64,000 nt of DNA from an uncultured Gammaproteobacteria bacterium. Lineage in GTDB: Bacteria > Patescibacteriota > Patescibacteriia > Magasanikbacterales > UBA922. How positions within the stretch are numbered: the stretch's first letter is position 1; the number at the start of each line of letters is the position of its first letter. Positions 1-64,000 of this stretch are shown here, one piece after another. Made by a program: the position numbers and the translations under genes. The notes beneath the pieces are model-generated. The model was given only the letters and a program-made list of their open reading frames with translations, was not told the DNA's origin and searched no databases. The DNA lies in contig CAYFPJ010000002.1 of NCBI GenBank assembly GCA_964344965.1, forward strand, positions 1,068 to 65,067. Reading direction: 5' to 3'.

Positions 1-516
1 AAATTCATAACGAAAACGAATTGGCTCACTCTCGGTATGAAAACCTTGGGTCAATTGATTGTGGCCACCCCTGGTCACTTCACCAACCACCCCTTGTCTG
101 CTGACCACAAATATACTAGACCACAAATTGTCACTAGGATGTGGAACAAAATCTGCCTGATAATAATCTGGATCAATGTTTTGCTTTGGCAGCCAATCTG
201 CCACTACATCACGAATAGTCATCCCTCGCATCCGTAATTTTTGGAGACCTTCTTTTTTTGGAATAAGTCGGAGAGCACAGTACTCATCACCACGCTCGTC
301 TAAAAAATTTAAAAATTCCTGACTTCGATTTACAACTTCAGATGCTTGGAAACTAGTAGGCTTATCAAATGGAAAAGGGATAATACTAGCCAGTTCTCCC
401 ATCCTTTCTCTCTTCCAATTATCCTCCTCTCGAAATCTTTCTGTGTCTTCATGATTAATATTAGCAAACCATTCTGACAATGAGATTTGTTTTTTGTACA
501 GGTTGGGGAGGTTCAT
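1..516 (-). CDS. hypothetical protein, C-terminus runs off the window edge; the candidate ATG is the complement of 514-516
   Basis: Manual translation of the minus strand gives MNLPNLYKKQISLSEWFANINHEDTERFREEDNWKRERMGELASIIPFPFDKPTSFQ... with no stop before coordinate 1. It is missing from the ORF track, presumably because it is edge-truncated. Confidence 0.4.
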   Translation of the reverse strand, partial: MNLPNLYKKQISLSEWFANINHEDTERFREEDNWKRERMGELASIIPFPFDKPTSFQASEVVNRSQEFLNFLDERGDEYCALRLIPKKEGLQKLRMRGMTIRDVVADWLPKQNIDPDYYQADFVPHPSDNLWSSIFVVSRQGVVGEVTRGGHNQLTQGFHTESEPIRFRYEF

Positions 517-695
517 AGGGTATTGAGATGTAGAAAAACAAGTCAGTAAGTTCTCTCTCCTTTTAGGAGAGAGACAGAGAGAGGTCTCGTCCGTTTTTTT
601 AAGTTTAATTTACAATTTCAATGATAGTTTAGCTTTGAGAGTGCGAGACCTCAACCTGTCCTTCTCCTACGAGGAGAAGGAACGTGCTGACACAC

Positions 696-1067
696 TCAAC
701 AAGCTTCCGAAAGCATCTCACACCAATCATCGATACATTGCAAAGCAATATCCCGTTCAAACAATATTTCATCATTCAAAAATCTAATAACTATGTATCC
801 TCTCGATTCCAGCCAACTCTGTCTCCTCCTATCATATTCTTTTTGATACTGATGAATTGGACCATCGAGTTCAATGATTAGCCGAAGTTCGTGACAATAA
901 AAATCGACAATAAATTTACCAATGCCAACCTGCCTACGAAATTTCCAATCACGTTTCGAAGCTCTAAGTTCTTGCCACAAAACATATTCAGCTTTTGTAT
1001 TCCTTCTACGCAACCTACGTCGAAATTCCTTCTTTTGTTCATCTTGGATATTTCTATCTCTTTTCAT
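696..1067 (-). CDS. DUF559 endonuclease-domain protein (PD-(D/E)XK, Vsr-like fold)
   Basis: 123 aa with the typical DUF559 signature region (...VDFYCHELRLIIELDGPIHQ...RRRQSWLESRGYIVIRF). Confidence 0.7.
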   Translation of the reverse strand: MKRDRNIQDEQKKEFRRRLRRRNTKAEYVLWQELRASKRDWKFRRQVGIGKFIVDFYCHELRLIIELDGPIHQYQKEYDRRRQSWLESRGYIVIRFLNDEILFERDIALQCIDDWCEMLSEAC

Positions 1068-1085
1068 AGCCCCTCCTATTTATAA

Positions 1086-2102
1086 TTACTTCCCCAAAGT
1101 AGTAATCGGTCGACTTTGGGTAATATAAAATTTGTCAGCAGCAAAAGCCCACTCAATGTCACAAGGAAATCCATAATGCTTCTCAATCTTCACACACAAC
1201 TCTGCTAATTCAATAATCTGCTTTCCAGTCAATTTTTGTTCCTTTCCTTCTTCCTTCAAATCAACCCACACATTGACATTCGTGTCATTCGCGTCGCCAA
1301 CATTCGTGCTATCCTTCACCAACATTTTTTTCTGATGAGCGACATTCACATCCAATAAGGACAGTTCAGACTTCGACACAACATACGAATCCGGTGTAAT
1401 CTGACCAGACACTATCGCTTCACCAAGACCAAGCCCAGCTTCGATGATCATTTGATCATAATCTTCTGTCACCGGGTGGACGGTAAAACATATGCCAGAA
1501 ATTTCAGACTGAATCATCTGCTGGATGACCACTGCCACAGATACTTGAGCGTCGATCAGACCTTTTTCATGACGATAAAAAATTGCCCGCGGTGTGAAAA
1601 GTGAAGCCCAGCATTTTTTGACATTTTCGACCACGTTTTCTCTCGTAATATTGAGAAAAGTATCCAGCTCCCCCGCCCAACTAGCAATCTCACTGTCCTC
1701 AGCCGTGGCACTACTGCGCACCGCCACAAGTGCGTTCCCCTCTCCTTTTAGGAGAGGGGTCAGGGGTGAGGTATTATCCGAAAATAGACCATCAAACCCA
1801 TTCAAAATCTCTTCACTCAAATCCTCTGGCATTGGAGTGTCATGAATGACATCACGCAAGATATTACTAGCCTTGTCGATACTATTCATGTCATCTGGAT
1901 TTACTTCAGCTAATTGGGATTTGATTTCGATATTAATATTTGTCTCCTCGATAAATCTGTCAAAAGCATCTGCAACCACGACAAAACCAGGCGGGGCTGG
2001 GATTCCAGCGTTGGTAAGTTCGCCAAGAGAAGCTCCTTTGCCGCCGGCAGTGGATACATCATTTTTTGATATTTTAGAAAAAATTTGAATATAACCAGAC
2101 AT
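1086..2102 (-). CDS. stand-alone PEP-utilising enzyme N-terminal (PEP synthase / PPDK nucleotide-binding) domain protein
   Basis: GGKGASLGEL, LVAVRSSATAEDS and CDIEWAF motifs match the N-terminal domain of pyruvate,water dikinase-family proteins. It carries an in-frame palindromic insert (see findings). Confidence 0.7.
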   Translation of the reverse strand: MSGYIQIFSKISKNDVSTAGGKGASLGELTNAGIPAPPGFVVVADAFDRFIEETNINIEIKSQLAEVNPDDMNSIDKASNILRDVIHDTPMPEDLSEEILNGFDGLFSDNTSPLTPLLKGEGNALVAVRSSATAEDSEIASWAGELDTFLNITRENVVENVKKCWASLFTPRAIFYRHEKGLIDAQVSVAVVIQQMIQSEISGICFTVHPVTEDYDQMIIEAGLGLGEAIVSGQITPDSYVVSKSELSLLDVNVAHQKKMLVKDSTNVGDANDTNVNVWVDLKEEGKEQKLTGKQIIELAELCVKIEKHYGFPCDIEWAFAADKFYITQSRPITTLGK

Positions 2103-2108
2103 GGTAGT

Positions 2109-2957
2109 TTATTTATACTTGCCACCTTCTATTTCCCGCTGTCCCTCAAAATCCCAACTTATATCGGCTCGACGTTCATTCATTGCCTGTACATATTCTT
2201 GCCTTGCCTCTGTATAATACTTTTCACGCCACTCATTGAGCGGCAAACGATATTCAAGCAGTCCTGGAAGCTCTGCTTGTAAAATTTCTTCAACCCAGGC
2301 ATCGTCTTCTCCTGATGGTTCTTCACCCTGCCTATTCCAAAGCGGTGCCTCTCTGTCATCAACCCATCGTCCACCTTTCTTTAATTCATTCCACATATTT
2401 GTGGTACGAATAAATTCTCGTGCCGCATCTTCACCACCTACTTTTCGCATACCGAGAAGAATAGTCCTCACATATGTCTGAGAAATAGGCCATAATTCTT
2501 GCGGCTTACGCTTCATAGCAGGTGCAGCGCAGTATACATCTGCATTTTCGGGTAATGCAAATCCTTCCCCCAATATTTCCATATCCTGTGGTTTGATCTT
2601 AATATAGCCAGATCCAGCCCCTTCTCTCTTGGCGAGCTTATTCCTAATATCTTCATCTGCTTCGACAAGTACACCATTTGTCGTGGCACCCTCTTGCTCT
2701 TCTACTCCGACGTAGGTGACAAATGTAGCTCCATCACCACCCCAAGTATCTTTACCAGGAGTAGAAGGGACTCCCGGCTCTCCACCAAGAGGATAAATGC
2801 GCCAAATCCAACCTCGCTGTAATCCATGAGCACGGACATATACTTCTTCCTGGTCTCCCCAACCTTCATCAGTTGATTCTCTACTACCACTACTTGCCAA
2901 ACTACCGTAGCCAAACATGTATATTTTTCTTTCTTGAGATAAATCTTTTTCTGACAT
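2109..2957 (-). CDS. ChaC/GGCT-like gamma-glutamylcyclotransferase-family protein
   Basis: N-terminal YMFGYGSL motif characteristic of ChaC/AIG2/GGCT folds. Higher GC than its neighbours. The match is to the family only. Confidence 0.5.
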   Translation of the reverse strand: MSEKDLSQERKIYMFGYGSLASSGSRESTDEGWGDQEEVYVRAHGLQRGWIWRIYPLGGEPGVPSTPGKDTWGGDGATFVTYVGVEEQEGATTNGVLVEADEDIRNKLAKREGAGSGYIKIKPQDMEILGEGFALPENADVYCAAPAMKRKPQELWPISQTYVRTILLGMRKVGGEDAAREFIRTTNMWNELKKGGRWVDDREAPLWNRQGEEPSGEDDAWVEEILQAELPGLLEYRLPLNEWREKYYTEARQEYVQAMNERRADISWDFEGQREIEGGKYK

Positions 2958-2960
2958 AAT

Positions 2961-4151
2961 TTATTTTTTAATTACTCCCAGCATCTGAAAGCAACCATCT
3001 TGCATCAGATTGGTGATAAGATTGTGTGAGGTGCGAGCCATTCCTCCTGCATATTTTCCATTGATCATATATGGTCCGAAATCATGGTTAGTTAATTTTT
3101 TTGTAATAAGACCTTTTTTTGTGATATAAGGCTCATATGATTTTGGAATTTTGATATATTCCTGAGCAATCCAACCACCATGCTTTAATCCTTTTTTAAT
3201 TATTTTTCTCCAAGATTGATCTGATTGCTCTATACCGATAAAGACATTGGCTCCGTAAGTACCGATTGATGGTTTAATAATTAATTTCTTTCTATTGTCT
3301 CTTATATACTCAAGCAAATCCACACTGTAACCAGTCATACCTGTAGTTTTTCTCTTTTCAATAATTCGTGTCCAAGGGCACATATTGCCCAAGATTTCTC
3401 TTTCTTTTGGTGTGATGTACTCGTCAAATTGTTCGTCCGTAAAGAAAGCAAAGAAGGCCTTATGAGCTAAGGCTGCAGAGCTAAGTGGATTGAGAATACA
3501 AACAGCATTGTCATATGATGCCCGTAAGAGATCTTGATAAAGCGGTCCAACTTCATTGAGCAGATGATCCATATCAAACCAGCGTAAGACTAGATCGTAC
3601 TGCGTACCATGATAATCTAGTTTACCATCTCTATAATGAACCTGAACTGGATCACCTACCACCACATGATGTCCCATCCTCTGCAATGCTTGGCAGATCA
3701 TGTCACTGTCTTGATTGTATTGGCCTCCCCAGCGGAGCATCAATATTGGAGGATGAGTATCTTTTCCTCCCCATGCCTGGTATTGTTTCATCAGACCAGC
3801 CCTAAGTTTTTTGTACCAATGGTTGTAATAAGTGATATTATGTTTTTTCTGAAATGTATTCCAAAATGGAAATTCTTCTATTACATTACCAAGCATCTCC
3901 ACCCATCCTGGTGTTGCTGCACAATTGGTGTTCAGCTCATACACTCGCAAGCCGTCTTCTGGTGTGAGGACACTGTCAAATCTACCAAATACAACAGGAT
4001 CATAAAATCCATGATCGGTCTTCAATAGTTTTATTTCTGTTTTGGTCAGGTTGAAATATTTTTGTAAATTTTTTGATTCTTGAAACAAATCACGCAGGCG
4101 ACACAATATTTTGAAATATGTTTCTGTACGCTTTTTGACATGCGTTTCCAT
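2961..4151 (-). CDS. glutathionylspermidine-synthase-family ATP-grasp ligase (YgiC/YjfC-like)
   Basis: Shares the ELNTNCAATPGW, KPSIGTYGANVFI and GGMARTSHNLITN blocks of E. coli YgiC (LENNADTPTS, KPIFSREGANVSI, GIGIREDRALIT). Confidence 0.7.
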   Translation of the reverse strand: METHVKKRTETYFKILCRLRDLFQESKNLQKYFNLTKTEIKLLKTDHGFYDPVVFGRFDSVLTPEDGLRVYELNTNCAATPGWVEMLGNVIEEFPFWNTFQKKHNITYYNHWYKKLRAGLMKQYQAWGGKDTHPPILMLRWGGQYNQDSDMICQALQRMGHHVVVGDPVQVHYRDGKLDYHGTQYDLVLRWFDMDHLLNEVGPLYQDLLRASYDNAVCILNPLSSAALAHKAFFAFFTDEQFDEYITPKEREILGNMCPWTRIIEKRKTTGMTGYSVDLLEYIRDNRKKLIIKPSIGTYGANVFIGIEQSDQSWRKIIKKGLKHGGWIAQEYIKIPKSYEPYITKKGLITKKLTNHDFGPYMINGKYAGGMARTSHNLITNLMQDGCFQMLGVIKK

Positions 4152-4199
4152 GGCTGGGGTGATGAAGCGAGGCTTAATGCCACCAGCGATGAATCTACC

Positions 4200-4348
4200 A
4201 ATAAAAGTAAATTTGGTTTAAGTAAGACTTCATCGGGCCATCCCCGCAGCAAGCTGCGGGGTATTGGCAGAAAATCTTATTTCAACCAATGTTAGTTTTC
4301 ACTTTTTCGATGCAAGCATCGAGGAATAAAACCGCTTAAAGATTAAAA
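4200..4348 (+). repeat. 149-nt structured interspersed repeat, copy A
   Basis: Near-identical to the copies at 18577, 20057, 41992 and 47828. Begins AATAAAAGTAAATTTGG and ends CCGCTTAAAGATTAAAA. Contains the hairpins CCCCGCAG-CAAG-CTGCGGGG and CGATG-CAAG-CATCG. Confidence 0.9.
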
Positions 4349-4520
4349 TATTTATTATCCTCCTTTATTTTATAGCCATTGAAATCTAAAAAATGTGGCA
4401 AGGTTTTTTTGGTCTTTATAAATTTCTTTCTAAATTCATTTATATATTCCAAATCAACTCTGTTGACCAGGTCGAATTCTTTTGGATCAATGATGTATTT
4501 TTTTGACATATGATTACCAA

Positions 4521-5918
4521 TTATACTTTGATAACATGCTTTTCAATGAATTTATCAATCCCCAACTCTTCAAATTCTTTGATCGACTTCATAGCTGGAG
4601 ATTCTCGCCTTTCTATTCTATCATATAGGGGCTCTAGATACTCTTCTTCTCCCAAGCCTCGTTGCTCTAAACCTTCTTTGGCAATATCGACAAGTTGGGT
4701 GGCAAGTGGAATGACTTCGTCTACTAATAAACTTTTTTCAATAGTTTTGTCACGAAGATCAATCCAGTATTGCCAGTCTTTTGAAGCGACCAGTGCTTCG
4801 GCCTTTTCAATATTCTCAATAATTCCTAAAACAAGTGCTGGTGCTGACATGATGCTTGACCATGGTTGCGAGGCAATGCAACGTGTTTCAATATATAATT
4901 TAGTCAGATTACCATCCAATAATTGATCTATCGAACCGTCTTCATACGATTTTTTGAATGACTCTAGTGTGATACTTTCATCAAATTCAAATCGGGGACG
5001 AGCCATTGGCCAACCGTACTGGAGTTGATCTGAGACATCAGCAATATTTGGAATAATGGTTGCTCTCTTTGATTCAGCAACATCAAAGCTTATCCATTTT
5101 TGCTTAGAAAAATATTGACCAATATTGTCCAATTCTCTTATGACATGAACATGTTTGCCAGCATCTCTGATAATCATGAAATGAGGCAAAGACCAGTTTC
5201 TCTCTACATATTTTTGTATATTTATAATTGGCTCAGTGGGAATACCGCGCAATCTTTGATGAAATTCATCATAACCGGTTGCCACAAGATTCCATCTATG
5301 TTCACGTTCTTCATGCACATCTAGAATTTGCTCAGATTCTATTGCAGAATTTGCACATATAGATACCATAACTCCAGACAAAGCATTAACCACATTAAAC
5401 ACTTTCATGGCGTCTTCGTAGTGCACATCAATACATACCTGATGAGCGGCAATATTTGAGAAATAATGGTGATACTCGGCCCAAATTTTAGTCCAGTAAA
5501 AACCCCTATACCAAATTTTTTCTGTTTTCAATTCAGGATAATAATATGGAGTCTTTGGTTGGACGCCAAGATCTATGAGGCCAACACTTAGCCCTTTTGC
5601 AACAGAAAGAAAATCCTTTAAGATAACCGCCATGTTTTGTTCACATTCTGAAATGGTGTCAAAGGGTAAAAAACCAAACTCCACTATGTTCACTCCCGTA
5701 TCAGTATTTATAACCACCTCTCTACCATCTTTCTGGGTATACAAAACCCCCACTGGCTGTTTTGTGCCGTAATCTTTGTATAACTTGACATGACTTTCTT
5801 CAGACCATTTTCTCCAGATCGATTTGATCTGGTCGCGATTTGCAGCTTCGCCTGTAGTGACATCAATCGCAAGAAACTCATATTCAAGCGCTATCTTTCT
5901 GTTTTTCATTTTTGTCAT
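4521..5918 (-). CDS. GCS2-family carboxylate-amine ligase (glutamate-cysteine ligase family 2, YbdK-like)
   Basis: N-terminal ALEYEFLAID matches the GCS2 ...ELE.Q..D block, and there is an internal HVHV motif as in YbdK (HVHVG). Confidence 0.6.
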   Translation of the reverse strand: MTKMKNRKIALEYEFLAIDVTTGEAANRDQIKSIWRKWSEESHVKLYKDYGTKQPVGVLYTQKDGREVVINTDTGVNIVEFGFLPFDTISECEQNMAVILKDFLSVAKGLSVGLIDLGVQPKTPYYYPELKTEKIWYRGFYWTKIWAEYHHYFSNIAAHQVCIDVHYEDAMKVFNVVNALSGVMVSICANSAIESEQILDVHEEREHRWNLVATGYDEFHQRLRGIPTEPIINIQKYVERNWSLPHFMIIRDAGKHVHVIRELDNIGQYFSKQKWISFDVAESKRATIIPNIADVSDQLQYGWPMARPRFEFDESITLESFKKSYEDGSIDQLLDGNLTKLYIETRCIASQPWSSIMSAPALVLGIIENIEKAEALVASKDWQYWIDLRDKTIEKSLLVDEVIPLATQLVDIAKEGLEQRGLGEEEYLEPLYDRIERRESPAMKSIKEFEELGIDKFIEKHVIKV

Positions 5919-6135
5919 ATTTCTTTTTTAAATTACCGACCAATTTATCCCTTTTTTGATCGACTAAAAAGTATAAATTTTGTTCCATTTTCATGACATT
6001 TTTAAGATACTCAAAATCAGCAATGGGCAACATCTTGTCTTCGATTGATTTTTTTATAATCATTTTTGCGCTATCTTCAAAAATATGGGTTTCATCCAAT
6101 AAGGTAAAAAATATTTTTGTGTCTTGATATTCCAT
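5884..6135 (-). CDS. small hypothetical protein (83 aa)
   Basis: ORF only; overlaps the start of the ligase gene by 35 nt; no recognisable motif. Confidence 0.2.
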   Translation of the reverse strand: MEYQDTKIFFTLLDETHIFEDSAKMIIKKSIEDKMLPIADFEYLKNVMKMEQNLYFLVDQKRDKLVGNLKKKYDKNEKQKDSA

Positions 6136-6149
6136 ATGTGTTTTTACTG

Positions 6150-7184
6150 TTATATTTCTCTGGTTGCACCCAAACGTTTTCTTTGGCGTCTGGCAGTGAG
6201 TTCAAGTAAGTTCATCCAAATCCTGCGAGCTTCAGCTGTATTACGAAGTAAAATTTCCTTTGGATCCAACCCCTCTTGTTCCATTGCATCTCCTCTAATT
6301 ATTTTAATCACATGCAACCAATGAGCGACAATATCTGGATGATTTTGAAGAGAGACCACCAGCTCATCATCCTGATCAGCTTCTAGCACACCCTGCCCCT
6401 CACGAAGTGGATGGGCATACCCTTGATGAGGAAAATAATCATTCCAAGCCACAACTTGAATATTGTCTTTTGAAGACGGAGTGATAATTCCTTCGCTGTG
6501 ACTGGCACTCATGGGAGTAGAACCACCATCATCCCAAAATCCCTGCAATAATTGAATTTGTTTACCGAGCCCTGCTTCATCTGGATATAAATCAGGTGTT
6601 CCGAATTCCCTAGTACCTCCACCCACCTTACCAAGAGTTGCACCTTCCGAACGCTGAAACAACTGATGACCAAGACATATCGCTAATCCAGGCACTCTAG
6701 CCTGTTTTAATTTATTCATCACCTCTACAACACGTTTCAACCATGGAGTATTTTCGGTCTCATTACCAGGGTCTAGTTCTGACGGCATATATGCTCCTCC
6801 GGTCGTTACCCAGACATCAGGATATGGTAGAGAAGATAGATCTATTTCTTGATTACGAAAAGCTTCCCAAATTTTTACCCTATCATCACCTTTTTCAAAA
6901 CCCATGAAATCCCTAATGGCACTACCATATGTGGTACGATCACTACCAGCAAATTGAAATTCCTTTGCTCTTCTGCTCAATTCCTCATCTCCACCTTTTC
7001 TTGGATCTTGAACTCCTCCTAGATCCATCACAAAGATGTGAGCATCACGTGCTAGCTGATCTGCTACAAATCTTCTTGCTTCTTCTCGATGTCTTTCGAT
7101 TGTTTCAATTTCTGCTGCAAGCTCTGTTTTTTGTTTTTCCCAAAATTCTGAGCTATACCCTTCTGGTTTTTTTATCTCTACCAT
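6150..7184 (-). CDS. class-I glutamine amidotransferase-like / peptidase C26 (gamma-glutamyl hydrolase-type) protein
   Basis: Nucleophile-elbow motif PGLAICLGHQL and a downstream LQNHPD motif (cf. FHPE) of GATase1/C26 enzymes such as PuuD. Confidence 0.6.
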   Translation of the reverse strand: MVEIKKPEGYSSEFWEKQKTELAAEIETIERHREEARRFVADQLARDAHIFVMDLGGVQDPRKGGDEELSRRAKEFQFAGSDRTTYGSAIRDFMGFEKGDDRVKIWEAFRNQEIDLSSLPYPDVWVTTGGAYMPSELDPGNETENTPWLKRVVEVMNKLKQARVPGLAICLGHQLFQRSEGATLGKVGGGTREFGTPDLYPDEAGLGKQIQLLQGFWDDGGSTPMSASHSEGIITPSSKDNIQVVAWNDYFPHQGYAHPLREGQGVLEADQDDELVVSLQNHPDIVAHWLHVIKIIRGDAMEQEGLDPKEILLRNTAEARRIWMNLLELTARRQRKRLGATREI

Positions 7185-7195
7185 ATATCTTTAAA

Positions 7196-7999
7196 TTATT
7201 TCAAATATTCCCTCCACACTCTCCCCAACCCCCCAATCAAATCCTCCGCATTATAAAAAGTTCCTTTTTCATTTGCCAACTTCTCCCCTGTCAAACCAAC
7301 CAGATGAGAGCCTGCCAAAGTAGAATCAAGCAAATCATTGGTAGTAGAGAGGGCTGCAATAGTGCTGGAAAAGACATCACCAGTCCCTCCCTTCGTCATC
7401 CCGACATGACCACTTTTATTTTCCCACAATTCTTTTCCATCACTAATATAATCATGCTTGCCAGTAAGAGCAATAATGCAATTATATTTTGCAGCCATTT
7501 TCTGGACATTCTCGGCATTGGCTTCACAACCAAAAACATTGGCAAATTCTCTAGAGTGTGGTGTAAGGATGCAATTACTATGCAGACAATCTGGCTTGAC
7601 ATGCCAGAGAGCTGTGGCATCGATCACTATTTTTTTATTTGGATACTTATGTAGGATATCGTGAACTAGTGCAATAGTCTCGGAAGTTTCCGGCAATCCA
7701 GGACCAATCAGAATACTATCAACTATCTCGACAGTCTTGAATAATTCTTTTTTTGACACTCCGATAAATGTTGATATTTCACTTCGCAATTTTTTTATCA
7801 GCTTCAAATTTTCTCTTGTAGAATGAACATAGACCATGTCGACAATCCGCGAAGCAGTCTGTACAGATAGCAGAAGAGCCCCATGAAATTTATCAGAGCC
7901 AGCAATTACAAGAAGTCGGCCATTTTGACCTTTATGACTGTCTGGATTAGCTTGTTGTAATCTAGAAAAAATTGATTTGTCTATAGCCTGCATACACAC
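7196..7999 (-). CDS. nnrD: ADP-dependent NAD(P)H-hydrate dehydratase (YjeF C-terminal domain family); the likely true start is the ATG at 7993
   Basis: SHKGQNGRLLVIAGS... and ...GGTGDVFSS motifs of the carbohydrate-kinase-like NnrD domain. Confidence 0.8.
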   Translation of the reverse strand: MCMQAIDKSIFSRLQQANPDSHKGQNGRLLVIAGSDKFHGALLLSVQTASRIVDMVYVHSTRENLKLIKKLRSEISTFIGVSKKELFKTVEIVDSILIGPGLPETSETIALVHDILHKYPNKKIVIDATALWHVKPDCLHSNCILTPHSREFANVFGCEANAENVQKMAAKYNCIIALTGKHDYISDGKELWENKSGHVGMTKGGTGDVFSSTIAALSTTNDLLDSTLAGSHLVGLTGEKLANEKGTFYNAEDLIGGLGRVWREYLK

Positions 8000-8074
8000 T
8001 ATATTGTGCGTAATTTTATGTATAAAGTCAAATTACGATTACTAAACATAACTGACTTAGATCATAAAACACAA

Positions 8075-8186
8075 AAACTAGGGAATAGAACACGGATGAC
8101 ACGGATCTAATGGATTGACACGGATAAAATCTATTAAAATCCGTTTGATCCGTGTGCCGAAGGCCTGTGTGCTATTCCCTAGTTTT
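8075..8186. repeat. 112-nt long hairpin with perfect 15-bp terminal inverted repeats and internal ACACGGAT direct and inverted repeats
   Basis: AAAACTAGGGAATAG...CTATTCCCTAGTTTT. The interior holds three ACACGGAT units followed by two complementary ATCCGT units. Lies between two minus-strand genes. Confidence 0.8.
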
Positions 8187-8208
8187 ATGATTCAAAGTAA
8201 TTACAAAA

Positions 8209-10164
8209 TCAATTATCAAACCTGACAATCTGATCCTGATCAATTTTCTTAGGCTTGTCCTCACTATCTGCTTTATTCTCTTTTTTAGATCCATTCCCAC
8301 CGCCAGAACCATCTTTGGCAGATCCACCGTTTTTCTTTTTCCTCTTTCTTTTCCTCTTTCGTTTCTTCTTAGGCTTGTCTTCCTTTAATTTTTCTTTCAC
8401 TTCTTCCTTACTTGAGTTTTTGTCTTCGTTATCTTTTATTTCTTCATCCTTTTCTTTTCTTGGCAAAGGTGAAAAGTCTTCTGAATCTTTTAGTTCTTTT
8501 TGCTCTTCATCAAAAAAATCAAGTAGATCCTGATCTTCTTCATCATTAGCTTTTTCTTCATCACTTCCAACCTCATCTTCTTGACCATCTTCTTCATCAA
8601 AAACTTCTGGCAAAGCCTCTCCATCTTTATCTTCGGGAAAATCAAACTTATCATCTGTCGCCAAGTCGTCTTCTTTAGCTTTTTCATTTTTAGGTAACAG
8701 ATCTTCAAGAGAGATATCTTCTTTATCAGATTCTAATTTCTTCTTATCAATCTCTATTTTTTCTTTGTCATCATCTTTTTTATTATCAGTATTTTTTTCT
8801 TTCTTTTTTTCTTTTTCTACTTCTCCACTATCACTACCAGCGATCTCCATCCCACTCCACCTAGTGATCTTCTCTTCGATGATATCACGCGATTTACCAT
8901 ATCTTTCCCGAGATACTCGGATCACTTTGTTAGCGCTCCCAGTAGACGAGCCAAGTGGTGGCATGCCAACCGCGCTGAACGGCTGGGAAGCAACTCCATT
9001 GATCATCAGTTTTAGAAAGATTTGATATTTTGGCAGATTAACAATATGCTCTTCGGTAAAAGTCGGAGCATATTCTTTTGCTAGAGCCTCCGCATCAGCT
9101 GCTCCCACTCGAAAAGTAAGAATACTTCCCACATTGCCAAATACAGCATCAGCTACAGTCTCATCTAGCTGAGCCACGTATTGGTGAGCCATGATCAGAC
9201 CAAGGCGATACTTACGAGCTTCAGACAAAATATTGGCAAAAGACTGAGTAGCAAAATTCTGAAATTCATCTACATAAAGAAAAAAATCATTACGCTCTTC
9301 CTCAGGAATATCTACTCTACTCATAGCGGCCAGTTGGATCTCGGTAATAAGCATTCCCCCGAGAAGACGACTATTGTCCTCCCCAATTCTACCTTTGGAA
9401 AGATTCATGATGAGGATCTTCTTCTGATCCATGATCTCTCGTATATTAATCGTTGATTTCACTTGAGCCACCATATTCCTGATCACACTGGCAGAAAGAA
9501 ACTGACCAATCTTGTTCTGAATTGGAGCGACCGCTTCTTTTTGGTACCTGGGTTCGTAGTTGGCAAATTCTGTAGTCCAAAATGATTTGACGACAGGGTC
9601 TTTCAATTGACGAATAACTTTTCGTCGATATTTCTTATCAGCAAGCATTCTGTTGATCCCAAGTAGTGTAGAGCCTTGAGAATCAAGTAGAGCAAGGAGT
9701 GTATTATTGAGAATGTATTCCATCCTCGCACTCCAGACATCTGGCCAAATCTTCTTGAAGACTCCCATCAGTCCAGAAGCAACAAGATGCTTTTGTTCTT
9801 CAGATTCTACTTCTAGAATATTGAAGCCAATTGGGAACTCTACATCAGCTGGATTGAAGTAAATAACATCATTGGTACGATGAGAAGGAATATAGTCGAT
9901 CAGCTTCTCAGCCATGTCTCCATGAGGATCTACCACTCCGACACCATGACCATTATATATGTCTTGGAGAACCATGTTCTCGAGCATAGTCGTCTTACCC
10001 ATCCCAGTCTTCCCTATCACATACATGTGTCTTCTGCGATCATCTGTCTTGATGCCAAACTTGCGCATCTGATTACGATAATTAGTCTGCGCAAAAAAAC
10101 AGACATGTTGTTTGTCTTCTGTAGATTTTTCTTGTCCCTTTATTTGGAGGTGGTGAGTGGGCAT
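8209..10164 (-). CDS. TraD/VirD4-like P-loop ATPase (T4SS coupling-protein-type AAA-binding domain) with ~230-aa K/E/D-rich low-complexity C-terminal tail
   Basis: Walker A YVIGKTGMGKTT and Walker B FFLYVDEFQNF; overall resembles the TrwB/TraD ATP-binding domain. The tail is poly-charged (KKKRKRKRKRKKK and D/E runs). No other T4SS genes are nearby. Confidence 0.5.
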   Translation of the reverse strand: MPTHHLQIKGQEKSTEDKQHVCFFAQTNYRNQMRKFGIKTDDRRRHMYVIGKTGMGKTTMLENMVLQDIYNGHGVGVVDPHGDMAEKLIDYIPSHRTNDVIYFNPADVEFPIGFNILEVESEEQKHLVASGLMGVFKKIWPDVWSARMEYILNNTLLALLDSQGSTLLGINRMLADKKYRRKVIRQLKDPVVKSFWTTEFANYEPRYQKEAVAPIQNKIGQFLSASVIRNMVAQVKSTINIREIMDQKKILIMNLSKGRIGEDNSRLLGGMLITEIQLAAMSRVDIPEEERNDFFLYVDEFQNFATQSFANILSEARKYRLGLIMAHQYVAQLDETVADAVFGNVGSILTFRVGAADAEALAKEYAPTFTEEHIVNLPKYQIFLKLMINGVASQPFSAVGMPPLGSSTGSANKVIRVSRERYGKSRDIIEEKITRWSGMEIAGSDSGEVEKEKKKEKNTDNKKDDDKEKIEIDKKKLESDKEDISLEDLLPKNEKAKEDDLATDDKFDFPEDKDGEALPEVFDEEDGQEDEVGSDEEKANDEEDQDLLDFFDEEQKELKDSEDFSPLPRKEKDEEIKDNEDKNSSKEEVKEKLKEDKPKKKRKRKRKRKKKNGGSAKDGSGGGNGSKKENKADSEDKPKKIDQDQIVRFDN

Positions 10165-10249
10165 GAATTTTGGTAGTTCAGCTAATATTTCAAAGTATAA
10201 TTATTATAGCACATAACATATAACCTGTAACATATAACTTTCCATTGTG

Positions 10250-10933
10250 TTATGGTTCAAATACTTCCTGTACTGGATATTTGCAAAATCCCTCATGGAT
10301 TCCGTCATTGCCAAATCTTTCCAACCAAGTAGGATTGCTGGAATATTTATACATAAAACTATTTTGCAACGAAGCAACTAACCTGTGTTTGAAAGGATTT
10401 TTCAAAATGTAATTGAAATGTTTCCAGAAGTCAGTAATGTTACGGATGCAGTAATCGTGATATTGGTACCATATTTTTCTGCCTGGTGTTTGGTCTAGTT
10501 TGTTTAACTCACGAGATGAGTCTTTGTGTAGCTTACGAACGAACTCAGTTAGAACATGTTTTTCTTGCTTTGGGACGAAATTCGCTGCGCTCATTTCATC
10601 ATTCCATTCTTTATAGGAAATATTCTCTCGTCTGATAGGAATGACAGATTGAGCCACAGCGAAATCTGTCCCAGTAGGCATATACTTTTTATTAATAGAT
10701 TGCGGCAGTGAAAAAAGTATATGGTAATGATTATCTAATAACACCCATGCATACATTCTGATACTAAACCTTTCAATCGATTGACGAAAAACATTTTGCC
10801 ACAATATCTTTTTATATTCTTTTTCAAAATACTTTTTCCCCTCCCAACACCGCGCCGTCAAAAAATAAGTATGTCCTCCATAAATATGATGCGGTCTATG
10901 TAAATTCCGATTTTGTGTTTGTGACAAGACCAT
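10250..10933 (-). CDS. IS200/IS605-type HUH tyrosine transposase, REP-associated (RAYT-like)
   Basis: HUH motif LLDNHYHILF and a C-terminal YILKNPFKHRLV...YKYSS block (cf. NPVKAGLV...W.YSS of RAYTs). No TnpB partner. Confidence 0.65.
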   Translation of the reverse strand: MVLSQTQNRNLHRPHHIYGGHTYFLTARCWEGKKYFEKEYKKILWQNVFRQSIERFSIRMYAWVLLDNHYHILFSLPQSINKKYMPTGTDFAVAQSVIPIRRENISYKEWNDEMSAANFVPKQEKHVLTEFVRKLHKDSSRELNKLDQTPGRKIWYQYHDYCIRNITDFWKHFNYILKNPFKHRLVASLQNSFMYKYSSNPTWLERFGNDGIHEGFCKYPVQEVFEP

Positions 10934-10954
10934 ACAAAAAATACAAAATTCGGA

Positions 10955-10985
10955 ATGACAAACGAAGCGCAGCGGAGTTTGTCAT
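10955..10985. repeat. perfect hairpin immediately upstream of the RAYT start
   Basis: ATGACAAAC-GAAGCGCAGCGGAG-GTTTGTCAT, a 9-bp stem. It overlaps the stop codon of the methyltransferase gene. Confidence 0.7.
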
Positions 10986-11671
10986 CCACGGATTACACTC
11001 ACAATATTATGCCCCTTCCTCAAATCCCTCCTCTTACCTTTCTTAGAAAAATACTGATCGACTATTTCAAACCCTGAACGAGTGAACAAATCTTCTAACT
11101 CTTCAATTTTAAATCCATAATAATACCTTTCGCCCAGCACTCCCCCGACAGGAGTGATCCAAGGAATGAGGAAATTGGCTCCGTGCTTTTTGAATTTTCC
11201 TTTGTTTACCACTTTGTTGACACTATCAGAAAAAAGATTCCAATTGGTCATCATGATGTGCCCCCCGGGTTTCAAAACTCGTTTCATTTCAGATAATGCT
11301 TTCAGTCTAGATTTTTCATCTGGCAAATGATGCAGTGTAGCGATACAAAAAATAAGATCAAACGTATTATCCTCCAATGGAAGATCCGTCATCTCTGCCA
11401 CTACAAATTTATTATTAGGAAAATCTTTCTTGCCCATCTCTATCTGTCCTTCACTTTGATCGACTCCCACATATTCCATGTCTTGAAATTTATCCAAAAG
11501 ATGGTATAATCGCCCTGCTCCACAACCAATATCAAGAACGCTATCACCATCTTTGATATATTTTTGAAAAGGGAGCATATCGTCCCAAACTTTTTGTCTA
11601 GTAGAAGCAAAAAGTGGCGCGATCTTATCGTAGATATCTTTGTTTTGTTTGATAATTTTTTTTGAATCCAT
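10982..11671 (-). CDS. class-I SAM-dependent methyltransferase, Trm9/ALKBH8-like (Methyltransf_11)
   Basis: SAM motif I VLDIGCGAGR, an acidic motif II and an LKPGG motif. Divergently paired with elp3. Confidence 0.6.
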   Translation of the reverse strand: MDSKKIIKQNKDIYDKIAPLFASTRQKVWDDMLPFQKYIKDGDSVLDIGCGAGRLYHLLDKFQDMEYVGVDQSEGQIEMGKKDFPNNKFVVAEMTDLPLEDNTFDLIFCIATLHHLPDEKSRLKALSEMKRVLKPGGHIMMTNWNLFSDSVNKVVNKGKFKKHGANFLIPWITPVGGVLGERYYYGFKIEELEDLFTRSGFEIVDQYFSKKGKRRDLRKGHNIVSVIRG

Positions 11672-11682
11672 AATTTCTGAAT

Positions 11683-11752
11683 GTAACTCAGGCCTTTAGG
11701 CCTGATAGAACCAATTTTGTTTGATGTAGTCAGGCCTAAAGGCCTGAGTTAC
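11683..11752. promoter_or_regulatory. perfect 23-bp inverted repeat (each arm itself a hairpin) in the divergent MTase/elp3 intergenic region, ending 2 nt before the elp3 ATG
   Basis: GTAACTCAGGCCTTTAGGCCTGA -24 nt- TCAGGCCTAAAGGCCTGAGTTAC. Confidence 0.6.
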
Positions 11753-11754
11753 AT

Positions 11755-13434
11755 ATGTGTATGTCTGAATTTGAACAAATAGTAAAATCTATCATTACCC
11801 AAAATCCTTCCACCAAAGGTGAGCTTGATGATATGAGGAGAAAAATCTGTGGTGAATTGCGTATCAATCAACCGTCTAACCGTAAACTTCTGCAAGCTTA
11901 CCAGAATTTGGTCAAAAAGAAAAGCATTGAGAAAAATCAAAAAATAGAAAGATTACTAAGGAAAGCCGATATTCGCACCCTCTCTGGTGTTGCTGTGATC
12001 ACCTCACTCATCAAACCATACAGCTGTCCAGGACAATGTGTCTATTGCCCAACTGAAGTAAGGATGCCCAAGAGCTATATCGCCACCGAGCCAGCCGCTG
12101 CTCGGGCTCTGTCTCTTGAGTTTAGTCCTTATGAACAAATGCAAAGGAGAATCAAGATGCTGGAACTCAATGGTCATCCAGTCGAAAAAATTGAATACAT
12201 TATCAAAGGTGGTACTTGGAATGCTTATCCGATCAAATATCAATACTGGTTCATCATGGAGTCATTCAAGGCTTGTAATAATTTGTCGCGGAGAAAAAAA
12301 ATAGCAGTGACAAATGAAGTGGATTGGAAAACTAGGCCACTAGCAGATGTGCAAGCAGAACTAGAAAAAGAGCAAGAATACAATGACAAAAAAGCTAGAT
12401 ACAAAATCATCGGTCTAACTCTCGAGACTAGGCCAGATGCCATCAGGCCGAAAACCATCATGCACATGCGTCTGCAAGGCTGTACCAGAATTGAACTTGG
12501 TCTCCAGGCCCCTGATGACAAAATTCTTGAGCTGATCAAACGAGGTCATACTGTCCAGCAGTTCAAAGATGCTATTCTCCTCCTCCGCCAAGCTGGCTTC
12601 AAAGTGGACCTCCACTTCATGCCCGATCTACCAGGGACCACAGCGAAGCATGATGTAGAAATGTATGAGACCATTTTCTCTGATCCTGGATTGAAGCCAG
12701 ATATGATCAAGATCTATCCCTGCACTGTGATTAAATCGGCTGAACTATATGGCTGGCTACAAGATGGTCGCTACAAGCCGTATAGTGGAAAGGAATTATT
12801 CTGGGCGTTATTGGAAATGAAAAAATTGACCCCACGATATTGTCGAATCTCTAGATTGATCCGTGACATCCCAAGTGATGTCATCGAGGCTGGTAATGCT
12901 GTCACAAATCTGCGTGAATATTTGGCGCAAGAAATGAAGAAGAATGGTTGGGTCTGTCAATGTCTTCGCTGCCGAGAAGTGGGACATCAAATAAAGAACA
13001 AAGAACAACTAACAACTAACAAAATTAAATTGTTTGTCGACGAATATGAAACTATTGGTGGGACGGAATATTTCTTGAGTTTTGAAGATGAAAAACGTCA
13101 GGTTGTTTTTGCTTTTTTGCGACTCCGACTGCCAGATAAGCAAAACAAAAATCAAAGCATTTCAAGCCTTTTAGGCCTTTCCAGCTTTTCAAGCCTTTCA
13201 TTCATTCGTGAACTCCACACCTACGGTCAACTCGTCAACCTGGGCAAGGAAAATAAAAAAGCTTCTCAACACAAAGGCATGGGTAAGAAGCTAGTAGAGA
13301 AGGCTGAAGAAATAGCCAAAAAAAATGGATTTGATAGTATGGCAGTTATTTCTGGAGTGGGAGTGAGAGGATACTATAGAAAATTAGGTTATAGAAAAAA
13401 AGGGACTTATATGACAAAAAATCTACTTGCTTGA
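11755..13434 (+). CDS. elp3: Elp3-family radical-SAM / GNAT tRNA-modification enzyme
   Basis: Radical-SAM CPGQCVYCP cluster, full-length similarity to Elp3, and a C-terminal GNAT domain that carries a low-complexity insert (SISSLLGLSSFSSLSF). Confidence 0.9.
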   Translation: MCMSEFEQIVKSIITQNPSTKGELDDMRRKICGELRINQPSNRKLLQAYQNLVKKKSIEKNQKIERLLRKADIRTLSGVAVITSLIKPYSCPGQCVYCPTEVRMPKSYIATEPAAARALSLEFSPYEQMQRRIKMLELNGHPVEKIEYIIKGGTWNAYPIKYQYWFIMESFKACNNLSRRKKIAVTNEVDWKTRPLADVQAELEKEQEYNDKKARYKIIGLTLETRPDAIRPKTIMHMRLQGCTRIELGLQAPDDKILELIKRGHTVQQFKDAILLLRQAGFKVDLHFMPDLPGTTAKHDVEMYETIFSDPGLKPDMIKIYPCTVIKSAELYGWLQDGRYKPYSGKELFWALLEMKKLTPRYCRISRLIRDIPSDVIEAGNAVTNLREYLAQEMKKNGWVCQCLRCREVGHQIKNKEQLTTNKIKLFVDEYETIGGTEYFLSFEDEKRQVVFAFLRLRLPDKQNKNQSISSLLGLSSFSSLSFIRELHTYGQLVNLGKENKKASQHKGMGKKLVEKAEEIAKKNGFDSMAVISGVGVRGYYRKLGYRKKGTYMTKNLLA

Positions 13435-14022
13435 AGATTTCTCTACAACTTTTTCTTTCAATCTTACAGTTGCCACAGGCCTTATCCAAGTAAACTCATC
13501 TAATACATCTGATGATAATTCATAGTTACGGATTGTCTCCTGTTTCAACATATTTGCAATTAATACACAAAGTTCTGATACAGGAACGCCAGACTCTGTG
13601 GCAATGTCATCAAGCCTACTTCCCCCGTATGCTCGTATCTCCAACTCTCTCAAAAATTCCGGAGCATACCATACATATCCTTTTGCACGGTCCTCTTGCT
13701 CAATTTCATACACATAATCATCCCAGAAATCAGGGCGTTCACTTAGCATAGTTTTCGCGATAGGTAAAAGTTTTTTGTCACGATCCATCTCCCATTCACG
13801 TGCAATAGTATTCAAACGAAACCCTCGTCGTTTTATATCTAGCACGTGTCTTATGTCTGTCTGTAATTCAGGTGTGAGCACCTCTCTTATTTTACGATGC
13901 TGATCCGATCTCTTTACAAGTAGACCATCTGTGCCTAATTCATTGCGTCTTCTCCTACGGACAACCTCATCTATAATTGGCTGTAATCCAAAATCTGATA
14001 CAGTATATCCTTCCTCTATCAA
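13423..14022 (-). CDS. hypothetical protein with a possible C-terminal HTH
   Basis: ORF overlaps the upstream gene by 4 nt, suggesting an operon. The segment RLDDIATESGVPVSELCVLIANML is HTH-like. No family assignment. Confidence 0.35.
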   Translation of the reverse strand: MIEEGYTVSDFGLQPIIDEVVRRRRRNELGTDGLLVKRSDQHRKIREVLTPELQTDIRHVLDIKRRGFRLNTIAREWEMDRDKKLLPIAKTMLSERPDFWDDYVYEIEQEDRAKGYVWYAPEFLRELEIRAYGGSRLDDIATESGVPVSELCVLIANMLKQETIRNYELSSDVLDEFTWIRPVATVRLKEKVVEKSSSK

Positions 14023-15260
14023 CTGATTTTAAATGAATGTCTTGTGGGAAGTCTCTCTCTGTCAGCTGTTTCAGGAGGAATAGTGAGTTCATTCCGAATT
14101 TCTGCAACAATCATTTCACAAAGCTTGCGAGTATAGCGATAGTACTCTTTTTCTCCACCGACGGCAAAACTATCCATATCAAATTTTTCATTTGGCTGTT
14201 TGTCTATTGCATGCCGATCTATAATATCTGCGGCTATCTCACCTACTCGCCTTGGAGTAACACGACTCTTTCCAATAGCTGCCAACTCGTCTGAAAACAT
14301 ATCTGACAGATAAGCACTCATGCCACGTTCAGTTAGTGGAAAATCATATAGTAGCTGTTGCTCTTCTTTCCATCTTTCTTCCGCAGTATTGATGACCCAT
14401 TCAGATAAAGGTCTTCGTACCTTATCCCCTCTTTTGTCAGACTTTATATCTCCTGTTCTATCTGGATATTTTTCCTTATATTCTTCCACCATTTCTGGAA
14501 TACGTTTGTAAAGATTAGGATACAGACCTACAGCCTCTGGTCTATAAATCAAGTCAGCACACTCAATTGCAATAGAATCAATCCTTCTTTGCACAAAACC
14601 TCGCAATTTTTTTACACTTAGCCATTCAGGAATTTCTTCTTCTCTCACCAATCCTTCAATACCCTCTTGGACATTCACATCATGAGGTTTATCAAGAGTG
14701 TCGTCCAATGCCTGCTTCCATTCTTTCTCATCTTCACCATCCAGACGAGTCGCATATTCTGATTCAACCAGAGCATCAAGATCCTTTGTAGACATCTTCG
14801 CCAACTGGTACATTTTTTCAGCATTATCTACTCCATAAACACAGTATGTAGCCCTACCAGGAAGATCAGAAACAAATACTAGAACACCTTCACTCGAAAG
14901 CATATACATTGTATAGCCGCGCCCTTTTGTTCGACTTTTTGTATAGATACTCTCTATTTTTTGATGCTCTATTTCTCTCCGACGAAAAACTTTTTCTATC
15001 CACCCATTCCTAGGAAGTGGGGGTTGATCTAGTACAGCTGCTGCTTTTGGTTTTCTTTCACCACGAATTTTTCGCATTTCCACCCCTGAACGCAAAATAG
15101 GAAACCACACCATTCCATTCTTTTGGTGCAATTCGGATACTTCCTCTAGCGTATTTTGTACAGATTGTTCCATGTCTCCTAGAATCTTTACTCTTTCTTC
15201 TAGAAGCCTGCGAGCCTCTTGTTCCAAATCTGGACCACCTGATTCTCCTGCTATATACAC
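14019..15260 (-). CDS. hypothetical protein, paralog of the 20149..21429 ORF
   Basis: Shares the block YTMYMLSSEGVLVFVSDLPGRATYCVYGV with DLFVIPDKGVSIFVSDLHGEGTHIVFV of the paralog. Confidence 0.4.
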   Translation of the reverse strand: MYIAGESGGPDLEQEARRLLEERVKILGDMEQSVQNTLEEVSELHQKNGMVWFPILRSGVEMRKIRGERKPKAAAVLDQPPLPRNGWIEKVFRRREIEHQKIESIYTKSRTKGRGYTMYMLSSEGVLVFVSDLPGRATYCVYGVDNAEKMYQLAKMSTKDLDALVESEYATRLDGEDEKEWKQALDDTLDKPHDVNVQEGIEGLVREEEIPEWLSVKKLRGFVQRRIDSIAIECADLIYRPEAVGLYPNLYKRIPEMVEEYKEKYPDRTGDIKSDKRGDKVRRPLSEWVINTAEERWKEEQQLLYDFPLTERGMSAYLSDMFSDELAAIGKSRVTPRRVGEIAADIIDRHAIDKQPNEKFDMDSFAVGGEKEYYRYTRKLCEMIVAEIRNELTIPPETADRERLPTRHSFKIS

Positions 15261-15307
15261 AATTATTTAAATATTATATTCAAGAATGACTTTCACCGCA
15301 AAATTAC

Positions 15308-16216
15308 TTAACCAAAAGATAAAATGACTACTCCCACCACCATAATACCAATCGCGGATAGTTTCAGCAAGATATTTCTTTTGTCCACTTCTTCCTTTAT
15401 AATACCTGGCGCGAATTTGGTCAGAAGAACTGTCATTGCAAAGACCATTATAGGCTGGGAACCTTCTAGTGAACTTACCAAAGATACAGGCGCCATAGAC
15501 AGAGCTTTAATTTTCAAAAAAATACCAAGCTTACCAATCATATTAATGACAACAATGATTGCAAGCACTTTACAAGTAAAAAAAGATTTTTTATCTTTAC
15601 GAAAATCATGTCTGAATTTTTTGGAAAAAAATAATAACAAACTAAGACAGACAGGAAATATAGTAAAGAAGACAAACATAACCTCAAACGGTAGAGAAAA
15701 TCGGACAGAGACATAGCGAATAATAACATGGTAAGCTGCAAAAAACATTGTAGCTACCAACATCAACAAGAAGGATCTGGAAAAAGTAAATCTACCAAAA
15801 CTTTTGACATGAAGAGAGGCAACCAATCCACCAACAAATAATATGAGGAAAGACAGTAATTGGACGCTATTCAATTCCTCACCAATAAAAACCCAACCAC
15901 CAAACAAAGTAAAGACAGGAACAAAACTCCAAAAAACACTAAGTCTACTAGCTTCCTCAATTTGTAAAGCTCTTACATAGAGGAGCACTCCTGTAAAAAA
16001 AGCAACAGAGCCAATGGCTATAAAAAATAGCTCTAATACAGTAGGAACGAAAAAATCTATAAAAGGAATGACTACTAATACGAGCGCTCCGGCAATAATA
16101 CCAACCACAGCATATACATACGGATTCTTGAACTTCTTATCAACCATAAACTTCTCACCAACATTGGTGAGAGCCCAAAAGAAATGTGTGAGGAGGGCGT
16201 ATGATATCCAGGACAT
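15308..16216 (-). CDS. EamA-family (DMT superfamily) transporter
   Basis: 10-TM hydrophobic profile with duplicated EamA-like halves. Confidence 0.65.
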   Translation of the reverse strand: MSWISYALLTHFFWALTNVGEKFMVDKKFKNPYVYAVVGIIAGALVLVVIPFIDFFVPTVLELFFIAIGSVAFFTGVLLYVRALQIEEASRLSVFWSFVPVFTLFGGWVFIGEELNSVQLLSFLILFVGGLVASLHVKSFGRFTFSRSFLLMLVATMFFAAYHVIIRYVSVRFSLPFEVMFVFFTIFPVCLSLLLFFSKKFRHDFRKDKKSFFTCKVLAIIVVINMIGKLGIFLKIKALSMAPVSLVSSLEGSQPIMVFAMTVLLTKFAPGIIKEEVDKRNILLKLSAIGIMVVGVVILSFG

Positions 16217-16245
16217 AAATATTGTTGCATGTTAAATGCTATGTG

Positions 16246-16752
16246 TTAAATGCTATGTGTTACGTGTTTTGTGTCTCGTGAATACTTACATCCACAATAA
16301 TTTTGTCGATAAATTCCTTTTTCCTTCACCATCTTTCTTACCTTTTCTTGTCTACCACCCTTTTTCCAGTCTTCTTTTAAAAAACCAATATTATATTTTT
16401 CCGCCAACCTCCTACAAATCCCCCCGATAATTTCCATTTTTTTGTTTCGTCCGCTAGTGAGAGTGGTAGAGAAAATATCAAAATTATTTTCTTTAGCATA
16501 CTGAGCAGATTGATTGAGACGCAGATAAAAACACTTTGGACAACGAAGCCCTCCCTCTGGCTGATCTTCAAAACCTTTTATAGCCTCATCCCACCTATTC
16601 ACATCATAATCAGCATCGACCATCTTCACTCCCCACTCATCACAAATACGTACCACTTCTTTTTTTCTTTTCAGATATTCTTCTATTGGATGAATGTTGG
16701 GATTATAAAAATAAACCGTCAGATCATACTGATCTTTTAGGTCTCGTGCCAA
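16246..16752 (-). CDS. queH: epoxyqueuosine reductase QueH (DUF208), lacking the N-terminal CCAPC segment
   Basis: The protein aligns with T. maritima QueH from VTVFFFNPNIHP onward (ours TVYFYNPNIHP). The GGLRCPKC, DIFSTTL and QNYCGC motifs are present. The ORF begins at a TTG, and in-frame stop codons lie upstream. Confidence 0.7.
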   Translation of the reverse strand: MARDLKDQYDLTVYFYNPNIHPIEEYLKRKKEVVRICDEWGVKMVDADYDVNRWDEAIKGFEDQPEGGLRCPKCFYLRLNQSAQYAKENNFDIFSTTLTSGRNKKMEIIGGICRRLAEKYNIGFLKEDWKKGGRQEKVRKMVKEKGIYRQNYCGCKYSRDTKHVTHSI

Positions 16753-17752
16753 TGTTATATGGCTTGTATTTATCTATTTTTATCCTCATCATCCTGTCAA
16801 TTTCATCATCCAGAGAAGAAGAATAATGTCTTCCATTCATTTTGTTATTACGATTGAGAAGCCACTTCATAGAGGAAGTTTCTCCATCGTCCGTTAGCGG
16901 GCTTTCCTGGTGTGCTTTTTGGGCAAATCTCTTTGCCCAGGTGCGTAAAGTCATAAACGGAATTTCCTTATTATATTCTGTTTTAGCGATTTTATGATAT
17001 TTTTTGGCAATATCTTGCTCACTGCGCCATTCCGCAGATGCCACTTCCTTTCCCATAGCAAGTATAATTATTTCTTTTGTCAATCTTGGACCACAATACC
17101 ATGCCATGCCTCTATTTTTATTACAATAGTACCTACCATACTCTTCAGAGAGAATACTATCTCTTTCTATTATTTCCTTTATCAATGAATGTATTGCCTG
17201 TTTATCATGAACTACTGATTTTTCTAATGGTTTCAAAAATCTAGAAATACCTACCAATAATCTAAATCCTTCTGGAGGTGAATCCTTATACTTCTCCATC
17301 TTATGTCCGACATCTTTAGGTAAATTTGCAAATACTTCTGCAAAGTCAGACCCATCATAAATGTCACCTGCCATTCTTTTAGATTGTCGTTCCAACAATT
17401 TTTTTATTGCAATAGCGTCTTTTTCACCAAACCAATCAACAAACAAACCAAAAAATCGTGGCCTCAAAATACCATCAGCAGTACACACTCTTGGATAAGA
17501 TTTCAAAATTTCTGCAAATTCAGGAACGCTAGACTGTCCAATTTCCGGATCGTTTTCAACAATCCTATCTACTAAACTAAAAATTTCAAAATCGGTCCTA
17601 ATTCCCTCCTCATTTAGACCCATGCCCTCCTCAACCTTATCTATATCAAAACCATCCAATCTTTTTTTATCTTCGTGTAGCGCATATACCGCACCCCTGT
17701 AAATATTTTCTGCTTCTGTGGCCATAAAATATTTTTTTAAAAATCTAAGCAA
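16724..17752 (-). CDS. hypothetical protein
   Basis: 342-aa ORF with no recognisable motif; overlaps queH by 29 nt. Confidence 0.35.
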   Translation of the reverse strand: MLRFLKKYFMATEAENIYRGAVYALHEDKKRLDGFDIDKVEEGMGLNEEGIRTDFEIFSLVDRIVENDPEIGQSSVPEFAEILKSYPRVCTADGILRPRFFGLFVDWFGEKDAIAIKKLLERQSKRMAGDIYDGSDFAEVFANLPKDVGHKMEKYKDSPPEGFRLLVGISRFLKPLEKSVVHDKQAIHSLIKEIIERDSILSEEYGRYYCNKNRGMAWYCGPRLTKEIIILAMGKEVASAEWRSEQDIAKKYHKIAKTEYNKEIPFMTLRTWAKRFAQKAHQESPLTDDGETSSMKWLLNRNNKMNGRHYSSSLDDEIDRMMRIKIDKYKPYNIGTRPKRSV

Positions 17753-17787
17753 ACCCCCACCTTCTCGTTTTTAAATCAAAGGTATGA

Positions 17788-17897
17788 ACCCCAGGGCAAG
17801 CCCTGGACCCTTTTTTCCGAGGCAAGCCTCGGGGAACCTGCCTGCCGGCAGGCAGGTTAAACCAACCCCTCGTCCCGTACCGAGGAACGAGGTCGGG
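17788..17897. repeat. cluster of four consecutive GC-rich hairpins (REP-like palindromes)
   Basis: CCAGGG-CAAG-CCCTGG, CCGAGG-CAAG-CCTCGG, CCTGCCTGCC/GGCAGGCAGG and CCTCGT...ACGAGG. The loops match the CAAG loops of the 149-nt repeat. Confidence 0.7.
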
Positions 17898-17972
17898 ATT
17901 AAAAATTATTCAATCAAGATACCAAAAAAATCTCTAATCATAAGTAAAACAAACCTTTACATATATCAAGAA

Positions 17973-19408
17973 TTAATAAAAATAATTTCTATCTTCTAAC
18001 TCTTCCGGCAAATAATCCTGCTCCACCTCTCCCCCAAAATCTGGATTATACTTATAATCTTTACCATATCCAATTTCCTTCATAAAGTCAGTCGGAGCAT
18101 TCCGGAGATGTAAAGGTACACCAAGATGTGAAGTATTCTTAGCATCTCTGGCCGCCCGACCATAAGCTTTGTAAAGTAAGTTTGATTTGGTCGACTTAGC
18201 ACAGTATACCACAGCCTGAGCAAGGTGGACGGTGCACTCAGGCATGCCGATCTTGTGCACTGCATCATACGCTGCGTTAGCTTGAATCATTGCTTCACTA
18301 TTGGCCATGCCGATATCTTCACAAGCGAAGCGAAGCACTCGTCTAGCCACATATAGCGGATCTGCTCCCCCTTCAAGCATCCGAGCAAGCCAATACAGCG
18401 AAGCATCTGCATCACTTCCCCGCATAGATTTATGCAAAGCTGAGATCAGATTGTAAAACTCCTCACCTTTTTTATCAAAAACTAAGTGAGTACGCTGTAA
18501 TGCTTCTTTTATATCGTCAACTGACAAGATAACGCCACCAGATTCACCCCCCCCCTATGAGGGGGAGTCGATCCCGAATAAAAGTAAATTTGGTTTAAGT
18601 AAGACTTCATCGGGCCATCCCCGCAGCAAGCTGCGGGGTATTGGCAGAAAATCTTATTTCAACCAATGTTAGTTTTCACTTTTTCGATGCAAGCATCGAG
18701 GAATAGAACCGCTTTAGATTCAATCGGGACGGAGGGGGTCTCACTGGAAGTCTTCCCAACTACGGCAAGTTCAATACCATTCAAAGCTACTCTCCCATCT
18801 TCCCCACTCAAACTTGCCAAAAATTCGATAGTCTCATTATCAATCTCGACATTATATTTCCCCAATCCTCTATCCTCATCCTCGAGAGCTTGTCTTATAA
18901 GCAGGACAATATCCTCATCACTAAGACTTTTCAAAATAAAAACTCGTGAACGTGAGAGAAGTGGACGGATGATTTCAAAAGAAGGATTTTCCGTAGTGGC
19001 TCCGATGAGTGTAACCACTCCTCTCTCAACATAAGGCAGTAATGCATCTTGCTGGGCCTTATTCCAACGATGAATCTCATCAATAAAAAGCACTGTCTTC
19101 TTATTTTCATTCTGTAACAATTCTGAAGCTTCCTTGACTGCTTTCATCAAATCTCGCTTACCGCTCTCTACTCCTGACAAAGAGACAAACTCTGAATTAG
19201 TTTGCTCAGCTATAATATTGGCGAGACTAGTCTTTCCTACCCCAGGCGGACCCCAAAAAATGATCGAAGATAATTGATCTTGCTCGACCATGCGTCTGAG
19301 TAATTTGCCTTTCCCAACAATTTCTTCTTGACCTACAAATTCATCAAAATTGCGAGGACGCATGCGGTCTGGGAGTGGTCTATTATTCTGTGGCTTTTTT
19401 TCTTTCAT
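17973..19408 (-). pseudogene. rarA: rarA/mgsA (recombination factor AAA+ ATPase) split into two ORFs (18659..19408 and 17973..18527) by an inserted copy of the 149-nt repeat
   Basis: The N-terminal ORF has the Walker A GPPGVGKTSLA and ends with repeat-encoded LDACIEKVKTNIG*. The C-terminal ORF starts at a TTG with ...FDKKGEEFYNLISALHKSMRGS..., which continues the RarA alignment with no residues missing. Confidence 0.7.
18577..18724 (+). repeat. 149-nt structured repeat, copy B (inside rarA)
   Basis: Identical over ~130 nt to the other copies, with a diverged 3' end. It is preceded by an extra C9-TATGA-G6 hairpin. Confidence 0.9.
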
Positions 19409-19418
19409 GAAAATACCT

Positions 19419-20090
19419 TTATCCTTCAGATTTATCTCTCAAATATCCTTCTATAATGGTGTCAGCTTTGGAGAGATTTATTGCTACCAAAACACGAGGA
19501 GGAGTATTGGATTCTAAATAAATCTGCTCTTCCAATGGAATTTTGTGTCCTTCACCTCCCATCAATCTCTCTTGAGCTTCCTTCAAAATTCTAGACATCG
19601 TTATATAAGTTATACCAGCGTATCTAGAACGGATATATTTAGGGCGAACAAAATTTTTATTATTAATCAAAAGACCAAGAATCGTCATCCGTGCAAGCGC
19701 ATCTTCTGCTAAATCTGGACTAAGATATACCTCTCTCCTCAATCTTTCTTTTGTATTGAACTTTTGTGTAAAATGTCTTGAACCATAATTCCGCTGATCT
19801 CCCTCGGGCTTACTTTTGTTACTTTCTTTCATTCTTGATACATTCTCTGCAATTTTCCTTTTATCTAGACCTGTTTTTCTCTGTATGGTTGTCAGAGACA
19901 AGCCATATCTTCCGTCTTCTGGGGGGTATAATCTTCCATCCTCACCTTCCACAGCTCCCAAAAAAATCAAAAATTGTTTTCGATCTTCTTGAATACGACT
20001 CTCAATCATTTCCAAAACCTTAGGACTATATTTGGCATCATATCTTCTATGAGGAAAATAAAAGTAAATTTGGTTTAAGTAAGACTTCAT
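19419..20090 (-). CDS. hypothetical protein with a possible HTH; the annotated start (MKSYLNQIYFY) is encoded by the repeat, and the true start is probably near 20009
   Basis: The first 11 codons lie inside repeat copy C. The segment LSLTTIQRKTGLDKRKIAENVSRM is HTH-like. Confidence 0.35.
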   Translation of the reverse strand: MKSYLNQIYFYFPHRRYDAKYSPKVLEMIESRIQEDRKQFLIFLGAVEGEDGRLYPPEDGRYGLSLTTIQRKTGLDKRKIAENVSRMKESNKSKPEGDQRNYGSRHFTQKFNTKERLRREVYLSPDLAEDALARMTILGLLINNKNFVRPKYIRSRYAGITYITMSRILKEAQERLMGGEGHKIPLEEQIYLESNTPPRVLVAINLSKADTIIEGYLRDKSEG

Positions 20091-20206
20091 CGGGCCATCC
20101 CCGCAGCAAGCTGCGGGGTATTGGCAGAAAATCTTATTTCAACCAATGTTAGTTTTCACTTTTTCGATGCAAGCATCGAGGAATAAAACCGCTTAAAGAT
20201 TTAAAA
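20057..20206 (+). repeat. 149-nt structured repeat, copy C (150 nt)
   Basis: Matches the other copies. It supplies the last 19 codons (TFKSLSGFIPRCLHRKSEN*) of the upstream ORF. Confidence 0.9.
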
Positions 20207-21429
20207 GTAAGATCCTCATCATTACTCACTCTCCCAACAACTTCCTCTATAAGGGTAGCATAAGGTTGGCCATACTTTAATTTAACATAATTATGCAACT
20301 TCATTTCCGTAAACCATTCATCATCTTTTTGTTTTATTTCCAAAAGTAATTCGACCACTTCTACACTATACAGCATCAAACTACGACCTCCAAGGTATGA
20401 TCCTGGTCGTTTAATCTGCTCATCTCTCATCCCCTCATCTCTAAGTCTATCCACCACACCAAGAAGAGAACTATTTATCCAATATTTAGATTTACCAACA
20501 ACAGCAGCAAGAGATCTATTCTTATCACCATCAATATCACCAATAATATACCAACCACCACCTGGACGCTCCATATTTTTAACAAGTTCAACTTCTGCAG
20601 GAACATCATTAAGTATTCTTTCGATTTCAGCCAGCCAGTCTTCCATGTTTGAAAAAGGAATTATTTCATGAGGATGTGGATATGTTTCAAATGAACGCAT
20701 AGTATACTTATCTGGAGTTTGACCTAGAAAATTCTCTATATCTTCCTCTTCAGTACCTGGATTGACAAAAACAATGTGAGTACCCTCACCGTGTAAATCA
20801 GAGACGAAAATTGACACTCCTTTGTCAGGGATAACAAACAAATCATACAAACCATCATAATCACGCACAGTTGATTCAATTTGTTTTTTTGCTCCACTTG
20901 ATAAATCTTCTTTTGATTTTGTTTTTGCACGCACAGAGACAACACCTAATCTTGTCAATAAAATATCAAGTGCTTCTTTTCTCTTATGAGTTTTCCTTTT
21001 CTTTTCCCTATCTTTCTCTCCTCCTTTACCAATTCCAAGTCTTCCTTCTCCAGTGCTAAGTAAAGGCCTGTCAATATATATTGTGTTCACGGCCCCAGTC
21101 ACAACTTCTCCCTCTGGATCAGTCAATTCTACTTCGTCAGAAGTAGAATTGAAAACTAAAGGAAATTCCTCTGCTAGACTTCTCGCCCGCTTTTCTAGGA
21201 TGCTTTCTATACTATTCATATCCTCAGGAGGAATGCCTAAGATGTCTGCAATATCACCTCTATTAAGTCCAGACTCTGTCAAAGCTTCTAATTCACTTGC
21301 AAGACATCCTCTCCAATATTCTACAGCTGAGATGGGAGCAGTCTCAAGACCAGCTTGCTTACCAGCATGTTCACGTAACTTCTTCACCATTATACGGTCA
21401 GCATGAGGTTCAAGATATTTTTTTGACAT
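20149..21429 (-). CDS. hypothetical protein, paralog of the 14019..15260 ORF; its C-terminal 19 aa are read from the repeat
   Basis: Shares the FVSDL-containing block with its paralog; no family assignment. Confidence 0.4.
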   Translation of the reverse strand: MSKKYLEPHADRIMVKKLREHAGKQAGLETAPISAVEYWRGCLASELEALTESGLNRGDIADILGIPPEDMNSIESILEKRARSLAEEFPLVFNSTSDEVELTDPEGEVVTGAVNTIYIDRPLLSTGEGRLGIGKGGEKDREKKRKTHKRKEALDILLTRLGVVSVRAKTKSKEDLSSGAKKQIESTVRDYDGLYDLFVIPDKGVSIFVSDLHGEGTHIVFVNPGTEEEDIENFLGQTPDKYTMRSFETYPHPHEIIPFSNMEDWLAEIERILNDVPAEVELVKNMERPGGGWYIIGDIDGDKNRSLAAVVGKSKYWINSSLLGVVDRLRDEGMRDEQIKRPGSYLGGRSLMLYSVEVVELLLEIKQKDDEWFTEMKLHNYVKLKYGQPYATLIEEVVGRVSNDEDLTFKSLSGFIPRCLHRKSEN

Positions 21430-21470
21430 ATATCTAATAATAATCTAATCTTTACCTATCATATACTAGT

Positions 21471-21947
21471 ATGATAACATACAGTAATAATACCACAAAT
21501 GAGTGCTATTCAAGCAATATGAATCTCCCAACAAACACAATCATTGCCTCAGGTCCAGTAATTATTGAAGATGGTAGAGTCTTGCTTAATCGTGAAATAA
21601 AAAAAGATGGCAAGGAAAGTCCATATTTCATGTTCCCAGGCGGTACTGTAGAAGACTTTTCTTTTCCACTAGAAGACACTGCTAGACGAGAAACTCGAGA
21701 AGAGGTCGGGATTGAGATTGAAATTATCAAACCACTCCGCACACTCTTGGTTAATCGCCCTGATAAAGATAGTCTGGCGATTCTTGTTCATTATTTAGCT
21801 AGAAGAATCGGTGATATCAAACCAGGGCCAGAGACTGTGGAATGGGGCTGGTTTGATATTGATAATTTGCCGGAGAATGTGGCGGGAAACGTGAGGATTA
21901 TTATTAGTGATTATCTTAAGGAACTAGGCCGAGGATCACACAAATAG
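21471..21947 (+). CDS. NUDIX hydrolase (likely start at 21519, MNLPTN...)
   Basis: Nudix box GGTVEDFSFPLEDTARRETREEVGIEI. Confidence 0.85.
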   Translation: MITYSNNTTNECYSSNMNLPTNTIIASGPVIIEDGRVLLNREIKKDGKESPYFMFPGGTVEDFSFPLEDTARRETREEVGIEIEIIKPLRTLLVNRPDKDSLAILVHYLARRIGDIKPGPETVEWGWFDIDNLPENVAGNVRIIISDYLKELGRGSHK

Positions 21948-21964
21948 ACGCTAATAACACGAAT

Positions 21965-22345
21965 ATGTCGGGTAAGGAGGGTATTATTTACAAAGAATTA
22001 TCATATGCTGTAAATGGAATACTTTTTAAAGTACAAAACAAACTTGGTACTAAATTCCAAGAAGTTCATTATGTCAGAGCAGTGTGTTCCTTACTTAAAG
22101 AATATAATATTCCTTTTAGGATAGAAGTGCCGTTTAAAGTAACATTCAATGGAGAATTCCTAGGAAAATTTCGAGCAGATATGATTGTTGATAACAAAAT
22201 TTTGATAGAATTCAAGACTGTTCCCCATCTAACTGACCAACATAGACAACAACTGCTACGATATATCAAATCATTAGACTTGAAACTGGGCTTACTAGTC
22301 AACTTTCGCGCCTACCCCCTCCAAATTTGGCGTGTCGTAAATTAA
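21965..22345 (+). CDS. GxxExxY-family protein (PD-(D/E)XK-like)
   Basis: N-terminal GIIYKELSYAVNGILFKV matches the GxxExxY signature. Confidence 0.75.
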   Translation: MSGKEGIIYKELSYAVNGILFKVQNKLGTKFQEVHYVRAVCSLLKEYNIPFRIEVPFKVTFNGEFLGKFRADMIVDNKILIEFKTVPHLTDQHRQQLLRYIKSLDLKLGLLVNFRAYPLQIWRVVN

Positions 22346-22351
22346 ATATTC

Positions 22352-22402
22352 GTGTAATCCAAAATAATTTGTGTAATTCGCGCACATTAGTGTAATTCCA
22401 AA
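22352..22402 (+). promoter_or_regulatory. three direct GTGTAATYC repeats at ~19-nt spacing upstream of glyA
   Basis: CGTGTAATCC...TGTGTAATTCG...AGTGTAATTCC. A similar AGTGTAATCA lies 12 nt before the hup ATG. Confidence 0.35.
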
Positions 22403-22412
22403 AATAAAACAT

Positions 22413-23684
22413 ATGCAACTACAAAACCAAGATCCAGACATTTACAATCTCATGCAAAAAGAGGTCACCAGACAAAGCGAAGGACTAGAAATGATTCCAT
22501 CAGAAAATCATACTTCCGGTGCTGTACTGGAAGCTCTTGGATCAAGATTGACAGACAAATATTCTGAAGGATACCCAGGAATGCGCTACTATGGAGGATG
22601 TGAAAATGTCGATGATGTGGAAAACATTGCTCGTGACAGAGCCAAAGCACTATTCGGGTCCAGCTGGGCTAATGTCCAGCCCCATTCAGGCTGTCCCGCC
22701 AATCAAGCAGTCTATTTTGCTCTTGTCGATCCGGGCGATACCGTAATGGGCTTGAAACTTTTTCATGGCGGACACATGACCCATGGTTTAAAATTAAATT
22801 TTTCAGGAACTATTTACAACAGTATTCAATATGGCTGTCGTGAAGATGGATTCATAGATCTGGATGAAATGAGAAGGCTAGCTCTTGAACACAAACCAAA
22901 AATGATCGTCACTGGTGGGAGTGCTTATCCTCAAATTTATGAATGGGACAAATACAAAGAAATTGCTGATGAAGTCGGGGCTTACCTTCTAGCTGATATG
23001 AGTCATGTCGCCGGTCTAGTAGCTGGTGGAGTACATCCCAATCCTGTCGGAGTAGCTGACGTAGTTACTACCACTACTCACAAGACTCTACGTGGCCCTC
23101 GTGGCGCCATCATCATGGCCAATGGTAATCCGTCTACTCCACTCAAAAAAACAGAAAGGACAAAAGAAAATATTCCTACATTAATTGATCGAGCAATAAT
23201 TCCAGGACTGCAGGGTGGACCTCACAACCACCAGACTGCAGCCATTGCAGTTGCTCTCAAGGAAGCTAGTCAGCCAGAATTCAAAGATTATGCCAAGCAA
23301 GTAGTAGCCAATGCCAAAGTACTGGCTGAAGAATTGATCTCAAAAGAATATCAACTGGTGACTGGAGGAACAGAAACTCATCTCCTGTTGATCAATCTTG
23401 GAAACAAAAATATTACTGGTAAACAAGGTGAATCAGCTCTTGGTAAAGCTGGTATTACAGTAAACAAAAATACCATCCCTCATGATCCCAGAAAACCATT
23501 TGATCCAAGTGGAATTAGACTTGGCACTCCAGCTCTCACAACAAGAGGAATGAAAGAAGATGAAATGAGGTTAGTAGCTGGATTCATTGACCGAGCTTTG
23601 AGTAATATTGAAAATGAAGAAGAACTAAGCAAGATTGAAGAAGAAGTGAAAGAAATGTGTAAGTCTTTTCCATTGCCACAGTAA
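22413..23684 (+). CDS. glyA: serine hydroxymethyltransferase
   Basis: Full-length SHMT including the PLP-lysine block TTTTHKTLRGPRGA. Confidence 0.95.
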   Translation: MQLQNQDPDIYNLMQKEVTRQSEGLEMIPSENHTSGAVLEALGSRLTDKYSEGYPGMRYYGGCENVDDVENIARDRAKALFGSSWANVQPHSGCPANQAVYFALVDPGDTVMGLKLFHGGHMTHGLKLNFSGTIYNSIQYGCREDGFIDLDEMRRLALEHKPKMIVTGGSAYPQIYEWDKYKEIADEVGAYLLADMSHVAGLVAGGVHPNPVGVADVVTTTTHKTLRGPRGAIIMANGNPSTPLKKTERTKENIPTLIDRAIIPGLQGGPHNHQTAAIAVALKEASQPEFKDYAKQVVANAKVLAEELISKEYQLVTGGTETHLLLINLGNKNITGKQGESALGKAGITVNKNTIPHDPRKPFDPSGIRLGTPALTTRGMKEDEMRLVAGFIDRALSNIENEEELSKIEEEVKEMCKSFPLPQ

Positions 23685-23702
23685 GATAAATTAATTACAA
23701 AC

Positions 23703-23736
23703 AAAAATCACCAAGCTTAGTTGGTGATTTTTTTGT
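23703..23736 (+). terminator. rho-independent terminator of glyA
   Basis: ATCACCAA-GCTTAG-TTGGTGAT followed by TTTTTTTG. Confidence 0.8.
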
Positions 23737-23761
23737 AAATATTAGATTAGAGTTTTCCTTA

Positions 23762-23893
23762 CTCTCTCGCAACCCACCACCTGTCCTCCTCCCTTAAAAA
23801 GGGAGGAGGGACGTACTAATAAGTTTGACCTATGCAGCACGTTCTCCCTCCCTTTCTAAGGGAGGGAGACAGAGGGTGGGTTGCGTGGTGAGA
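23762..23893. other. GC-rich multi-stem structured element in the convergent glyA/murG spacer
   Basis: Outer 10-bp stem GCAACCCACC/GGTGGGTTGC encloses two hairpins, CCTCCTCCC-TTAAAAA-GGGAGGAGG and CTCCCTCCC-TTTCTAA-GGGAGGGAG. Confidence 0.6.
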
Positions 23894-23934
23894 AAAAGAA
23901 CTACAAAAATCCAAACACGTGAATTCTATAAATG

Positions 23935-25008
23935 TCAAGATATTAACTTTCCCAAAACCCCCAAAATATCTTCGCTCTTCGCTACCGGCATCATACTAGC
24001 AAGCCTTTCCCCAATTTCTCTTCTTCCATCTTCATCATCAAGCAATCCCTTGATAACTTTTGCCAAATACAATCCCGTACCAGTCTTTTCACTAACAAAG
24101 ATTGCAGCTTCGGTATCTTTCAAAAATGCAACATTCTCCTCTTGATGTCCAGGCTTAGGGACGAGAATAGCAGCCTTCTTGAGAGCAGCCAGTTCACTAA
24201 TCGTCCCAAATCCTCCACGAGAAATCACTAGATCAGCCACAGCATAAGCATGTTTCATCTCTGAGGTAAAAAATTGATGGACTTGGTAATCTTCAAAATG
24301 TTTTTCCGCGCGCTCGGATAATTCTTGAGGCCGCTCTTTACCAGTTAGGTGGATCACTTGAGCGTAGCCTTGGAGATGATTGATAGATTCCACAACCAAC
24401 TGATTGACTTTTAGAGATCCAGTCCCCCCGCCAGTAACGAATACGGTAGACAAACCAGGTTTCAAATTAAATATTTTTCTAGCTTCTTCTTCTGAGCCAG
24501 ATAGAATATCTTTCCGGATCGGGTTCCCCATCCAGATAGTTTTTCTTTGAGGAAAATCATCTAGTTGGCTCTCCAATACCACAGTAATTTTCTTAGCAAA
24601 TGGTGACATCAATTTATTGGCAAGTCCGACTCGCACATCTTGCTGGTGAATCCAAGTCGGTACTCCCACAAACCATGCCGCCCAGTGCAAAGGTACGGAG
24701 ACAAAACCACCAGCAGAGATACAAACATCAGGATTTTCTTTCCAAAGAAAAATAATAGATTGAAAAACACCAAAACAAATCTTGAAAAAATCAAAAATAT
24801 TGAGTAGTGAAAAATATCTTCGAAACTTCCCAGAAGTAATCGTACGGAATCGGATTCCTTCTTTTTCTACCAATTCTTTTTCTGGACCTTTCTTGGTACC
24901 GACCCAAATGAACTCTGCTTCTGGATATTTTTCTTGGATTGTCTCGTGCATGGCGAGGAGAGGGGTGACAGGACCGAGAGTTCCTCCGCCGGAGAATATT
25001 ATTTTCAT
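23935..25008 (-). CDS. murG: undecaprenyldiphospho-muramoylpentapeptide beta-N-acetylglucosaminyltransferase
   Basis: N-terminal IIFSGGGTLGPVTP and the GT28 C-terminal domain with VFVTGGGTGS. Confidence 0.9.
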   Translation of the reverse strand: MKIIFSGGGTLGPVTPLLAMHETIQEKYPEAEFIWVGTKKGPEKELVEKEGIRFRTITSGKFRRYFSLLNIFDFFKICFGVFQSIIFLWKENPDVCISAGGFVSVPLHWAAWFVGVPTWIHQQDVRVGLANKLMSPFAKKITVVLESQLDDFPQRKTIWMGNPIRKDILSGSEEEARKIFNLKPGLSTVFVTGGGTGSLKVNQLVVESINHLQGYAQVIHLTGKERPQELSERAEKHFEDYQVHQFFTSEMKHAYAVADLVISRGGFGTISELAALKKAAILVPKPGHQEENVAFLKDTEAAIFVSEKTGTGLYLAKVIKGLLDDEDGRREIGERLASMMPVAKSEDILGVLGKLIS

Positions 25009-25033
25009 AAATACTTATTTTTGTAATAGCGTA

Positions 25034-25441
25034 TCATTCCCTATTTTGCAAATCTCTCAATATATTGCCAGCATCTTCAATTAAAGATTGAAAAATCACT
25101 ACAAGTGGAAATCCTTCTTCTTTCATTCTTTTAAATTTGGTACCAAAATATCCTTTCACAACCCTTTTTCCCTCATCATCCAATTCTTCCCAAATAACAC
25201 GCAACAAATCTTCCAATTCTTCCCTTTCATCTCCAGATTCAAGTCGTTCCAGTGCCTCCGTTACCACTGCACGAAGTTGAGCTAGCTCAGCACTTGCCTC
25301 AACCGTAGGTTCGTTACCTACTGCTGTTGCCTCTTCTTCTGTATCAGCTGGCACAATCTCTTCCACTTCTGATGCGGCTGGTTCTGCATCTAAATTCGTA
25401 GGACTATGACCTCCCAGCCCCTCTCTTCGTCTTCTAGGCAT
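25034..25441 (-). CDS. acidic hypothetical protein
   Basis: 135-aa ORF, E/D-rich, with higher GC than its neighbours. Confidence 0.3.
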   Translation of the reverse strand: MPRRRREGLGGHSPTNLDAEPAASEVEEIVPADTEEEATAVGNEPTVEASAELAQLRAVVTEALERLESGDEREELEDLLRVIWEELDDEGKRVVKGYFGTKFKRMKEEGFPLVVIFQSLIEDAGNILRDLQNRE

Positions 25442-25480
25442 ACTTGATATAAGGTTAATTATTAGATATAAAATTACTGA

Positions 25481-25518
25481 ATGTACGAAATTACGAACGT
25501 TACGAAATTTGCGAAACG
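25481..25518 (-). repeat. TTTCGTA-type 8-9-bp tandem repeat array (4 units), oriented toward the 25034..25441 gene
   Basis: The minus strand reads TTTCGCAAA TTTCGTAACG TTCGTAA TTTCGTACAT. Confidence 0.7.
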
Positions 25519-25526
25519 TTACTACT

Positions 25527-25600
25527 GCGATAGGATTACCGCCGAAAGGCGGTCTCTACGAACGTTGTCTGTGCCGGCCTGCCTTTCGGCAGGAATCCTA
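25527..25600. repeat. GC-rich nested hairpins between the two TTTCG arrays
   Basis: CCGCC-GAAA-GGCGG and CCTGCC-TTTC-GGCAGG enclosed by TAGGATT/AATCCTA. Confidence 0.6.
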
Positions 25601-25612
25601 ATATTTGAACCA

Positions 25613-25649
25613 CTTTCGCACCCTTCGTACTATTCGTAATTCCGTACAT
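25613..25649 (+). repeat. TTTCGTA-type tandem repeat array (4 units), plus orientation
   Basis: CTTTCGCACC CTTCGTACTA TTCGTAATT CCGTACAT. Confidence 0.65.
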
Positions 25650-25678
25650 CATCTTCATACTTTCAATACGTTCACGTA

Positions 25679-28651
25679 CTACACCCTAAACTCACAAATA
25701 TCCCTAAAATCACATCTTCCACAAATAAATTTACTTGGCGTAGCTTCAAACTTTCGTTCGTGAATTTGCTCAATAGTTTTGGCCAATTTTCCTTTTAGCT
25801 TTTCCAGTTCTTTTTCTTTCCCGATGAATGATGTCTTTATATTATCATTTAAATAATAAAATGTTAACTTACTGGTCTCACCCACATGCTTATATTCTGG
25901 CAAAGTGCTAGCCACTATCTGATAAATCAAAAGTTGATCCTTCTCTTTACCAACTAATTTCTCTTTACTTTTTCCAGTCTTGTAATCAACAATTTCAAGA
26001 GTGCCGTCTTCCAGTTTGTCGACCCGATCAATACGGCCGGAAATTGTATAGTCCCCTACTTTTACCTTGAAACCACTTTCAAGAGAGATAGGTACATTCC
26101 AATTCCCTTCTTCAGAAGCATAAAAAACTTTTAGAATTTCTTTTCCTTTCTTATGATAATCTTCTCGCTGGCGTTTGCTCACATACCAGTCACTGATCCA
26201 CTTCTCCTCATATATTTGTAGAAGTTCTTCAAAAGACGGCACTTTGATATTGGAATCTATAAACTTATCAGCCGGTAGACCAAAAAGTGAATCCTGCTTC
26301 AAGCCATTTAATTCCTGAATCCGCTCATAAAATTTTTGCAAAGTATTGTGCATGGTCGAGCCAAAACTAAAGCTAGCACTCCCCTTGGTCGGAATTTTGA
26401 GGACATGCGCCAGCTTATACTGATACGGACAAGTCTGATAAGAACTAATCTGCGAATAAGAAAACCTCTTCGGCAAATCATAGATCACCTCACTTTCCTT
26501 TGTATCTTGAATATCCCTCTGTTGAAAAGATATGGTAACGGGTTCGTCGTTCGTCAGGAGCTTGTCCTGAGCTTGCCGAATGGATCGTTCGTCTCTCATT
26601 CCCAACTCCGCCACGAATCTACTTAATTTGGAAGAGCGTACCCCACCATAACTCTCAGCGCTCGTCAAAAAAAGTCTCTCCTTCGCCCTCGTCATCGCTA
26701 CATAAAACAGCCGTCTCTCTTCTTGATAATGATAGTCCCCTTCTGGCACAGTTTCACGAACAAGTTCTTCTGGCAGCTCAATATTGCCACCTTTGCGACG
26801 AGTAGGAAATCGCCCTTCCACACAGTTGACGACGAAAACATACTTGAATTCCAGACCCTTGGAGGCATGTACTGTCATAATGTTCACAGAGTCTGGTGTA
26901 TCGGTCGGCTGGTAGAGCTTGCCATCATCACCAGAAATGATAATTTGGTTATAAAAATCAACAAATCCAAAAACATTGGCATCCGGAATAGATTCTTGAT
27001 ATTTTTCTACAAATTCAAAAAACTGCTTGAGATGTCTGATCTCTCTTATCGTTTTTCTATCCCCATCTTCTTCTGTCTGCGTGAGGTGAGATAGATATCC
27101 ACTGTTTTCGAGAAACTCAATTAGTACTGTGGTTGGTTTCTCAAATCTGGCTCGCTTCATGCCATGGTGGATTAGTTCGATCAATTTATTACAAATTCCA
27201 ACCCCCTCCTCTGATAGCTTGAATTCTCGAGCCCGCTTCAGACCTTCGTAATATGGAATGCTTTTCTTTTTTGATAAGTACAAAATCTTCTGCATATCAT
27301 TTTCGCGCATTCCAAAAAATGGTAAACGAAGAAGGCGGTAGACTGCCACAGAATCATGAAAGTCAGCCAGCACTTTAAAAAAATTAAAGCAATCCATCAC
27401 AATCGGCTGGCGATACAATCCAGAAGAAGCCAAAAATTCGTATGGAATACCTGATTGTTCAAGGCCTTGGATAAACGGACTAGCATGACTATTGGCTCGG
27501 ACGAGGATAGCAACATCATCCCACACAAACTCTTTATCTTCTTTTTGCAATTTCAAAATTTCACTAACAACAGATCTGACTTCGCTTTCTAAATTAAGTT
27601 CATTAACATGCAAAACTGATGGTTGGGAACTATATTCTCCTGATTCTTTATTCCTAATTCCTGATTCTAGTCTCTTATCAATATCAAGCTTCACCTCAAG
27701 ACGATCCGGATTATTATTCTGAATAAGCTGGTAAGCAGAATCAAGGATCTTCTGATTGGAGCGATAATTTTCTGTTAGCACTATTTCTTTTCCTTTTGGA
27801 AAGTCATCTTTGAATCTAAGGATATTGGAAACACTGGCTCCACGAAAGGCATAAACAGACTGATCATCGTCCCCGACCACAGTGAGCTGACTATTGCCAG
27901 CCAGCAATTTTACCAGCTCATACTGAGCATAGTTGACGTCTTGAAATTCATCAACCAGAATATATTTAAATCTTTTTTGCAAACTTTCTAAAATTAATTT
28001 CCTTTTTTTGAGTAGTCCTACTGTATAAAAAATTAGATCGCCAAAGTCTAACGCATTATGCCTGAGCAGAAGCTGATTGTAGCTGTGATAAGCATTGGCG
28101 AGCTCTGCTATCTTGCTTTTCTCTTCTTCGGCATTGTCATGATCTAGTTGTAAATTTTTGGCATATTCCAGATATTCTGCCGGACTGATCAGCTCGTCTT
28201 TACATTTGGAAAAATGAGAGATAAGGGCATAGATATTACGACTGGGATTTCCAAGTGGGCGATAATAATCAAGGTTGAAATCATACAAATTTTCTTTCAT
28301 CAGAAGCCAGGCATCTGTCCCTGTCATTAGTTTGAACTGATTTGGTAAACCCACATCAAGACCATAATTCTCCAAAATATTTTGGCAAAAAACATGAAAA
28401 GTAGAAATCTGTAAATCTAGGTAACCAATATCAAGGAGCACATCAACCCGCTCCTGCATCTCTTCTGCTGCTTTGTCTGTAAAAGTAAGGGCGAGAATCT
28501 CTTCTGGTTTCACTCCTTTTTCCTTTACCAAATAACTAATCTTCTTGGTAATCACAGTCGTCTTCCCAGTCCCCGCTCCAGCAACAATAAGAAGAGGACC
28601 GCCGACATATTCGACGGCCTGTTTTTGTGATTTATTGAGTTTTTTTGTCAT
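25679..28651 (-). CDS. UvrD/PcrA-like superfamily-1 helicase fused to a C-terminal PD-(D/E)XK Cas4/AddB-like nuclease domain
   Basis: N-terminal helicase motifs (GAGTGKT, VDEFQD, TVHASKGLEF). The C-terminal region carries the nuclease motifs and a Cys cluster (CPYQYK...CGRCDFRDIC). Confidence 0.8.
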   Translation of the reverse strand: MTKKLNKSQKQAVEYVGGPLLIVAGAGTGKTTVITKKISYLVKEKGVKPEEILALTFTDKAAEEMQERVDVLLDIGYLDLQISTFHVFCQNILENYGLDVGLPNQFKLMTGTDAWLLMKENLYDFNLDYYRPLGNPSRNIYALISHFSKCKDELISPAEYLEYAKNLQLDHDNAEEEKSKIAELANAYHSYNQLLLRHNALDFGDLIFYTVGLLKKRKLILESLQKRFKYILVDEFQDVNYAQYELVKLLAGNSQLTVVGDDDQSVYAFRGASVSNILRFKDDFPKGKEIVLTENYRSNQKILDSAYQLIQNNNPDRLEVKLDIDKRLESGIRNKESGEYSSQPSVLHVNELNLESEVRSVVSEILKLQKEDKEFVWDDVAILVRANSHASPFIQGLEQSGIPYEFLASSGLYRQPIVMDCFNFFKVLADFHDSVAVYRLLRLPFFGMRENDMQKILYLSKKKSIPYYEGLKRAREFKLSEEGVGICNKLIELIHHGMKRARFEKPTTVLIEFLENSGYLSHLTQTEEDGDRKTIREIRHLKQFFEFVEKYQESIPDANVFGFVDFYNQIIISGDDGKLYQPTDTPDSVNIMTVHASKGLEFKYVFVVNCVEGRFPTRRKGGNIELPEELVRETVPEGDYHYQEERRLFYVAMTRAKERLFLTSAESYGGVRSSKLSRFVAELGMRDERSIRQAQDKLLTNDEPVTISFQQRDIQDTKESEVIYDLPKRFSYSQISSYQTCPYQYKLAHVLKIPTKGSASFSFGSTMHNTLQKFYERIQELNGLKQDSLFGLPADKFIDSNIKVPSFEELLQIYEEKWISDWYVSKRQREDYHKKGKEILKVFYASEEGNWNVPISLESGFKVKVGDYTISGRIDRVDKLEDGTLEIVDYKTGKSKEKLVGKEKDQLLIYQIVASTLPEYKHVGETSKLTFYYLNDNIKTSFIGKEKELEKLKGKLAKTIEQIHERKFEATPSKFICGRCDFRDICEFRV

Positions 28652-28656
28652 AAGTT

Positions 28657-28696
28657 ATGTGCGAAATTACGAAAGCTGCGAAATGTACGAAAAAAA
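28657..28696 (-). repeat. TTTCGTA-type tandem repeat array (4 units) ending 5 nt before the helicase-nuclease ATG
   Basis: The minus strand reads TTTCGTACA TTTCGCAGC TTTCGTAA TTTCGCACAT AACTT ATG. Confidence 0.7.
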
Positions 28697-28760
28697 CTTA
28701 ATCTATTCTATATAATCCTAGCACAATTATGTTGCCTTAACAATTCCAACAACAAACAAA

Positions 28761-28796
28761 TTTCGTAACTTTCGTACTGTTCGTAATTTCGCACAT
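28761..28796 (+). repeat. TTTCGTA-type tandem repeat array (4 units), upstream of the hup promoter
   Basis: TTTCGTAAC TTTCGTACTG TTCGTAA TTTCGCACAT. Confidence 0.7.
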
Positions 28797-28828
28797 AAAT
28801 CATCCTGTGGACAAATATTTTGGCTCTA

Positions 28829-28858
28829 TTGACACAAATATGCATTATCAAGTATAAT
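28829..28858 (+). promoter_or_regulatory. candidate sigma70-type promoter of hup
   Basis: TTGACA -18 nt- TATAAT, lying 40 nt upstream of the hup ATG. Confidence 0.45.
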
Positions 28859-28897
28859 TCCTATAGAAAATAAGTAATTAGTGTAATCAATGTTTAT

Positions 28898-29224
28898 ATG
28901 TCTAAACTCAATAAAGCTGCTCTAGCGGATGCCATCTCTTCAAAGGTAGGTGTCTCAAAAAAAGAAGCCGAAGCCATGCTCGAAGCCTTTGTCCAGATCG
29001 TCACTACTACTCTCCAGGCCAATGACGAAGTTACTATTGCTGGCTTCGGAGCCTTCAGCGCCAAGATGCGTGCTGGCCGGATCGGAGTCAATCCTCAAAA
29101 CCCAAGCCAGAAAATCCAAATCCCACCAGTAAGAGTACCGAAGTTCAAAGCTGGAAAGGGATTGAAAGATGCTCTCAAAAAGAAAAAAGAGGAAGAAGCA
29201 GTGGAAGCTCCTCCAATGATGTAA
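28898..29224 (+). CDS. hup: HU/IHF-family DNA-binding protein with a K/A/P-rich C-terminal extension
   Basis: MSKLNKAALADAIS...GFGAF...RNPQT-like HU fold, plus the tail KFKAGKGLKDALKKKKEEEAVEAPP. Confidence 0.85.
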   Translation: MSKLNKAALADAISSKVGVSKKEAEAMLEAFVQIVTTTLQANDEVTIAGFGAFSAKMRAGRIGVNPQNPSQKIQIPPVRVPKFKAGKGLKDALKKKKEEEAVEAPPMM

Positions 29225-29235
29225 ACACATTTCAA

Positions 29236-29268
29236 ACAAAAAAATCCTGATGCTTATCGGGATTTTTT
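29236..29268 (+). terminator. rho-independent terminator of hup
   Basis: AAATCCTGA-TGCTTA-TCGGGATTT followed by a T-run. Confidence 0.7.
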
Positions 29269-29332
29269 GTTCCATATTTGTCATCCTGAGCGCAGCGAAG
29301 GATCTTTAGCAAGGAAGACATTCTCTAAGCCA

Positions 29333-29358
29333 AAAACCGCCTAATCAGGCGGTTTTAT
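29333..29358 (-). terminator. rho-independent terminator downstream of tRNA-Met
   Basis: The minus strand reads AAAACCGCCTGATTAGGCGGTTTTT. Confidence 0.75.
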
Positions 29359-29360
29359 TG

Positions 29361-29434
29361 TGTCAGAGGTGGGGATTGAACCCACGACCTTAGCGTTATG
29401 AGTGCTACGCTCTAACCAACTGAGCTACTCTGAC
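29361..29434 (-). tRNA. tRNA with CAT anticodon (Met; an initiator or lysidine-Ile2 identity is not excluded); CCA not encoded
   Basis: Manual fold: acceptor GTCAGAG/CTCTGAC, D-arm GCTC-AGTTGGTTA-GAGC, anticodon loop CTCATAA, T-arm GTGGG-TTCAATC-CCCAC. There is an A-C mismatch at positions 31-39. Confidence 0.8.
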
Positions 29435-29549
29435 CGGGCTCCATTTTCGCTTCGCTCAAATTATGCCCGGCAGGCCCGGGGCTTTCTGGGCAAAAAAATA
29501 ATAATTGGCCTGCCCGGCGCAATCACGACAGAGTCGGGATGGAGACGGG

Positions 29550-29621
29550 TAGCCCCAAGGGGAATCGAACCCCTGTTCCCAGGATGAGAACCTGGTGTCC
29601 TAACCACTAGACGATGGGGCC
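29550..29621 (-). tRNA. tRNA-Glu (anticodon CTC); CCA not encoded
   Basis: Manual fold: acceptor GGCCCCA/TGGGGCT (G1-U72), anticodon stem CCAGG/CCTGG with loop TTCTCAT, T-arm GGGG-TTCGATT-CCCC. Confidence 0.8.
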
Positions 29622-29680
29622 TTATTCAACAATTAACATTTTACAATTGACAATTAACTTTTGACTAATGAGACGAAAAG

Positions 29681-29709
29681 ATTATATACGATTTAACCAA
29701 ATTAGTCAA
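29681..29709 (-). promoter_or_regulatory. consensus sigma70 promoter of the tRNA-Glu/tRNA-Met operon
   Basis: The minus strand reads TTGACT -17 nt- TATAAT; the predicted TSS is ~50 nt upstream of tRNA-Glu. Confidence 0.6.
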
Positions 29710-29790
29710 TAATTACGTTCTGTATCACTATTTTAGATACGTTATTGACAAAATCAATAGTATATAAGATTGGAATTAAAAAAATGTTTT

Positions 29791-29818
29791 AGTGCTTAGG
29801 TGTTTAAGTGTTCAAGTG
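29791..29818. repeat. AGTGYTTAR octamer tandem repeats directly after the ftsI stop codon
   Basis: AGTGCTTAGG TGTTTAAG TGTTCAAG TG; as RNA this reads CACUUGAACACUUAAACACCUAAGCACU and is G-poor. Confidence 0.7.
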
Positions 29819-29823
29819 AAAAA

Positions 29824-31599
29824 CTAGCGGACCGGCGGCACTTGATAATATTCCAAAATAGATTTAGCAATATCTCCAAACACTGGGGCCGCTGTGCTAG
29901 AAGAATATTTTCTCTTTGGTTTTTCAAACTTAACTATCATCACAAACTTAGGATCATCTACCGGAGCAAATCCAATGAAAGAATGATTGGTATCTTCTGT
30001 ATATCCTCCCCGGCCAGCAATCTGAGCTGTCCCAGTCTTTCCCGCTACATAATGACCATTCACACCAGCCAAGCCAGCCTGACCACTATCCACAACTTTC
30101 ACAAGCATGGCTCCCAAAAGAGAGGCGCTTTTTTTGTCCAAAATTTCCCCAGTAGACTCTGGATGAGTCTGGTCTATCCTACCATCTGCGTATTCTATTC
30201 TCTCTACCACATAGGGTTTCATCATCTCCCCTCCATTGGCAATTGCTCCGAATGCAGTAACTGCCTGAAGAGGTGTAGCTGTAAGTCCCTGACCAAAAGA
30301 AGCAGTCGCCGTGTAGCAATCAAAACGATCTTTGCTATTTTCATAAAGAGAATCTATTGTACCAGAAGATTCACTATCAAGCTCAATACCTGTCTTCACC
30401 CCAAAACCAAATTTTTCAATATATTCAATAAATTTTTCTTTACCAACCTCTTCAGCCACATGGACCATTCCCGTATTAATAGAATTTTCCAACACACCTG
30501 TCATGGTCTGATCTTTGTATATTTTTTCTCCAGCATTTTTGATTGGCTTTTGACATACGCCATCTCTACTACCAGAATCATAAAAATATGTATCTGGAGT
30601 GATAACCTCAACATCTAGAGCGGCAGCCATAGCAATTGGTTTGAAAATTGAACCAGGCTCATATGGCGTGAAAATACTAGAATTATTATAAAAATTTACG
30701 TCATCAATGTTCCCATAATTATTGAGTTCAAAGTCTGGCAAAGAACACATCGTTCGAATTGCACCAGTACTAGGGTCTAAAATAATAAGAGATGCTCCGC
30801 TTGCACCATATTCTTCCATACCTTGACGCAAACGCTCACAAGCCTTGAATTGGAGTGTCCTATCAATAGTAAGGAAGATATCTGCCCCATCTTCAGCTGG
30901 CTCGAACGACCGACCAGCTAGTGGGATGAAGCTCCCTGCCAACCCTTTCTTTCCTTCAAGAAACCCTCCCTTACCGCTGAGCTCCTGCTGCCAATACCCT
31001 TCTATACCATAACGTCCAATATCATTACCGTCTTCATCTTTACCCACAAAACCTATCACATGAGACCCGAGATGTCCTTCTGGATAGTAGCGTTCTTGTC
31101 GACGAACAAATCCGATTCCTTCCAAATCTTTTTCTTTCAAAATATCAACCACACTTTCTTCCACTTTTTTCTCTATCGGTTCGTAGGGGTCTGTACGCTT
31201 ATTTAGTTGTAAATAAAGTTGGAATTTTTGCTCGTCATCATAGCCAAACACTTCAGACAGTACTTCTGAAATACTCTCGGCAGTTTCATCATCCTCAATA
31301 TCACGAGTATCTGCAAATACTGTAAAAAAATCCTTATTGAGAGCAGCAGGATAAGCTTCTCCAGTATCATCATCTTCTAGAAAAAAAATCTCCCCTCTCT
31401 CGGGAAAGAGCTGCTCATAGAGTGTATGAGAGCCAGCAGCAAGAGCTGTATAAAATCCATGCTGGATGACCATTAAGACAAAAAGGCGAGCTATCACAGC
31501 AAAGGTAAAGATGCTCAAAAAAACAACCGCGATTCTAAGACGTTTGTCTGTGGGATTAGAGAGATCTTCTTTGTATTTTCTTTTTTTATTTTTATACAC
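29824..31599 (-). CDS. ftsI: peptidoglycan D,D-transpeptidase (PBP2/FtsI-type class B penicillin-binding protein)
   Basis: N-terminal TM segment, PBP dimerisation domain, and transpeptidase motifs SIFKP (SxxK), SIN-like and KTGTA. Confidence 0.85.
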   Translation of the reverse strand: MYKNKKRKYKEDLSNPTDKRLRIAVVFLSIFTFAVIARLFVLMVIQHGFYTALAAGSHTLYEQLFPERGEIFFLEDDDTGEAYPAALNKDFFTVFADTRDIEDDETAESISEVLSEVFGYDDEQKFQLYLQLNKRTDPYEPIEKKVEESVVDILKEKDLEGIGFVRRQERYYPEGHLGSHVIGFVGKDEDGNDIGRYGIEGYWQQELSGKGGFLEGKKGLAGSFIPLAGRSFEPAEDGADIFLTIDRTLQFKACERLRQGMEEYGASGASLIILDPSTGAIRTMCSLPDFELNNYGNIDDVNFYNNSSIFTPYEPGSIFKPIAMAAALDVEVITPDTYFYDSGSRDGVCQKPIKNAGEKIYKDQTMTGVLENSINTGMVHVAEEVGKEKFIEYIEKFGFGVKTGIELDSESSGTIDSLYENSKDRFDCYTATASFGQGLTATPLQAVTAFGAIANGGEMMKPYVVERIEYADGRIDQTHPESTGEILDKKSASLLGAMLVKVVDSGQAGLAGVNGHYVAGKTGTAQIAGRGGYTEDTNHSFIGFAPVDDPKFVMIVKFEKPKRKYSSSTAAPVFGDIAKSILEYYQVPPVR

Positions 31600-31640
31600 A
31601 AAAACAAATTCCTATTATCTAGAAAATGGACGAATGCAAA

Positions 31641-31714
31641 TTCTTTTTTGCTTTTTTGGTGGAGCCAACAGTCTGCTCCTCTGCGATTTTGGGCCATCAA
31701 AAAAGCAAAAAGAA
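31641..31714. other. conserved-loop / variable-stem hairpin, copy 1
   Basis: Stem TTCTTTTTTGCTTTTTTG / CAAAAAAGCAAAAAGAA encloses GGAGCCAACAGTCTGCTCCTCTGCGATTTTGGGCC. Confidence 0.7.
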
Positions 31715-31746
31715 TTTGGTAGTTCATTTTACAATTTTTAAGCAAA

Positions 31747-32859
31747 CTATATCTTCCGATGTCTCCCAGTCCTATTCTCTGCCACTTCTTCTGTAATAAG
31801 TCCATCTTTCAATAACTGCTTTATAGAGTTATCCATAGTAATCATCCCCTCTTTCGCTCCGGTCTGAATAGAGCTCTGGATCTGAGCAATATTATTCTCT
31901 CTAATCAAATTACTAATTGCTGGAGTGTTGACCAAAATTTCTCTAGCAGCAACCCTCTTACCATCTGCAGCAGGCACTAGCTGCTGAGCCACCACACAAC
32001 GAAGAACAGCAGAAAGCTGAATCAAGACCTGCTTTTGCTTTGCCCCCTCAAAAACATCTACTATACGCTCTACAGCTTCAGCAGCAGTAGAAGTATGAAG
32101 AGTAGAAAATACCAGGTGACCAGTCTCCGCAGCAGTGAGGACAGTGGCAATAGTCTCTGGATCACGCATTTCTCCTACAAAGACGACATTGGGGTCTTGC
32201 CGAAGGACATGCTTGAGAGCAGAATCAAAAGATCTGGTATCCACCCCCACTTCACGCTGCTCAATAAGACTTTCTTTATCTTCGAAATTAAACTCTATTG
32301 GGTCTTCAATCGTAATGATGTGAGACTTCCTGGTCTTGTTGATCTCTTCAATCATACTGGCGATAGTAGTAGACTTACCATGCCCTGTCGGACCTACCAC
32401 AAGCACCAGACCGTCTAGAAGGTTGATACAATTCTTGAGAGCTGGCTCAAAACGAAGATCTTCTGGAGTAGGAATGTCCTTGGGGATAAGACGAGCAGCC
32501 AGACCGATCTTACCGTCTTGTCTGTGAACATTGACTCGAAAACGAACTTCACCCACCTCATATCCTAGATCCAACTCAGCCTGGTCAATAAATCTCTTTT
32601 TTTGTTTGGTAGAGATAATATCCATGATATAACCCTCTAGCTCATTGGCAGGCAAAGGACCCTCTTCCCAATACTGAAGCACTCCTTCAATACGTATTGC
32701 TGGCTTTTCATCTCCTACAAGATGTAAATCTGACGCACCACTGTCAATAGCAACTTGAAAATATGATTTTAGTGATTTCATAGATAAAGGCTTAAAAATG
32801 CTTGAAAAGCTAAGAAGGCTTGAAAGACTTAATATCCTTTCTAGTTTAGCACAAAACAA
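31747..32859 (-). CDS. pilT: type IV pilus retraction ATPase PilT (probable start at 32781, MKSLKSY...)
   Basis: Walker A GPTGHGKST and the PilT-specific HLVFSTLHT and AIRNLIRE-like (ISNLIRENN) motifs. Confidence 0.85.
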   Translation of the reverse strand: MFCAKLERILSLSSLLSFSSIFKPLSMKSLKSYFQVAIDSGASDLHLVGDEKPAIRIEGVLQYWEEGPLPANELEGYIMDIISTKQKKRFIDQAELDLGYEVGEVRFRVNVHRQDGKIGLAARLIPKDIPTPEDLRFEPALKNCINLLDGLVLVVGPTGHGKSTTIASMIEEINKTRKSHIITIEDPIEFNFEDKESLIEQREVGVDTRSFDSALKHVLRQDPNVVFVGEMRDPETIATVLTAAETGHLVFSTLHTSTAAEAVERIVDVFEGAKQKQVLIQLSAVLRCVVAQQLVPAADGKRVAAREILVNTPAISNLIRENNIAQIQSSIQTGAKEGMITMDNSIKQLLKDGLITEEVAENRTGRHRKI

Positions 32860-33076
32860 AACTACTAGCTAACCTATCATTTTAGAATCCACATGGGGGT
32901 TTGGGGGAGAAGCTGTTTGAGCCCTGTTGCTAAGTGTAGATGATATTAATAGCACCTCACGGGCGAGTTCTTCTCCCCCAACACTTTTTGTTACTTTTTG
33001 GTGTCAAAAAGTAAGTGGAGAATATATTAACGTCGGGAGTTTGAGAGGTGGGTCGGAGGGAAAGACTTCATGATAA

Positions 33077-33107
33077 AAAAATCCATCATGTAGATGGATT
33101 TTTTTAA
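33077..33107 (-). terminator. bidirectional rho-independent terminator after the YtxH-like gene
   Basis: AAAAAAATCCATC-ATGTA-GATGGATTTTTTT. Confidence 0.75.
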
Positions 33108-33113
33108 TATTAA

Positions 33114-33440
33114 CTATTTCTTCCTACCACCAATTTCTCTCTGTATACTTTTCCACTGCGAGCTGACCAGCTTCACTACCATATTTTTAACATTATCAGC
33201 CAAACCATTTTGAATAGCATATTTGTCCACAGTCTCTCTGACCAAAGTAACATATTTATTCTTGGTCATCTTACCAAATTGATCAGAGGTGGCAACCCTC
33301 TCTTTGACATCAGCATATACATCGGCCGCATAGTCAAAAATTTGGTCACGCACTTCCCTGCCCTTCTTAGTAGTAGAGAGCCACATAAGTCCTGCTCCCA
33401 AGAGACCACCAAATACTAAGCCTTTTTTAAATTTACCCAT
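33114..33440 (-). CDS. YtxH-like small membrane-anchored protein
   Basis: N-terminal GLVFGGLLGAGLMWL TM segment followed by KKGREVRDQI, as in the YtxH family. Confidence 0.45.
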   Translation of the reverse strand: MGKFKKGLVFGGLLGAGLMWLSTTKKGREVRDQIFDYAADVYADVKERVATSDQFGKMTKNKYVTLVRETVDKYAIQNGLADNVKNMVVKLVSSQWKSIQREIGGRKK

Positions 33441-33463
33441 ATTTTTTAGAATATAAAACTAAA

Positions 33464-33576
33464 CTCTTCGTCATTGCGAGGAGTCTGAAAGAACGACGTG
33501 GCAATCTTAGTGTTTGTAAATAAAACAATGAGATTGCCACGTCGTGCTTGCTTCGCGCACTCCTCGCAATGACGAG
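33464..33576. repeat. 113-nt long two-segment hairpin between co-directional genes
   Basis: CGTCATTGCGAGGAGT/ACTCCTCGCAATGACG and ACGACGTGGCAATCT/AGATTGCCACGTCGT, both perfect arms; GC-rich relative to the flanks. Confidence 0.75.
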
Positions 33577-33627
33577 ATTGTAATATTATGAACTCAAAAC
33601 ATTTCACTATTTAGTATAGCAAATCCT

Positions 33628-34806
33628 CTAAGCCCCGGCAAGATCCTCGTACAAAAGTTCCAAGATATCCACAATAGGGCCCCAAGAATATTTCCTCTCC
33701 ACCGCCAATCTAACATCTTGACCAAACCCAAAACGATCCACACTCCCAGAAAAATACTCTACTATTCTGTCTGCTAAATCTGAAGCATCTCCAGGATTGA
33801 AGACTACACCACCATCTGCAGCCACAGTCCTCACTCCTGGCAAATTGCTTGCAATCACAGGTACTCCACTAGACATAGACTCTAAGAGGACCATTCCAAA
33901 AGCTTCTCCTTGATGAATAGAAGGCAAGACTGTCAGGTCAGCCATATTGTAATAATATGGCAACTCCTCCTGACTCACTCTACCCACAAAACGGACAGAT
34001 CTAGATAATCCAAAAATTTTAGCTCTAGACTCAAAATCAGCTCGCAGCTCACCATCTCCCACAAAAACTGTCTGGATTTCCAAATCCATTTTTTTTAATA
34101 AACGCAAAGAATCTAAAAAAACTGGCACTCCTTTGAAGTAGTGGGCTGCATCCATGCCCCCCACAAACAATAAGAGTGGCATATCTGGATTCAAACTGTG
34201 ACGCAAAAAAAGGGCCTCTGGCTTACCTACACGAGGTCTAAAAGTGCTAGTATTAACACCAAAAGGAAGCTCTGCCCATTTATTTTTTTGGGTGAAAAAA
34301 ATGTTGGCAGCACTGCTGTGTTCTATATAATCAAATGAACTAGCTATGATAAGATCTGCAACATCAAGAATTTTCGGCATCCAGTATTTGGCGTAATATT
34401 TGAAAATCAGACCTTTCCATCCAGGTCCGCGTGTGTCCATATGATAAGTGACAACGAGAGGCTTGTCTGGATTACGAAGTTTCCACTTTCGGACCAAGTT
34501 GGCTGTCCCAAAAAATGGATAGTGTAGATGGACTAAATCAAAACGGTCTAACTCTTTTCTTACCTGCGGCAATCTGGCTGCCTTACCGTATTGAAAGCTT
34601 GGCTTTAGAAATTTGGCATATTCGATCTGTTCTTGAATTTCTGGCTCATAGTCTGATTCTTTTTGGGGCAGTTTTTCTTGAAATGTCGGTGTCAATACTT
34701 CCACCTCATGCCCACGTTTGGCCAGTTCGCTAATCGTCTGTAGCACAACATTGCCCATGCCGCCGTAGTAGGGTGGGTAGCTGCAGACTATATGGGCGAT
34801 ACGCAT
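33628..34806 (-). CDS. GT4-family glycosyltransferase
   Basis: N-terminal MRIAHIVCSYPPYYGGMGN and the C-terminal EGFGMVLLE.. E-x7-E region. Confidence 0.85.
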   Translation of the reverse strand: MRIAHIVCSYPPYYGGMGNVVLQTISELAKRGHEVEVLTPTFQEKLPQKESDYEPEIQEQIEYAKFLKPSFQYGKAARLPQVRKELDRFDLVHLHYPFFGTANLVRKWKLRNPDKPLVVTYHMDTRGPGWKGLIFKYYAKYWMPKILDVADLIIASSFDYIEHSSAANIFFTQKNKWAELPFGVNTSTFRPRVGKPEALFLRHSLNPDMPLLLFVGGMDAAHYFKGVPVFLDSLRLLKKMDLEIQTVFVGDGELRADFESRAKIFGLSRSVRFVGRVSQEELPYYYNMADLTVLPSIHQGEAFGMVLLESMSSGVPVIASNLPGVRTVAADGGVVFNPGDASDLADRIVEYFSGSVDRFGFGQDVRLAVERKYSWGPIVDILELLYEDLAGA

Positions 34807-34812
34807 ACAAAT

Positions 34813-35148
34813 TTATTTTTTGTCTATCTCTTCAAGAGAGTCCTGACGTATAACCTTGGTAAAATCACGTTTCAGACCCTCCATCTTAACATGAAGCTTG
34901 AAGAGAAGATAAAAGATAGCAGCAATTGAAAGATAAATTACCAAATCAGCTCCACGACCTATACCAATGTAGTCAGCAAGACGCTGGACAATATTCGGCC
35001 AGACAACCACTACTGCCACCACCATCCAAAATAAAATCCAAAATAAAGCCCCCTTCGGACCAAGTAAATCATCTTCTTTTCTCTTCAAAACCCCCACAAT
35101 GGCAAAAAGACAAAACAAAACCAACAAAACTTGAAATACAACTAACAT
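34813..35148 (-). CDS. DUF2304-family small membrane protein (GT2 partner)
   Basis: Three TM segments; sits upstream of a DPM1-like GT2, the usual genomic context of this family. Confidence 0.5.
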   Translation of the reverse strand: MLVVFQVLLVLFCLFAIVGVLKRKEDDLLGPKGALFWILFWMVVAVVVVWPNIVQRLADYIGIGRGADLVIYLSIAAIFYLLFKLHVKMEGLKRDFTKVIRQDSLEEIDKK

Positions 35149-35175
35149 ACTGCAGAAATTTAAAACTTAAGAATA

Positions 35176-35835
35176 TTAATTCAAAAATTTACCAAAAAAC
35201 AAATCTTTCAAAACTTTCAAACCACCCACCGCTCGTTGTCCATATTCATGATACGTCACTTTGACTGGAAATTCAATATATTTCAAACCATGCCGTTTTA
35301 TCAATTCAGGAATCTCTGAAGCATGAGCCATCCTGTCTTGTTTAATTCTAATTTTATCAAGAGCATTTTTATTCAAAATACGAAAGCCATTATGGACATC
35401 AGTGAGCTTTATCCCCCCAAAAGCACGACTGACCAATCTACCAAGTGGCAATAAAATATGTTTTTTGAACCAAGGAATACGAGAACGGTCATCCAAAAAA
35501 CGAGAACCAAGTAAAACATCCGCCTCCTTCTCTCTCATTTTCTGTAATGCTGGGTTGATATCCAAAGCATCAAATTGATTGTCACCATCAAAATGAAGTA
35601 CATATTCTGCTCCATGCTTTCTTGCATATTCATGACCTGTCTCCAGAGTAGCCCCTTGGCCACGATTGATCTTGTGCCGTATCACCACAGCTCCAGCCTC
35701 TCTAGCTTGCTTTCTCGTACCATCCTTGGAACAATCATCTACAACAACAATCTCATCAACATGTCCAAAAAGGCTCCGCACAACGGAACCTATTCTTTCT
35801 TCTTCATTATATGCCGGAACTATAGCAAGAAACAT
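35176..35835 (-). CDS. GT2-family glycosyltransferase (polyprenyl-phosphate sugar synthase-like)
   Basis: AIVPAYNEEERI...VVDDCSKDGT and the DGD motif (HFDGDNQ). Confidence 0.85.
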   Translation of the reverse strand: MFLAIVPAYNEEERIGSVVRSLFGHVDEIVVVDDCSKDGTRKQAREAGAVVIRHKINRGQGATLETGHEYARKHGAEYVLHFDGDNQFDALDINPALQKMREKEADVLLGSRFLDDRSRIPWFKKHILLPLGRLVSRAFGGIKLTDVHNGFRILNKNALDKIRIKQDRMAHASEIPELIKRHGLKYIEFPVKVTYHEYGQRAVGGLKVLKDLFFGKFLN

Positions 35836-35903
35836 ATTTCAAAATACACCAATTAAGCCAGAGCAGTTAACTACCATATGAGAGGTAAATAATTCCAATT
35901 CAA

Positions 35904-35957
35904 AAGTGTTTAAGTGTTTAAGTGTTTAAGTGCTAAAGTGCTAAAGTGCTAAAGTGC
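35904..35957. repeat. AGTGYTTAA/AGTGCTAAA octamer tandem repeats (3+3 units) directly after the epimerase stop codon
   Basis: (AGTGTTTA)x3 (AGTGCTAA)x3 AGTGCC; as RNA this is (CACUUUAG)x3 (CACUUAAA)x3 and is G-poor. Confidence 0.8.
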
Positions 35958-35962
35958 CAAAA

Positions 35963-36973
35963 TCACGTCATCATCTCCTTATTGGCAATAGTATAGTTGA
36001 TGGTCCTCTTCAGACCATCATCAATCCTAATCAATGGAATCCATCCTAACCCTTCTTTAGCGCGAGTCAGATCTGGCATTCCTTTGGCAGTAAGAAACTC
36101 TAATGGGTCTTCAAATACCACTCTAGAATTGGAACCTGTCATAGCAATAATCTTTTCAGCAATAGCAGACATCTTATGGATTTCATCATGACCCAAATTT
36201 ACTAAGTATATCTCAGGACCAGCATGCATCAGGCGAACCAATCCGTCAACAGTATCTGAGACAAAACAAAGTGACTGGACAAGCGTATCATCACCATAGA
36301 TCACCAGGTCCCGCCCGTCAAGTGCATCTAGGATAAAATCTGGTATCAAGAGACCATCACGAAGCTTCATACGCGGTCCGTAAGTAGTGAAAACTCTGGC
36401 AATTTTAGCATCAAGACCATAAACTTGTCTATAGGTCTCGACACAAGTCTCAGCAAACCTTTTTCCCTCATCATAAGAGCCTCTTGGAGAGAGGTGATTG
36501 ACCTGACCTTCGTCAGACTCAGTAAAAAACCTTTTTTCTGGAGAGGAGGGACCATAGACTACAGAGCTGGAAGTGAAAACATACTTGGAGCGATACTTTA
36601 CAGCCAGATCTAGAGTGTTGAGCATTGCCCTAGAGTTGGCATGCAAGGAGTGTAGTTTTAAATCTTCAAAATTCTTAGGGCTGGTAGGACAAGCCAAATG
36701 ATAAATTTCTTGTATACCTTGAAATTTCAATTTGAATTTTTCTAACTCTGGAAAATCTTTTAGATCAATAGGAAAATTTACGTCATACTTTATAAATTCA
36801 AAGTCAGGATATTGCAACAGATGTTCAACATTTTGGATAGTAGAATTGGACAGATCATCCATACAAATCACATTGGCTTCTCTCAAAAGACGCTCACATA
36901 GATGAGACCCTAAGAAGCCAGCCCCACCAGTCACTAAGACATTTTTCTTTTCAAAAATAGGTGTTTGATCCAT
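35963..36973 (-). CDS. NAD-dependent epimerase/dehydratase (UDP-glucuronate decarboxylase / UXS-like)
   Basis: VLVTGGAGFLGSHL Rossmann motif and a YxxxK-containing SDR core; overall UXS-like. The match is to the family only. Confidence 0.65.
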   Translation of the reverse strand: MDQTPIFEKKNVLVTGGAGFLGSHLCERLLREANVICMDDLSNSTIQNVEHLLQYPDFEFIKYDVNFPIDLKDFPELEKFKLKFQGIQEIYHLACPTSPKNFEDLKLHSLHANSRAMLNTLDLAVKYRSKYVFTSSSVVYGPSSPEKRFFTESDEGQVNHLSPRGSYDEGKRFAETCVETYRQVYGLDAKIARVFTTYGPRMKLRDGLLIPDFILDALDGRDLVIYGDDTLVQSLCFVSDTVDGLVRLMHAGPEIYLVNLGHDEIHKMSAIAEKIIAMTGSNSRVVFEDPLEFLTAKGMPDLTRAKEGLGWIPLIRIDDGLKRTINYTIANKEMMT

Positions 36974-36980
36974 AACATCA

Positions 36981-39005
36981 CTAATTATAAACAGGTGCAG
37001 AAATTAAATTAATATCATTCTGCTTTGTAAAAAAATATTTCTGATCAATTTTTTTTCCAAATTTATCCCAAACACGTGCCGGTTGTCCTCCACCTCTTGG
37101 TATTGCAAACAAATCATCTTCTCCATCATTGTCATAATCTCCGACAGCAAAAGAAAAAGATTTTTTATAGGATCCGTAAGCTAAAAACTTTCTTATTACA
37201 CTACCGTCATCATCATAAAAAACAATCATTGGTCGCTCTCCATCTCCACCTCCTACCACATATTCAAGATTATCATCTTTATCCAAATTAATCGTAGCAA
37301 TTGGACCAATTTTAGAAAAAGATTCAACCAAAAAACTTTCTAAAACCTCTCCATCTCCTGTAATTTTTTCTAATATTAGATTGGAGTCAGCCTCATACAA
37401 CACCACTATGTCATACTTATTGCCTGATTTTGAAAAAGATCTAGAGACAGAAACTCCGTTATGCTTAGAATCTAACTTATGCACATATTTTTCTTCACCT
37501 GTCAAAGAATAAATACTAAATACTGTGTTACTAGACTCCTGTGGCACTATCACTATCTCAAATTCTTTGTCGTCCATCACTTGAATCACTTCCAGACTGA
37601 CTTTTCCGGAAGGGGAGATAATAAAACTATCTTCTCTCTCCCATTGAGAATTGTAAATACTAATTCTTGTCCTCTTGCTATCAAAAGGCTTGGCTGTGAC
37701 AAAAAAAGTTTTACCAGCATATTGATATGAATCAAAGTCATCAATACCAGATAGAGAAATTTCTTTATTGATTATATTTTCTCCTTCTGATTTTAGATCC
37801 CAAGATTCACTATCACCACCAATATTATCTAAAATAAAAATATTTCTTAATGGCCTATTGTTGACAAACTTTTCTAAAGCATAATTTACAGCCTTGTCTA
37901 TTTGCAAAAGACCAGCCCCAAACAGATTGGCGTATATTTCTTCATCTTGACCAGGTGTATGGTGGGTGGTAGATAGGAGGGCTTTATAAATATTTTTTGG
38001 ACCCCAACTTGGTTGGATGCTCTTGATTAATGCTGCCGCACCACTGACCAAGGGGGTGGAAAATGAGGTGCCATTCCAACCTTTCATATACTTTTCCTTA
38101 AGACCATATTTGGGAGAATAACGTACTGTGCTGGCCAAATCCTCTCCAGGAGCTGTGATGTCAATGCAATCTGAACCAATATTAGAAAAGTTAGCAATAT
38201 TATGATTTTTATTGATTGCACTTACTCCAATAATTTTATTTACCTTTTCCCCAGCATCAATACAGATCGGATAGGTGGGATAATCATTCAGATTATAATA
38301 ATTGTTACCAGCTGCTGCGACCATGGCTACTCCATTTTTGTAAGCATAATCCACAGCCTCTTCTATACCTGAAGTGATATCTCCCACTACACTCATGTTT
38401 ATGATATCAGCACCATTATCCACCGCATAGTAGATAGCATTGTGAAGTTTGGCAAAAGAACCAATACCATCCTCATCAACTACACGAAGGTTCATCAATT
38501 TTACATTTGGACTTACACCCGAACCATTCTTCCCATTATCCCCAACAGCTCCAATAATCCCAGCAACCACAGATCCATGATGTACTATTCCGGCATCTTT
38601 TTCGCTTTGAGTCAATTTGTCTACTCTCGGCCGTGGATTGTTATTTCCTTTTTCTTCTTCTTTGCTTATTTTTCTATCTCCGTCAGTGTCTTCTGGAACA
38701 AAACTCCATCCCCAGACATCATCTACATACCCATTGTTGTCATCATCCAAATTATTATTTGGTATTTCTGCTTTATTTTTCCAGGCATTCTTCCTTAAAT
38801 CGGGATGAAATGTGTCAAACCCATTATCAATTACAGCTACCACCACATCTTTTGAGCCCAAAGTATAATCCCAGGCTTTGTACACATTTGTATCAGCATA
38901 AGCCCATTGTTCGACAAAAGGATCATTCAGTTTTTTTGCCTCGACCACTTCGAAAAACAAAAAAGAGAGAGATGCGTAAATTAAAATTAATACAAAATTT
39001 TTCAT
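36981..39005 (-). CDS. secreted subtilisin-like S8 serine protease with C-terminal FG-GAP/beta-propeller-like repeats
   Basis: Signal peptide. Catalytic triad in VAVIDNGFD, HGSVVAGIIGA and GTSFSTPLVSGAAAL. The C-terminal region has DNDGEDD-type repeats. Confidence 0.85.
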   Translation of the reverse strand: MKNFVLILIYASLSFLFFEVVEAKKLNDPFVEQWAYADTNVYKAWDYTLGSKDVVVAVIDNGFDTFHPDLRKNAWKNKAEIPNNNLDDDNNGYVDDVWGWSFVPEDTDGDRKISKEEEKGNNNPRPRVDKLTQSEKDAGIVHHGSVVAGIIGAVGDNGKNGSGVSPNVKLMNLRVVDEDGIGSFAKLHNAIYYAVDNGADIINMSVVGDITSGIEEAVDYAYKNGVAMVAAAGNNYYNLNDYPTYPICIDAGEKVNKIIGVSAINKNHNIANFSNIGSDCIDITAPGEDLASTVRYSPKYGLKEKYMKGWNGTSFSTPLVSGAAALIKSIQPSWGPKNIYKALLSTTHHTPGQDEEIYANLFGAGLLQIDKAVNYALEKFVNNRPLRNIFILDNIGGDSESWDLKSEGENIINKEISLSGIDDFDSYQYAGKTFFVTAKPFDSKRTRISIYNSQWEREDSFIISPSGKVSLEVIQVMDDKEFEIVIVPQESSNTVFSIYSLTGEEKYVHKLDSKHNGVSVSRSFSKSGNKYDIVVLYEADSNLILEKITGDGEVLESFLVESFSKIGPIATINLDKDDNLEYVVGGGDGERPMIVFYDDDGSVIRKFLAYGSYKKSFSFAVGDYDNDGEDDLFAIPRGGGQPARVWDKFGKKIDQKYFFTKQNDINLISAPVYN

Positions 39006-39014
39006 ATCTATTTA

Positions 39015-40577
39015 TTATAATGGATGTAAACTGTTATTTTTACCAAGCAATGTTGGATATTTTATATTTTCAGTACCCGCTTTTATAGATCCTTTAGATT
39101 TCAACTTCATGCCAATGGCTGAAGAGCCATAAATTACAAATTTTTTATGAAAATTATTCGAAGAAAATACTTTTCCACCTATATTTCCAGAAATTGCATA
39201 AAACAAGTCATCAATGTATTGGTAATATATTTGATTTTTGTTTGGATGCTTTACAACAGAACCTCGAGGATACTGATAGCCGGCACTGCTAAAAATTTCT
39301 AAACCAGAAAGAAGGTTCCCGGATAGTGCATCCGCCAAATCACTAAAGCCATTGCCAGTAGTGTCTTTTATATCCGGATCTGTAAACCAATAAAAAATTT
39401 CCTCATGGTCAGTAAGGCCATCACCATCAGAATCGTGTTTCAAATCACTTGTGCCATATTCCTTTTCTGTTTCACTGTCTACTCCATCGTGATCCTTGTC
39501 GACAATATCTTTATCTCCCACATCATAGCTTCTAATCTGATAAAAGCTACTCTGTGATGATTCCAAAGTGATTACTCTTTTGTCCCAATTGTTACCATAT
39601 AGGAGCTTAGCTTCTACCTCTGAACGGATTGGTCGCAATTGACATCCCGGCTCTGGTGCATATACTTTTGGAGAATGGTCAAAACTTACCAACCAAGTCC
39701 CAGCCCTAACACAAATAGGCTTCCCAACCAAATATTGACTAATCTTCGGATTACTAACATAAAAGATATTAGAAATGCTATCATACCAAGAATGCAAAAC
39801 TGCCGGATGAGAAAAGGGATGAATATAACCATCAAATCCCAAATAATATATTGGAGTGTTCTTACCCTTTATCAAGCTACCTTCTGGAATATAAGTAGGA
39901 GATTGATTATATTGAATTGTCTTGCTAATTATTTTTGTTTTGCCATCAGCATCTTTGAATTGCATGTAAACTTTTTTCTGTCCACTACCGGCAGAAAGCA
40001 TCCAAGATATTTTCTTGGTGATAGGCATAAAATCAAATAAAGAAAAATCCTCTTGGTTGCTCACAAATATTGACTCGACACTTTTTGAAAAACTGATATC
40101 AAGAGAAACAGAACGAGAATCTGTCTCCTCATCACCATCATTGATAATAAAATTAACTTCCATGTTTTCTGGTACAGACAAGGTGATGGTATCCTTGTAT
40201 ATTTTTTCTTCGTCAGCATCACCTCCTTTAAACTTAATATAAACAGTTTTTGTACCCTTGCCATAATCCAGATACCATTTTTTTGTTTTAGCATAAGATT
40301 CCCAGTCTATATTATCAAAATCAAGTTTATTAGAAATTTTCATTTTCTTGGTACCATCTGGGGCAGAAATATAGAGAGTCACCTTACGGACAGAAGTTTC
40401 AGATTTATTTTTATTTATATTAAAATAAATATCTGAGGAAGCACTTTGAACTGTCTCAAAAAATACAAGCAATACTACCAACAAACAGAGAGTAGCCAAG
40501 AGAATAATGTGGTGTTGATTTTTTAGCCTAAATAACATATAATCTCGATAGAAGTATACTAAAAAATTGGCCCTCAT
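39015..40577 (-). CDS. secreted or membrane-anchored hypothetical protein with calcium-binding DxDxDG (TSP3-like) motifs
   Basis: N-terminal TM segment and DKDHDGVDSE...DSDGDGLTDHEE. Its start overlaps the divergent gene's start, so one of the two starts is probably miscalled. Confidence 0.4.
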   Translation of the reverse strand: MRANFLVYFYRDYMLFRLKNQHHIILLATLCLLVVLLVFFETVQSASSDIYFNINKNKSETSVRKVTLYISAPDGTKKMKISNKLDFDNIDWESYAKTKKWYLDYGKGTKTVYIKFKGGDADEEKIYKDTITLSVPENMEVNFIINDGDEETDSRSVSLDISFSKSVESIFVSNQEDFSLFDFMPITKKISWMLSAGSGQKKVYMQFKDADGKTKIISKTIQYNQSPTYIPEGSLIKGKNTPIYYLGFDGYIHPFSHPAVLHSWYDSISNIFYVSNPKISQYLVGKPICVRAGTWLVSFDHSPKVYAPEPGCQLRPIRSEVEAKLLYGNNWDKRVITLESSQSSFYQIRSYDVGDKDIVDKDHDGVDSETEKEYGTSDLKHDSDGDGLTDHEEIFYWFTDPDIKDTTGNGFSDLADALSGNLLSGLEIFSSAGYQYPRGSVVKHPNKNQIYYQYIDDLFYAISGNIGGKVFSSNNFHKKFVIYGSSAIGMKLKSKGSIKAGTENIKYPTLLGKNNSLHPL

Positions 40578-41967
40578 GCAATTATTTTATAGGATTAGAC
40601 AGTTAATTCTACTAGCTGGAGACATGATTGTCTTCATTTTTGCGTTTTGGATCAGTCTGGCAGTAAGGTATTTCCAAATTCCAGCTTGGGAAATTGTTTT
40701 GCAAAATATAGTGGTATTACCCGTCCTCTTACTGATTTGGATAGTTTTAAACTATATAAATGGTCTTTACGACTTAGTCAAATATAGCGATATTAAAAAT
40801 TTTTCAAAAAGAATACTGGAAACATCTGTTGTTTCTCTGGTTGTCAGCATTATATTATTTTATATCATTCCCCAAAAAGATCTCACACCAAAAACAATTC
40901 TGGTGCTGGCTGTATTTTTTGGTTACAGTTTTGCATTTTTGTGGAGGCTATTATACAGTCAAATCATTGGCAACAAGGGACTGAAAGAGAAAATACTATT
41001 TGTTGGACATAGTAAAGAAATGGATGAGCTGGTGGATATAATTACCAAACTCCCTCAAAGAGGTTATGAAGTGTGTGTTTGGGTGGATCCAGAAAAAAAC
41101 ATAAAAAAAGAAAAGTGTGAAAAAATTGAAGTATATGAAAGATTACAGACCATAAGACCCGCCATAACCAACCATCATATTAGTACTATAGTGATTGCCC
41201 CTCACTTGCGGTACGAAGAGAAAGTACTTCGAGAATTATATGAATTGTTATTTTGGGATGTACGAATTATGGACATGGCCTCATTTTATGAAGCAATCAC
41301 TGGTCGTATTCCTCCTTCTACTTTTTCAGAAGGGTGGTTTTTGGATCATATTGGTAATAATGATTTACCAGTCTATCAAAAAATAAGAGTAGTCTTAGAC
41401 TATATAACTGCTATAATGCTTGGTCTTTTGTTTTTAATTCTTTTTCCTCTAATTACTCTTGGAATCAAGGCCACTTCCAGAGGCCCAATATTTTTTAAAC
41501 AAAGAAGAGTAGGAAAATATGGCGAGCATTTTCTGTTGTACAAATTCCGTTCCATGTACTCCTTGGCAGAAGATGGCAGTGCTGAAACAGAAGGTGCTCA
41601 ATTTGCCAAAAAAAACGATAAGCGAGTTACTCCTTTTGGAAAATTCTTAAGAAAAACTAGACTGGACGAACTACCACAATTCATAAACATACTCAAGAGA
41701 GATATCACTCTCATTGGACCACGTCCAGAAAGACCAGAAATAGTGCAACAATTGGAAGAAAAAATGCCTTATTATTCACTACGTCACATCATTGAGCCTG
41801 GTTTGACTAGCTGGGCAGTACTTCACCAAAACTATACTGATACACTGGAAACTTCTTTGCAAAAGCTGCAGTACGATTTATATTATATAAAAAATAGGTC
41901 ATTTTTGCTTGACCTATCTATCTTGCTCAAAACTATCAACCTGGTCGTCAGGGGGATGGGTCAATGA
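40567..41967 (+). CDS. polyprenyl-phosphate hexose-1-phosphate transferase (WbaP/CpsE-like bacterial sugar transferase)
   Basis: N-terminal TM segments, then a C-terminal PF02397-type domain (RGPIFFKQRRVGKYGEHFLLYKFRSM...DELPQFINILKRDITLIGPRP). Confidence 0.85.
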   Translation: MALMQLFYRIRQLILLAGDMIVFIFAFWISLAVRYFQIPAWEIVLQNIVVLPVLLLIWIVLNYINGLYDLVKYSDIKNFSKRILETSVVSLVVSIILFYIIPQKDLTPKTILVLAVFFGYSFAFLWRLLYSQIIGNKGLKEKILFVGHSKEMDELVDIITKLPQRGYEVCVWVDPEKNIKKEKCEKIEVYERLQTIRPAITNHHISTIVIAPHLRYEEKVLRELYELLFWDVRIMDMASFYEAITGRIPPSTFSEGWFLDHIGNNDLPVYQKIRVVLDYITAIMLGLLFLILFPLITLGIKATSRGPIFFKQRRVGKYGEHFLLYKFRSMYSLAEDGSAETEGAQFAKKNDKRVTPFGKFLRKTRLDELPQFINILKRDITLIGPRPERPEIVQQLEEKMPYYSLRHIIEPGLTSWAVLHQNYTDTLETSLQKLQYDLYYIKNRSFLLDLSILLKTINLVVRGMGQ

Positions 41968-41991
41968 CGATAGTTACAAATTACTAGTTAA

Positions 41992-42140
41992 AATAAAAGT
42001 AAATTTGGTTTAAGTAAGACTTCATCGGGCCATCCCCGCAGCAAGCTGCGGGGTATTGGCAGAAAATCTTATTTCAACCAATGTTAGTTTTCACTTTTTC
42101 GATGCAAGCATCGAGGAATAAAACCGCTTAAAGATTAAAA
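41992..42140 (+). repeat. 149-nt structured repeat, copy D
   Basis: Full-length match to the other copies; lies between convergent genes. Confidence 0.9.
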
Positions 42141-42178
42141 ATAAAATGCCCAAATTTAAATTGGGAATTTTATTTTTA
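42141..42178. terminator. bidirectional terminator hairpin
   Basis: CCCAAATTTAAATTGGG flanked by A/T runs, between convergent genes. Confidence 0.6.
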
Positions 42179-42230
42179 ATTTGAAACTAGCTTTCAATCG
42201 TGGTCTCAAGTCAAAAGGAAATTCTGAAAT

Positions 42231-43166
42231 TTAGTCTATTCCCCATTCTTTTTTCAACTCTTTAATCCCATCTTCTAGCGTGATTGTAGGCTCCCATCCG
42301 AGGAGTTCTTTTGCTTTTGTGATATTGGCTTCTGTATATCGGACATCCCCTGGTCTCTCATCAACATTTACAAAGTCTCCACCAATCATTTTCACAATGT
42401 CATTTACTGAGTTAGGATTGTTGTTGCCAATATTGATAGTCTCACCTTTACCGACACTACTCTTTGTCATGGCAAGGATATTGGCACGCACTACATCTGA
42501 AACATGGGTATAGTCACGATAATACTCTCCGTCACCACAGACGGTCATCGACTCGCCATTCTTGACTTGCTGTAAAAACTTAGCAATAACAAGAGCATAA
42601 GCACCATTGGGGTCTGCGTATGGTCCATAGACATTAAAGTACACTAATGACACTGTCTCTAGTCCATACAAATCTGCAAACTGACGACAATAGTGCTCAC
42701 CAATCAATTTATGTAAAGCATAAGGAGCAATCGGTAGTTTGTTAATTTTGTCTTCTACTAGTGGATAAGCCTCTCTAGGCTGATCGCCATAAGTAGATGA
42801 GGAGGATGAAAAAACAACTCGCTTCACACCAGCATCTCTAGCAGCAAGAAGGACATTCAAAGTACCGTTGACATTGGTGTTATGAGTTTCTTGAGGATGC
42901 TCAACAGAATATGTCACTCTAGGAAGGGCAGCCATGTGAAATACTCCATCGACTCCTTCCATAGAAGGAAGCAATATATCCATATCTCGAATATCCCCTT
43001 CAATATATTCCACACCGTCCTGGATTCTTTCTTCTTTTTTGCCACCAGCGTAGTTGTCTATCACTTTTACATCGTGACCTTCTGCCAGAAGTTGTTTGGC
43101 CAAATTTGTACCGATGAAGCCAGCGCCGCCGGTTATTAAATATTTCATAAATACTACAATGTCCAA
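42231..43166 (-). CDS. UDP-sugar 4-epimerase of the GalE/WbpP family (likely start at 43148, MKYLITGG...)
   Basis: ITGGAGFIGTNL and the YxxxK core. Overlaps the dehydrogenase gene by 13 nt, suggesting an operon. Confidence 0.75.
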   Translation of the reverse strand: MDIVVFMKYLITGGAGFIGTNLAKQLLAEGHDVKVIDNYAGGKKEERIQDGVEYIEGDIRDMDILLPSMEGVDGVFHMAALPRVTYSVEHPQETHNTNVNGTLNVLLAARDAGVKRVVFSSSSSTYGDQPREAYPLVEDKINKLPIAPYALHKLIGEHYCRQFADLYGLETVSLVYFNVYGPYADPNGAYALVIAKFLQQVKNGESMTVCGDGEYYRDYTHVSDVVRANILAMTKSSVGKGETINIGNNNPNSVNDIVKMIGGDFVNVDERPGDVRYTEANITKAKELLGWEPTITLEDGIKELKKEWGID

Positions 43167-44458
43167 TAATTAATGTCTATATTTTCTATCTCATTTTTGG
43201 TGTATAACTTTTTTATATCTACCAAAAGTAAATTATCATGATTCATCATATCTTTCAACTGATCAAAAGTCAAAGATCTAAATTCATCATGAGCAACAGC
43301 TACGATCAGTGTATCTGCCTTTGGTAAATCTTCTTTTTTGGTTAGTTCTATTCCATATTCCCTTTTCACTTCTTCTTGGTCTGCGTATGGATCACAAACT
43401 ACAGGAATAATTCCAAAATTTTTCAATTCATTATACATTTCAGCTACTTTTGAATTACGTACGTCAGGAATGTTCTCTTTGAAAGTAATACCTAAAATAA
43501 CAATGTTTGATTTTTGCATATCCTTCCCCATTCCAACCATTTTCTTGATAATTTGATGGGCAACAAACTTATGAAAACTATCATTGATACCACGTCCAGC
43601 CAAAATAACTTCTGGATTATGCCCCACTTCTCGAGCTTTGTATGTCAAGTAATATGGATCTACACCAATACAATGACCACCAACAAGTCCAGGTTTGAAT
43701 GGAAGAAAATTCCATTTTGTATTTGCAGCGTCCAAGACATCGTACACACTAATGTCCATTTTATTAAACAGAATTGCCAACTCATTCATAAGGGCGATGT
43801 TGATATCTCTTTGGGTGTTTTCAATAGCTTTGGCTGCTTCTGCTACTTTTATGGAAGATGCTTTGAATGTATTTGTGATTGTACCATATACTTCAGACAT
43901 GAGATTGACTGAATCTTCATCCATACCGGCCACAACTTTGATAATTTTATCAATAGTATGCTCTTTGTCGCCAGGATTGACTCTTTCTGGAGAGTATCCT
44001 ATTTTGAAATCAATACCAGCCTGAAGACCAGACTGATTTTCCAAAACAGGTAAACAAATATCTTCTGTAACACCAGGATAGACAGTCGATTCATAGACTA
44101 CCACTGAATCTTTTGTTAAATTTTTACCGACCATTTCAGTGGCTTTTTTCAAAATTGATAAATCTGGAATTTTATTTTCATCTATTGGAGTTGGAACAGA
44201 TACGATAATAAACTTTGAGTTACTGATCTCTGTCTGGTCGTCGGTATAATGAATATGAGAAACTGTCAAATCTTTATCATTTACCTCCCCTGTTTTGTCT
44301 GTTCCGTCTTTCAAATCATTTATTCTAAGAGAGTTGATATCAAAGCCAATAACATCAAAATGTTTGGAAAATAAAACTGCGAGCGGTAAGCCTACATATC
44401 CTAGTCCGACGATACAAACTTTTTCTTTTTTTGATTGTAAATCTTTAAAATTGATCAT
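43154..44458 (-). CDS. UDP-N-acetyl-D-glucosamine 6-dehydrogenase (WbpA/TviB/WecC family)
   Basis: N-terminal VCIVGLGYVGLPLA and overall nucleotide-sugar dehydrogenase architecture. Paired with the WbpP-like epimerase, as in the UDP-GalNAcA pathway. Confidence 0.8.
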   Translation of the reverse strand: MINFKDLQSKKEKVCIVGLGYVGLPLAVLFSKHFDVIGFDINSLRINDLKDGTDKTGEVNDKDLTVSHIHYTDDQTEISNSKFIIVSVPTPIDENKIPDLSILKKATEMVGKNLTKDSVVVYESTVYPGVTEDICLPVLENQSGLQAGIDFKIGYSPERVNPGDKEHTIDKIIKVVAGMDEDSVNLMSEVYGTITNTFKASSIKVAEAAKAIENTQRDINIALMNELAILFNKMDISVYDVLDAANTKWNFLPFKPGLVGGHCIGVDPYYLTYKAREVGHNPEVILAGRGINDSFHKFVAHQIIKKMVGMGKDMQKSNIVILGITFKENIPDVRNSKVAEMYNELKNFGIIPVVCDPYADQEEVKREYGIELTKKEDLPKADTLIVAVAHDEFRSLTFDQLKDMMNHDNLLLVDIKKLYTKNEIENIDINYWTL

Positions 44459-44464
44459 AGAAAA

Positions 44465-45298
44465 TCAAAAAATCATCAATATAACCCCAATGACAAGTAA
44501 TAATAAAAAAATAATTTTTGTGAGTATGGTTCTTTCTTTAAAGTAGACATAACCTGACAAAAGTGACCATGATATACTAAAAGATCTCTTGGCAGCAATA
44601 ATTACTGAAGCTGGGGCAAACAAAAAAGCAAAACTAGCAAATACAGTAGAAAGACCACTACTTAAAGACTGGAAAAAAAAGATTGGTTTTTTCAAGAATA
44701 CAAACGGATTTTCCTTCTTTCTAACCATAGCCATAATAAAAAAGTAAATTAATAGAACAAAAATTGTAATAGACTGTTCAGCTTCCACAGAATTGAAGTA
44801 GGTTATATTATACTTAAACAAGGAGAGAGTTGCAACAGCATTGACGGCAGTAAAAAGTACTAGCCATCTCCCTTTTTTCTTCATCTTATTGTTTAGAAAT
44901 ATCAAAATAACAACAATAAATATCAAACTAATGCCAATAAACTGAAAAGTACTAATACTATACCCCAAAACAACATCTACAAAAAGTAGTAGTGGAATGG
45001 TCAGAGTCCTGATAAAGCTGAAAGTGGTCCTGTCTGCTGTCACTATGGCCCAAATAGTCACATGGGCCTGGAGGACCTCTAGGAATAACTTGGGTACAAA
45101 AGTGGGTAGAGAAGAGACAGAAAATAAAAATTCTCCTCTAAAAAAAGAAATCAACAGAAAGAAAAGAAAGGAGAAAAAAAAGATCAAAAAACCCATAGTG
45201 TAGAGGCTCTCCTCTTTAGCCTCTACTTTCTTTTTTCCCAAACTATCAGAAAACTCCTGAAAAAAAGTGCCTACAAATGTAAGGAATATTCCAAACAT
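44465..45298 (-). CDS. polytopic integral membrane protein of unknown function
   Basis: ~9 predicted TM segments; no family motif. Confidence 0.4.
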   Translation of the reverse strand: MFGIFLTFVGTFFQEFSDSLGKKKVEAKEESLYTMGFLIFFFSFLFFLLISFFRGEFLFSVSSLPTFVPKLFLEVLQAHVTIWAIVTADRTTFSFIRTLTIPLLLFVDVVLGYSISTFQFIGISLIFIVVILIFLNNKMKKKGRWLVLFTAVNAVATLSLFKYNITYFNSVEAEQSITIFVLLIYFFIMAMVRKKENPFVFLKKPIFFFQSLSSGLSTVFASFAFLFAPASVIIAAKRSFSISWSLLSGYVYFKERTILTKIIFLLLLVIGVILMIF

Positions 45299-45305
45299 AA
45301 ATATC

Positions 45306-45442
45306 TAACGAGTAGTGTGAATTAATTTTCACAATTGGCTGAATTGAACTATTTTTGAAGCGAGGACTGTTTGAGCGAAGCGAGTTTCGCAGCGAAAAAA
45401 TAGCTCAATTCAGACAAAAAAATTAATTCACACTACTCGTTA
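45306..45442. repeat. 137-nt element with perfect 24-bp terminal inverted repeats (MITE-like long hairpin)
   Basis: TAACGAGTAGTGTGAATTAATTTT...AAAATTAATTCACACTACTCGTTA. A nested second inverted repeat and GCGAAG/GCGAAA repeats lie inside. Confidence 0.8.
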
Positions 45443-45443
45443 T

Positions 45444-46835
45444 CTATTGTCGTCCTACCAAAAATGGGCTGCCTACTGCTACTATATCAAATCCAGCCTT
45501 ATTCAAATCACCATAACGATGCTGCAACATCCTCCGTCCATCCATGATGAGAGGTTTATCTCCTTGACACTCTTTCGAGAGTAAATCTGCTAGCCCTCGA
45601 AATTGTGGCCAATCTGTGGAGATAATCACCACATCAGCATTTTCTATTGCTTTTTCCTCTTCTGTGGAATAGACAATTTGATCAGAAGCTGGAAACTGTT
45701 GTCTAAACATGGGTACAGCGACAGGATCAAATATTTGAATTTTTCGGACATTTTTTTCTTGTAGAAATCGAACTATATCAATACTTGGTGAATTACGAAT
45801 ATCATTGGTATCTTGTTTGAAAGCAGTACCCATTATTGCGACAGTCTTTCCTGACCAGTCCAGCTCTGCTTCTTTTTCTGCTCTATTCAAAAATAATTCT
45901 AATTGTCGTTTGTTGGCTAGATAGACTTCACTAACTAGCGAGGCACTCTGTCCAGCAGTCTGTAGCTGATGAGCCAAAGAACGCGCATCCTTGATAAAAC
46001 AGCTACCTCCAGCATAAAGGCTGTCATAAAATCCCCAGCCTGAAATCCTAGACTCTGTAGTGATGACTTTCCGCAAATTCTCAAATTGAACATCTGAAAA
46101 CGTCTCGCTGGTACGACCAATGACATCAAAACAGAGTTGTAATTTTGCAAATAAATAAAAATTTGCCAGTAGTTTTCCTGCTGCTGCTTCTTTTGGATTA
46201 ACTTCGATGTAAGCAATACCAGAAGAATCATAAAATCGGCGATACAGTTGGCGCATCACCTGGAAATCCTTTTCTTCCCAAGCACCGACCACCACCCGAT
46301 CAGGATGAAGTGATCCTTCGATCGCTTTTCCCTCTACCAGGAATTCGGGGTTAGATACTACGCCATAATTTTTTACCCCAGACTCGTCCATGATACGCTT
46401 GGTCTCATCAACCATCTCTACCGGCACAGTACTTTTGTTGACGATTACAATATATTTTTCTTGTTTCCCTTTATTTCTCTTGGTCAAAGCTTGAGATAGC
46501 TGCTCGGCAGCCATATTGTAATACTTGAGGTCACTCTCCCCTGTCTCACCAATTTCTGGGGTAGGCAGGCACATCAATATGATATCACACTGGTCAAGAA
46601 AATTTTCAACTTTGCCATAGTCTGTCGTGAACTCGATACGTTCCTTATTGCGGATCAAAAGATCAGCCAGACCTTCTTCAAATAGGCAGGACTGAATAAT
46701 ATCTCGATCATTTGAGCCGAGTTTTTTTATTTTATTTTCATCGATGTCATAGACCAGAACCTGGTGGCCGCTGTCAGCCGAGACTGCTGCTGAGCAGGCT
46801 CCCACAAAGCCAGATCCGATGTAGAGAATGTTCAT
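45444..46835 (-). CDS. ugd: UDP-glucose 6-dehydrogenase
   Basis: NILYIGSGFVGACSA Rossmann motif and catalytic-Cys region (GGSCFIKD); full length. Confidence 0.85.
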   Translation of the reverse strand: MNILYIGSGFVGACSAAVSADSGHQVLVYDIDENKIKKLGSNDRDIIQSCLFEEGLADLLIRNKERIEFTTDYGKVENFLDQCDIILMCLPTPEIGETGESDLKYYNMAAEQLSQALTKRNKGKQEKYIVIVNKSTVPVEMVDETKRIMDESGVKNYGVVSNPEFLVEGKAIEGSLHPDRVVVGAWEEKDFQVMRQLYRRFYDSSGIAYIEVNPKEAAAGKLLANFYLFAKLQLCFDVIGRTSETFSDVQFENLRKVITTESRISGWGFYDSLYAGGSCFIKDARSLAHQLQTAGQSASLVSEVYLANKRQLELFLNRAEKEAELDWSGKTVAIMGTAFKQDTNDIRNSPSIDIVRFLQEKNVRKIQIFDPVAVPMFRQQFPASDQIVYSTEEEKAIENADVVIISTDWPQFRGLADLLSKECQGDKPLIMDGRRMLQHRYGDLNKAGFDIVAVGSPFLVGRQ

Positions 46836-46838
46836 AAT

Positions 46839-46875
46839 TATGTACGAAATACGAAAAATTCGAAAATTACGAAAA
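46839..46875 (-). repeat. TTTCGTA-type tandem repeat array (4 units) ending 4 nt before the ugd ATG
   Basis: The minus strand reads TTTTCGTAA TTTTCGAAT TTTTCGTA TTTCGTACAT AATT ATG. Confidence 0.7.
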
Positions 46876-47118
46876 TGGATGAATTAACATTTTTCTTTAA
46901 AAAAAGCTATAGTAGTGTAGCATAAATTGGTGTTTTTTTCAATACTTGTACTTTTGAACAAATTTGCCTAAGTATAAGAAAAAAATGGCAAAAATAAATA
47001 TTTTAATCATACACAAATTCTCTCTCCAAAAATACAAAAACATATCCACAGCTTAATATGGTGTATATTGAAAAATCTGCTAAACTTATCATATCTAAAT
47101 TGTTAATAATAAAATTAT

Positions 47119-47259
47119 ATGACTACCGAACGTGAAGAGAAACAATGTCCAATTTGTGGAGCTCCAGAAAGAGGCTGCAATTGCATAAAAGAAATTGAAA
47201 AAAAGGCTTTGATGCAAATTTGGTCATTGGTGAAATCCCAAATCATGAAAAACTAGCCA
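47119..47259 (+). CDS. possible small zinc-ribbon-like ORF (46 aa)
   Basis: MTTEREEKQCPICGAPERGCNCIKEIEKK... Absent from the track because it is under 60 aa. Overlaps the next ORF in another frame. Confidence 0.2.
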
Positions 47260-47849
47260 CACAAATTGCTACTTTCATGGATACTGATGCCACTGAACCA
47301 AGTGAGGGTAATATCAGAGAAGGATGGACCTCTGACGCACATTTGCGCAAATTAGAAAGTGTAGTAATGCACGAAAACCACCAAAACCAGACTTTTGCTG
47401 ATATTGCAGAAAATGCTGGAGAAAGAAGTAAAAGCCCTGCTGTAAAAATTCTTCTGAAAATAGGCGGACAAATTAACGGATTGAGGCGCATGACCGATAA
47501 AGAACCGATCAAAGACGAAGTTGACAAACTAATCAGAGAGGCCGCAGAGGAAATTGATCAGCTGGAGGATGGAACTAAAAAAGAACGCCTAGACTCACTG
47601 TTGGATTATAATGCTGGTGAGTGGAATAGAGTTATGGGAAATTATGACCTGGCTGCTGAATTGAAAAAACGCTCTGCAACCAAAGCCGAGACAAGCGGGG
47701 ATAGAGTAGGTGCCTCTATCGGGTATGTCGGTGAAAGTGTTCAGAAAGTGAATGAAGCTTTGGTAAATGGTGACCAAACAGAAATAGCTGCGAATCTAGA
47801 AGAAATGATTAGTCGTTCTGATCATCTAATAAAAGTAAATTTGGTTTAA
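47220..47849 (+). CDS. hypothetical protein (TTG start in the track; the last 6 codons, IKVNLV*, come from the repeat)
   Basis: ORF with higher GC than its neighbours; no motif. Confidence 0.35.
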   Translation: MVIGEIPNHEKLATQIATFMDTDATEPSEGNIREGWTSDAHLRKLESVVMHENHQNQTFADIAENAGERSKSPAVKILLKIGGQINGLRRMTDKEPIKDEVDKLIREAAEEIDQLEDGTKKERLDSLLDYNAGEWNRVMGNYDLAAELKKRSATKAETSGDRVGASIGYVGESVQKVNEALVNGDQTEIAANLEEMISRSDHLIKVNLV

Positions 47850-47976
47850 GTAAGACTTCATCGGGCCATCCCCGCAGCAAGCTGCGGGGTATTGGCAGAA
47901 AATCTTATTTCAACCAATGTTAGTTTTCACTTTTTCGATGCAAGCATCGAGGAATAAAACCGCTTAAAGATTAAAA
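47828..47976 (+). repeat. 149-nt structured repeat, copy E
   Basis: Full-length match; separates two GC-richer ORFs. Confidence 0.9.
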
Positions 47977-48024
47977 GAATGCACTGGAGAAACTTATGAT
48001 GAGACCCGCTGGAAATATCTAAAC

Positions 48025-48417
48025 ATGCCAGCCCATGTCCTGCTAGCTCATGTTTGGGCTAATGCTCCGCTAGAGGATACTGATCGTTTTGGAGACCTGC
48101 TCCGTGAATATAGCAACATAGATCCTGCAGTGGCAGAAAGTCATAAGCATGATATAACTGCCTTTGCAGCTTGTGAAGCTTGGTTGCAAAATGATACAAC
48201 AAGGGCCAAGAAGCTAGCTGAAGAAGTACTGGTAGCAGATCCAACTCCACACGAACAGAGCACCACAACTGCCAAACTAATCCTGGCAAGGGTTGTTGCT
48301 GGGGAAGGCGATACCACTAGAGCGAAAAATCTTCTAGAGGAGATATCTGCACCTGGGCACTACATGCACCAAGTACGAACTATTGCCGAGCGTGAACTGG
48401 CTGACTTGGGAAATTAA
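48025..48417 (+). CDS. hypothetical protein with an internal repeat (TTRAKKLAEE / TTRAKNLLEE)
   Basis: ORF followed by a terminator. Confidence 0.35.
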   Translation: MPAHVLLAHVWANAPLEDTDRFGDLLREYSNIDPAVAESHKHDITAFAACEAWLQNDTTRAKKLAEEVLVADPTPHEQSTTTAKLILARVVAGEGDTTRAKNLLEEISAPGHYMHQVRTIAERELADLGN

Positions 48418-48425
48418 AAAATTGT

Positions 48426-48460
48426 AAAAAAATTCTCTACTTCAGGTAGAGAATTTTTTG
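48426..48460 (+). terminator. rho-independent terminator
   Basis: AATTCTCTAC-TTCAG-GTAGAGAATT followed by TTTTTG. Confidence 0.8.
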
Positions 48461-48537
48461 TCTGTTGTTTTTGTGTGTTTTGAACTAATCTACAACTCGA
48501 TATCAGTGTAATCTACTAAAATCTAAGTAATCTGTAT

Positions 48538-49578
48538 TTAGACCTCAAAATCCAAACCATCAATCGAAGTCAGCATCTCCTTGATCTCATCAGTAGTCAT
48601 CAGCTGCTGATCTTTGGAAGAGTACTCTTTGAATTCAGCGCCTTTGGTGCCTGGATACTCAATAGATTTGATGTCATTAAAAATTTCATAACCCACATCG
48701 GGACGCAAAATATACATATCTTCTGTCTCAAGAGCATTTTCTGATTCAGCCAGGCTAAGCAGCTTCTCATGTTGTCTTTCACCAGCTCTCCGACCAATTA
48801 TCTTGGTCTCTATATCTTTTGGCAAATCATTTTTTTCCTTTACTATCTCTAGGACTGACTGCGCTAGGTCACCAATAGTTGCCACCGGCATCTTGAGAAT
48901 AAAAATCTCTTGACCTCTGGTCATGGTACTAGCCTTAAAAATGAGATCCACAGCTTGGTGAGTACTCATAAAAAATCTGGTCATATCTGCATCTGTCACA
49001 GTCACTGGTCCACCTTCCTTGATCTGTCTGATAAATAATGGCAAGACAGAACCACGAGAACCAAGGACATTACCAAAGCGAACCGAACAAAACTTGGTTT
49101 GCTTTTTTCCTTTATAAAAAAATGATGATAAGATTAATTTCTCTGCCAAAAGCTTGGTACAGCCCATCACATTGGTCGGATCAGCAGCCTTATCTGTGGA
49201 GATACTGACTACTTTGTCCACTTTGTTGGCAAAAGCACAAGAAATGATGTTTTGCACACCACCGACATTGGTCTTCACTGCCTCAAAAGGATTGAGTTCA
49301 CATGACACAACATGCTTGAGAGCCGCTGTATGAAAGACGATGTCTACATTTTCCATTGCCATCATCAGACGCTCCTTATCACGCACATCTCCAACCAAAA
49401 ATCTCATTCTAGGATCTCTGCCCAATCTATGTGCTAATTCAAACTGTTTGGTTTCATCACGACTGTAGACCCTCACCTGTCTGACACCAGCTTCGAGAAG
49501 CTGTCTTGTTATCTCCGAACCAATGGAGCCTGTACCTCCAGTTACCAAAACTGTTTTGTTTTTGAATTGTTCTTTCAT
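48538..49578 (-). CDS. UDP-N-acetylglucosamine 4,6-dehydratase (PseB/FlaA1/CapD family)
   Basis: VLVTGGTGSIGSE and the CapD-type extended SDR fold. Confidence 0.8.
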   Translation of the reverse strand: MKEQFKNKTVLVTGGTGSIGSEITRQLLEAGVRQVRVYSRDETKQFELAHRLGRDPRMRFLVGDVRDKERLMMAMENVDIVFHTAALKHVVSCELNPFEAVKTNVGGVQNIISCAFANKVDKVVSISTDKAADPTNVMGCTKLLAEKLILSSFFYKGKKQTKFCSVRFGNVLGSRGSVLPLFIRQIKEGGPVTVTDADMTRFFMSTHQAVDLIFKASTMTRGQEIFILKMPVATIGDLAQSVLEIVKEKNDLPKDIETKIIGRRAGERQHEKLLSLAESENALETEDMYILRPDVGYEIFNDIKSIEYPGTKGAEFKEYSSKDQQLMTTDEIKEMLTSIDGLDFEV

Positions 49579-49714
49579 ATAATTTTTAGTTTACCTTCTA
49601 GATATTACACATCCAGACCTGAAGGAGGAAAAATATATCTAATTGTTTGAGCGCCATTGCTTGCGACTCTTGGTTGGCGCCAAACAATTAGATATATTTT
49701 TACGACTGAAGTGG

Positions 49715-50578
49715 TTATTTATAAAAAATTAAATATTTTTGATACATTTTTTTAATCCCCAAGTCTAGATCATATTCCAAATCTTGTCCAATAATATTCT
49801 TCAATTTACTGCCATCTCCTATTACTGAAAATTTTTCAAAAACAGATTGGCCAAATCTATAATTTAATTTTTTGTATGTCACTTTTTCCACCAACCCAAT
49901 AAGATCCAAAATCGATACCCCCTCACCTGTACACAAATTGAAAACTTCGATTTTTTCCTTTTGGTCAAACTCTACAATAGCATTCAACAATCTTGATACA
50001 TCTCCCACAAATATATAATCCCTCACTTGTCCTCCATCACCATTGATAATAAATTGTTGATTACTGATCAATGCTAATAATATATAATTCAAAATTCCTT
50101 TATTTTTGACATCACCATAGACATTTGCCAATCTAGCTATACACAACTTTATATCATTCCTATCAACAAATTCTTTAAGCAATTTTTCTTCTTCATATTT
50201 TGCTTTTTCATAATCAGTCTTAGGTTCTGGCACCACTTCTTCATCATGTATTTGCGATGAATCTGGATAGACTAGTAAAGTGGATAAATATACGATCTTT
50301 TTCAAACCATTTGCTGATTCCAGAGCCATCATAATATTCCCCATCCGAACACTACTTGGCTGCACGGCTATCACCACCACTTCTATGTCATCCAAAATAT
50401 TTTTTAGCGACAAAAAATCATTATTTAAATCTATTTTTTGATAACAAACCCCTTCTATCGCTTCATTTTTAGATAATTCAGTAGCATGCACGGCTACCAC
50501 TTCTTTTCCACAATTCACCAAGTCACGACACAAATACCCACCGACAAATCCTGTACCACCTATCACAAGTACCTGCAT
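49715..50578 (-). CDS. NAD-dependent epimerase/dehydratase family protein
   Basis: VLVIGGTGFVGGYL Rossmann motif. Confidence 0.6.
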   Translation of the reverse strand: MQVLVIGGTGFVGGYLCRDLVNCGKEVVAVHATELSKNEAIEGVCYQKIDLNNDFLSLKNILDDIEVVVIAVQPSSVRMGNIMMALESANGLKKIVYLSTLLVYPDSSQIHDEEVVPEPKTDYEKAKYEEEKLLKEFVDRNDIKLCIARLANVYGDVKNKGILNYILLALISNQQFIINGDGGQVRDYIFVGDVSRLLNAIVEFDQKEKIEVFNLCTGEGVSILDLIGLVEKVTYKKLNYRFGQSVFEKFSVIGDGSKLKNIIGQDLEYDLDLGIKKMYQKYLIFYK

Positions 50579-50579
50579 A

Positions 50580-51731
50580 CTAATATGTTATTACTTTTTG
50601 GATTGGAGGAAGATCAATGGTTTCCAAAATCTCAACTATCTGCTTGGCTGTATTACCACGGTCATAAGGATTTTTTCCTTTTTTGACACTAGCGATAAAT
50701 TCCTCATCAGTCAAGGCCTTCACGATCCCCTTCTCAATAGCCTCTTGGTCGTTTGGCACATCAATCACATTGACCCCTCGTTCACGACGCTGCTGTCTGG
50801 TCCCTATATTGACAGTGGGTAGACCAAACGAAGGAGCCTCATGAATACCAGAACTAGAATTGCCAACCAAAACGTCAGCCACGTTCAACAGCCGTAAAAA
50901 ATCTTCATAAACTATGTGGGGCAAGACATGAATTCCTGCTTTTTTGATAGATTCAATTATTCTTCGACCGCCAGCATCGTGATTGGAATAAATGGCCAAA
51001 ACTTCCAAATCATGAGTCTCTTTCGTTTTTTTGATAGCAGCAATGCTTTTGTCTATTTGTTGTTCTACCTCTTCTACTTCAGTAGTAACCGGGTGTTGCA
51101 AAAATATAGCTAATTTTTTGGCCAGGTCAATGTCGTATTTCTTGCTAATATCCTCTTTGCTTGGATAATCTATTGATTTGATAGTATCAAGACTAGGACT
51201 ACCAACCAAAAATACATAGCTGGGGTCTTCTCCCAATTTTACAATTCTCTCCACACTTTGCTTGGTAGCAGCGAAATGAAGATGAGCAAACTTGGTACAA
51301 GCATGACGCAGTATTTCATCTATCGTGCCAGTAACTTCCCCACCCTGCATATGAGCAACATGGATATTCAAATGGGTGCCTGTGATAGCAGCAGCAAGAT
51401 GTGCCCCTAGATCAAATCCACAAAATACTATATCTGGCTTCAGCTTTGGGATAATGTCTGCCATGCCTATCAAGGCCTTACCCATAGCCCTAACCATCGA
51501 AGCACCATCATCCGGATCATCCTCTGCAAATATAGGAAGGGTGGCATCTATTTCAAAACCATCTTCCTTGACCACTTTTTCTGTTTCACCAAAATTTTTG
51601 AGAAGGTGAGCACCGGTGATAAGCAAAAGAAGCTCTAGCTCTTCGCTAGCCTGCACAGCTTTCATGATTGGCTTTAGTCTACTATAATCAGCTCGCCTCT
51701 CAGTAACAAATAAAATTCTTCTTTTAGACAT
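50580..51731 (-). CDS. neuC: UDP-N-acetylglucosamine 2-epimerase, hydrolysing (NeuC/LegG-like)
   Basis: Epimerase_2 fold with the typical HVEAGLRS-like (HVAHMQGGEV) and HPVT blocks. Confidence 0.8.
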   Translation of the reverse strand: MSKRRILFVTERRADYSRLKPIMKAVQASEELELLLLITGAHLLKNFGETEKVVKEDGFEIDATLPIFAEDDPDDGASMVRAMGKALIGMADIIPKLKPDIVFCGFDLGAHLAAAITGTHLNIHVAHMQGGEVTGTIDEILRHACTKFAHLHFAATKQSVERIVKLGEDPSYVFLVGSPSLDTIKSIDYPSKEDISKKYDIDLAKKLAIFLQHPVTTEVEEVEQQIDKSIAAIKKTKETHDLEVLAIYSNHDAGGRRIIESIKKAGIHVLPHIVYEDFLRLLNVADVLVGNSSSGIHEAPSFGLPTVNIGTRQQRRERGVNVIDVPNDQEAIEKGIVKALTDEEFIASVKKGKNPYDRGNTAKQIVEILETIDLPPIQKVITY

Positions 51732-51733
51732 AT

Positions 51734-52783
51734 TTATAAATCTATATCATTATATTTTAAATGTGTATCTATAGGGATGTCATTTCTTACGATCTTACCA
51801 AGCAACCCCTCATATTCTCCTGCCTTTATCTCTCCAGTACCCGGACGCTTCACCCAGATATTTTCTTTTGTTAATTTTTCGCCTTCTTTTATATCTTGTA
51901 TTGTCACTACAGTTGCAAAAGCAAAATCTATTGTCACTTGTTCCTCTTTGGCTGCTTCTTTTTTGCCACCACGCATCTTGAATATCTCTCCTGAATCAAA
52001 AATCAAATTCTCAAGAGCTTCAGGATCCATGGAGTTGACAATGTCTGGGCCAGGCCTATCCATACTATCTGTGAAATGCCTCTCGAGGATATCAGCTCCA
52101 AGAGCTGTAGCAGCCAAACAAGCCAAATTGGATACTGTGTGGTCGGACAATCCTACGACAGCATTGGAGAATTCTTTTTGCAATTCTTGCATCCCCCCTA
52201 GTCGAACTAAGTGCGGAGGCGTGGGGTAGAGATTGGTGGTGTGGAGAAGCGCATAAGGAACATTATATTTCTCTACTATTTCTACAGCCTTCTTGACGCT
52301 TGCTATATTATTCATGCCTGTACTTATGATCATGGGCTTACCAAACCCTGCAATGTGCTCGACAAGAGGATAATTATTGCACTCCCCTGATCCAATTTTA
52401 TAGGCAAGCACTCCCATTCGCTCCAGACGATCAGCTGCTGCTCTAGAAAATGGGGTACTAAGAAAAATCATCCCTTTTCCTTCTACATATTCTTTCAATT
52501 TTATTTCATCTTCTTCATTAAGAGCACATTTCTCCATGATGTCATAAATTGAATCTGTAGAATTGCCTGGGATAACTTTTTTGGCCTCTTTGCTCATCTC
52601 ATCCTCTATCACATGGGTCTGGTGCTTGATCACTTCTGCTCCAGCCTGATGTGCAGCATCGACAATGGCAAAAGCCACTTCCAAATCACCTTCATGATTG
52701 ATCCCAATATCGGGAATAACAAAAGTAGGAAAGTCTGGACCGATCTTCCTGTCTCCAATTTGAATGAAATTATTTTTTGGCAT
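51734..52783 (-). CDS. neuB: N-acetylneuraminate (nonulosonate) synthase, NeuB family
   Basis: [23 protein letters not shown], and the SDHT-like block (LSDHTVS), plus a C-terminal SAF domain. Confidence 0.85.
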
Positions 52784-52831
52784 AAAACAGCAATAGATTT
52801 CTCTCCAATTTTTATTTTAATAAAGTTAATA

Positions 52832-52902
52832 AATAGTAGGATATTTTTGTCAGCAACAGTCTGCTCCTTTTAGATTTTGATGGCTAAAATATCCTACTAT
52901 TT
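52832..52902. other. conserved-loop / variable-stem hairpin, copy 2
   Basis: Stem AATAGTAGGATATTT / AAATATCCTACTATT encloses TTGTCAGCAACAGTCTGCTCCTTTTAGATTTTGATGGCTAA. Confidence 0.7.
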
Positions 52903-52943
52903 ATTGATGGTCACAAAAATTAGTTAATGTTCATTATTAAAAT

Positions 52944-53942
52944 CTACAAATCTTTAAAGCCATCCAAAAAACCAAGGATACGTTCATCTTCCTGAAATGT
53001 ATACGGAAATTCTTTCTTTCCTTCTACAGCCTGGAGAAAATCACCAATCTCCGCTTCATACGCTTCTTCACCTGTATTGTATTGTCCCACCTTCTTCCCG
53101 CTGTCAAGATCAATTACCTCAGTATCTCCTTTTTCTGTACCAAAAATACTAATTTTTTTACCCAACCAATCCCAATCTATGGTCCCTTCTGTCCCAATTA
53201 TTTTCAAAGTTCTGCCAGCCTTTCTGTTTATGAGATCAATCATCATATTCCCCACTATACCATTTTCAAATTGTGCGGTGGCAGCATAAATATCATCTGC
53301 TGTCATTTCTAAATCTGATATTTTTCCACGCAAGCCGTAAACTTTCTTTACTGAACTACTGAACATGTCTATCAGCCAGACCAGCTCATAGGCAAACATC
53401 TCAGGACAACCCCCAGTATCCTTCTTGGCAAAGTAAACTTCTTTGTAATCTTCATACGGATGCCAATCTGGCAGATATTGCCCAAGATAATGATTAAAAG
53501 ACAGTGGCTTACCTATTCTTCCTGACAAAATTAACTCTTTAATTCTTTTGACAGCAGGAAAATAACGGAATGTACAAGACGGTGCTGCCACAAAATCATC
53601 ACCAAGCAAAGGATAAAGCTCTTGGTAACCGTCAGGCTTGGTAGTCACTTCTACAAAAAAATGCTTTTTCTTTTTGGCAATCTGTAAAAAATACTGATGA
53701 TGCAAATTTGGCGGAGTAGAAATGATGTAGGCATCTGGATTTATCTCTTGCTCTGCTTCTTCAAAATTTACAAAAGTTTTTATCCCGTATTCTTTGCCAA
53801 CCTCTGTACTTCTCTCTTCTGAAGGGTCAAACCCAAAAATCTGCTCCGCTGGAATTTGATGAAATTTCAAATTTCTAATGCGGCGCTTACCCATCGAACC
53901 AAGTCCAATGATAAGAAATTTTTTATCTGTTTTCACTGGCAT
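52944..53942 (-). CDS. Gfo/Idh/MocA-family oxidoreductase
   Basis: N-terminal KFLIIGLGSMGKRRIRNL Rossmann motif. Confidence 0.75.
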   Translation of the reverse strand: MPVKTDKKFLIIGLGSMGKRRIRNLKFHQIPAEQIFGFDPSEERSTEVGKEYGIKTFVNFEEAEQEINPDAYIISTPPNLHHQYFLQIAKKKKHFFVEVTTKPDGYQELYPLLGDDFVAAPSCTFRYFPAVKRIKELILSGRIGKPLSFNHYLGQYLPDWHPYEDYKEVYFAKKDTGGCPEMFAYELVWLIDMFSSSVKKVYGLRGKISDLEMTADDIYAATAQFENGIVGNMMIDLINRKAGRTLKIIGTEGTIDWDWLGKKISIFGTEKGDTEVIDLDSGKKVGQYNTGEEAYEAEIGDFLQAVEGKKEFPYTFQEDERILGFLDGFKDL

Positions 53943-54873
53943 ATTTCTTTAAATCTTCTATTATTTCTACATCGTGTATTGCCTCATCTACGTTGGAAAA
54001 GTAATCACCCTTTTGGAGAGAATCTATAAAAAAATCAATCTCTCTCTCATACATATTGTTGCGTTCCAGTTCTATTTTTTCACTCAAAATAACACTCTCA
54101 TGATTCTTGACAACAATCGTATTGTTATCGCTATTCCAGACTAGAGTACCCTGGTCCCCAGCTATCTCCAAATATCTACCATAGGGAACGCGGATATAAT
54201 CTTGGTGAATTGATACTATCACTCCAGAATCACTAACTAAAACACTCTCTGCACAATCCTCAGTATCTATCTCCAAACTTGAAATTTTGTCTAGATAACA
54301 AATTTTGGCTTGCAACTTTTCTCCCAATAGCCAGGCCGGATAGTTTATTTCATGCACTAAGTCAAGCATTACTCCCCCGCCATCATCCTTACTAGATGAA
54401 TAACACTGGCGATAATCTCGCTCTCTCCACTGGAGCAAATCCTGTCCAACTGAAACGCGCATATAATAAATACGACCCAAAATTTTATCCTTCAAAATTT
54501 TCTTAATGTGGAGAAATGGTTCAAAAAAATGAAAATTATAAGCTACCCAAGAACTAATTTCTTTTTGCTTCATTTCTTCCGCCAGCTCTGTCAACATTTT
54601 GATGTTATTTGAAAGAGGCTTTTCAATCAACAGTGCTTTTGGATTGAGCTTAATACATTTTTCAATTGTTTCCACGTGCTTCGATGTCTCGTTGGTAATA
54701 AAAAATGCGTCAAAAGGACCATGCTTGGCTAGCTCATCCCAAGAAGAGACAGTTGTAATGTTTGACAAATCAGTTCGCTTGGATAAAACAACAGTATCGA
54801 CATCTTTATAAAACTGCAAATTCTCTAGATGCCTTTTTCCAATTGAACCAAATCCAATTATGCCAATTTTCAT
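53923..54873 (-). CDS. Gfo/Idh/MocA-family oxidoreductase
   Basis: N-terminal MKIGIIGFGSIGKRHLENL. Confidence 0.75.
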   Translation of the reverse strand: MKIGIIGFGSIGKRHLENLQFYKDVDTVVLSKRTDLSNITTVSSWDELAKHGPFDAFFITNETSKHVETIEKCIKLNPKALLIEKPLSNNIKMLTELAEEMKQKEISSWVAYNFHFFEPFLHIKKILKDKILGRIYYMRVSVGQDLLQWRERDYRQCYSSSKDDGGGVMLDLVHEINYPAWLLGEKLQAKICYLDKISSLEIDTEDCAESVLVSDSGVIVSIHQDYIRVPYGRYLEIAGDQGTLVWNSDNNTIVVKNHESVILSEKIELERNNMYEREIDFFIDSLQKGDYFSNVDEAIHDVEIIEDLKKYASENR

Positions 54874-55619
54874 AGACCTTTTTTTTCTTGTTCTAATTCT
54901 AGAATTCTATCTTTCATTTTTTCTTTATTTTGATAAAAAAGCTCAGCCATGGCCCACTCTTCTGGATCATCTAGGTCAACCGAACGCCATTTTGGACAAA
55001 CCACTGCTTTGGTCTTCTTGGTAATCACCAATTTTTCTTTCAATAAAGCTCCCATCTCAATGATATAAACAAAACAACCATTTAGTAGATAGGCCTTCTC
55101 CCAAGTCTGTGTATTATTAGAATGTGTCTCTAATCCATTGACAAGAACTGTGTCATTTTCTGTGCTAAGATGATATAGCTTAGGATGAGTCGGGCAGACT
55201 GTCAAAACTGTTGTGGCATCAGTGTCTTGCATCATCTGCCAACAATCTTCAATATCTTTAATTTCTCGCAAAAGAGAAGTGGTTTGTAAAATCATCAAAT
55301 GTGTCGGCTCATATCCTTCATCATTTTTTAATTTTTCCAAAGTATAGAGAATACTGTCGACGACATTGGCACTATCCGATGCCAAATGTTCAGGACGCAA
55401 AAATGGTACATCTGCTCCATACTTTTTTGCCACCTTAGCGATCTCTTCTGAATCAGTGTCTACGACTACTCTATCGATAAATGGCACGGACAAAGCCTGC
55501 TCAATAGCATAAGCAATCAAAGGTTTACCCAAAAAATCCTTGATATTTTTACCAGGAATTCTTTTGGAGCCAGCCCGAGCTGGGATGTAGGCTAGTATAC
55601 GCTGCTCTTTCTTATCCAT
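54870..55619 (-). CDS. neuA: CMP-nonulosonate synthetase (acylneuraminate cytidylyltransferase, NeuA family)
   Basis: LAYIPARAGSKRIPGKNIKDFLGKPLIAYAIE. Confidence 0.8.
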   Translation of the reverse strand: MDKKEQRILAYIPARAGSKRIPGKNIKDFLGKPLIAYAIEQALSVPFIDRVVVDTDSEEIAKVAKKYGADVPFLRPEHLASDSANVVDSILYTLEKLKNDEGYEPTHLMILQTTSLLREIKDIEDCWQMMQDTDATTVLTVCPTHPKLYHLSTENDTVLVNGLETHSNNTQTWEKAYLLNGCFVYIIEMGALLKEKLVITKKTKAVVCPKWRSVDLDDPEEWAMAELFYQNKEKMKDRILELEQEKKGL

Positions 55620-55620
55620 A

Positions 55621-56655
55621 TTATTCTAAATCTTCTTTAAGAATATGTTCGCCATTTTTAATATTTCTTTTTACTTTTTTGTCAACCAAAGTGTCAAATT
55701 CTTCGATAGATATATGCCCATCTTCAGGCCGATATGGACGAATAGACATAAGATCATCTGGCTCGAGCACTGATCCGACTGACAAATCTTTGTGTGCACA
55801 AATTGCCTTATGAGCCCAAGTCTTGTATTGCAATACTTCATCATCAATCTGATAATTTCTAGTTATTTGATAAATCTCATCTACATCTGCTAGCATCTTT
55901 TTGAACTGATCTGGAACAATACCAACTGAAATATCAAGACTCTCAAATTTTGGTTTGACCTTATGTTCTGGAAGACAGATATGCTTTTCCATAATCGTCA
56001 CTTCCTCCATGCCTGCTGCTACCAAGATAGCATTGGTCCCAGCCACATGATCAGAATACCCAAAGTTAAATTCTGGAAATTTGGACTTCATTTTCTCGAT
56101 CAACCTCAAATTGGCCAGACGTGGCGGTGTTGGATAAATGGTTGTACAGTGAAATATAATTAACTGATCAGCGTAATTTTGGTATTTTTCTAAAACCCGC
56201 ATTACTTCTTCTTCTTGCAAAAGACCAAGAGAAAGTAAAACTGGCTTGCCTGTGCCAAGAGCCATATCTATCATTCGATAGTTATTGCTATCACCAGACC
56301 CAATTTTTAAGACTGGCATCCCAGCTTCGGCTAGCTCTACCAAATCATACTCATTGTGGGTAGTAGCAAAACAAGTGATTCCTTTTTCTTTCCCATACTT
56401 CATGATTTCAAGAAAATCACTTTTACTCAACGCTCTTTGACTAAGACGCTCTCGCCAATGAACGTCTATCTCACTAACTACATTTTCTGGAGTAATACTT
56501 TGGAATTTTAAAAGTCTAATACCCGCCTTTATGGCTTCATCTACGAATTTTAAACCTACTTCTTTTTCACCAAATGTCAAAACACCAGCCTCTGCGATTA
56601 CTTCTGGTTTTTTGTTTGATCCAACTATAATACCCCTATCTAATTCTATATTCAT
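55621..56655 (-). CDS. NeuB-family nonulosonate synthase, second paralog
   Basis: KIGSGDSNNY, YSDHVAG, and a C-terminal SAF domain. Confidence 0.75.
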   Translation of the reverse strand: MNIELDRGIIVGSNKKPEVIAEAGVLTFGEKEVGLKFVDEAIKAGIRLLKFQSITPENVVSEIDVHWRERLSQRALSKSDFLEIMKYGKEKGITCFATTHNEYDLVELAEAGMPVLKIGSGDSNNYRMIDMALGTGKPVLLSLGLLQEEEVMRVLEKYQNYADQLIIFHCTTIYPTPPRLANLRLIEKMKSKFPEFNFGYSDHVAGTNAILVAAGMEEVTIMEKHICLPEHKVKPKFESLDISVGIVPDQFKKMLADVDEIYQITRNYQIDDEVLQYKTWAHKAICAHKDLSVGSVLEPDDLMSIRPYRPEDGHISIEEFDTLVDKKVKRNIKNGEHILKEDLE

Positions 56656-56700
56656 AAATTAGTAGTGAGTTATGCTTATATTATTTACAAACAAAGCCGA

Positions 56701-56774
56701 AAAATGAATTGATTTCTTGGACAGCAACAGTCTGCAAGAGGTGTGATTTTGCTGGCTAAAAAATCAATTCATTT
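56701..56774. other. conserved-loop / variable-stem hairpin, copy 3
   Basis: Stem AAAATGAATTGATTT / AAATCAATTCATTT encloses CTTGGACAGCAACAGTCTGCAAGAGGTGTGATTTTGCTGGCTAAA. Confidence 0.7.
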
Positions 56775-56823
56775 GAGGCAACATAGGGAAAACCTATTAT
56801 TTAAATTCGATAGTTATGATAGT

Positions 56824-57996
56824 TTATTTCTTCTGCTCCCACTTTATTTTTGGAGTAATAGTATCTTTATTAATATTATCCCTGTAATCCATAATCTTCT
56901 TCAACATACTATCCACCAATACATCAGACAATTTATTTGGCTTCAGCCCAAGATCCAACAACTTGGTGTGCACAGGATTAAAGTAATGCTCTTCTGCTTC
57001 TTTGCGAGGATTTTCAATATGCTCAATTCTCGGATTCAACCCAAGCTTTTGTCCGGCACTTTGAACCATTTCTGCCAATTCTTTGACAGAAAATAACTCT
57101 GTAAACTGGTTGTAAATTCTAAATTCCCCCCTATCTGCAGGATTCATAGCGGCAATTTCAACACATTGCAAGGTGTCTACAATATTTAAGTATCCTCTAG
57201 TCTGCCCACCTTTACCGTAAGGAGTAATCGGCATATCAGCCACAGCCTGGACACAAAAACGATTAAGAGCAGTCCCGAATACTGCATCATAATGTAAGCT
57301 GGTGGCCAGACGCTCATCTTTTTTTGTTTCTTCGGTCTCAATACCATAGACAATACCCTGATTCAAATCTGTAGCTCTGAGATCCCAAATCTTACAGGCA
57401 AAATAAATATTGTTACTATCATGCACTTTAGATAAGTGATAAAAAGAACCTGGATTTTTTGGGAAAAGCATCCGATCAGTCCTTCCTTTGTGCTCAATAT
57501 CAATGTACCCTTCTTCAATATCAATATTTGGTGTACCGTACTCTCCCATGGTTCCAAGCTTTACCAGATGAGCATCTGGACAATTTCTCTTCATGGCAAA
57601 CAAGACGTTTAGAGTGCCCATGACATTATTCATCTGAGTGTTGACAGCAGTAGAATTGGTCATCATGGAGTAAGGAGCTGAGGGCTGTTCACCATAGTGA
57701 ACAATGACATCAGGCATGAATTGGACAATAAACTTATTGACAAACCTCTTGTTCAATAGATCTCCAATGTATGGAGTGATTGTCTTTCCGGAAACTTCTT
57801 TCCAAACTTTTATTCTTTCGTGCAATGTAGATATTGGGATAAGAGGCTCTACCCCTTCTTCCAGTTCCCACTTTCGTTTGTTAAAATTATCTACTACAGC
57901 CACTTCATGACCTTTGTTTGAAAAGTACATTGCTGTTGGCCATCCCAGATAACCATCTCCTCCCAAAATAAGAATCTTCATATATTCAATATACAA
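56824..57996 (-). CDS. sqdB: UDP-sulfoquinovose synthase (SqdB/SQD1)
   Basis: Near-colinear match to plant/cyanobacterial SQD1. Shared blocks include ILGGDGYLGW (SQD1 GGDGYCGW), HYGEQPSAPYSM, HLVKLGTMGEYGTPNIDIEEGYI, FYHLSKVHDS, ATDLNQG, AVFGTALNRFCVQA and PYGKGGQTRGYL. Confidence 0.85.
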   Translation of the reverse strand: MYIEYMKILILGGDGYLGWPTAMYFSNKGHEVAVVDNFNKRKWELEEGVEPLIPISTLHERIKVWKEVSGKTITPYIGDLLNKRFVNKFIVQFMPDVIVHYGEQPSAPYSMMTNSTAVNTQMNNVMGTLNVLFAMKRNCPDAHLVKLGTMGEYGTPNIDIEEGYIDIEHKGRTDRMLFPKNPGSFYHLSKVHDSNNIYFACKIWDLRATDLNQGIVYGIETEETKKDERLATSLHYDAVFGTALNRFCVQAVADMPITPYGKGGQTRGYLNIVDTLQCVEIAAMNPADRGEFRIYNQFTELFSVKELAEMVQSAGQKLGLNPRIEHIENPRKEAEEHYFNPVHTKLLDLGLKPNKLSDVLVDSMLKKIMDYRDNINKDTITPKIKWEQKK

Positions 57997-58009
57997 AATA
58001 GTAATTAAA

Positions 58010-59287
58010 TTAATTAGTTTTTTTTTCTACATCACAAATGACTCCACAAGCTACAGTATTATTACTCATCTCATCGATCAAAATGAAATTGCCAGTATTT
58101 TTGTTTTCACTATATTTGTCAAACAACAAAGGATTGCGTGCGGAAATAGAAACAGCACATATATCATTTATATACATACTATTTCCACCAGATTTTTTTT
58201 CCAAACTATCAACATCTAGGTAATAATAAATATTGTCTACACAGCATCTTTGTGTCTGTGTGGTATGCTTTATCAAATAGCTTCTTTCCAGTTTTTGCAT
58301 TGGCTCTTTGTCAAACCAAAATAATAACGCATCAATTCTCTTATTTATTTTCGGGCTATTAGAATTCTTGACTATCATATCTCCCCTACTGACATCCACT
58401 TCCTCTGTCAATGTCAATACGACAGATTCAGGGTCAGATGCTTCTTCCTTTTCTCTATCAGCTACAAAAATAGACTTGACATGTGTACTAGTGCCAGATG
58501 GTAATATAGTGACTTGGTCACCTTTTTTTATAGACCCTCCCCCTACTTTACCAGCATAGCCTCTCCAGCTTCCTTCTCCTCTCACCACGTATTGAACCGG
58601 AAAACGAAATACATCAAGGTTACCTTGTGTTGAATGAGGTACGTCTTCCAAGAACTCCAAGACGGTCTTACCGCTAAACCAATTCATATTTTCACCACGG
58701 TTGACTACCATATCGCCTTTAAGAGCTGACACTGGGATGAAGTCAACATCTTCAACACCTAAACCAGAGAGATAGATAAGGAAGTCTTTTTTTACTTTAT
58801 CAAAAGCAAATTGGTCATATTGTACCATATCCATCTTATTTATCAATATCACTATGTGCTTTACACCTAGACTAGCTGCAATGTAGATGTGCCTCTTTGA
58901 TTGCTTTGTTACGCCCTTCTTTACATCAATCAAAAATAAGGCGACATCAGCACGAGATGCTCCAGTAGCCATATTTCTAGTATATTGTTCATGACCAGGA
59001 ACATCCGCCACTATAATCCTTCTTTTTGGGGTGTTTAGGTATCTGTAAGCCACATCTATTGTAATTCCCTGTTCACGCTCAGCAGATAAGCCGTCGGTAA
59101 ATAGAGAAAAATCTATATCTTCACTCGCCCCTCTAGTGCTATCCTTTTTTAATTTAGAAAGTTGATCTTCATATATTGCCCCACAATCAAAAAACAATCG
59201 GCCTATCAAAGTTGATTTACCATCATCGACACTGCCTGAAGTCGCTATCCTCAAAAGTTCTGAATTTTGTGCATCTTTTATGTGCAT
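58010..59287 (-). CDS. cysN: sulfate adenylyltransferase subunit 1 (GTPase; not fused to an APS-kinase domain)
   Basis: ATSGSVDDGKSTLIGRL, DVPGHEQY, and the NKMD G4 motif. Confidence 0.85.
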   Translation of the reverse strand: MHIKDAQNSELLRIATSGSVDDGKSTLIGRLFFDCGAIYEDQLSKLKKDSTRGASEDIDFSLFTDGLSAEREQGITIDVAYRYLNTPKRRIIVADVPGHEQYTRNMATGASRADVALFLIDVKKGVTKQSKRHIYIAASLGVKHIVILINKMDMVQYDQFAFDKVKKDFLIYLSGLGVEDVDFIPVSALKGDMVVNRGENMNWFSGKTVLEFLEDVPHSTQGNLDVFRFPVQYVVRGEGSWRGYAGKVGGGSIKKGDQVTILPSGTSTHVKSIFVADREKEEASDPESVVLTLTEEVDVSRGDMIVKNSNSPKINKRIDALLFWFDKEPMQKLERSYLIKHTTQTQRCCVDNIYYYLDVDSLEKKSGGNSMYINDICAVSISARNPLLFDKYSENKNTGNFILIDEMSNNTVACGVICDVEKKTN

Positions 59288-59299
59288 ATTTATTTTATA

Positions 59300-59542
59300 T
59301 TACTCTTCTTTTGCCACTCCCCAATCTATGCTATTCCAAAACCGTTCATGACCATAATAAAGGATCATCTTGAAGAAAACCTCAATAGACCCAATACTAA
59401 AAGCAATAAGAAAGTCTTTTGTCAATAAATAAGAAATTGTTACTGTTGCCAAAGTAGCAATGATTCTCCAACTGATTGTTTTAGTGAAAGTTCTAATCTG
59501 TTTTTCTTTTTTACTCATATTTTTTTGGTTACTCGCGATCAT
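59300..59542 (-). CDS. DUF2061-family small membrane protein
   Basis: 80 aa with two TM segments; this family is typically encoded in sulfate-activation loci. Confidence 0.45.
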   Translation of the reverse strand: MIASNQKNMSKKEKQIRTFTKTISWRIIATLATVTISYLLTKDFLIAFSIGSIEVFFKMILYYGHERFWNSIDWGVAKEE

Positions 59543-59688
59543 TATTACACTGAAGAGGAGCGGAACAAAGTATTATTCCTTTTTTACCTGACCACTGTGT
59601 GAGTCAAAGCGAGTTTGGTAAGGTAAAAAAGGAATAATACTTTGTGGAGTGAAAAAATCCTGTAAATACAATGAATATTTACAAATAT

Positions 59689-60591
59689 TCAAAAATATCC
59701 TTCCTTTTTCTTTTGTTCCATCGAAGATGATGAGCCGTGATCAATAGCTCTCGTCTCTCTTTCAGAATTTTTTGCCAGATACAATTCTTCAATAATGCCA
59801 TCTATGGTCGTAGCCAAAGAAGGTACACATCCAGTCGATGGCGAACAACCCAGAGTCCTGTAGCGAAACATATCTTCTATAATTTCTTCATCACCAGCTT
59901 TGACATATTTATCAAGACGTAAGTATACTCCTCTTTTTTTGATAACTCTTTGTTTTTTGGAAAAATAAAGAGGAACTATTTCGATATTTTCTTTTTTTAT
60001 ATATTCCCAAATGTCTACCTCTGTCCAGTCTGAAAGTGGGAAAACTCTCATCGATTGCCCCTCATGCAGGCGAGAATTATAAAGATGCCAGAGCTCTGGT
60101 CGTTGATTCTTAGGATCCCACACTCCCCCCTCACCACGAACAGAGAAAATTCTTTCCTTAGCTCTTGATTTTTCTTCATCTCTTCTCGCACCACCAAAAG
60201 CTAGATCAAAATTATGTATATCAAGTGCTTCCAGGAGGGGTTTGGTTTTTTTGTAATATATGTACTCCTCTGTATGAGCTTGTTCTGGATTCATGTTCAT
60301 AGCTATCACTTCCTCATTTTTATGGACTATGAGATCTACTCCTATTTTTTTGGTATAGTAATCTCGAAATTCAATCATCTCTGGAAATTTATAACCTGTG
60401 TCTATATGAAGAAGAGGAAAAGGAATCTTACCAGGATAAAATGCTTTTTGCACTAATCTAAGCAATACTGAAGAATCCTTCCCTATCGAATAAAGTAAGA
60501 CTGGATTCTTACATTCGGCCACTGCTTCACGAATGATAAAAATACTTTCCATCTCAAGTTGTTCCAAATAACTCAAACTACGCTGTGACAT
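59689..60591 (-). CDS. cysD: sulfate adenylyltransferase subunit 2 (the track ORF extends to 60654; the likely start is MSQRS at 60591)
   Basis: Collinear with E. coli CysD (LEQLEMESIFIIREAV...LYSIGKDSSVLL...FGGARRDEEKSRAKERI...KKKEGYF). Confidence 0.9.
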   Translation of the reverse strand: MSQRSLSYLEQLEMESIFIIREAVAECKNPVLLYSIGKDSSVLLRLVQKAFYPGKIPFPLLHIDTGYKFPEMIEFRDYYTKKIGVDLIVHKNEEVIAMNMNPEQAHTEEYIYYKKTKPLLEALDIHNFDLAFGGARRDEEKSRAKERIFSVRGEGGVWDPKNQRPELWHLYNSRLHEGQSMRVFPLSDWTEVDIWEYIKKENIEIVPLYFSKKQRVIKKRGVYLRLDKYVKAGDEEIIEDMFRYRTLGCSPSTGCVPSLATTIDGIIEELYLAKNSERETRAIDHGSSSSMEQKKKEGYF

Positions 60592-60595
60592 AAAA

Positions 60596-61252
60596 TTATC
60601 TAGTATGTAAACCACATTCACTAGTGGTATCATTTGTATTATGAAAACGACCAAACCTCTCTTCGCTGGTGTTACTTTTCTTTGTGCATGGCTGACAACC
60701 TAAAGATGGATAGCCTTGATCATATAGTGGATGATAGCTGAGATTTCTTTCCTTTATGTATTGCCAGATATCATCTTTGGTCCAAAAAACAATTGGGTTT
60801 ATCTTGGTGATATCTTCTTCTACTTCTGTAATTTCTGTATCCTTGCGACTTTCTGCCTCATCTCTTCGCAGACCAGTAACCCAACTATCATGTGCTTCAA
60901 TTACTGGTTTTATAGCTGGTTTTTTCATAGCACAACACTTGTACTTTCCATCCTTGATCATCTCATCACCAAAAGAATTCTCAATATCTTCTTTTTCTTC
61001 TGGAGTTGGTCTAATCCATTTAAAGTTCATGCCTGTTTCTTGTACTAGCTGGTCTGCAAAATCTAGTGTCTCTTTGAATTCATAGCCTGTATCAATTCCA
61101 ACAAAATTCGCTTGGGGGTCGACACTCATTACCAAATCTACAATCACTCTTGAATCTTTACCAAAAGAACAAGTAACAAAAACTTTCTTATTTTCTTCAA
61201 ATAGATCTTTGATAATTGTTTTACTTTGTTTGATCTTTTCGGCAAGTTTCAT
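60596..61252 (-). CDS. cysH: APS-reductase-type phosphoadenosine phosphosulfate reductase family protein (Fe-S type)
   Basis: PAPS_reduct fold (FGKDS), C-terminal ECGLH, and the Cys pairs KCCAMK and GCQPC that characterise APS rather than PAPS reductases. Confidence 0.8.
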   Translation of the reverse strand: MKLAEKIKQSKTIIKDLFEENKKVFVTCSFGKDSRVIVDLVMSVDPQANFVGIDTGYEFKETLDFADQLVQETGMNFKWIRPTPEEKEDIENSFGDEMIKDGKYKCCAMKKPAIKPVIEAHDSWVTGLRRDEAESRKDTEITEVEEDITKINPIVFWTKDDIWQYIKERNLSYHPLYDQGYPSLGCQPCTKKSNTSEERFGRFHNTNDTTSECGLHTR

Positions 61253-61255
61253 AAT

Positions 61256-61969
61256 TTATGTGTTATTGTTCTTTTGTCTATATTCCAAAAAAATTTTTAT
61301 CGAATCAAGATCCTCTGGATAATCAACATCCATTGAGTAAAATTGATCTATTACTAAAGGATAGTTTCTTTTACCTTCCATTTTCTTTTCACTAGTCAGT
61401 GTCTCGAAACTAGACAACCAGAGGTTGGCTGCTTTATAAAATTTTGGCTTTTGCTTATTTTCTACATTTTGGTAATGAAGTTCGTCTTGCCAAAAGACAA
61501 TCGTACCATCTTCTTTGATCTCTCGAATATTATAAGGATGATTCAAGGTATCCACTTCTGATACTGCCACTACTGAGTCTGCTTTTTTGTCTATAGCTAG
61601 ACTCACCGCTGTGTCAATCTGCTTGGTGTCGATAAGAGGTGAAGCAGCTTGTAACAAAATTACATAGTCGGCTTTATAACCTTCGTCTTTTTCCAATTTT
61701 TCGACAGTATAAACCATGGTATCAATGACTGGACTATCATCTCTAGCCAACTCTGCTGGGCGTATAAATGGTACATCTGCTCCATGCTCTTTCGCAACTC
61801 TAGCAATTTCATCATCATCAGTAGAGACAATGACGCGATCAACCAATGAAGATTTTTTGGCTGCTTCAATTGACCAAGTCAAAAGAGGTTTGCCTTGCAA
61901 CAAAGCTAGGTTTTTACCAGGAAACCTTTTACTACCCCCTCGTGCCGGGATTATTACCACTACATTCAT
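61256..61969 (-). CDS. NeuA-family cytidylyltransferase, second paralog
   Basis: VVIIPARGGSKRFPGKNLALLQGKPLLTWSIE. Confidence 0.75.
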   Translation of the reverse strand: MNVVVIIPARGGSKRFPGKNLALLQGKPLLTWSIEAAKKSSLVDRVIVSTDDDEIARVAKEHGADVPFIRPAELARDDSPVIDTMVYTVEKLEKDEGYKADYVILLQAASPLIDTKQIDTAVSLAIDKKADSVVAVSEVDTLNHPYNIREIKEDGTIVFWQDELHYQNVENKQKPKFYKAANLWLSSFETLTSEKKMEGKRNYPLVIDQFYSMDVDYPEDLDSIKIFLEYRQKNNNT

Positions 61970-61978
61970 ATATTCAAA

Positions 61979-62980
61979 TTATTTTTGAGCGATAAATCTC
62001 AATTTTAGACCAATACCAAGTTCATTCATTTTGTTTTCCAATATCTTTTCATTTTCAGGATCCAATATAAAATCCCTGAATTTTTTTGGCAAAAAATCAT
62101 ATATTTCATCACCAAAGGGATCCAAAAATTGAAAACTATTAATCATTGAATCCTTCCCTGTATAGCATGTGTTCACTTCAATATTTTCATTCTTCCAACC
62201 AAGATTTGAGAATAAGTATCTCAAAGTATCTTCTGAAAAATAGGAAAGATGCAGACGGCCAGTAAATGTACGAGACATTTCATGTAGTGTCATACAGACA
62301 AGACTCTGTACATTAGGGCAAATTCCCAAAAATATTCCACCTGGCTTTAAAATACGATAAATATCTTTGACGACATCAATCGGTTCAGGCAAATGTTCGA
62401 TCACACCAAACATAGTGACAAGATCAAAACTATTATCCTCAAAACCACACTCATGCAACAATTTTCTCTCTACCTTTACTCCATACATCTCTTCAGCATA
62501 CTTAGCAGTCCTTTCATTTAGCTCCAGACCAAGTGTGTCATAACCCCTCTCTTTGGCTGTGTGCAAAAATCCTCCCACGGAACATCCGATATCAAGCACT
62601 CTGCCAGATGGAACCTGATCTTGAATTTTGTCTAAAAAATAATTATATAATTTACCTCTAATCTCCTGATGCTTTTCAGACGATAAAAAATCAAAACCAG
62701 CATCATTGGTGTCAGATTCTTCATTGTACTGCTTTACTACCGCTTCTTCATTAGCTTGGGGATTGACATAGACATGTGCACAATTACTACAACGCACAAA
62801 ATCAAAGCCATTTTTTGTAAAAAGCACAGTGAAATTTGGTGAATGACAAAGTAAACAATTTATTTTTTTTACCAAGTGTTCAAAGACCTTACCAGTCTTT
62901 GGGTCAACTAGTTTGTCCAATTCTTTATCACGTTCTTCAAAAAATCTTTCTCCTTTTGTCTGTTTATCAAATGTACTCAT
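61979..62980 (-). CDS. class-I SAM-dependent methyltransferase with an N-terminal Cys4 zinc-ribbon
   Basis: CLLCHS...CSNCAH ribbon, then VLDIGCSVGGF motif I and LKPGG. Confidence 0.65.
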   Translation of the reverse strand: MSTFDKQTKGERFFEERDKELDKLVDPKTGKVFEHLVKKINCLLCHSPNFTVLFTKNGFDFVRCSNCAHVYVNPQANEEAVVKQYNEESDTNDAGFDFLSSEKHQEIRGKLYNYFLDKIQDQVPSGRVLDIGCSVGGFLHTAKERGYDTLGLELNERTAKYAEEMYGVKVERKLLHECGFEDNSFDLVTMFGVIEHLPEPIDVVKDIYRILKPGGIFLGICPNVQSLVCMTLHEMSRTFTGRLHLSYFSEDTLRYLFSNLGWKNENIEVNTCYTGKDSMINSFQFLDPFGDEIYDFLPKKFRDFILDPENEKILENKMNELGIGLKLRFIAQK

Positions 62981-62990
62981 ACGTATAAAA

Positions 62991-64000
62991 TTAATAAGTT
63001 ATTCTTTTGCGTAAAAGTTTTTTGTTTATTTCTAATTTTTTAATAATTTTTATAATTTGTTCCGAGACATCACCTTCTCCAAGGCGATTACCGCACTTGC
63101 CCAATCCTTTTATATAACCACTGTCTTTCAACACAAAGTGTATTTTCTTTACTATATCTTCTTTGTCAGCCAAGGCATCAACCACATTCTTTTCTCTTGC
63201 TCTACCAAGTTGCCTATTACCAATATTTATTGCTGGCAACCTGAGGTAAGGAGCCTCCACCAATGCACATGATGAATTGCCTATCAAAAACTGGGCATTA
63301 TCAAGAAGACTCAAAAAATCCAGATGCTCAATATTTTTATAGATCAAAAACTGTGGATCATCCTGTACTTCTTCTATGGCATTGACCACTTTTTCATACC
63401 CAGGATCTGAGCATGGGTATATAATGAAAGCTCTATTTTCTGATGACGATTTGACCGCCTCGATGATGGAGTGCATGTATTCTCCATTCTTATCTGGGGA
63501 CTCAAATGTGTCTGGATGGGTCAGTATTATACTATATTTTTCGCCTTTTTTCAAGCCGTATTTAGGTGCTATTTTTTCGATGGTTGGGTACATTTTTTTG
63601 ACAATTCTATCTATATATAGAGATCCTACGGTATGAATACGCCATTTTTCTTCTCCCATTTTTTTTATTCTTTCTGTTGAATCATCTGATTCAGGAAAGT
63701 GTAGGTGGGCTAGCTTGGTAATGGCATGTCTCTGAATATCATCTATATTTCCAGATACATCACCACCTTGGGTGTGAGCAATAACAACACCCAGATTAAG
63801 AGCAGCAAGAGCCATCACCAGGTGCTCCCCCCTATCCCCGTGAACAAAAAGGATGTCTGGACTTAATTCAGATAATAATTTTGCAGATTTTTGGAGACAG
63901 ACGCCAAGATTTTCTGTACGTGCAATCGGTGAGTCGACTCGTCCAGCTCCCATTTCAATAATTTCTAATGTAGAATTTGGGAAGAGCGATTGCGCTTCTT
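62991..64000 (-). CDS. hydrolysing UDP-GlcNAc 2-epimerase (NeuC-like), second paralog, N-terminus beyond the window edge
   Basis: Epimerase_2 C-terminal blocks (HTQGGDVSG, HPDTF). The in-frame reading continues upstream of the listed Met to coordinate 64000. Confidence 0.7.
   Translation of the reverse strand, partial: EAQSLFPNSTLEIIEMGAGRVDSPIARTENLGVCLQKSAKLLSELSPDILFVHGDRGEHLVMALAALNLGVVIAHTQGGDVSGNIDDIQRHAITKLAHLHFPESDDSTERIKKMGEEKWRIHTVGSLYIDRIVKKMYPTIEKIAPKYGLKKGEKYSIILTHPDTFESPDKNGEYMHSIIEAVKSSSENRAFIIYPCSDPGYEKVVNAIEEVQDDPQFLIYKNIEHLDFLSLLDNAQFLIGNSSCALVEAPYLRLPAINIGNRQLGRAREKNVVDALADKEDIVKKIHFVLKDSGYIKGLGKCGNRLGEGDVSEQIIKIIKKLEINKKLLRKRITY

Follow-up and report, generated by a model that had tools for sequence, protein, structure and literature searches.

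Two predicted nonulosonic acid routes in a Candidatus Magasanikbacteria surface-glycan locus, one with a putative sulfonated product

[quoted passage not shown] The Gfo/Idh/MocA (GFO) enzyme ElaA takes part in C8 epimerization of CMP-Leg (PMC13656337), and the Pse/Leg transferases of Tannerella forsythia are TagB-like proteins (PMC5420450). Our literature search returned no report of a sulfonated nonulosonic acid (NulO) and no precedent for such a pathway. If the pathway proposed below is correct, its product, a nine-carbon acidic sugar bearing a sulfonate, would be a sugar type not yet described.

Gene content of the locus

The window analyzed here, a 64-kb stretch of DNA from uncultured, small-celled Candidatus Magasanikbacteria (Patescibacteria/CPR), contains a minus-strand gene array running from base 64000 to base 48538 and closed by a bidirectional terminator-like hairpin (48427..48459, unstranded; a 14-15-pair stem with T runs after it on both strands). 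The initial annotation had listed two NeuC, two NeuB, and two NeuA proteins, a PseB-like dehydratase, a 287-aa short-chain dehydrogenase/reductase (SDR), two GFO oxidoreductases, and a Cys4-ribbon methyltransferase. Each of these was found on the minus strand, but the list omitted five mid-interval genes, encoding CysH, CysD, a DUF2061 protein, CysN, and an SQD1 homolog (a third SDR), whose presence changes the interpretation of the locus. The annotation had also reported no aminotransferase or N-acetyltransferase, allowing that they might lie just past the edge; tblastn against the whole 64-kb window and the adjoining 8,980 bases past its edge detected neither a DegT-type aminotransferase nor a hexapeptide acetyltransferase. 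Its observation is confirmed, and its interpretation is partly supported.

The array is best explained as part of a surface-glycan locus encoding two separate NulO routes. The window also encodes a priming transferase (40567-41967) and, some 21-23 kb away, a GT4 and a GT2, and a TagB-like 458-aa protein is encoded directly upstream of NeuC2, just past the window edge, as read in contig L001, which is identical to the window (0 mismatches over 10.9 kb). The suggestion that two different NulO sugars are made is supported, as the NeuB, NeuC, and NeuA paralogs fall in different clades of neighbor-joining trees (built without support values) and each set reappears as a module of its own in related loci. 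Loss of amination, which the annotation had offered as a possible unusual feature, is not simply what sets the locus apart: the set 1 NeuB resembles Neu5Ac synthases, and set 2 is linked to genes for sulfite generation and to the SQD1 homolog, which points to a sulfonated NulO.

A sulfite module, an SQD1 homolog, and a divergent NulO set

All genes described below are on the minus strand. CysH (60596..61252) is a thioredoxin-dependent APS reductase of the Fe-S type (APS to sulfite; PAPS_reduct; PRK02090, 188 bits), with KYKCC, LGCQPC, and ECGLH motifs; CC and CxxC together with ECGLH are APS reductase motifs. CysD, the small subunit of sulfate adenylyltransferase (59689..60633), exceeds the cutoffs of NF003587 (433 bits) and TIGR02039 (416 bits), with an uncertain start codon (the L001 and L002 gene calls give 314 or 300 aa). 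CysN, the GTPase subunit (58010..59287; TIGR02034, 508 bits, cutoff 336), carries no fused APS kinase, and the cluster contains no APS kinase gene. The CysD, CysN, and CysH scores are all above or near the family cutoffs, and the three proteins together are predicted to reduce sulfate to sulfite. Between cysD and cysN lies the gene for the small DUF2061 membrane protein (59300..59542; PF09834, 75.6 bits), found in L001 and L002 and absent from L014, L015, and L016.

The gene next to cysN (56824..57981) encodes a homolog of SQD1/SqdB/Agl3-type UDP-sulfoquinovose synthases that matches Arabidopsis SQD1 (1QRR) over its full length with 518 bits and scores 479 bits against NF041015, below the cutoff of 575. 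The catalytic residues are intact (T145, M146, E148, Y149, Y182, H183, and K186), whereas the position of Arg101 in Agl3 is occupied by Pro in this protein, as it is in 122 of 125 close homologs. The enzyme would convert UDP-hexose and sulfite to UDP-6-deoxy-6-sulfo-hexose.

Set 2 comprises this homolog with NeuC2, NeuB2, NeuA2, and the methyltransferase. NeuC2 (62991..64000; Epimerase_2; TIGR03568, 283 bits for the partial protein) is a hydrolyzing-type UDP-sugar 2-epimerase cut only by the window edge, its frame being open to base 64000 and its 5' end (about 65 codons) lying outside. The full 388-aa protein, taken from L001, scores 327 bits against TIGR03568 (cutoff 236) and 106 against wecB, and its best PDB match is the hydrolyzing epimerase 5ZLR. 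It belongs to a clade of SQD1-linked NeuCs (13 of 14 monophyletic, the exception being that of L060) with two clade-specific new arginines; its signature residues include R80 and R173. We know of no NeuC-type enzyme that accepts either 6-sulfo or 2-hydroxy sugars.

NeuB2 (55621..56655; NeuB and SAF domains) is a PEP-condensing nonulosonate synthase that scores only 168 bits against TIGR03569 (cutoff 400). Its AF2 model (pLDDT, 94.3) superimposes on Neisseria meningitidis NeuB (NmNeuB) with a TM score of 0.90, and the catalytic, metal, and PEP residues are retained, as are the N-acetyl contacts, namely R314 and the aromatic character of position 288. The beta2-alpha2 loop containing Asn74 is deleted. 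W67, R70, H100, and a Trp at N. meningitidis position 288 are invariant across the NeuB2 clade (W79, R82, H112, and W288 in N. meningitidis numbering); the gained Arg and His are predicted to lie near the C6 pocket. The clade forms a single 50%-identity cluster among 1.84 billion representatives.

NeuA2 (61256..61969; CTP_transf_3, 113 bits; PseF, 149 bits, below the cutoff of 206) is a CMP-nonulosonate synthetase whose orthologs (46-63% identity) adjoin SQD1 in L005, L007, L009, L010, L014, L016, and L019. The SAM-dependent methyltransferase (61979..62980; Methyltransf_23/11/25), with an N-terminal Cys4 zinc ribbon (CLLC...CSNC), is matched by orthologs (41-67% identity) at the corresponding place in L005, L014, L016, and L019; counted as lying between NeuC and NeuA or just ahead of NeuA, orthologs occur in five loci. 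The methylated product envisaged by the initial annotation is therefore plausible, and the enzyme is predicted to O-methylate the sulfo-NulO.

Taken together, it is moderately likely that the locus encodes two routes and that set 2 produces a CMP-activated 9-deoxy-9-sulfo-nonulosonic acid, which would make NeuB2 a 9-sulfo-NulO synthase. This reading is consistent with the observed gene identities, conserved catalytic residues, conserved synteny, and NeuB/NeuC clade signatures that track SQD1; the reactions, step order, and products of both routes are predicted from sequence. CysD/CysN would activate sulfate to APS, and CysH would reduce APS to sulfite, which the SQD1 homolog would place onto C6 of a UDP-hexose (UDP-Glc or UDP-GlcNAc) to give UDP-6-deoxy-6-sulfo-hexose. 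NeuC2 would then remove UDP and invert C2, giving a 6-sulfo-manno sugar that NeuB2 would condense with PEP to a 9-deoxy-9-sulfo-non-2-ulosonic acid with a Neu5Ac-like or Kdn-like skeleton. After possible methylation by the zinc-ribbon enzyme, NeuA2 would generate the CMP-activated donor, from which the TagB-like transferase would attach the sulfo-NulO to the glycan.

Distribution of SQD1 beside NulO genes

An SQD1 homolog adjoins NeuB in 16 independent loci of 31-65% GC (the window, L005, L007, L009, L010, L014, L015, L016, L019, L021, L022, L025, L030, L045, L060, and L099), the orthologs in the 15 other loci being 55-77% identical to that of the window. NeuC and NeuA are almost always present too, and in every case where the contig is long enough to include them. 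Fifteen of the 16 SQD1-adjacent NeuBs form one superclade, though they are just 28-36% identical between subclades, and share the shortened beta2-alpha2 loop lacking Asn74 and the gained invariant Trp, Arg, and His; the NeuB of L021 lacks this signature. In a test of prediction, P0324, selected by the NeuB signature alone, turned out to have NeuA and an SQD1 homolog (58% identity, 466 bits) as neighbors. A second, conventional NulO set is also present in most long loci (the window, L005, L007, L009, L010, L015, L016, and L030), so that the SQD1-linked set is not simply "the" sialic acid set. At the other extreme are minimal operons such as NeuB-NeuC-NeuA-SQD1 (L060), one version of which has an added 2-hydroxyacid dehydrogenase.

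Alternatively, two separate pathways could be linked solely by serving one shared, conserved glycan, with CysDNH and SQD1 supplying UDP-sulfoquinovose that a glycosyltransferase adds directly and NeuC2, NeuB2, and NeuA2 making an ordinary, nonsulfonated NulO. The window's SQD1 homolog is not separable from close relatives (59-67% identity) in exopolysaccharide (EPS) loci on Acidobacteriota-like and Thermodesulfobacteriota contigs, which contain GT4/GT2 genes and no NeuB, so its product can also be transferred directly. NulO genes are absent at 73 of 80 metagenomic SQD1 loci, NeuC2, NeuB2, and NeuA2 by themselves suffice for a Neu5Ac-type pathway, the N-acetyl contacts persist in NeuB2, and the window has its own GT4 and GT2. 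Separate pathways nevertheless do not explain why SQD1-adjacent NeuBs and NeuCs form their own clades, with the C6-OH-binding loop lost and Arg and His gained, why compact operons (L060, L045) contain no glycosyltransferase for sulfoquinovose, why a conventional NulO set is retained alongside, or why SQD1 stands beside the signature-only pick P0324. We consider this alternative possible but rather doubtful.

The conventional set and its neighbors

Set 1 (NeuC1, NeuB1, and the second NeuA, NeuA_J) is best read as producing Neu5Ac or a redox-tailored variant. NeuC1 (50580..51731; TIGR03568, 391 bits, cutoff 236), a hydrolyzing UDP-GlcNAc 2-epimerase, lies outside the SQD1-linked NeuC clade. NeuB1 (51734..52783; TIGR03569, 381 bits, cutoff 400) is 61% identical to NmNeuB, has identical residues at N74, F112, N184, Y186, F288, and R314, and keeps all known ManNAc contacts, including Asn74 for the C6-OH. 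It clusters with NmNeuB, apart from the Leg-type L015 NeuB; NeuB2 was placed in the SQD1-linked clade. To our knowledge, an aminotransferase is never required for Neu5Ac synthesis.

NeuA_J (54870..55619; CTP_transf_3; PseF model, 168 bits, below cutoff) clusters with set 1 NeuAs and is translationally coupled to NeuB2 upstream and GFO_K downstream (gaps or overlaps of 1-20 bases). This coupling of NeuB2 to NeuA_J and the GFO genes means that the genes cannot be divided cleanly between the two routes. GFO_K (53923..54873; Pfam GFO_IDH_MocA and C-terminal domains, with only weak PDB matches) is predicted by analogy with ElaA to perform redox tailoring of the NulO or CMP-NulO. The second oxidoreductase, GFO_L (52944..53942; Pfam), has a 52% identical ortholog next to the canonical Leg-type set of L015. 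NeuC1, NeuB1, and NeuA_J would form CMP-Neu5Ac, which the two GFO enzymes may oxidize and reduce.

The set 1 region ends with the 287-aa SDR (49715..50578; Epimerase family, 99 bits; GGTGFVGG and YEKAK motifs), a predicted 4-ketoreductase acting downstream of the dehydratase step, and a PseB/FnlA/PglF-like UDP-GlcNAc 4,6-dehydratase (48538..49578; Polysacc_synt_2, 347 bits; PseB, 327, cutoff 408; FnlA, 272, cutoff 730). The pair would yield a UDP-6-deoxy-HexNAc. A 9-deoxy, 7-hydroxy NulO may be fed in this way, but the enzymes may equally supply UDP-QuiNAc or UDP-FucNAc as a glycan building block.

A reading along the lines of the initial annotation, in which dehydratase, SDR, NeuC1, and NeuB1 together make a nonaminated 5-acetamido-3,5,9-trideoxy-nonulosonic acid of the fusaminic acid type, with a ketoreductase in place of the two legionaminic-route enzymes, aminotransferase and acetyltransferase, appears unlikely. 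Such 9-deoxy, 7-hydroxy NulOs occur naturally (fusaminic acid), and the order NeuC1-SDR-dehydratase, with 1 base between NeuC1 and the SDR, parallels NeuC-Hexapep-DegT-dehydratase in L015, the SDR sitting where L015 has Hexapep and DegT; the dehydratases are 45% identical, GFO_L also matches its L015 counterpart, and no aminotransferase was found within the window or in the sequence past its edge. Against this, UDP-QuiNAc and UDP-FucNAc are each normally made by just such a gene pair, a dehydratase and a 4-reductase, and priming transferases, of which the window encodes one, commonly start a glycan with a sugar of the QuiNAc/FucNAc type. NeuB1, moreover, groups with the meningococcal Neu5Ac synthase and keeps Asn74, for which a 6-deoxy substrate would offer no C6-OH partner (PMC11339185).

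Ordinary assimilatory sulfate reduction for cysteine, placed in a glycan locus by chance beside a generic dehydratase/epimerase, is very unlikely: CysD, CysN, and CysH are standard assimilatory enzymes, and a sulfite reductase might be encoded elsewhere, since only part of the genome is covered, but no sulfite reductase or cysteine synthase gene occurs in the 64-kb window or 9 kb past its edge, the supposed generic enzyme is a full-length SQD1 homolog, and cysDNH recur within the SQD1-NulO cassettes of L014, L015, and L016. CysN and CysH are fused in two of these three cassettes, and in L007 CysH stands alone between NeuC and SQD1.

Duplicated nonulosonic acid genes and the Neu5Ac-type set

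The 16 genes between positions 48538 and 64000 all lie on the minus strand, with gaps that are short or overlapping, and were identified by Pfam and NCBIfam scans. A perfect hairpin of 14 to 15 bp with T runs on both strands (48427-48459), located between two converging genes that end at 48417 (plus strand) and 48538 (minus strand), is probably a shared bidirectional terminator that ends this minus-strand array. The initial annotation had described the locus as a duplicated set of NeuC-, NeuB-, and NeuA-like nonulosonic acid (NulO) genes with additional oxidoreductases and a methyltransferase. Its gene list is correct, since the scans recover every entry, but it passed over five genes, from CysH to an SDR protein of 385 amino acids (aa).

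The first set consists of NeuC1 (50580-51731), NeuB1 (51734-52783), and one of the two CMP-transferases, NeuA_J (54870-55619). These belong to the same three families as the CMP-Neu5Ac pathway of Neisseria meningitidis (SiaA/SiaC/SiaB), which comprises a hydrolyzing 2-epimerase, condensation with PEP, and activation with CTP, and the set looks like a bona fide member of that pathway. NeuB1 is 61% identical to N. meningitidis NeuB (NmNeuB, the source of the residue numbering for NeuB proteins), with N74, F112, N184, Y186, F288, and R314 identical and a conservative Glu-to-Asp change at position 25; its TIGR03569 score of 381 bits is just short of the cutoff of 400. The conserved ManNAc contacts and the close similarity suggest that NeuB1 is a Neu5Ac synthase sensu stricto, and NeuC1, NeuB1, and NeuA_J are predicted to suffice for CMP-Neu5Ac.

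The reading frame of the second epimerase gene, NeuC2 (62991 to beyond 64000), is still open at the window edge. A public contig (L001), identical to the window along 10.9 kb (0 mismatches), reaches 8,980 bases further and holds the full gene (L001, 8824-9990), which encodes 388 aa. The possibility that NeuC2 is an N-terminally truncated gene or a pseudogene was ruled out, as it is interrupted solely by the window edge. At full length NeuC2 scores 327 bits against the hydrolyzing model (TIGR03568; cutoff, 236) and 106 against WecB, and the corresponding values for NeuC1 are 391 and 100, so that both are predicted to be hydrolyzing UDP-GlcNAc 2-epimerases of the NeuC/NnaA type.

A PseB/FnlA-like dehydratase (48538-49578) and a 287-aa SDR (49715-50578) stand where the related locus L015 has a dehydratase, a DegT protein, and a Hexapep protein, a placement that fits a 9-deoxy form of the non-aminated NulO envisaged in the initial annotation. 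However, the intact C6-OH contact of NeuB1 speaks against such a product, and the pairing of a dehydratase with a 4-reductase is, moreover, how UDP-QuiNAc or UDP-FucNAc is usually made. The LegC-type aminotransferase and LegH-type N-acetyltransferase of the legionaminic pathway are absent from the window and from the upstream part of L001, as judged by Pfam and by tblastn (E<0.1) with two query proteins of a related locus, one of the DegT type and one a hexapeptide acetyltransferase; the proviso that such genes might lie just past the edge and restore a canonical pathway is therefore not borne out. A pseudaminic pathway finds no PseC, PseH, or PseG here, both epimerase-like genes being of the NeuC type (PseG is a UDP-sugar hydrolase and not an Epimerase_2 protein), and no score against the PseB, PseI, or PseF model reaches its cutoff.

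Adjoining NeuA_J are two Gfo/Idh/MocA oxidoreductases, GFO_K (53923-54873) and GFO_L (52944-53942). Such oxidoreductases, like methyltransferases, are common accessories of legionaminic and pseudaminic acid loci, and GFO_L has a 52% identical ortholog beside the canonical Leg-type set in L015. Sequence searches of the PDB with both proteins gave weak generic matches of at most 54 bits, including Escherichia coli YjhC at 31 bits. In Acinetobacter, the Gfo/Idh/MocA enzyme ElaA and a reductase epimerize C8 of CMP-Leg (PMC13656337), and on this precedent the trio of NeuA_J, GFO_K, and GFO_L may work similarly, as a module that activates the sugar and then epimerizes it. The likeness to ElaA/ElaB/ElaC of Acinetobacter baumannii KL49 is one of gene arrangement, with a CMP-transferase gene and, directly after it, genes for NAD(P)-dependent oxidoreductases, including one Gfo/Idh/MocA enzyme; in contrast, both window oxidoreductases are of the GFO type, and there is no SDR partner.

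The SQD1 homolog and the predicted sulfite supply

The second set contains NeuC2, a divergent NeuB (NeuB2; 55621-56655), the CMP-transferase NeuA2 (61256-61969), a methyltransferase with a CLLC...CSNC zinc ribbon (61979-62980), and the 385-aa SDR (56824-57981), a homolog of the UDP-sulfoquinovose synthase SQD1. It departs from the CMP-Neu5Ac pathway in that a synthase of the SQD1 type and a predicted source of sulfite stand upstream. The SQD1 homolog aligns with Arabidopsis SQD1 (1QRR) over its full length (residues 7 to 387 on 3 to 383; 518 bits) and keeps T145, M146, E148, Y149, Y182, H183, and K186, as do the four linked loci in the alignment (L005, L007, L009, and L010). Thr145, Tyr182, and Lys186 are catalytic, and roles have been assigned to the other residues (PMC4388408). 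The score against the NF041015 equivalog, a strict model that is matched at full length, is 479 bits, under the cutoff of 575.

Arg101, which is present in plant SQD1, is Pro in the window homolog, and the R101A mutant of Sulfolobus Agl3 is inactive (PMC4388408). The substitution was considered as a determinant of UDP-GlcNAc specificity and ruled out because Pro is general at this position, occurring in 122 of 125 close bacterial homologs in any gene context, including EPS loci that have no NulO genes.

CysH (60596-61252), CysD (59689-60633), and CysN (58010-59287) lie directly upstream of the SQD1 homolog, an enzyme type with sulfite as cosubstrate, and are predicted to provide a route to sulfite. 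The scores of CysD and CysN exceed the cutoffs of their families, and CysH carries the motifs KYKCC, LGCQPC, and ECGLH, as in Fe-S APS reductases, which indicate the APS reductase type. As there is no APS kinase in the window's cys gene group, the three proteins represent a minimal route from sulfate through APS to sulfite. They correspond to the first part of assimilatory sulfate reduction (the ATP sulfurylase CysDN and an APS/PAPS reductase), and neither sulfite reductase nor cysteine synthase occurs in the 64-kb window or the 9 kb past it. An 80-aa DUF2061 membrane protein is encoded between cysD and cysN (59300-59542); it is found in the window's own contigs and is absent from the L014, L015, and L016 cassettes.

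The full-length homology and a predicted need for sulfite, which the adjacent cysDNH genes would supply, are shared with UDP-sulfoquinovose synthesis by plant SQD1, cyanobacterial SqdB, and Sulfolobus Agl3, which serves sulfolipid (SQDG) and archaeal N-glycans. In contrast to those systems, the window homolog has Pro in place of Arg101 and is embedded among NeuC, NeuB, and NeuA, and its product is proposed to be an intermediate of a nine-carbon sugar and not a glycosyl donor. No SqdX/SQD2-type or Agl16-type transferase lies beside it, and no glycosyltransferase (GT) gene is adjacent.

Linkage and covariation of SQD1 with NulO genes

NeuB2 has 15 relatives at 47 to 64% identity among 5.8 billion proteins, with the next match at 32%, and its clade forms one cluster among 1.84 billion 50%-identity representatives. 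A profile search of the genome collection returned two species representatives, both Parcubacteria/Paceibacterota, and the strict NeuB2 clade is thus rare. Every relative with readable context (L005, L007, L009, L010, and L016) adjoins SQD1, NeuC2, and NeuA2 orthologs, the SQD1 orthologs being 55 to 77% identical, and a TagB-like gene is usually there too; two further cases are suggested by contigs of the same length. The methyltransferase is conserved in five loci. Searching from SQD1 instead, the closest CPR relatives (L014 and L015) are flanked by NeuC, NeuB, NeuA, and CysD/N/H. Among 80 metagenomic SQD1 loci, 7 carry NeuB and NeuC, and 6 of those also carry NeuA; the usual order is NeuB-NeuC-(2-hydroxyacid dehydrogenase)-NeuA-SQD1, and contigs of 57 to 65% GC are included. 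NulO genes are absent at the other 73 loci and in SQD1 contigs of Acidobacteriota-like and Thermodesulfobacteriota origin, which indicates that the SQD1-type family is general and that linkage to NulO genes is a distinct use; evidently, its product can be used directly in other loci.

NeuB2 shares with NmNeuB the TIM-barrel and SAF fold (AF2 model pLDDT, 94.3; TM score, 0.90 to 1XUU) and the catalytic, metal, and PEP residues, keeping E25, K53, Q55, K129, E/D134, Y186, S213, H215, E234, H236, D247, and R314; against the TIGR03569 equivalog it scores 168 bits (cutoff, 400). In NmNeuB, ManNAc is bound at its C6-OH by Asn74 of the beta2-alpha2 loop and at its N-acetyl carbonyl by Arg314, with Phe288 lining the acetyl pocket and Phe112 near the ligand (PMC11339185, PMC6795526). 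NeuB2 differs in that the loop with Asn74, by which the C6-OH is read, is missing and invariant Trp, Arg, and His residues are present instead.

These differences extend to the other NeuB proteins encoded next to SQD1. In neighbor-joining trees, calculated without support values, they form three subclades with mutual identities of 28 to 36%, and 15 of 16 fall in one superclade, the SQD1-adjacent NeuB of L021 being outside the pattern. Shared across the superclade are a beta2-alpha2 loop that is about 9 to 13 residues shorter and has no Asn74 (the loop is deleted in all 16 aligned sequences of the NeuB2 clade) and the signature W79, R82, H112, and W288, while the catalytic, metal, and PEP residues and Arg314 are unchanged. 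In the second-set NeuB proteins of the same loci, the short loop and the four signature residues do not occur together. The full signature occurs in 26 of the top 149 50%-identity representatives found by the NeuB2 profile. One of these, P0324, was picked on the signature alone and adjoins NeuA and an SQD1 homolog (58% identity, 466 bits), a neighborhood that was a successful blind prediction.

The NeuC proteins show a parallel pattern in trees of the same kind. Thirteen of 14 SQD1-linked sequences, with L060 as the exception, form one clade with at least seven private residues, including two arginines that are extra relative to the CMP-Neu5Ac pathway. The linked NeuA proteins fall in two clades with only two or three common positions and, with just four sequences for comparison, give too thin a basis for a signature.

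Several SQD1-NulO cassettes carry further genes. A D-isomer-specific 2-hydroxyacid dehydrogenase typically lies between NeuC and NeuA (L007, 9043-9999; L022, 5217-6233; L025, 6350-7273; L030, 6185-7171; L045, 2832-3779), and the window has the two GFO oxidoreductases instead. A GalE-like SDR directly upstream of SQD1 (L015, 9060-10004; L019, 6948-7880; L021, 1405-2778) could supply or 4-epimerize the UDP-sugar. A CysN-APS reductase fusion of 655 to 663 aa lies inside the cassettes of L015 (13170-15137) and L016 (14542-16533), and in the second NulO set of the Parcubacteria locus L005 (11062-13314), NeuB and NeuC are fused into a protein of 750 aa. On the 1.03-Mb CPR contig L014, genes for a sulfotransferase, an APS kinase, a pyruvate-kinase/ATP-sulfurylase/APS-kinase fusion, and a CysQ-like phosphatase come after the SQD1-NeuB pair (12219-17731), which points to a separate PAPS branch for O-sulfation beside the sulfite branch.

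A proposed sulfonated nonulosonic acid and the wider glycan locus

We regard it as reasonably probable that Patescibacteria and some unrelated bacteria (GC content up to 65%) make a C9-sulfonated NulO from the UDP-6-sulfo-hexose of SQD1, using dedicated NeuC, NeuB, and NeuA paralogs and a private branch from sulfate to sulfite. CysDN and CysH would reduce sulfate to sulfite, and the SQD1 homolog would carry out C4 oxidation, C5-C6 dehydration, and sulfite addition to give a UDP-6-deoxy-6-sulfo-hexose. NeuC2 would then eliminate UDP and rehydrate the product to the 2-epimer, which NeuB2 would condense with PEP to a 9-deoxy-9-sulfo-nonulosonic acid; the methyltransferase might add a methyl group, and NeuA2 would form the CMP donor. 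The sugar would be transferred by a TagB-like protein of 458 aa encoded upstream of NeuC2 (L001, 7446-8822), a candidate with a weak match to the Tanf_01245/BFO_1060 family (NF046086; 55 bits; cutoff, 200) and a faint one to Pfam Glyphos_transf. In Tannerella forsythia, the Pse/Leg transferases are of the TagB-like type (PMC5420450).

The proposed route has its start in common with the Leg and Pse pathways (LegB/C/H/G/I/F and PseB/C/H/G/I/F), in which a nucleotide-HexNAc undergoes C4 oxidation and C5-C6 dehydration, as in SQD1 chemistry, and in which a hydrolyzing epimerase, a NeuB homolog, and a CMP-transferase then follow, as in set 2. The C4-keto-5,6-ene intermediate with which the legionaminic and pseudaminic routes begin is proposed to be trapped by sulfite in set 2 instead of being reduced and transaminated. 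Whereas Leg and Pse are 9-deoxy and 7-acetamido sugars, the trapped enone would yield a C9 sulfonate and a 7-OH, and set 2 has no aminotransferase or N-acetyltransferase.

NeuB2 belongs to the same superfamily as the animal Neu5Ac-9-phosphate/Kdn-9-phosphate synthase NANS and the KDO8P and DAH7P synthases, whose aldose substrates bear an anionic group at the terminal carbon, as proposed for NeuB2; in KDO8P synthase, for which loop mutants are among the PDB entries, the phosphosugar is selected by the beta2-alpha2 loop. Of the SQD1-linked subclades, that of NeuB2 alone shares with NANS an Asp in place of the catalytic Glu134, and its sister subclades keep Glu (PMC8208679). In contrast to NANS, which has no Arg314, NeuB2 keeps this residue, and there is no close sequence relationship between them; further, the 9-phosphate is cleaved by a phosphatase, whereas the sulfonate would be nonremovable. 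A Neu5Ac-like skeleton made from UDP-GlcNAc would be favored by the retained Arg314 and the aromatic residue at position 288, and to our knowledge NeuC chemistry involves 2-acetamido sugars only, which also counts toward an N-acetyl skeleton. The close likeness of the SQD1 homolog to UDP-Glc-specific enzymes would favor a Kdn-like skeleton made from UDP-Glc.

The literature searched, in which subscription journals are little covered, yielded no natural sulfonated NulO and no SQD1-NeuB link; it contained only synthetic "sulfo-sialic" analogues in which a sulfonate replaces the carboxylate. An unassigned CMP-NulO mass of 333.106 in a 2026 preprint was considered as sulfo-Kdn and ruled out on its mass defect, which is not that of sulfo-Kdn. 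Among the untargeted CMP-sugar pipelines in current use, at least one omits compositions containing both N and S (bioRxiv 10.64898/2026.04.20.719630), and a CMP-activated N-acetylated sulfo-NulO would therefore be missed by design.

If the proposal is true, the product would be the first NulO from nature to carry a C-sulfonate, and a sulfoquinovose-type nucleotide sugar would for the first time act as an intermediate and not solely as a glycosyl donor. The glycan alphabet would gain a doubly anionic sugar that stably mimics sialic acid in its 9-O-sulfated or 9-phosphorylated form and whose sulfonate is beyond removal by sulfatases. NulOs influence the recognition of microbial surfaces by hosts, phages, and lectins, and organic sulfur has one of its major pools in sulfoquinovose. 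CPR episymbionts with reduced genomes would be devoting their genes for sulfate activation to decorating the surface and not to cysteine synthesis. The NeuB signature (short beta2-alpha2 loop, W79, R82, H112, and W288) is usable as a marker for finding such loci.

The serine hydroxymethyltransferase encoded in the window shares 87% identity with proteins of Candidatus Magasanikbacteria. The genes downstream of the array suggest, by their predicted families, a heavily anionic surface glycan. They encode a GT4 protein (33628-34806) that weakly matches BshA/MshA-type models, a PpgS-like GT2 (35176-35835), an SDR (35963-36973), a subtilase (36981-39005), a protein of 520 aa that matches no family (39015-40577), an EPS priming transferase (40567-41967, plus strand), a TviC-like epimerase (42231-43166), a TviB-like UDP-GlcNAc 6-dehydrogenase (43154-44458), and a UDP-Glc dehydrogenase-like protein (45444-46835). 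On the other side, L001 continues past the remainder of NeuC2 and the TagB-like gene into a phosphonate module (L001, 1-7282; 7 to 9 kb just past window base 64000). In order, it encodes a sulfatase-family protein (513 aa), two proteins of no family (88 and 376 aa), and an Fe-alcohol dehydrogenase and, further upstream, a phosphonopyruvate decarboxylase (425 bits), a fusion of cytidylyltransferase and PEP mutase (TIGR02320, 405 bits), and a GT2. A (hydroxyethyl)phosphonate group may be a further substituent of this same glycan.

Follow-up and report, generated by a model that had tools for sequence, protein, structure and literature searches.

A UDP-sulfoquinovose synthase module nested in a nonulosonic acid cassette suggests a route to a sulfonated nine-carbon surface sugar

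In this work we describe a sulfo-sugar module (cysH, cysD, DUF2061, cysN and sqdB; positions 56824-61252, minus strand) nested inside one nonulosonic acid (NulO) cassette, with NeuC, methyltransferase and NeuA genes upstream and a divergent NeuB gene directly downstream. Gene neighbourhood and residue patterns, all of them comparative, lead us to favour by a narrow measure a reading in which UDP-sulfoquinovose feeds the NeuC, NeuB and NeuA enzymes, yielding a CMP-activated 9-deoxy-9-sulfo nonulosonic acid; with the same slight preference, we read the locus as a single biosynthetic unit, its genes all pointing the same way, that would make an acidic nine-carbon sugar bearing a sulfonate. The DNA analysed (the window) spans 64,000 nucleotides. 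Its host, a bacterium with a small genome, is non-photosynthetic, as the initial annotation had supposed, and probably belongs to the candidate phyla radiation.

Results

Organization of the locus

The five open reading frames of the module lie on the minus strand where the initial annotation had placed them, and the genes of the locus are tightly packed on this single strand, with intergenic gaps of 1-168 bp. NulO genes transcribed in the same direction flank the module at 3-168 bp. The upstream flank comprises NeuC1, the methyltransferase and NeuA1, and the downstream flank NeuB1 followed by NeuA, two GFO genes, NeuB, NeuC and an epimerase. Thus, of the earlier view that the module sits between two NeuC/NeuB/NeuA sets, the NulO flanks stand but the two complete sets do not. 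The window also contains GT2, GT4 and WbaP-like genes 15-22 kb from the module, and a TagF-like (Glyphos_transf) protein is encoded just past its end.

NeuC1 (62991..64000, minus strand; Pfam Epimerase_2, 209 bits), a hydrolysing UDP-sugar 2-epimerase, is cut at its 5' end by the end of the window; the full gene encodes 388 aa and, in window numbering, reaches about position 64157 on the same contig (L001:5131-6297), and its product scored 327 against TIGR03568 NeuC_NnaA (cutoff 236). In the PDB it was closest to LegG (5zlr), and it retains the GDR and DD..RH motifs of the catalytic site; the SqdB-linked subtype to which it belongs shows consistent substitutions, such as RAEYG to RGGFG. The SAM-dependent methyltransferase (333 aa; 61979..62980, minus strand; Pfam Methyltransf_23/11/25) carries a Cys-rich stretch at its N-terminus and is a recurrent accessory of the cassette, found at the equivalent position in L004, L008, L009, L091 and L171. 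NeuA1 (61256..61969, minus strand; Pfam CTP_transf_3, 113 bits) is a cytidylyltransferase of the CMP-nonulosonate/CMP-Kdo type, whose top NCBIfam match, PseF, scored 149, below the cutoff of 205.7.

Sulfate activation and APS reduction

The small subunit of sulfate adenylyltransferase, CysD (59689..60591, minus strand), scored 416 against TIGR02039 (cutoff 396.6) and 433 against NF003587 (cutoff 195); its true start is the ATG at 60591, even though the list of open reading frames extends it to a TTG at 60654. The GTPase subunit, CysN (58010..59287, minus strand; 425 aa), scored 508 against TIGR02034 (cutoff 336), and its match to the bifunctional CysN/CysC model of 632 positions was confined to positions 16-433, implying that it lacks an APS-kinase (CysC) domain. 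In agreement with the earlier remark that APS kinase is missing, tblastn searches of the window detected no APS kinase, nor a Sat-type sulfurylase, sulfotransferase, sulfite reductase or CysQ.

CysH (60596..61252, minus strand; Pfam PAPS_reduct, 155 bits; NF002537, score 188, cutoff 154) is predicted to be a thioredoxin-dependent [4Fe-4S] APS reductase converting APS to sulfite. The CC and CxxC pairs to which the initial annotation had pointed (KCC...GCQPC), together with ECGLH, line up with the Fe-S cysteines that the APS reductases of P. aeruginosa (2goy) and M. tuberculosis (7lhr) carry, and are not found in the PAPS reductases compared. Between cysN and cysD lies the gene for the small predicted membrane protein DUF2061 (59300..59542, minus strand; PF09834, 75.6 bits), a repeated companion of cysH/cysDN operons.

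The assimilatory operon of Lishizhenia (DUF2061-cysH-cysD-cysN-sulfite reductase-cobA-sirohaem synthase) has cysH, cysD, cysN and DUF2061 in common with the module; there, DUF2061 heads the operon. In contrast, the module lacks sulfite reductase and sirohaem genes, and sqdB follows cysN, standing where sulfite reductase stands in Lishizhenia; sulfite would here be an end product handed on rather than an intermediate to sulfide. Genes for sulfite reductase, for sirohaem and for cysteine synthase are all missing from the window, and without a sulfite reductase beside them the cys genes do not look like part of a cysteine-biosynthesis operon.

SqdB is a member of the SQD1 family

The product of sqdB (56824..57981, minus strand; true start at the ATG at 57981, the list of open reading frames giving a TTG at 57996) aligned without gaps with Arabidopsis SQD1 (PDB 1qrr) over residues 2-382, with 58.3% identity and E = 2.6e-154, and the motifs GTMGEYG (Thr145) and YHLSKVH (Tyr182, His183 and Lys186) are intact. 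This alignment bears out the earlier assignment from colinear blocks shared with the plant enzyme; the protein is of the SQD1 family and not a generic NAD-dependent epimerase. NF041015 was matched over its full length, at 479 bits where the curated cutoff is 575. Arg101 of SQD1 is Pro in this protein, as in most bacterial SqdBs. The SqdBs linked to NulO genes have the same catalytic residues as SQD1, and we found no residues that separate them from P0036, an SqdB linked to glycosyltransferases. Neither in the window nor at any linked locus did we find an SqdX/SqdD-type or SqdX-like transferase near sqdB, as the initial annotation had noted for this stretch. Altogether, profile, structure-sequence and motif evidence agree with the proposed assignments of CysDN to APS, CysH to sulfite and SqdB to UDP-sulfoquinovose formation.

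The sugar pocket of NeuB1

NeuB1 (55621..56655, minus strand; Pfam NeuB, 144 bits) belongs to an SqdB-linked subfamily of nonulosonate synthases and scored 168 against NeuB_NnaB (cutoff 400) and 123 against the PseI equivalog (cutoff 340). Its AF2 model (pLDDT 93.4) had N. meningitidis NeuB as top fold match (TM 0.83), with KDO8PS as the next neighbour after NeuB and PseI. The linked NeuBs keep E25, K53, Q55, K129, Y186, S213, H215, E234, H236, D247 and R314. However, in 8/8 of those examined a W-x-x-R-x-(K/R)-x-(K/R) motif stands in place of the Asn74-bearing beta2-alpha2 loop, with F112 changed to H and F288 to W; in NeuB1 the loop reads H66-W67-x-x-R70-x-x-x-R74, and in the model this motif adopts a short helix, set between beta2 and alpha2. 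The loop motif was present in 119 of the 120 best profile matches. The loop Asn of NeuB touches the C6-OH of ManNAc (PMC11339185), and C6 is the carbon that would bear the sulfonate. Judged from these residues, the aldose C6 subsite of NeuB1 is remodelled. The N-acetyl carbonyl is bound in NeuB by Arg314, a residue that the linked NeuBs have kept; this hints at an N-acetylated substrate, yet the linked SqdBs carry the catalytic residues of SQD1.

SqdB and NulO genes are associated across genomes

The comparison of synteny suggested by the initial annotation showed that SqdB accompanied by its own NeuC, NeuB and NeuA recurs across distant phyla, at about 15 loci, most of them from the candidate phyla radiation and the rest from Alphaproteobacteria and marine contigs; the genes adjoin in the window (L001), L004, L006, L008, L009, L011, L012, L089 and the P0070 locus. 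No such association was seen among about 75 other SqdB loci of the genome scan, L061 being a partial exception in that its opposite strand carries, at a distance of 4-5 kb, a NeuB lacking the signature. Among 80 metagenome NeuB loci, SqdB was adjacent in 4 of the 5 with the W..R..K/R signature and in 0/75 without it (Fisher p = 3e-6), and in a prospective test it lay within 1-4 genes of 3 of 4 previously unseen signature NeuBs. Furthermore, 18/59 top SqdB clusters were on a contig of the same size as that of a signature-NeuB cluster. Lineage does not explain the association: gene order at the linked loci varies, their GC content spans 26-70%, and non-signature NeuBs co-occur with signature NeuBs in the same loci. 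The cassette brings its sulfite supply along: L006 (where CysN and CysH are fused, CysN::CysH), L008, L009, L089 and L172 all contain cysH, accompanied or not by cysDN.

Discussion

The first steps of the proposed pathway have good sequence support: CysD and CysN would adenylylate sulfate to APS, CysH would reduce APS to sulfite, and SqdB would combine sulfite with UDP-glucose to give UDP-6-deoxy-6-sulfo-glucose (UDP-sulfoquinovose). This last step would follow the known SQD1 mechanism, which runs through a 4-keto-5,6-ene intermediate. Gene association and active-site changes suggest that the NeuC-type enzyme would then remove UDP, releasing a free 6-deoxy-6-sulfo-hexose, either the manno form "sulforhamnose" or, should UDP-GlcNAc be accepted by SqdB in this clade, its 2-acetamido counterpart. 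The divergent NeuB, with its Trp/Arg/Lys motif gripping the sulfonate in place of the C6-hydroxyl loop, would condense this hexose with phosphoenolpyruvate to a 9-deoxy-9-sulfo-non-2-ulosonic acid of the Kdn or Neu5Ac type, to be CMP-activated by the NeuA-type enzyme. O-methylation of the sulfonated sugar by the methyltransferase is probable, and the TagF-like protein is a candidate for its transfer onto a surface glycan.

NulO pathways proceed from a nucleotide sugar to a free 2-epimerised hexose, PEP condensation and CMP activation, and the sialic acid, Kdn and legionaminic pathways (NeuC/LegG, NeuB/LegI, NeuA/LegF) use the same three families in the same logical order. Unlike in those pathways, the upstream enzyme here is SqdB instead of an amino-sugar dehydratase/aminotransferase set, and while NeuC1 exceeds the NeuC equivalog cutoff, NeuB1 falls far below those of NeuB and PseI and lacks the Asn74 loop, F112 and F288 that line the sugar pocket of ordinary NeuB. 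In the homologous KDO8P and DAH7P synthases it is the beta2-alpha2 loop, with its KANRS/KPRS motif, to which the aldose is bound by its distal phosphate, and sulfoquinovosidases hold the sulfonate with an Arg-Trp-Tyr triad. These synthases and animal Neu5Ac-9-phosphate synthase, all of which join PEP to aldoses with a distal phosphate, share with NeuB1 the concept of basic residues recognising an anion on the distal carbon, but in the present case it would be a C-sulfonate, retained in the product, and no kinase or phosphatase is encoded.

It is possible, though we consider it rather unlikely, that sulfoquinovose is transferred directly into a surface glycan or glycolipid while NeuC, NeuB and NeuA independently make an ordinary or otherwise modified NulO for the same repeat unit. 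This SqdB resembles a standard UDP-sulfoquinovose synthase, and Agl3 of Sulfolobus acidocaldarius likewise provides UDP-sulfoquinovose for a surface glycoconjugate, protein N-glycans, and not for a photosynthetic lipid (PMC4388408); there, however, sulfoquinovose itself is the glycan residue, whereas here the host is bacterial and the conserved partners are NulO enzymes. The P0036 SqdB (69% identical) has a GtrB-like GT2 and a PMT_2 GT-C protein as neighbours but lacks NulO genes around it, so that direct use of sulfoquinovose probably occurs in this clade. The glycosyltransferase and WbaP-like genes of the window would also suit direct transfer, and both the NeuC mechanism and Arg314 suit an ordinary 2-acetamido substrate. 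To our knowledge, NeuC-type enzymes act only on 2-acetamido sugars, via 2-acetamidoglucal, and we know of no precedent for a 2-hydroxy UDP-sugar, which counts against the sulfonated NulO. So do L173, whose NeuB-NeuC-2-hydroxyacid dehydrogenase-NeuA cassette has no SqdB within 8 kb, L010, with NeuC and SqdB and no NeuB on its 14.7 kb contig, and our search for SqdB-NeuB/C/A fusion proteins, which found none. Direct transfer, in turn, leaves unexplained why the partner is always one NeuB subfamily with a replaced C6-hydroxyl loop and why SqdB is missing from all 75 ordinary NeuB loci, and what recurs from phylum to phylum is SqdB, NeuC, NeuB and NeuA, with no UDP-sugar glycosyltransferase. The first proposal, in which sulfoquinovose goes unchanged to a surface glycan or glycolipid, probably undersells a locus with a dedicated NulO set.

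We find it hard to credit that NeuB1 is a synthase of the Neu5Ac-9-phosphate/Kdn-9-phosphate type, with SqdB unrelated to its substrate. Several members are called "N-acylneuraminate-9-phosphate synthase" in source annotations and a cationic beta2-alpha2 loop suits a 6-phosphate as well as a sulfonate; nevertheless, the cassettes contain no sugar kinase or HAD phosphatase, L089 encodes, beside a HAD hydrolase, a further synthase of another type that lacks the SAF domain, and the recurring specific partner of the signature NeuB is SqdB. Still less credible is that the cys genes serve general cysteine sulfur assimilation and SqdB makes membrane SQDG as in phototrophs and rhizobia, the glycan-island position being incidental. 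The cysH-cysD-DUF2061-cysN block does resemble the start of the Lishizhenia operon, and SqdB, 58% identical to the sulfolipid enzyme SQD1 with Thr, Tyr, His and Lys kept, almost certainly catalyses the same reaction as in the plant, cyanobacterial and rhizobial SQDG pathway. However, the genes that would take sulfite to cysteine are those missing from the window, with sqdB in the place of sulfite reductase; no sulfoquinovosyl-diacylglycerol synthase of the SqdX/SqdD type adjoins sqdB, although in cyanobacterial and Alicyclobacillus loci such a gene follows immediately; and sqdB is linked, in a non-photosynthetic host, to sulfite-generating genes and to same-strand NulO genes a few to 168 bp away.

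In summary, we favour sulfoquinovose as the precursor of a sulfonated NulO because a dedicated NeuC/NeuA/NeuB set recurs with SqdB and the NeuB C6 subsite appears remodelled. The searchable literature holds no report of a C-sulfonated nonulosonic acid and, if our reading is true, the nine-carbon surface sugar suggested by this locus would be a previously undescribed one.

Results

Between 55.6 and 64 kb the window holds a single run of minus-strand genes separated by intergenic gaps of 1-168 bp. In transcription order, this run begins with the gene for a NeuC-type epimerase (NeuC1, 62991 to past the window end), followed by those for a 333-aa methyltransferase and a NeuA-type cytidylyltransferase (NeuA1, 61256-61969), by cysH, cysD, DUF2061, cysN and sqdB (56824-61252), and by the gene for a NeuB-type synthase (NeuB1, 55621-56655), which closes a first set of nonulosonic acid (NulO) genes. 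Downstream of NeuB1 there is a second and more ordinary set (48538-55619, minus strand), encoding NeuA2, two GFO/IDH/MocA oxidoreductases, NeuB2 (381 bits, slightly below the NeuB equivalog cutoff of 400), NeuC2, an epimerase and a PseB-like dehydratase. The initial annotation had described the sulfur genes as flanked by two NulO sets; NulO genes are indeed found on both sides, but the sulfite/sulfoquinovose module is nested in one dedicated set (NeuC1, NeuA1 and NeuB1), and the ordinary set lies downstream of it. Scanning 49-64 kb for promoters and terminators yielded about as many as in shuffled sequence. Upstream of NeuC1, past the end of the window (L001:1-5129, the same contig), are genes for a 458-aa TagF-like (Glyphos_transf) protein, a 513-aa sulfatase-family protein, perhaps LTA-synthase-like, two unknown proteins and an Fe-ADH.

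The host is likely a bacterium of the candidate phyla radiation (Patescibacteria), judging from its gene content and from the named nearest homologues of SqdB and NeuB, which belong to Parcubacteria, Falkowbacteria, Magasanikbacteria and Kaiserbacteria. The remainder of the window, of about 38% GC, contains sparse housekeeping genes (MurG, PBP2, SHMT, an AddA-like helicase, type IV secretion and pilus ATPases), and an identical contig is present in the Logan assemblies ERR2281800-2. Elsewhere in the window, the mgsA/rarA recombination ATPase gene (17973-19408, minus strand) is split into an AAA part (18659-19408) and an MgsA_C part (17973-18527) in different frames, with the AAA_assoc_2 domain cut between them; a frameshift, pseudogene formation or faulty assembly could account for this. 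A 338-aa ORF at 1086-2102 (minus strand) consists only of a PPDK_N ATP-grasp domain (319 bits), without the phosphohistidine and PEP-utilising domains.

SqdB aligned with Arabidopsis SQD1 (PDB 1qrr/1i24) without gaps over residues 2-382 (381 residues, 58.3% identity, E = 2.6e-154). Its GxxGxxG NAD site reads GGDGYLG, and the GTMGEYG and YHLSKVH motifs are present, so that Thr145, Tyr182, His183 and Lys186 are intact (roles of the SQD1/Agl3 catalytic residues as given in PMC4388408). The curated equivalog NF041015 was covered in full (1-384 of 384) at 479 bits, below its cutoff of 575; despite this shortfall no other family competes with the SQD1 assignment, as the runner-up, GalE, reached only 37 bits. 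SqdB is therefore predicted to be an SQD1 orthologue making UDP-sulfoquinovose, which is the strongest call in the locus. Arg101 of SQD1, which is essential in Agl3 (PMC4388408), is replaced by Pro in the window SqdB; a change of specificity was rejected as its meaning, since Pro occurs in most bacterial SqdBs, including those with no NulO linkage.

The genes preceding sqdB point to a supply of sulfite. CysN (TIGR02034, 508 bits, cutoff 336) and CysD (TIGR02039, 416 bits, cutoff 396.6) scored above the CysDN subfamily cutoffs, and CysN, with 425 aa, lacks a CysC domain. The KCC, GCQPC and ECGLH motifs of CysH align with those of the APS reductases 2goy and 7lhr, whereas the PAPS reductase 6vpu lacks these cysteines; CysH fell below the cutoff of TIGR02055 APS_reductase (160.8 against 235.3 bits) and passed the broader equivalog NF002537 (188 against 154). 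In the window, tblastn detected no APS kinase, Sat-type sulfurylase, sulfotransferase, CysQ or sulfite reductase, and neither tblastn nor Pfam searches of the ORFs revealed partners of a cysteine-biosynthesis operon (sulfite reductase, sirohaem synthesis, cysteine synthase). With neither a kinase nor a sulfite reductase in the vicinity, CysDN and the Fe-S CysH would thus constitute a sulfite supply.

Homologues of DUF2061 are small membrane proteins that stand alone. A canonical operon of the flavobacterium Lishizhenia tianjinensis (L175:6001-12216, FPAS01000001.1) opens with this gene and reads DUF2061-cysH-cysD-cysN-sulfite reductase-cobA-sirohaem synthase. The window block resembles the front part of this operon, with the sulfite-consuming half swapped for sqdB, and the DUF2061 protein may have a conserved role in sulfate assimilation. 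The Magasanikbacteria contig CAZEYK010000001.1 (L006:13170-15137) encodes a 655-aa fusion of CysN to a PAPS_reduct (CysH) domain; in such a protein the formation of APS and the reduction of APS to sulfite would be directly coupled.

No SqdX-like ORF lies within 4 kb of sqdB, either in the window or in 15 loci where SqdB is linked to its own NeuC, NeuB and NeuA; the sole GT4 of the window is 22 kb away and scored 84 bits against the SqdX profile. In contrast, cyanobacterial and Alicyclobacillus sqdB loci carry an SqdX-like gene directly downstream. This contrast is not general: of 77 non-linked SqdB loci, only 5 contain a close homologue of SqdX at a distance of up to 4 kb. The SqdB of a sister clade (P0036, 69% identical; L090:8161-13604, GCA_040960315.1) is found between PMT_2 (GT-C) and DUF2304-GT2 (GtrB-like) proteins, followed by a GT4 and with no NulO genes, an arrangement suggestive of periplasmic glycan decoration by way of polyprenyl-phosphate-sulfoquinovose.

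Together, these searches supported every enzyme assignment of the initial annotation. The module and the route proposed in it, from sulfate through APS and sulfite to UDP-sulfoquinovose, were confirmed by the SQD1 alignment, the CysH motifs, the lack of a CysC domain and tblastn; it was also right that the window holds no APS kinase and that no sqdX/sqdD-type transferase adjoins sqdB. SqdB is no generic epimerase, and in the window no sulfite reductase accompanies the cys genes.

Within the closest SqdB clade, NulO association was seen at every neighbourhood examined. The gene order is TagF-like-NeuC-MT-NeuA-SqdB-NeuB, without cys genes, in a Parcubacteria locus (L004), and TagF-like-NeuC-MT-NeuA-cysH-cysD-cysN-SqdB-NeuB on a 1.03 Mb contig (L008) and in Falkowbacteria (L009). 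The Magasanikbacteria locus L006 reads NeuC-epimerase-SqdB-NeuB-cysD-cysN::cysH fusion-NeuA; L089 reads NeuC-NeuA-2-hydroxyacid dehydrogenase-cysH-SqdB-NeuB-TagF-like; two Rhodospirillaceae MAGs of 62% GC (L011/L012) read NeuB-NeuC-2-hydroxyacid dehydrogenase-NeuA-SqdB; and the locus of homologue P0070 reads NeuB-NeuC-NeuA-radical SAM-SqdB. In about half of the loci the cassette comes with the sulfite-supply genes, and the TagF-like gene is present in 7 cassettes; the latter also adjoins an ordinary NeuB in L061. About 75 other SqdB loci (Solirubrobacterales, Chloroflexi, Acidobacteria, cyanobacteria and Alicyclobacillus) had no NeuB, NeuC or NeuA within 10 kb, L061 being the one partial exception.

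Several of these loci carry further genes. Immediately behind the SqdB-NeuB pair of L008 (L008:12219-17731, contig ERZ26692762 ctg84335) there is a complete PAPS module, comprising a sulfotransferase, an APS kinase, a 946-aa PK/ATP-sulfurylase/APS-kinase fusion and a CysQ-like phosphatase, so a route of C-sulfonation and one of O-sulfation seem to share a single locus in this small genome. B12-binding radical SAM enzymes adjoin the cassettes in L004:1580-3001, L172:9904-11442, L174:6302-8000 and 13259-14647 and the P0070 locus, and D-2-hydroxyacid dehydrogenases are recurrent within cassettes; both may serve in tailoring (C-methylation, redox) of the putative sulfo-sugar. NulO genes are unusually dense in L089:1-21182, with four NeuB paralogues, three cytidylyltransferases and two NeuC genes in 21 kb, among them a SAF-less synthase adjoining a HAD phosphatase that would suit a 9-phosphate-type route.

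NeuC1 passed TIGR03568 (327 bits, cutoff 236) and reached only 106 with the wecB model; the linked NeuC proteins form a subtype with many consistent substitutions that keeps the catalytic Asp, Arg and His. NeuB1 has the TIM barrel and the SAF/antifreeze-like domain of the family (Pfam NeuB and SAF). We aligned eight SqdB-linked NeuBs, from six candidate-phyla-radiation loci and two Alphaproteobacteria, with co-resident NeuBs and N. meningitidis NeuB, whose numbering as used here agrees with the published active-site list (PMC6795526). The linked proteins keep E25, K53, Q55, K129, Y186, S213, H215, E234, H236, D247 and R314. Three changes set them apart from all comparison NeuBs: a shorter W-x-x-R-(L/M/V)-(K/R/S)-x-(K/R) motif stands in place of the beta2-alpha2 loop ...IPGN74ADVSIYEIMERC, T110-P111-F112 becomes T-(T/S/A)-His, and F288 becomes Trp. 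We rejected NeuB1 as a Neu5Ac (NeuB) or Pse (PseI) synthase on account of these replacements of the Asn74 loop, F112 and F288 and of its scores below both equivalog cutoffs (NeuB_NnaB 168, cutoff 400; PseI 123, cutoff 340). The Asn of the beta2-alpha2 loop contacts the C6 hydroxyl of ManNAc, and Arg314 binds the N-acetyl carbonyl (PMC11339185).

In an AlphaFold model of NeuB1 (pLDDT 93.4), H66, W67, R70 and R74 (NeuB1 numbering) lie on a short helix that follows beta2 and precedes alpha2, and the best fold match was N. meningitidis NeuB (TM 0.83), followed by PseI and then by KDO8P synthases. KDO8P and DAH7P synthases bind the distal phosphate of the aldose with their beta2-alpha2 loop (KANRS/KPRS motif), and in sulfoquinovosidases an Arg, a Trp and a Tyr bind the sulfonate.

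The motif was found in 119 of the 120 clusters (90% identity) retrieved with a profile of the linked NeuBs. In the reciprocal direction, scanning metagenomes with the alignment of linked NeuBs as the seed gave 80 NeuB loci, mostly generic and serving as a control set rather than a census: SqdB adjoined four of the five NeuBs with the motif, the fifth being on a 4.2 kb contig, and none of the 75 motif-less ones (Fisher p = 3e-6). Among four previously unseen motif-bearing NeuBs of different subtypes, SqdB was one to four genes away in three: L171 (TARA marine, 28% GC), L172 (Hainich groundwater, also with cysH and a TagF-like gene) and L174. The fourth (L173:8001-11867, GCA_964344935.1, a 408 kb contig of 62% GC) shows NeuB-NeuC-2-hydroxyacid dehydrogenase-NeuA with no SqdB within 8 kb; either SqdB lies elsewhere in that genome, or the cassette works on another 6-anionic sugar. 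For 18 of the 59 closest SqdB clusters, the longest contig equals in size that of a motif-bearing NeuB cluster, implying that both genes sit on the same contigs. Since gene order differs between loci, GC ranges from 26 to 70%, and motif-less NeuBs co-reside with motif-bearing ones, the association is functional and not a frozen synteny or lineage marker.

Discussion

We propose that many bacteria of the candidate phyla radiation, and some alphaproteobacterial and marine ones, make an undescribed C-sulfonated nonulosonic acid (9-deoxy-9-sulfo-Kdn/-Neu5Ac, possibly O-methylated) by a dedicated five-step route, whose specificity would rest on a new subfamily of NulO synthases that have a sulfonate pocket of Trp, Arg and Lys; we give this proposal an even chance. 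CysDN would convert sulfate to APS, CysH would reduce APS to sulfite, and SqdB would join sulfite to UDP-glucose, yielding UDP-sulfoquinovose. The dedicated NeuC-type hydrolysing epimerase would then release a 6-deoxy-6-sulfo-hexose, which the remodelled NeuB would condense with PEP to a 9-deoxy-9-sulfo-nonulosonic acid, to be activated as the CMP-sugar by NeuA1. Methylation is probable, and the TagF-like protein encoded immediately upstream of NeuC, past the window end, may act as the transferase of the activated sugar; a sequence search of the PDB with this protein gave no matches.

The main rival reading is that sulfoquinovose and a nonulosonic acid are two separate residues of one glycan. 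It is viable, and several observations are weak points of a sulfonated nonulosonic acid: the only substrates known for NeuC-type enzymes are 2-acetamido sugars, processed via 2-acetamidoglucal; the Arg314 kept in the linked NeuBs suggests an N-acetyl group on the aldose; two cassettes, L173 and L010, are incomplete; and among the best 150 of 1.84 billion representatives there was no fusion of SqdB with NeuB, NeuC or NeuA, only NeuA-NeuB and NeuB-NeuC fusions. Two separate residues would nevertheless leave unexplained both the remodelling of the C6 subsite of NeuB and the absence of a UDP-sugar glycosyltransferase from the conserved core.

If the nonulosonic acid itself is sulfonated, it might be of the Kdn type, derived from UDP-sulfoquinovose, or of the Neu5Ac type, derived from UDP-6-sulfo-QuiNAc made by a promiscuous SqdB. 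No feature was found that separates the cassette SqdBs from a glycosyltransferase-linked SqdB, and this, together with the NeuC substrate range and the conserved Arg314, leads us to make no choice between the two types. K35, P46, S228 and H230 do set the linked SqdBs apart from plant, cyanobacterial and actinobacterial ones; we rejected them as marks of NulO linkage because they also occur in the glycosyltransferase-linked P0036 clade and in some Chloroflexi, and thus follow phylogeny.

All the parts belong to known families, and it is their combination and the NeuB subfamily that appear undescribed. In the full-text literature we found nothing tying sulfoquinovose or sqdB to nonulosonic acids or to candidate-phyla-radiation bacteria, and no C-sulfonated nonulosonic acid, the only sulfated sialic acids described being O-sulfated. 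A Haloquadratum paper mentions both genes with no link drawn between them, and a large NulO-synthase phylogeny mentions neither sulfur nor these phyla.

Even on a more cautious view, it is unusual for a reduced genome to dedicate sulfate-activation machinery to a self-contained sulfite-to-sulfoquinovose module, with no sulfite reductase in the window. The locus also offers a testable specificity code for nonulosonate synthases, in which the C6 substituent of the aldose is read by the beta2-alpha2 loop. If our proposal is true, the product would be a new sialic-acid-like sugar with a stable carbon-sulfur bond, a second biological fate of UDP-sulfoquinovose besides sulfolipids and archaeal N-glycans, and a new organosulfonate sink and source in groundwater and marine sulfur cycling. 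Ultra-small episymbionts depend on attachment to host cells, and to our knowledge their cell-surface chemistry is almost unknown; this sugar would give them a strongly acidic surface decoration, probably resistant to sialidases and sulfatases.
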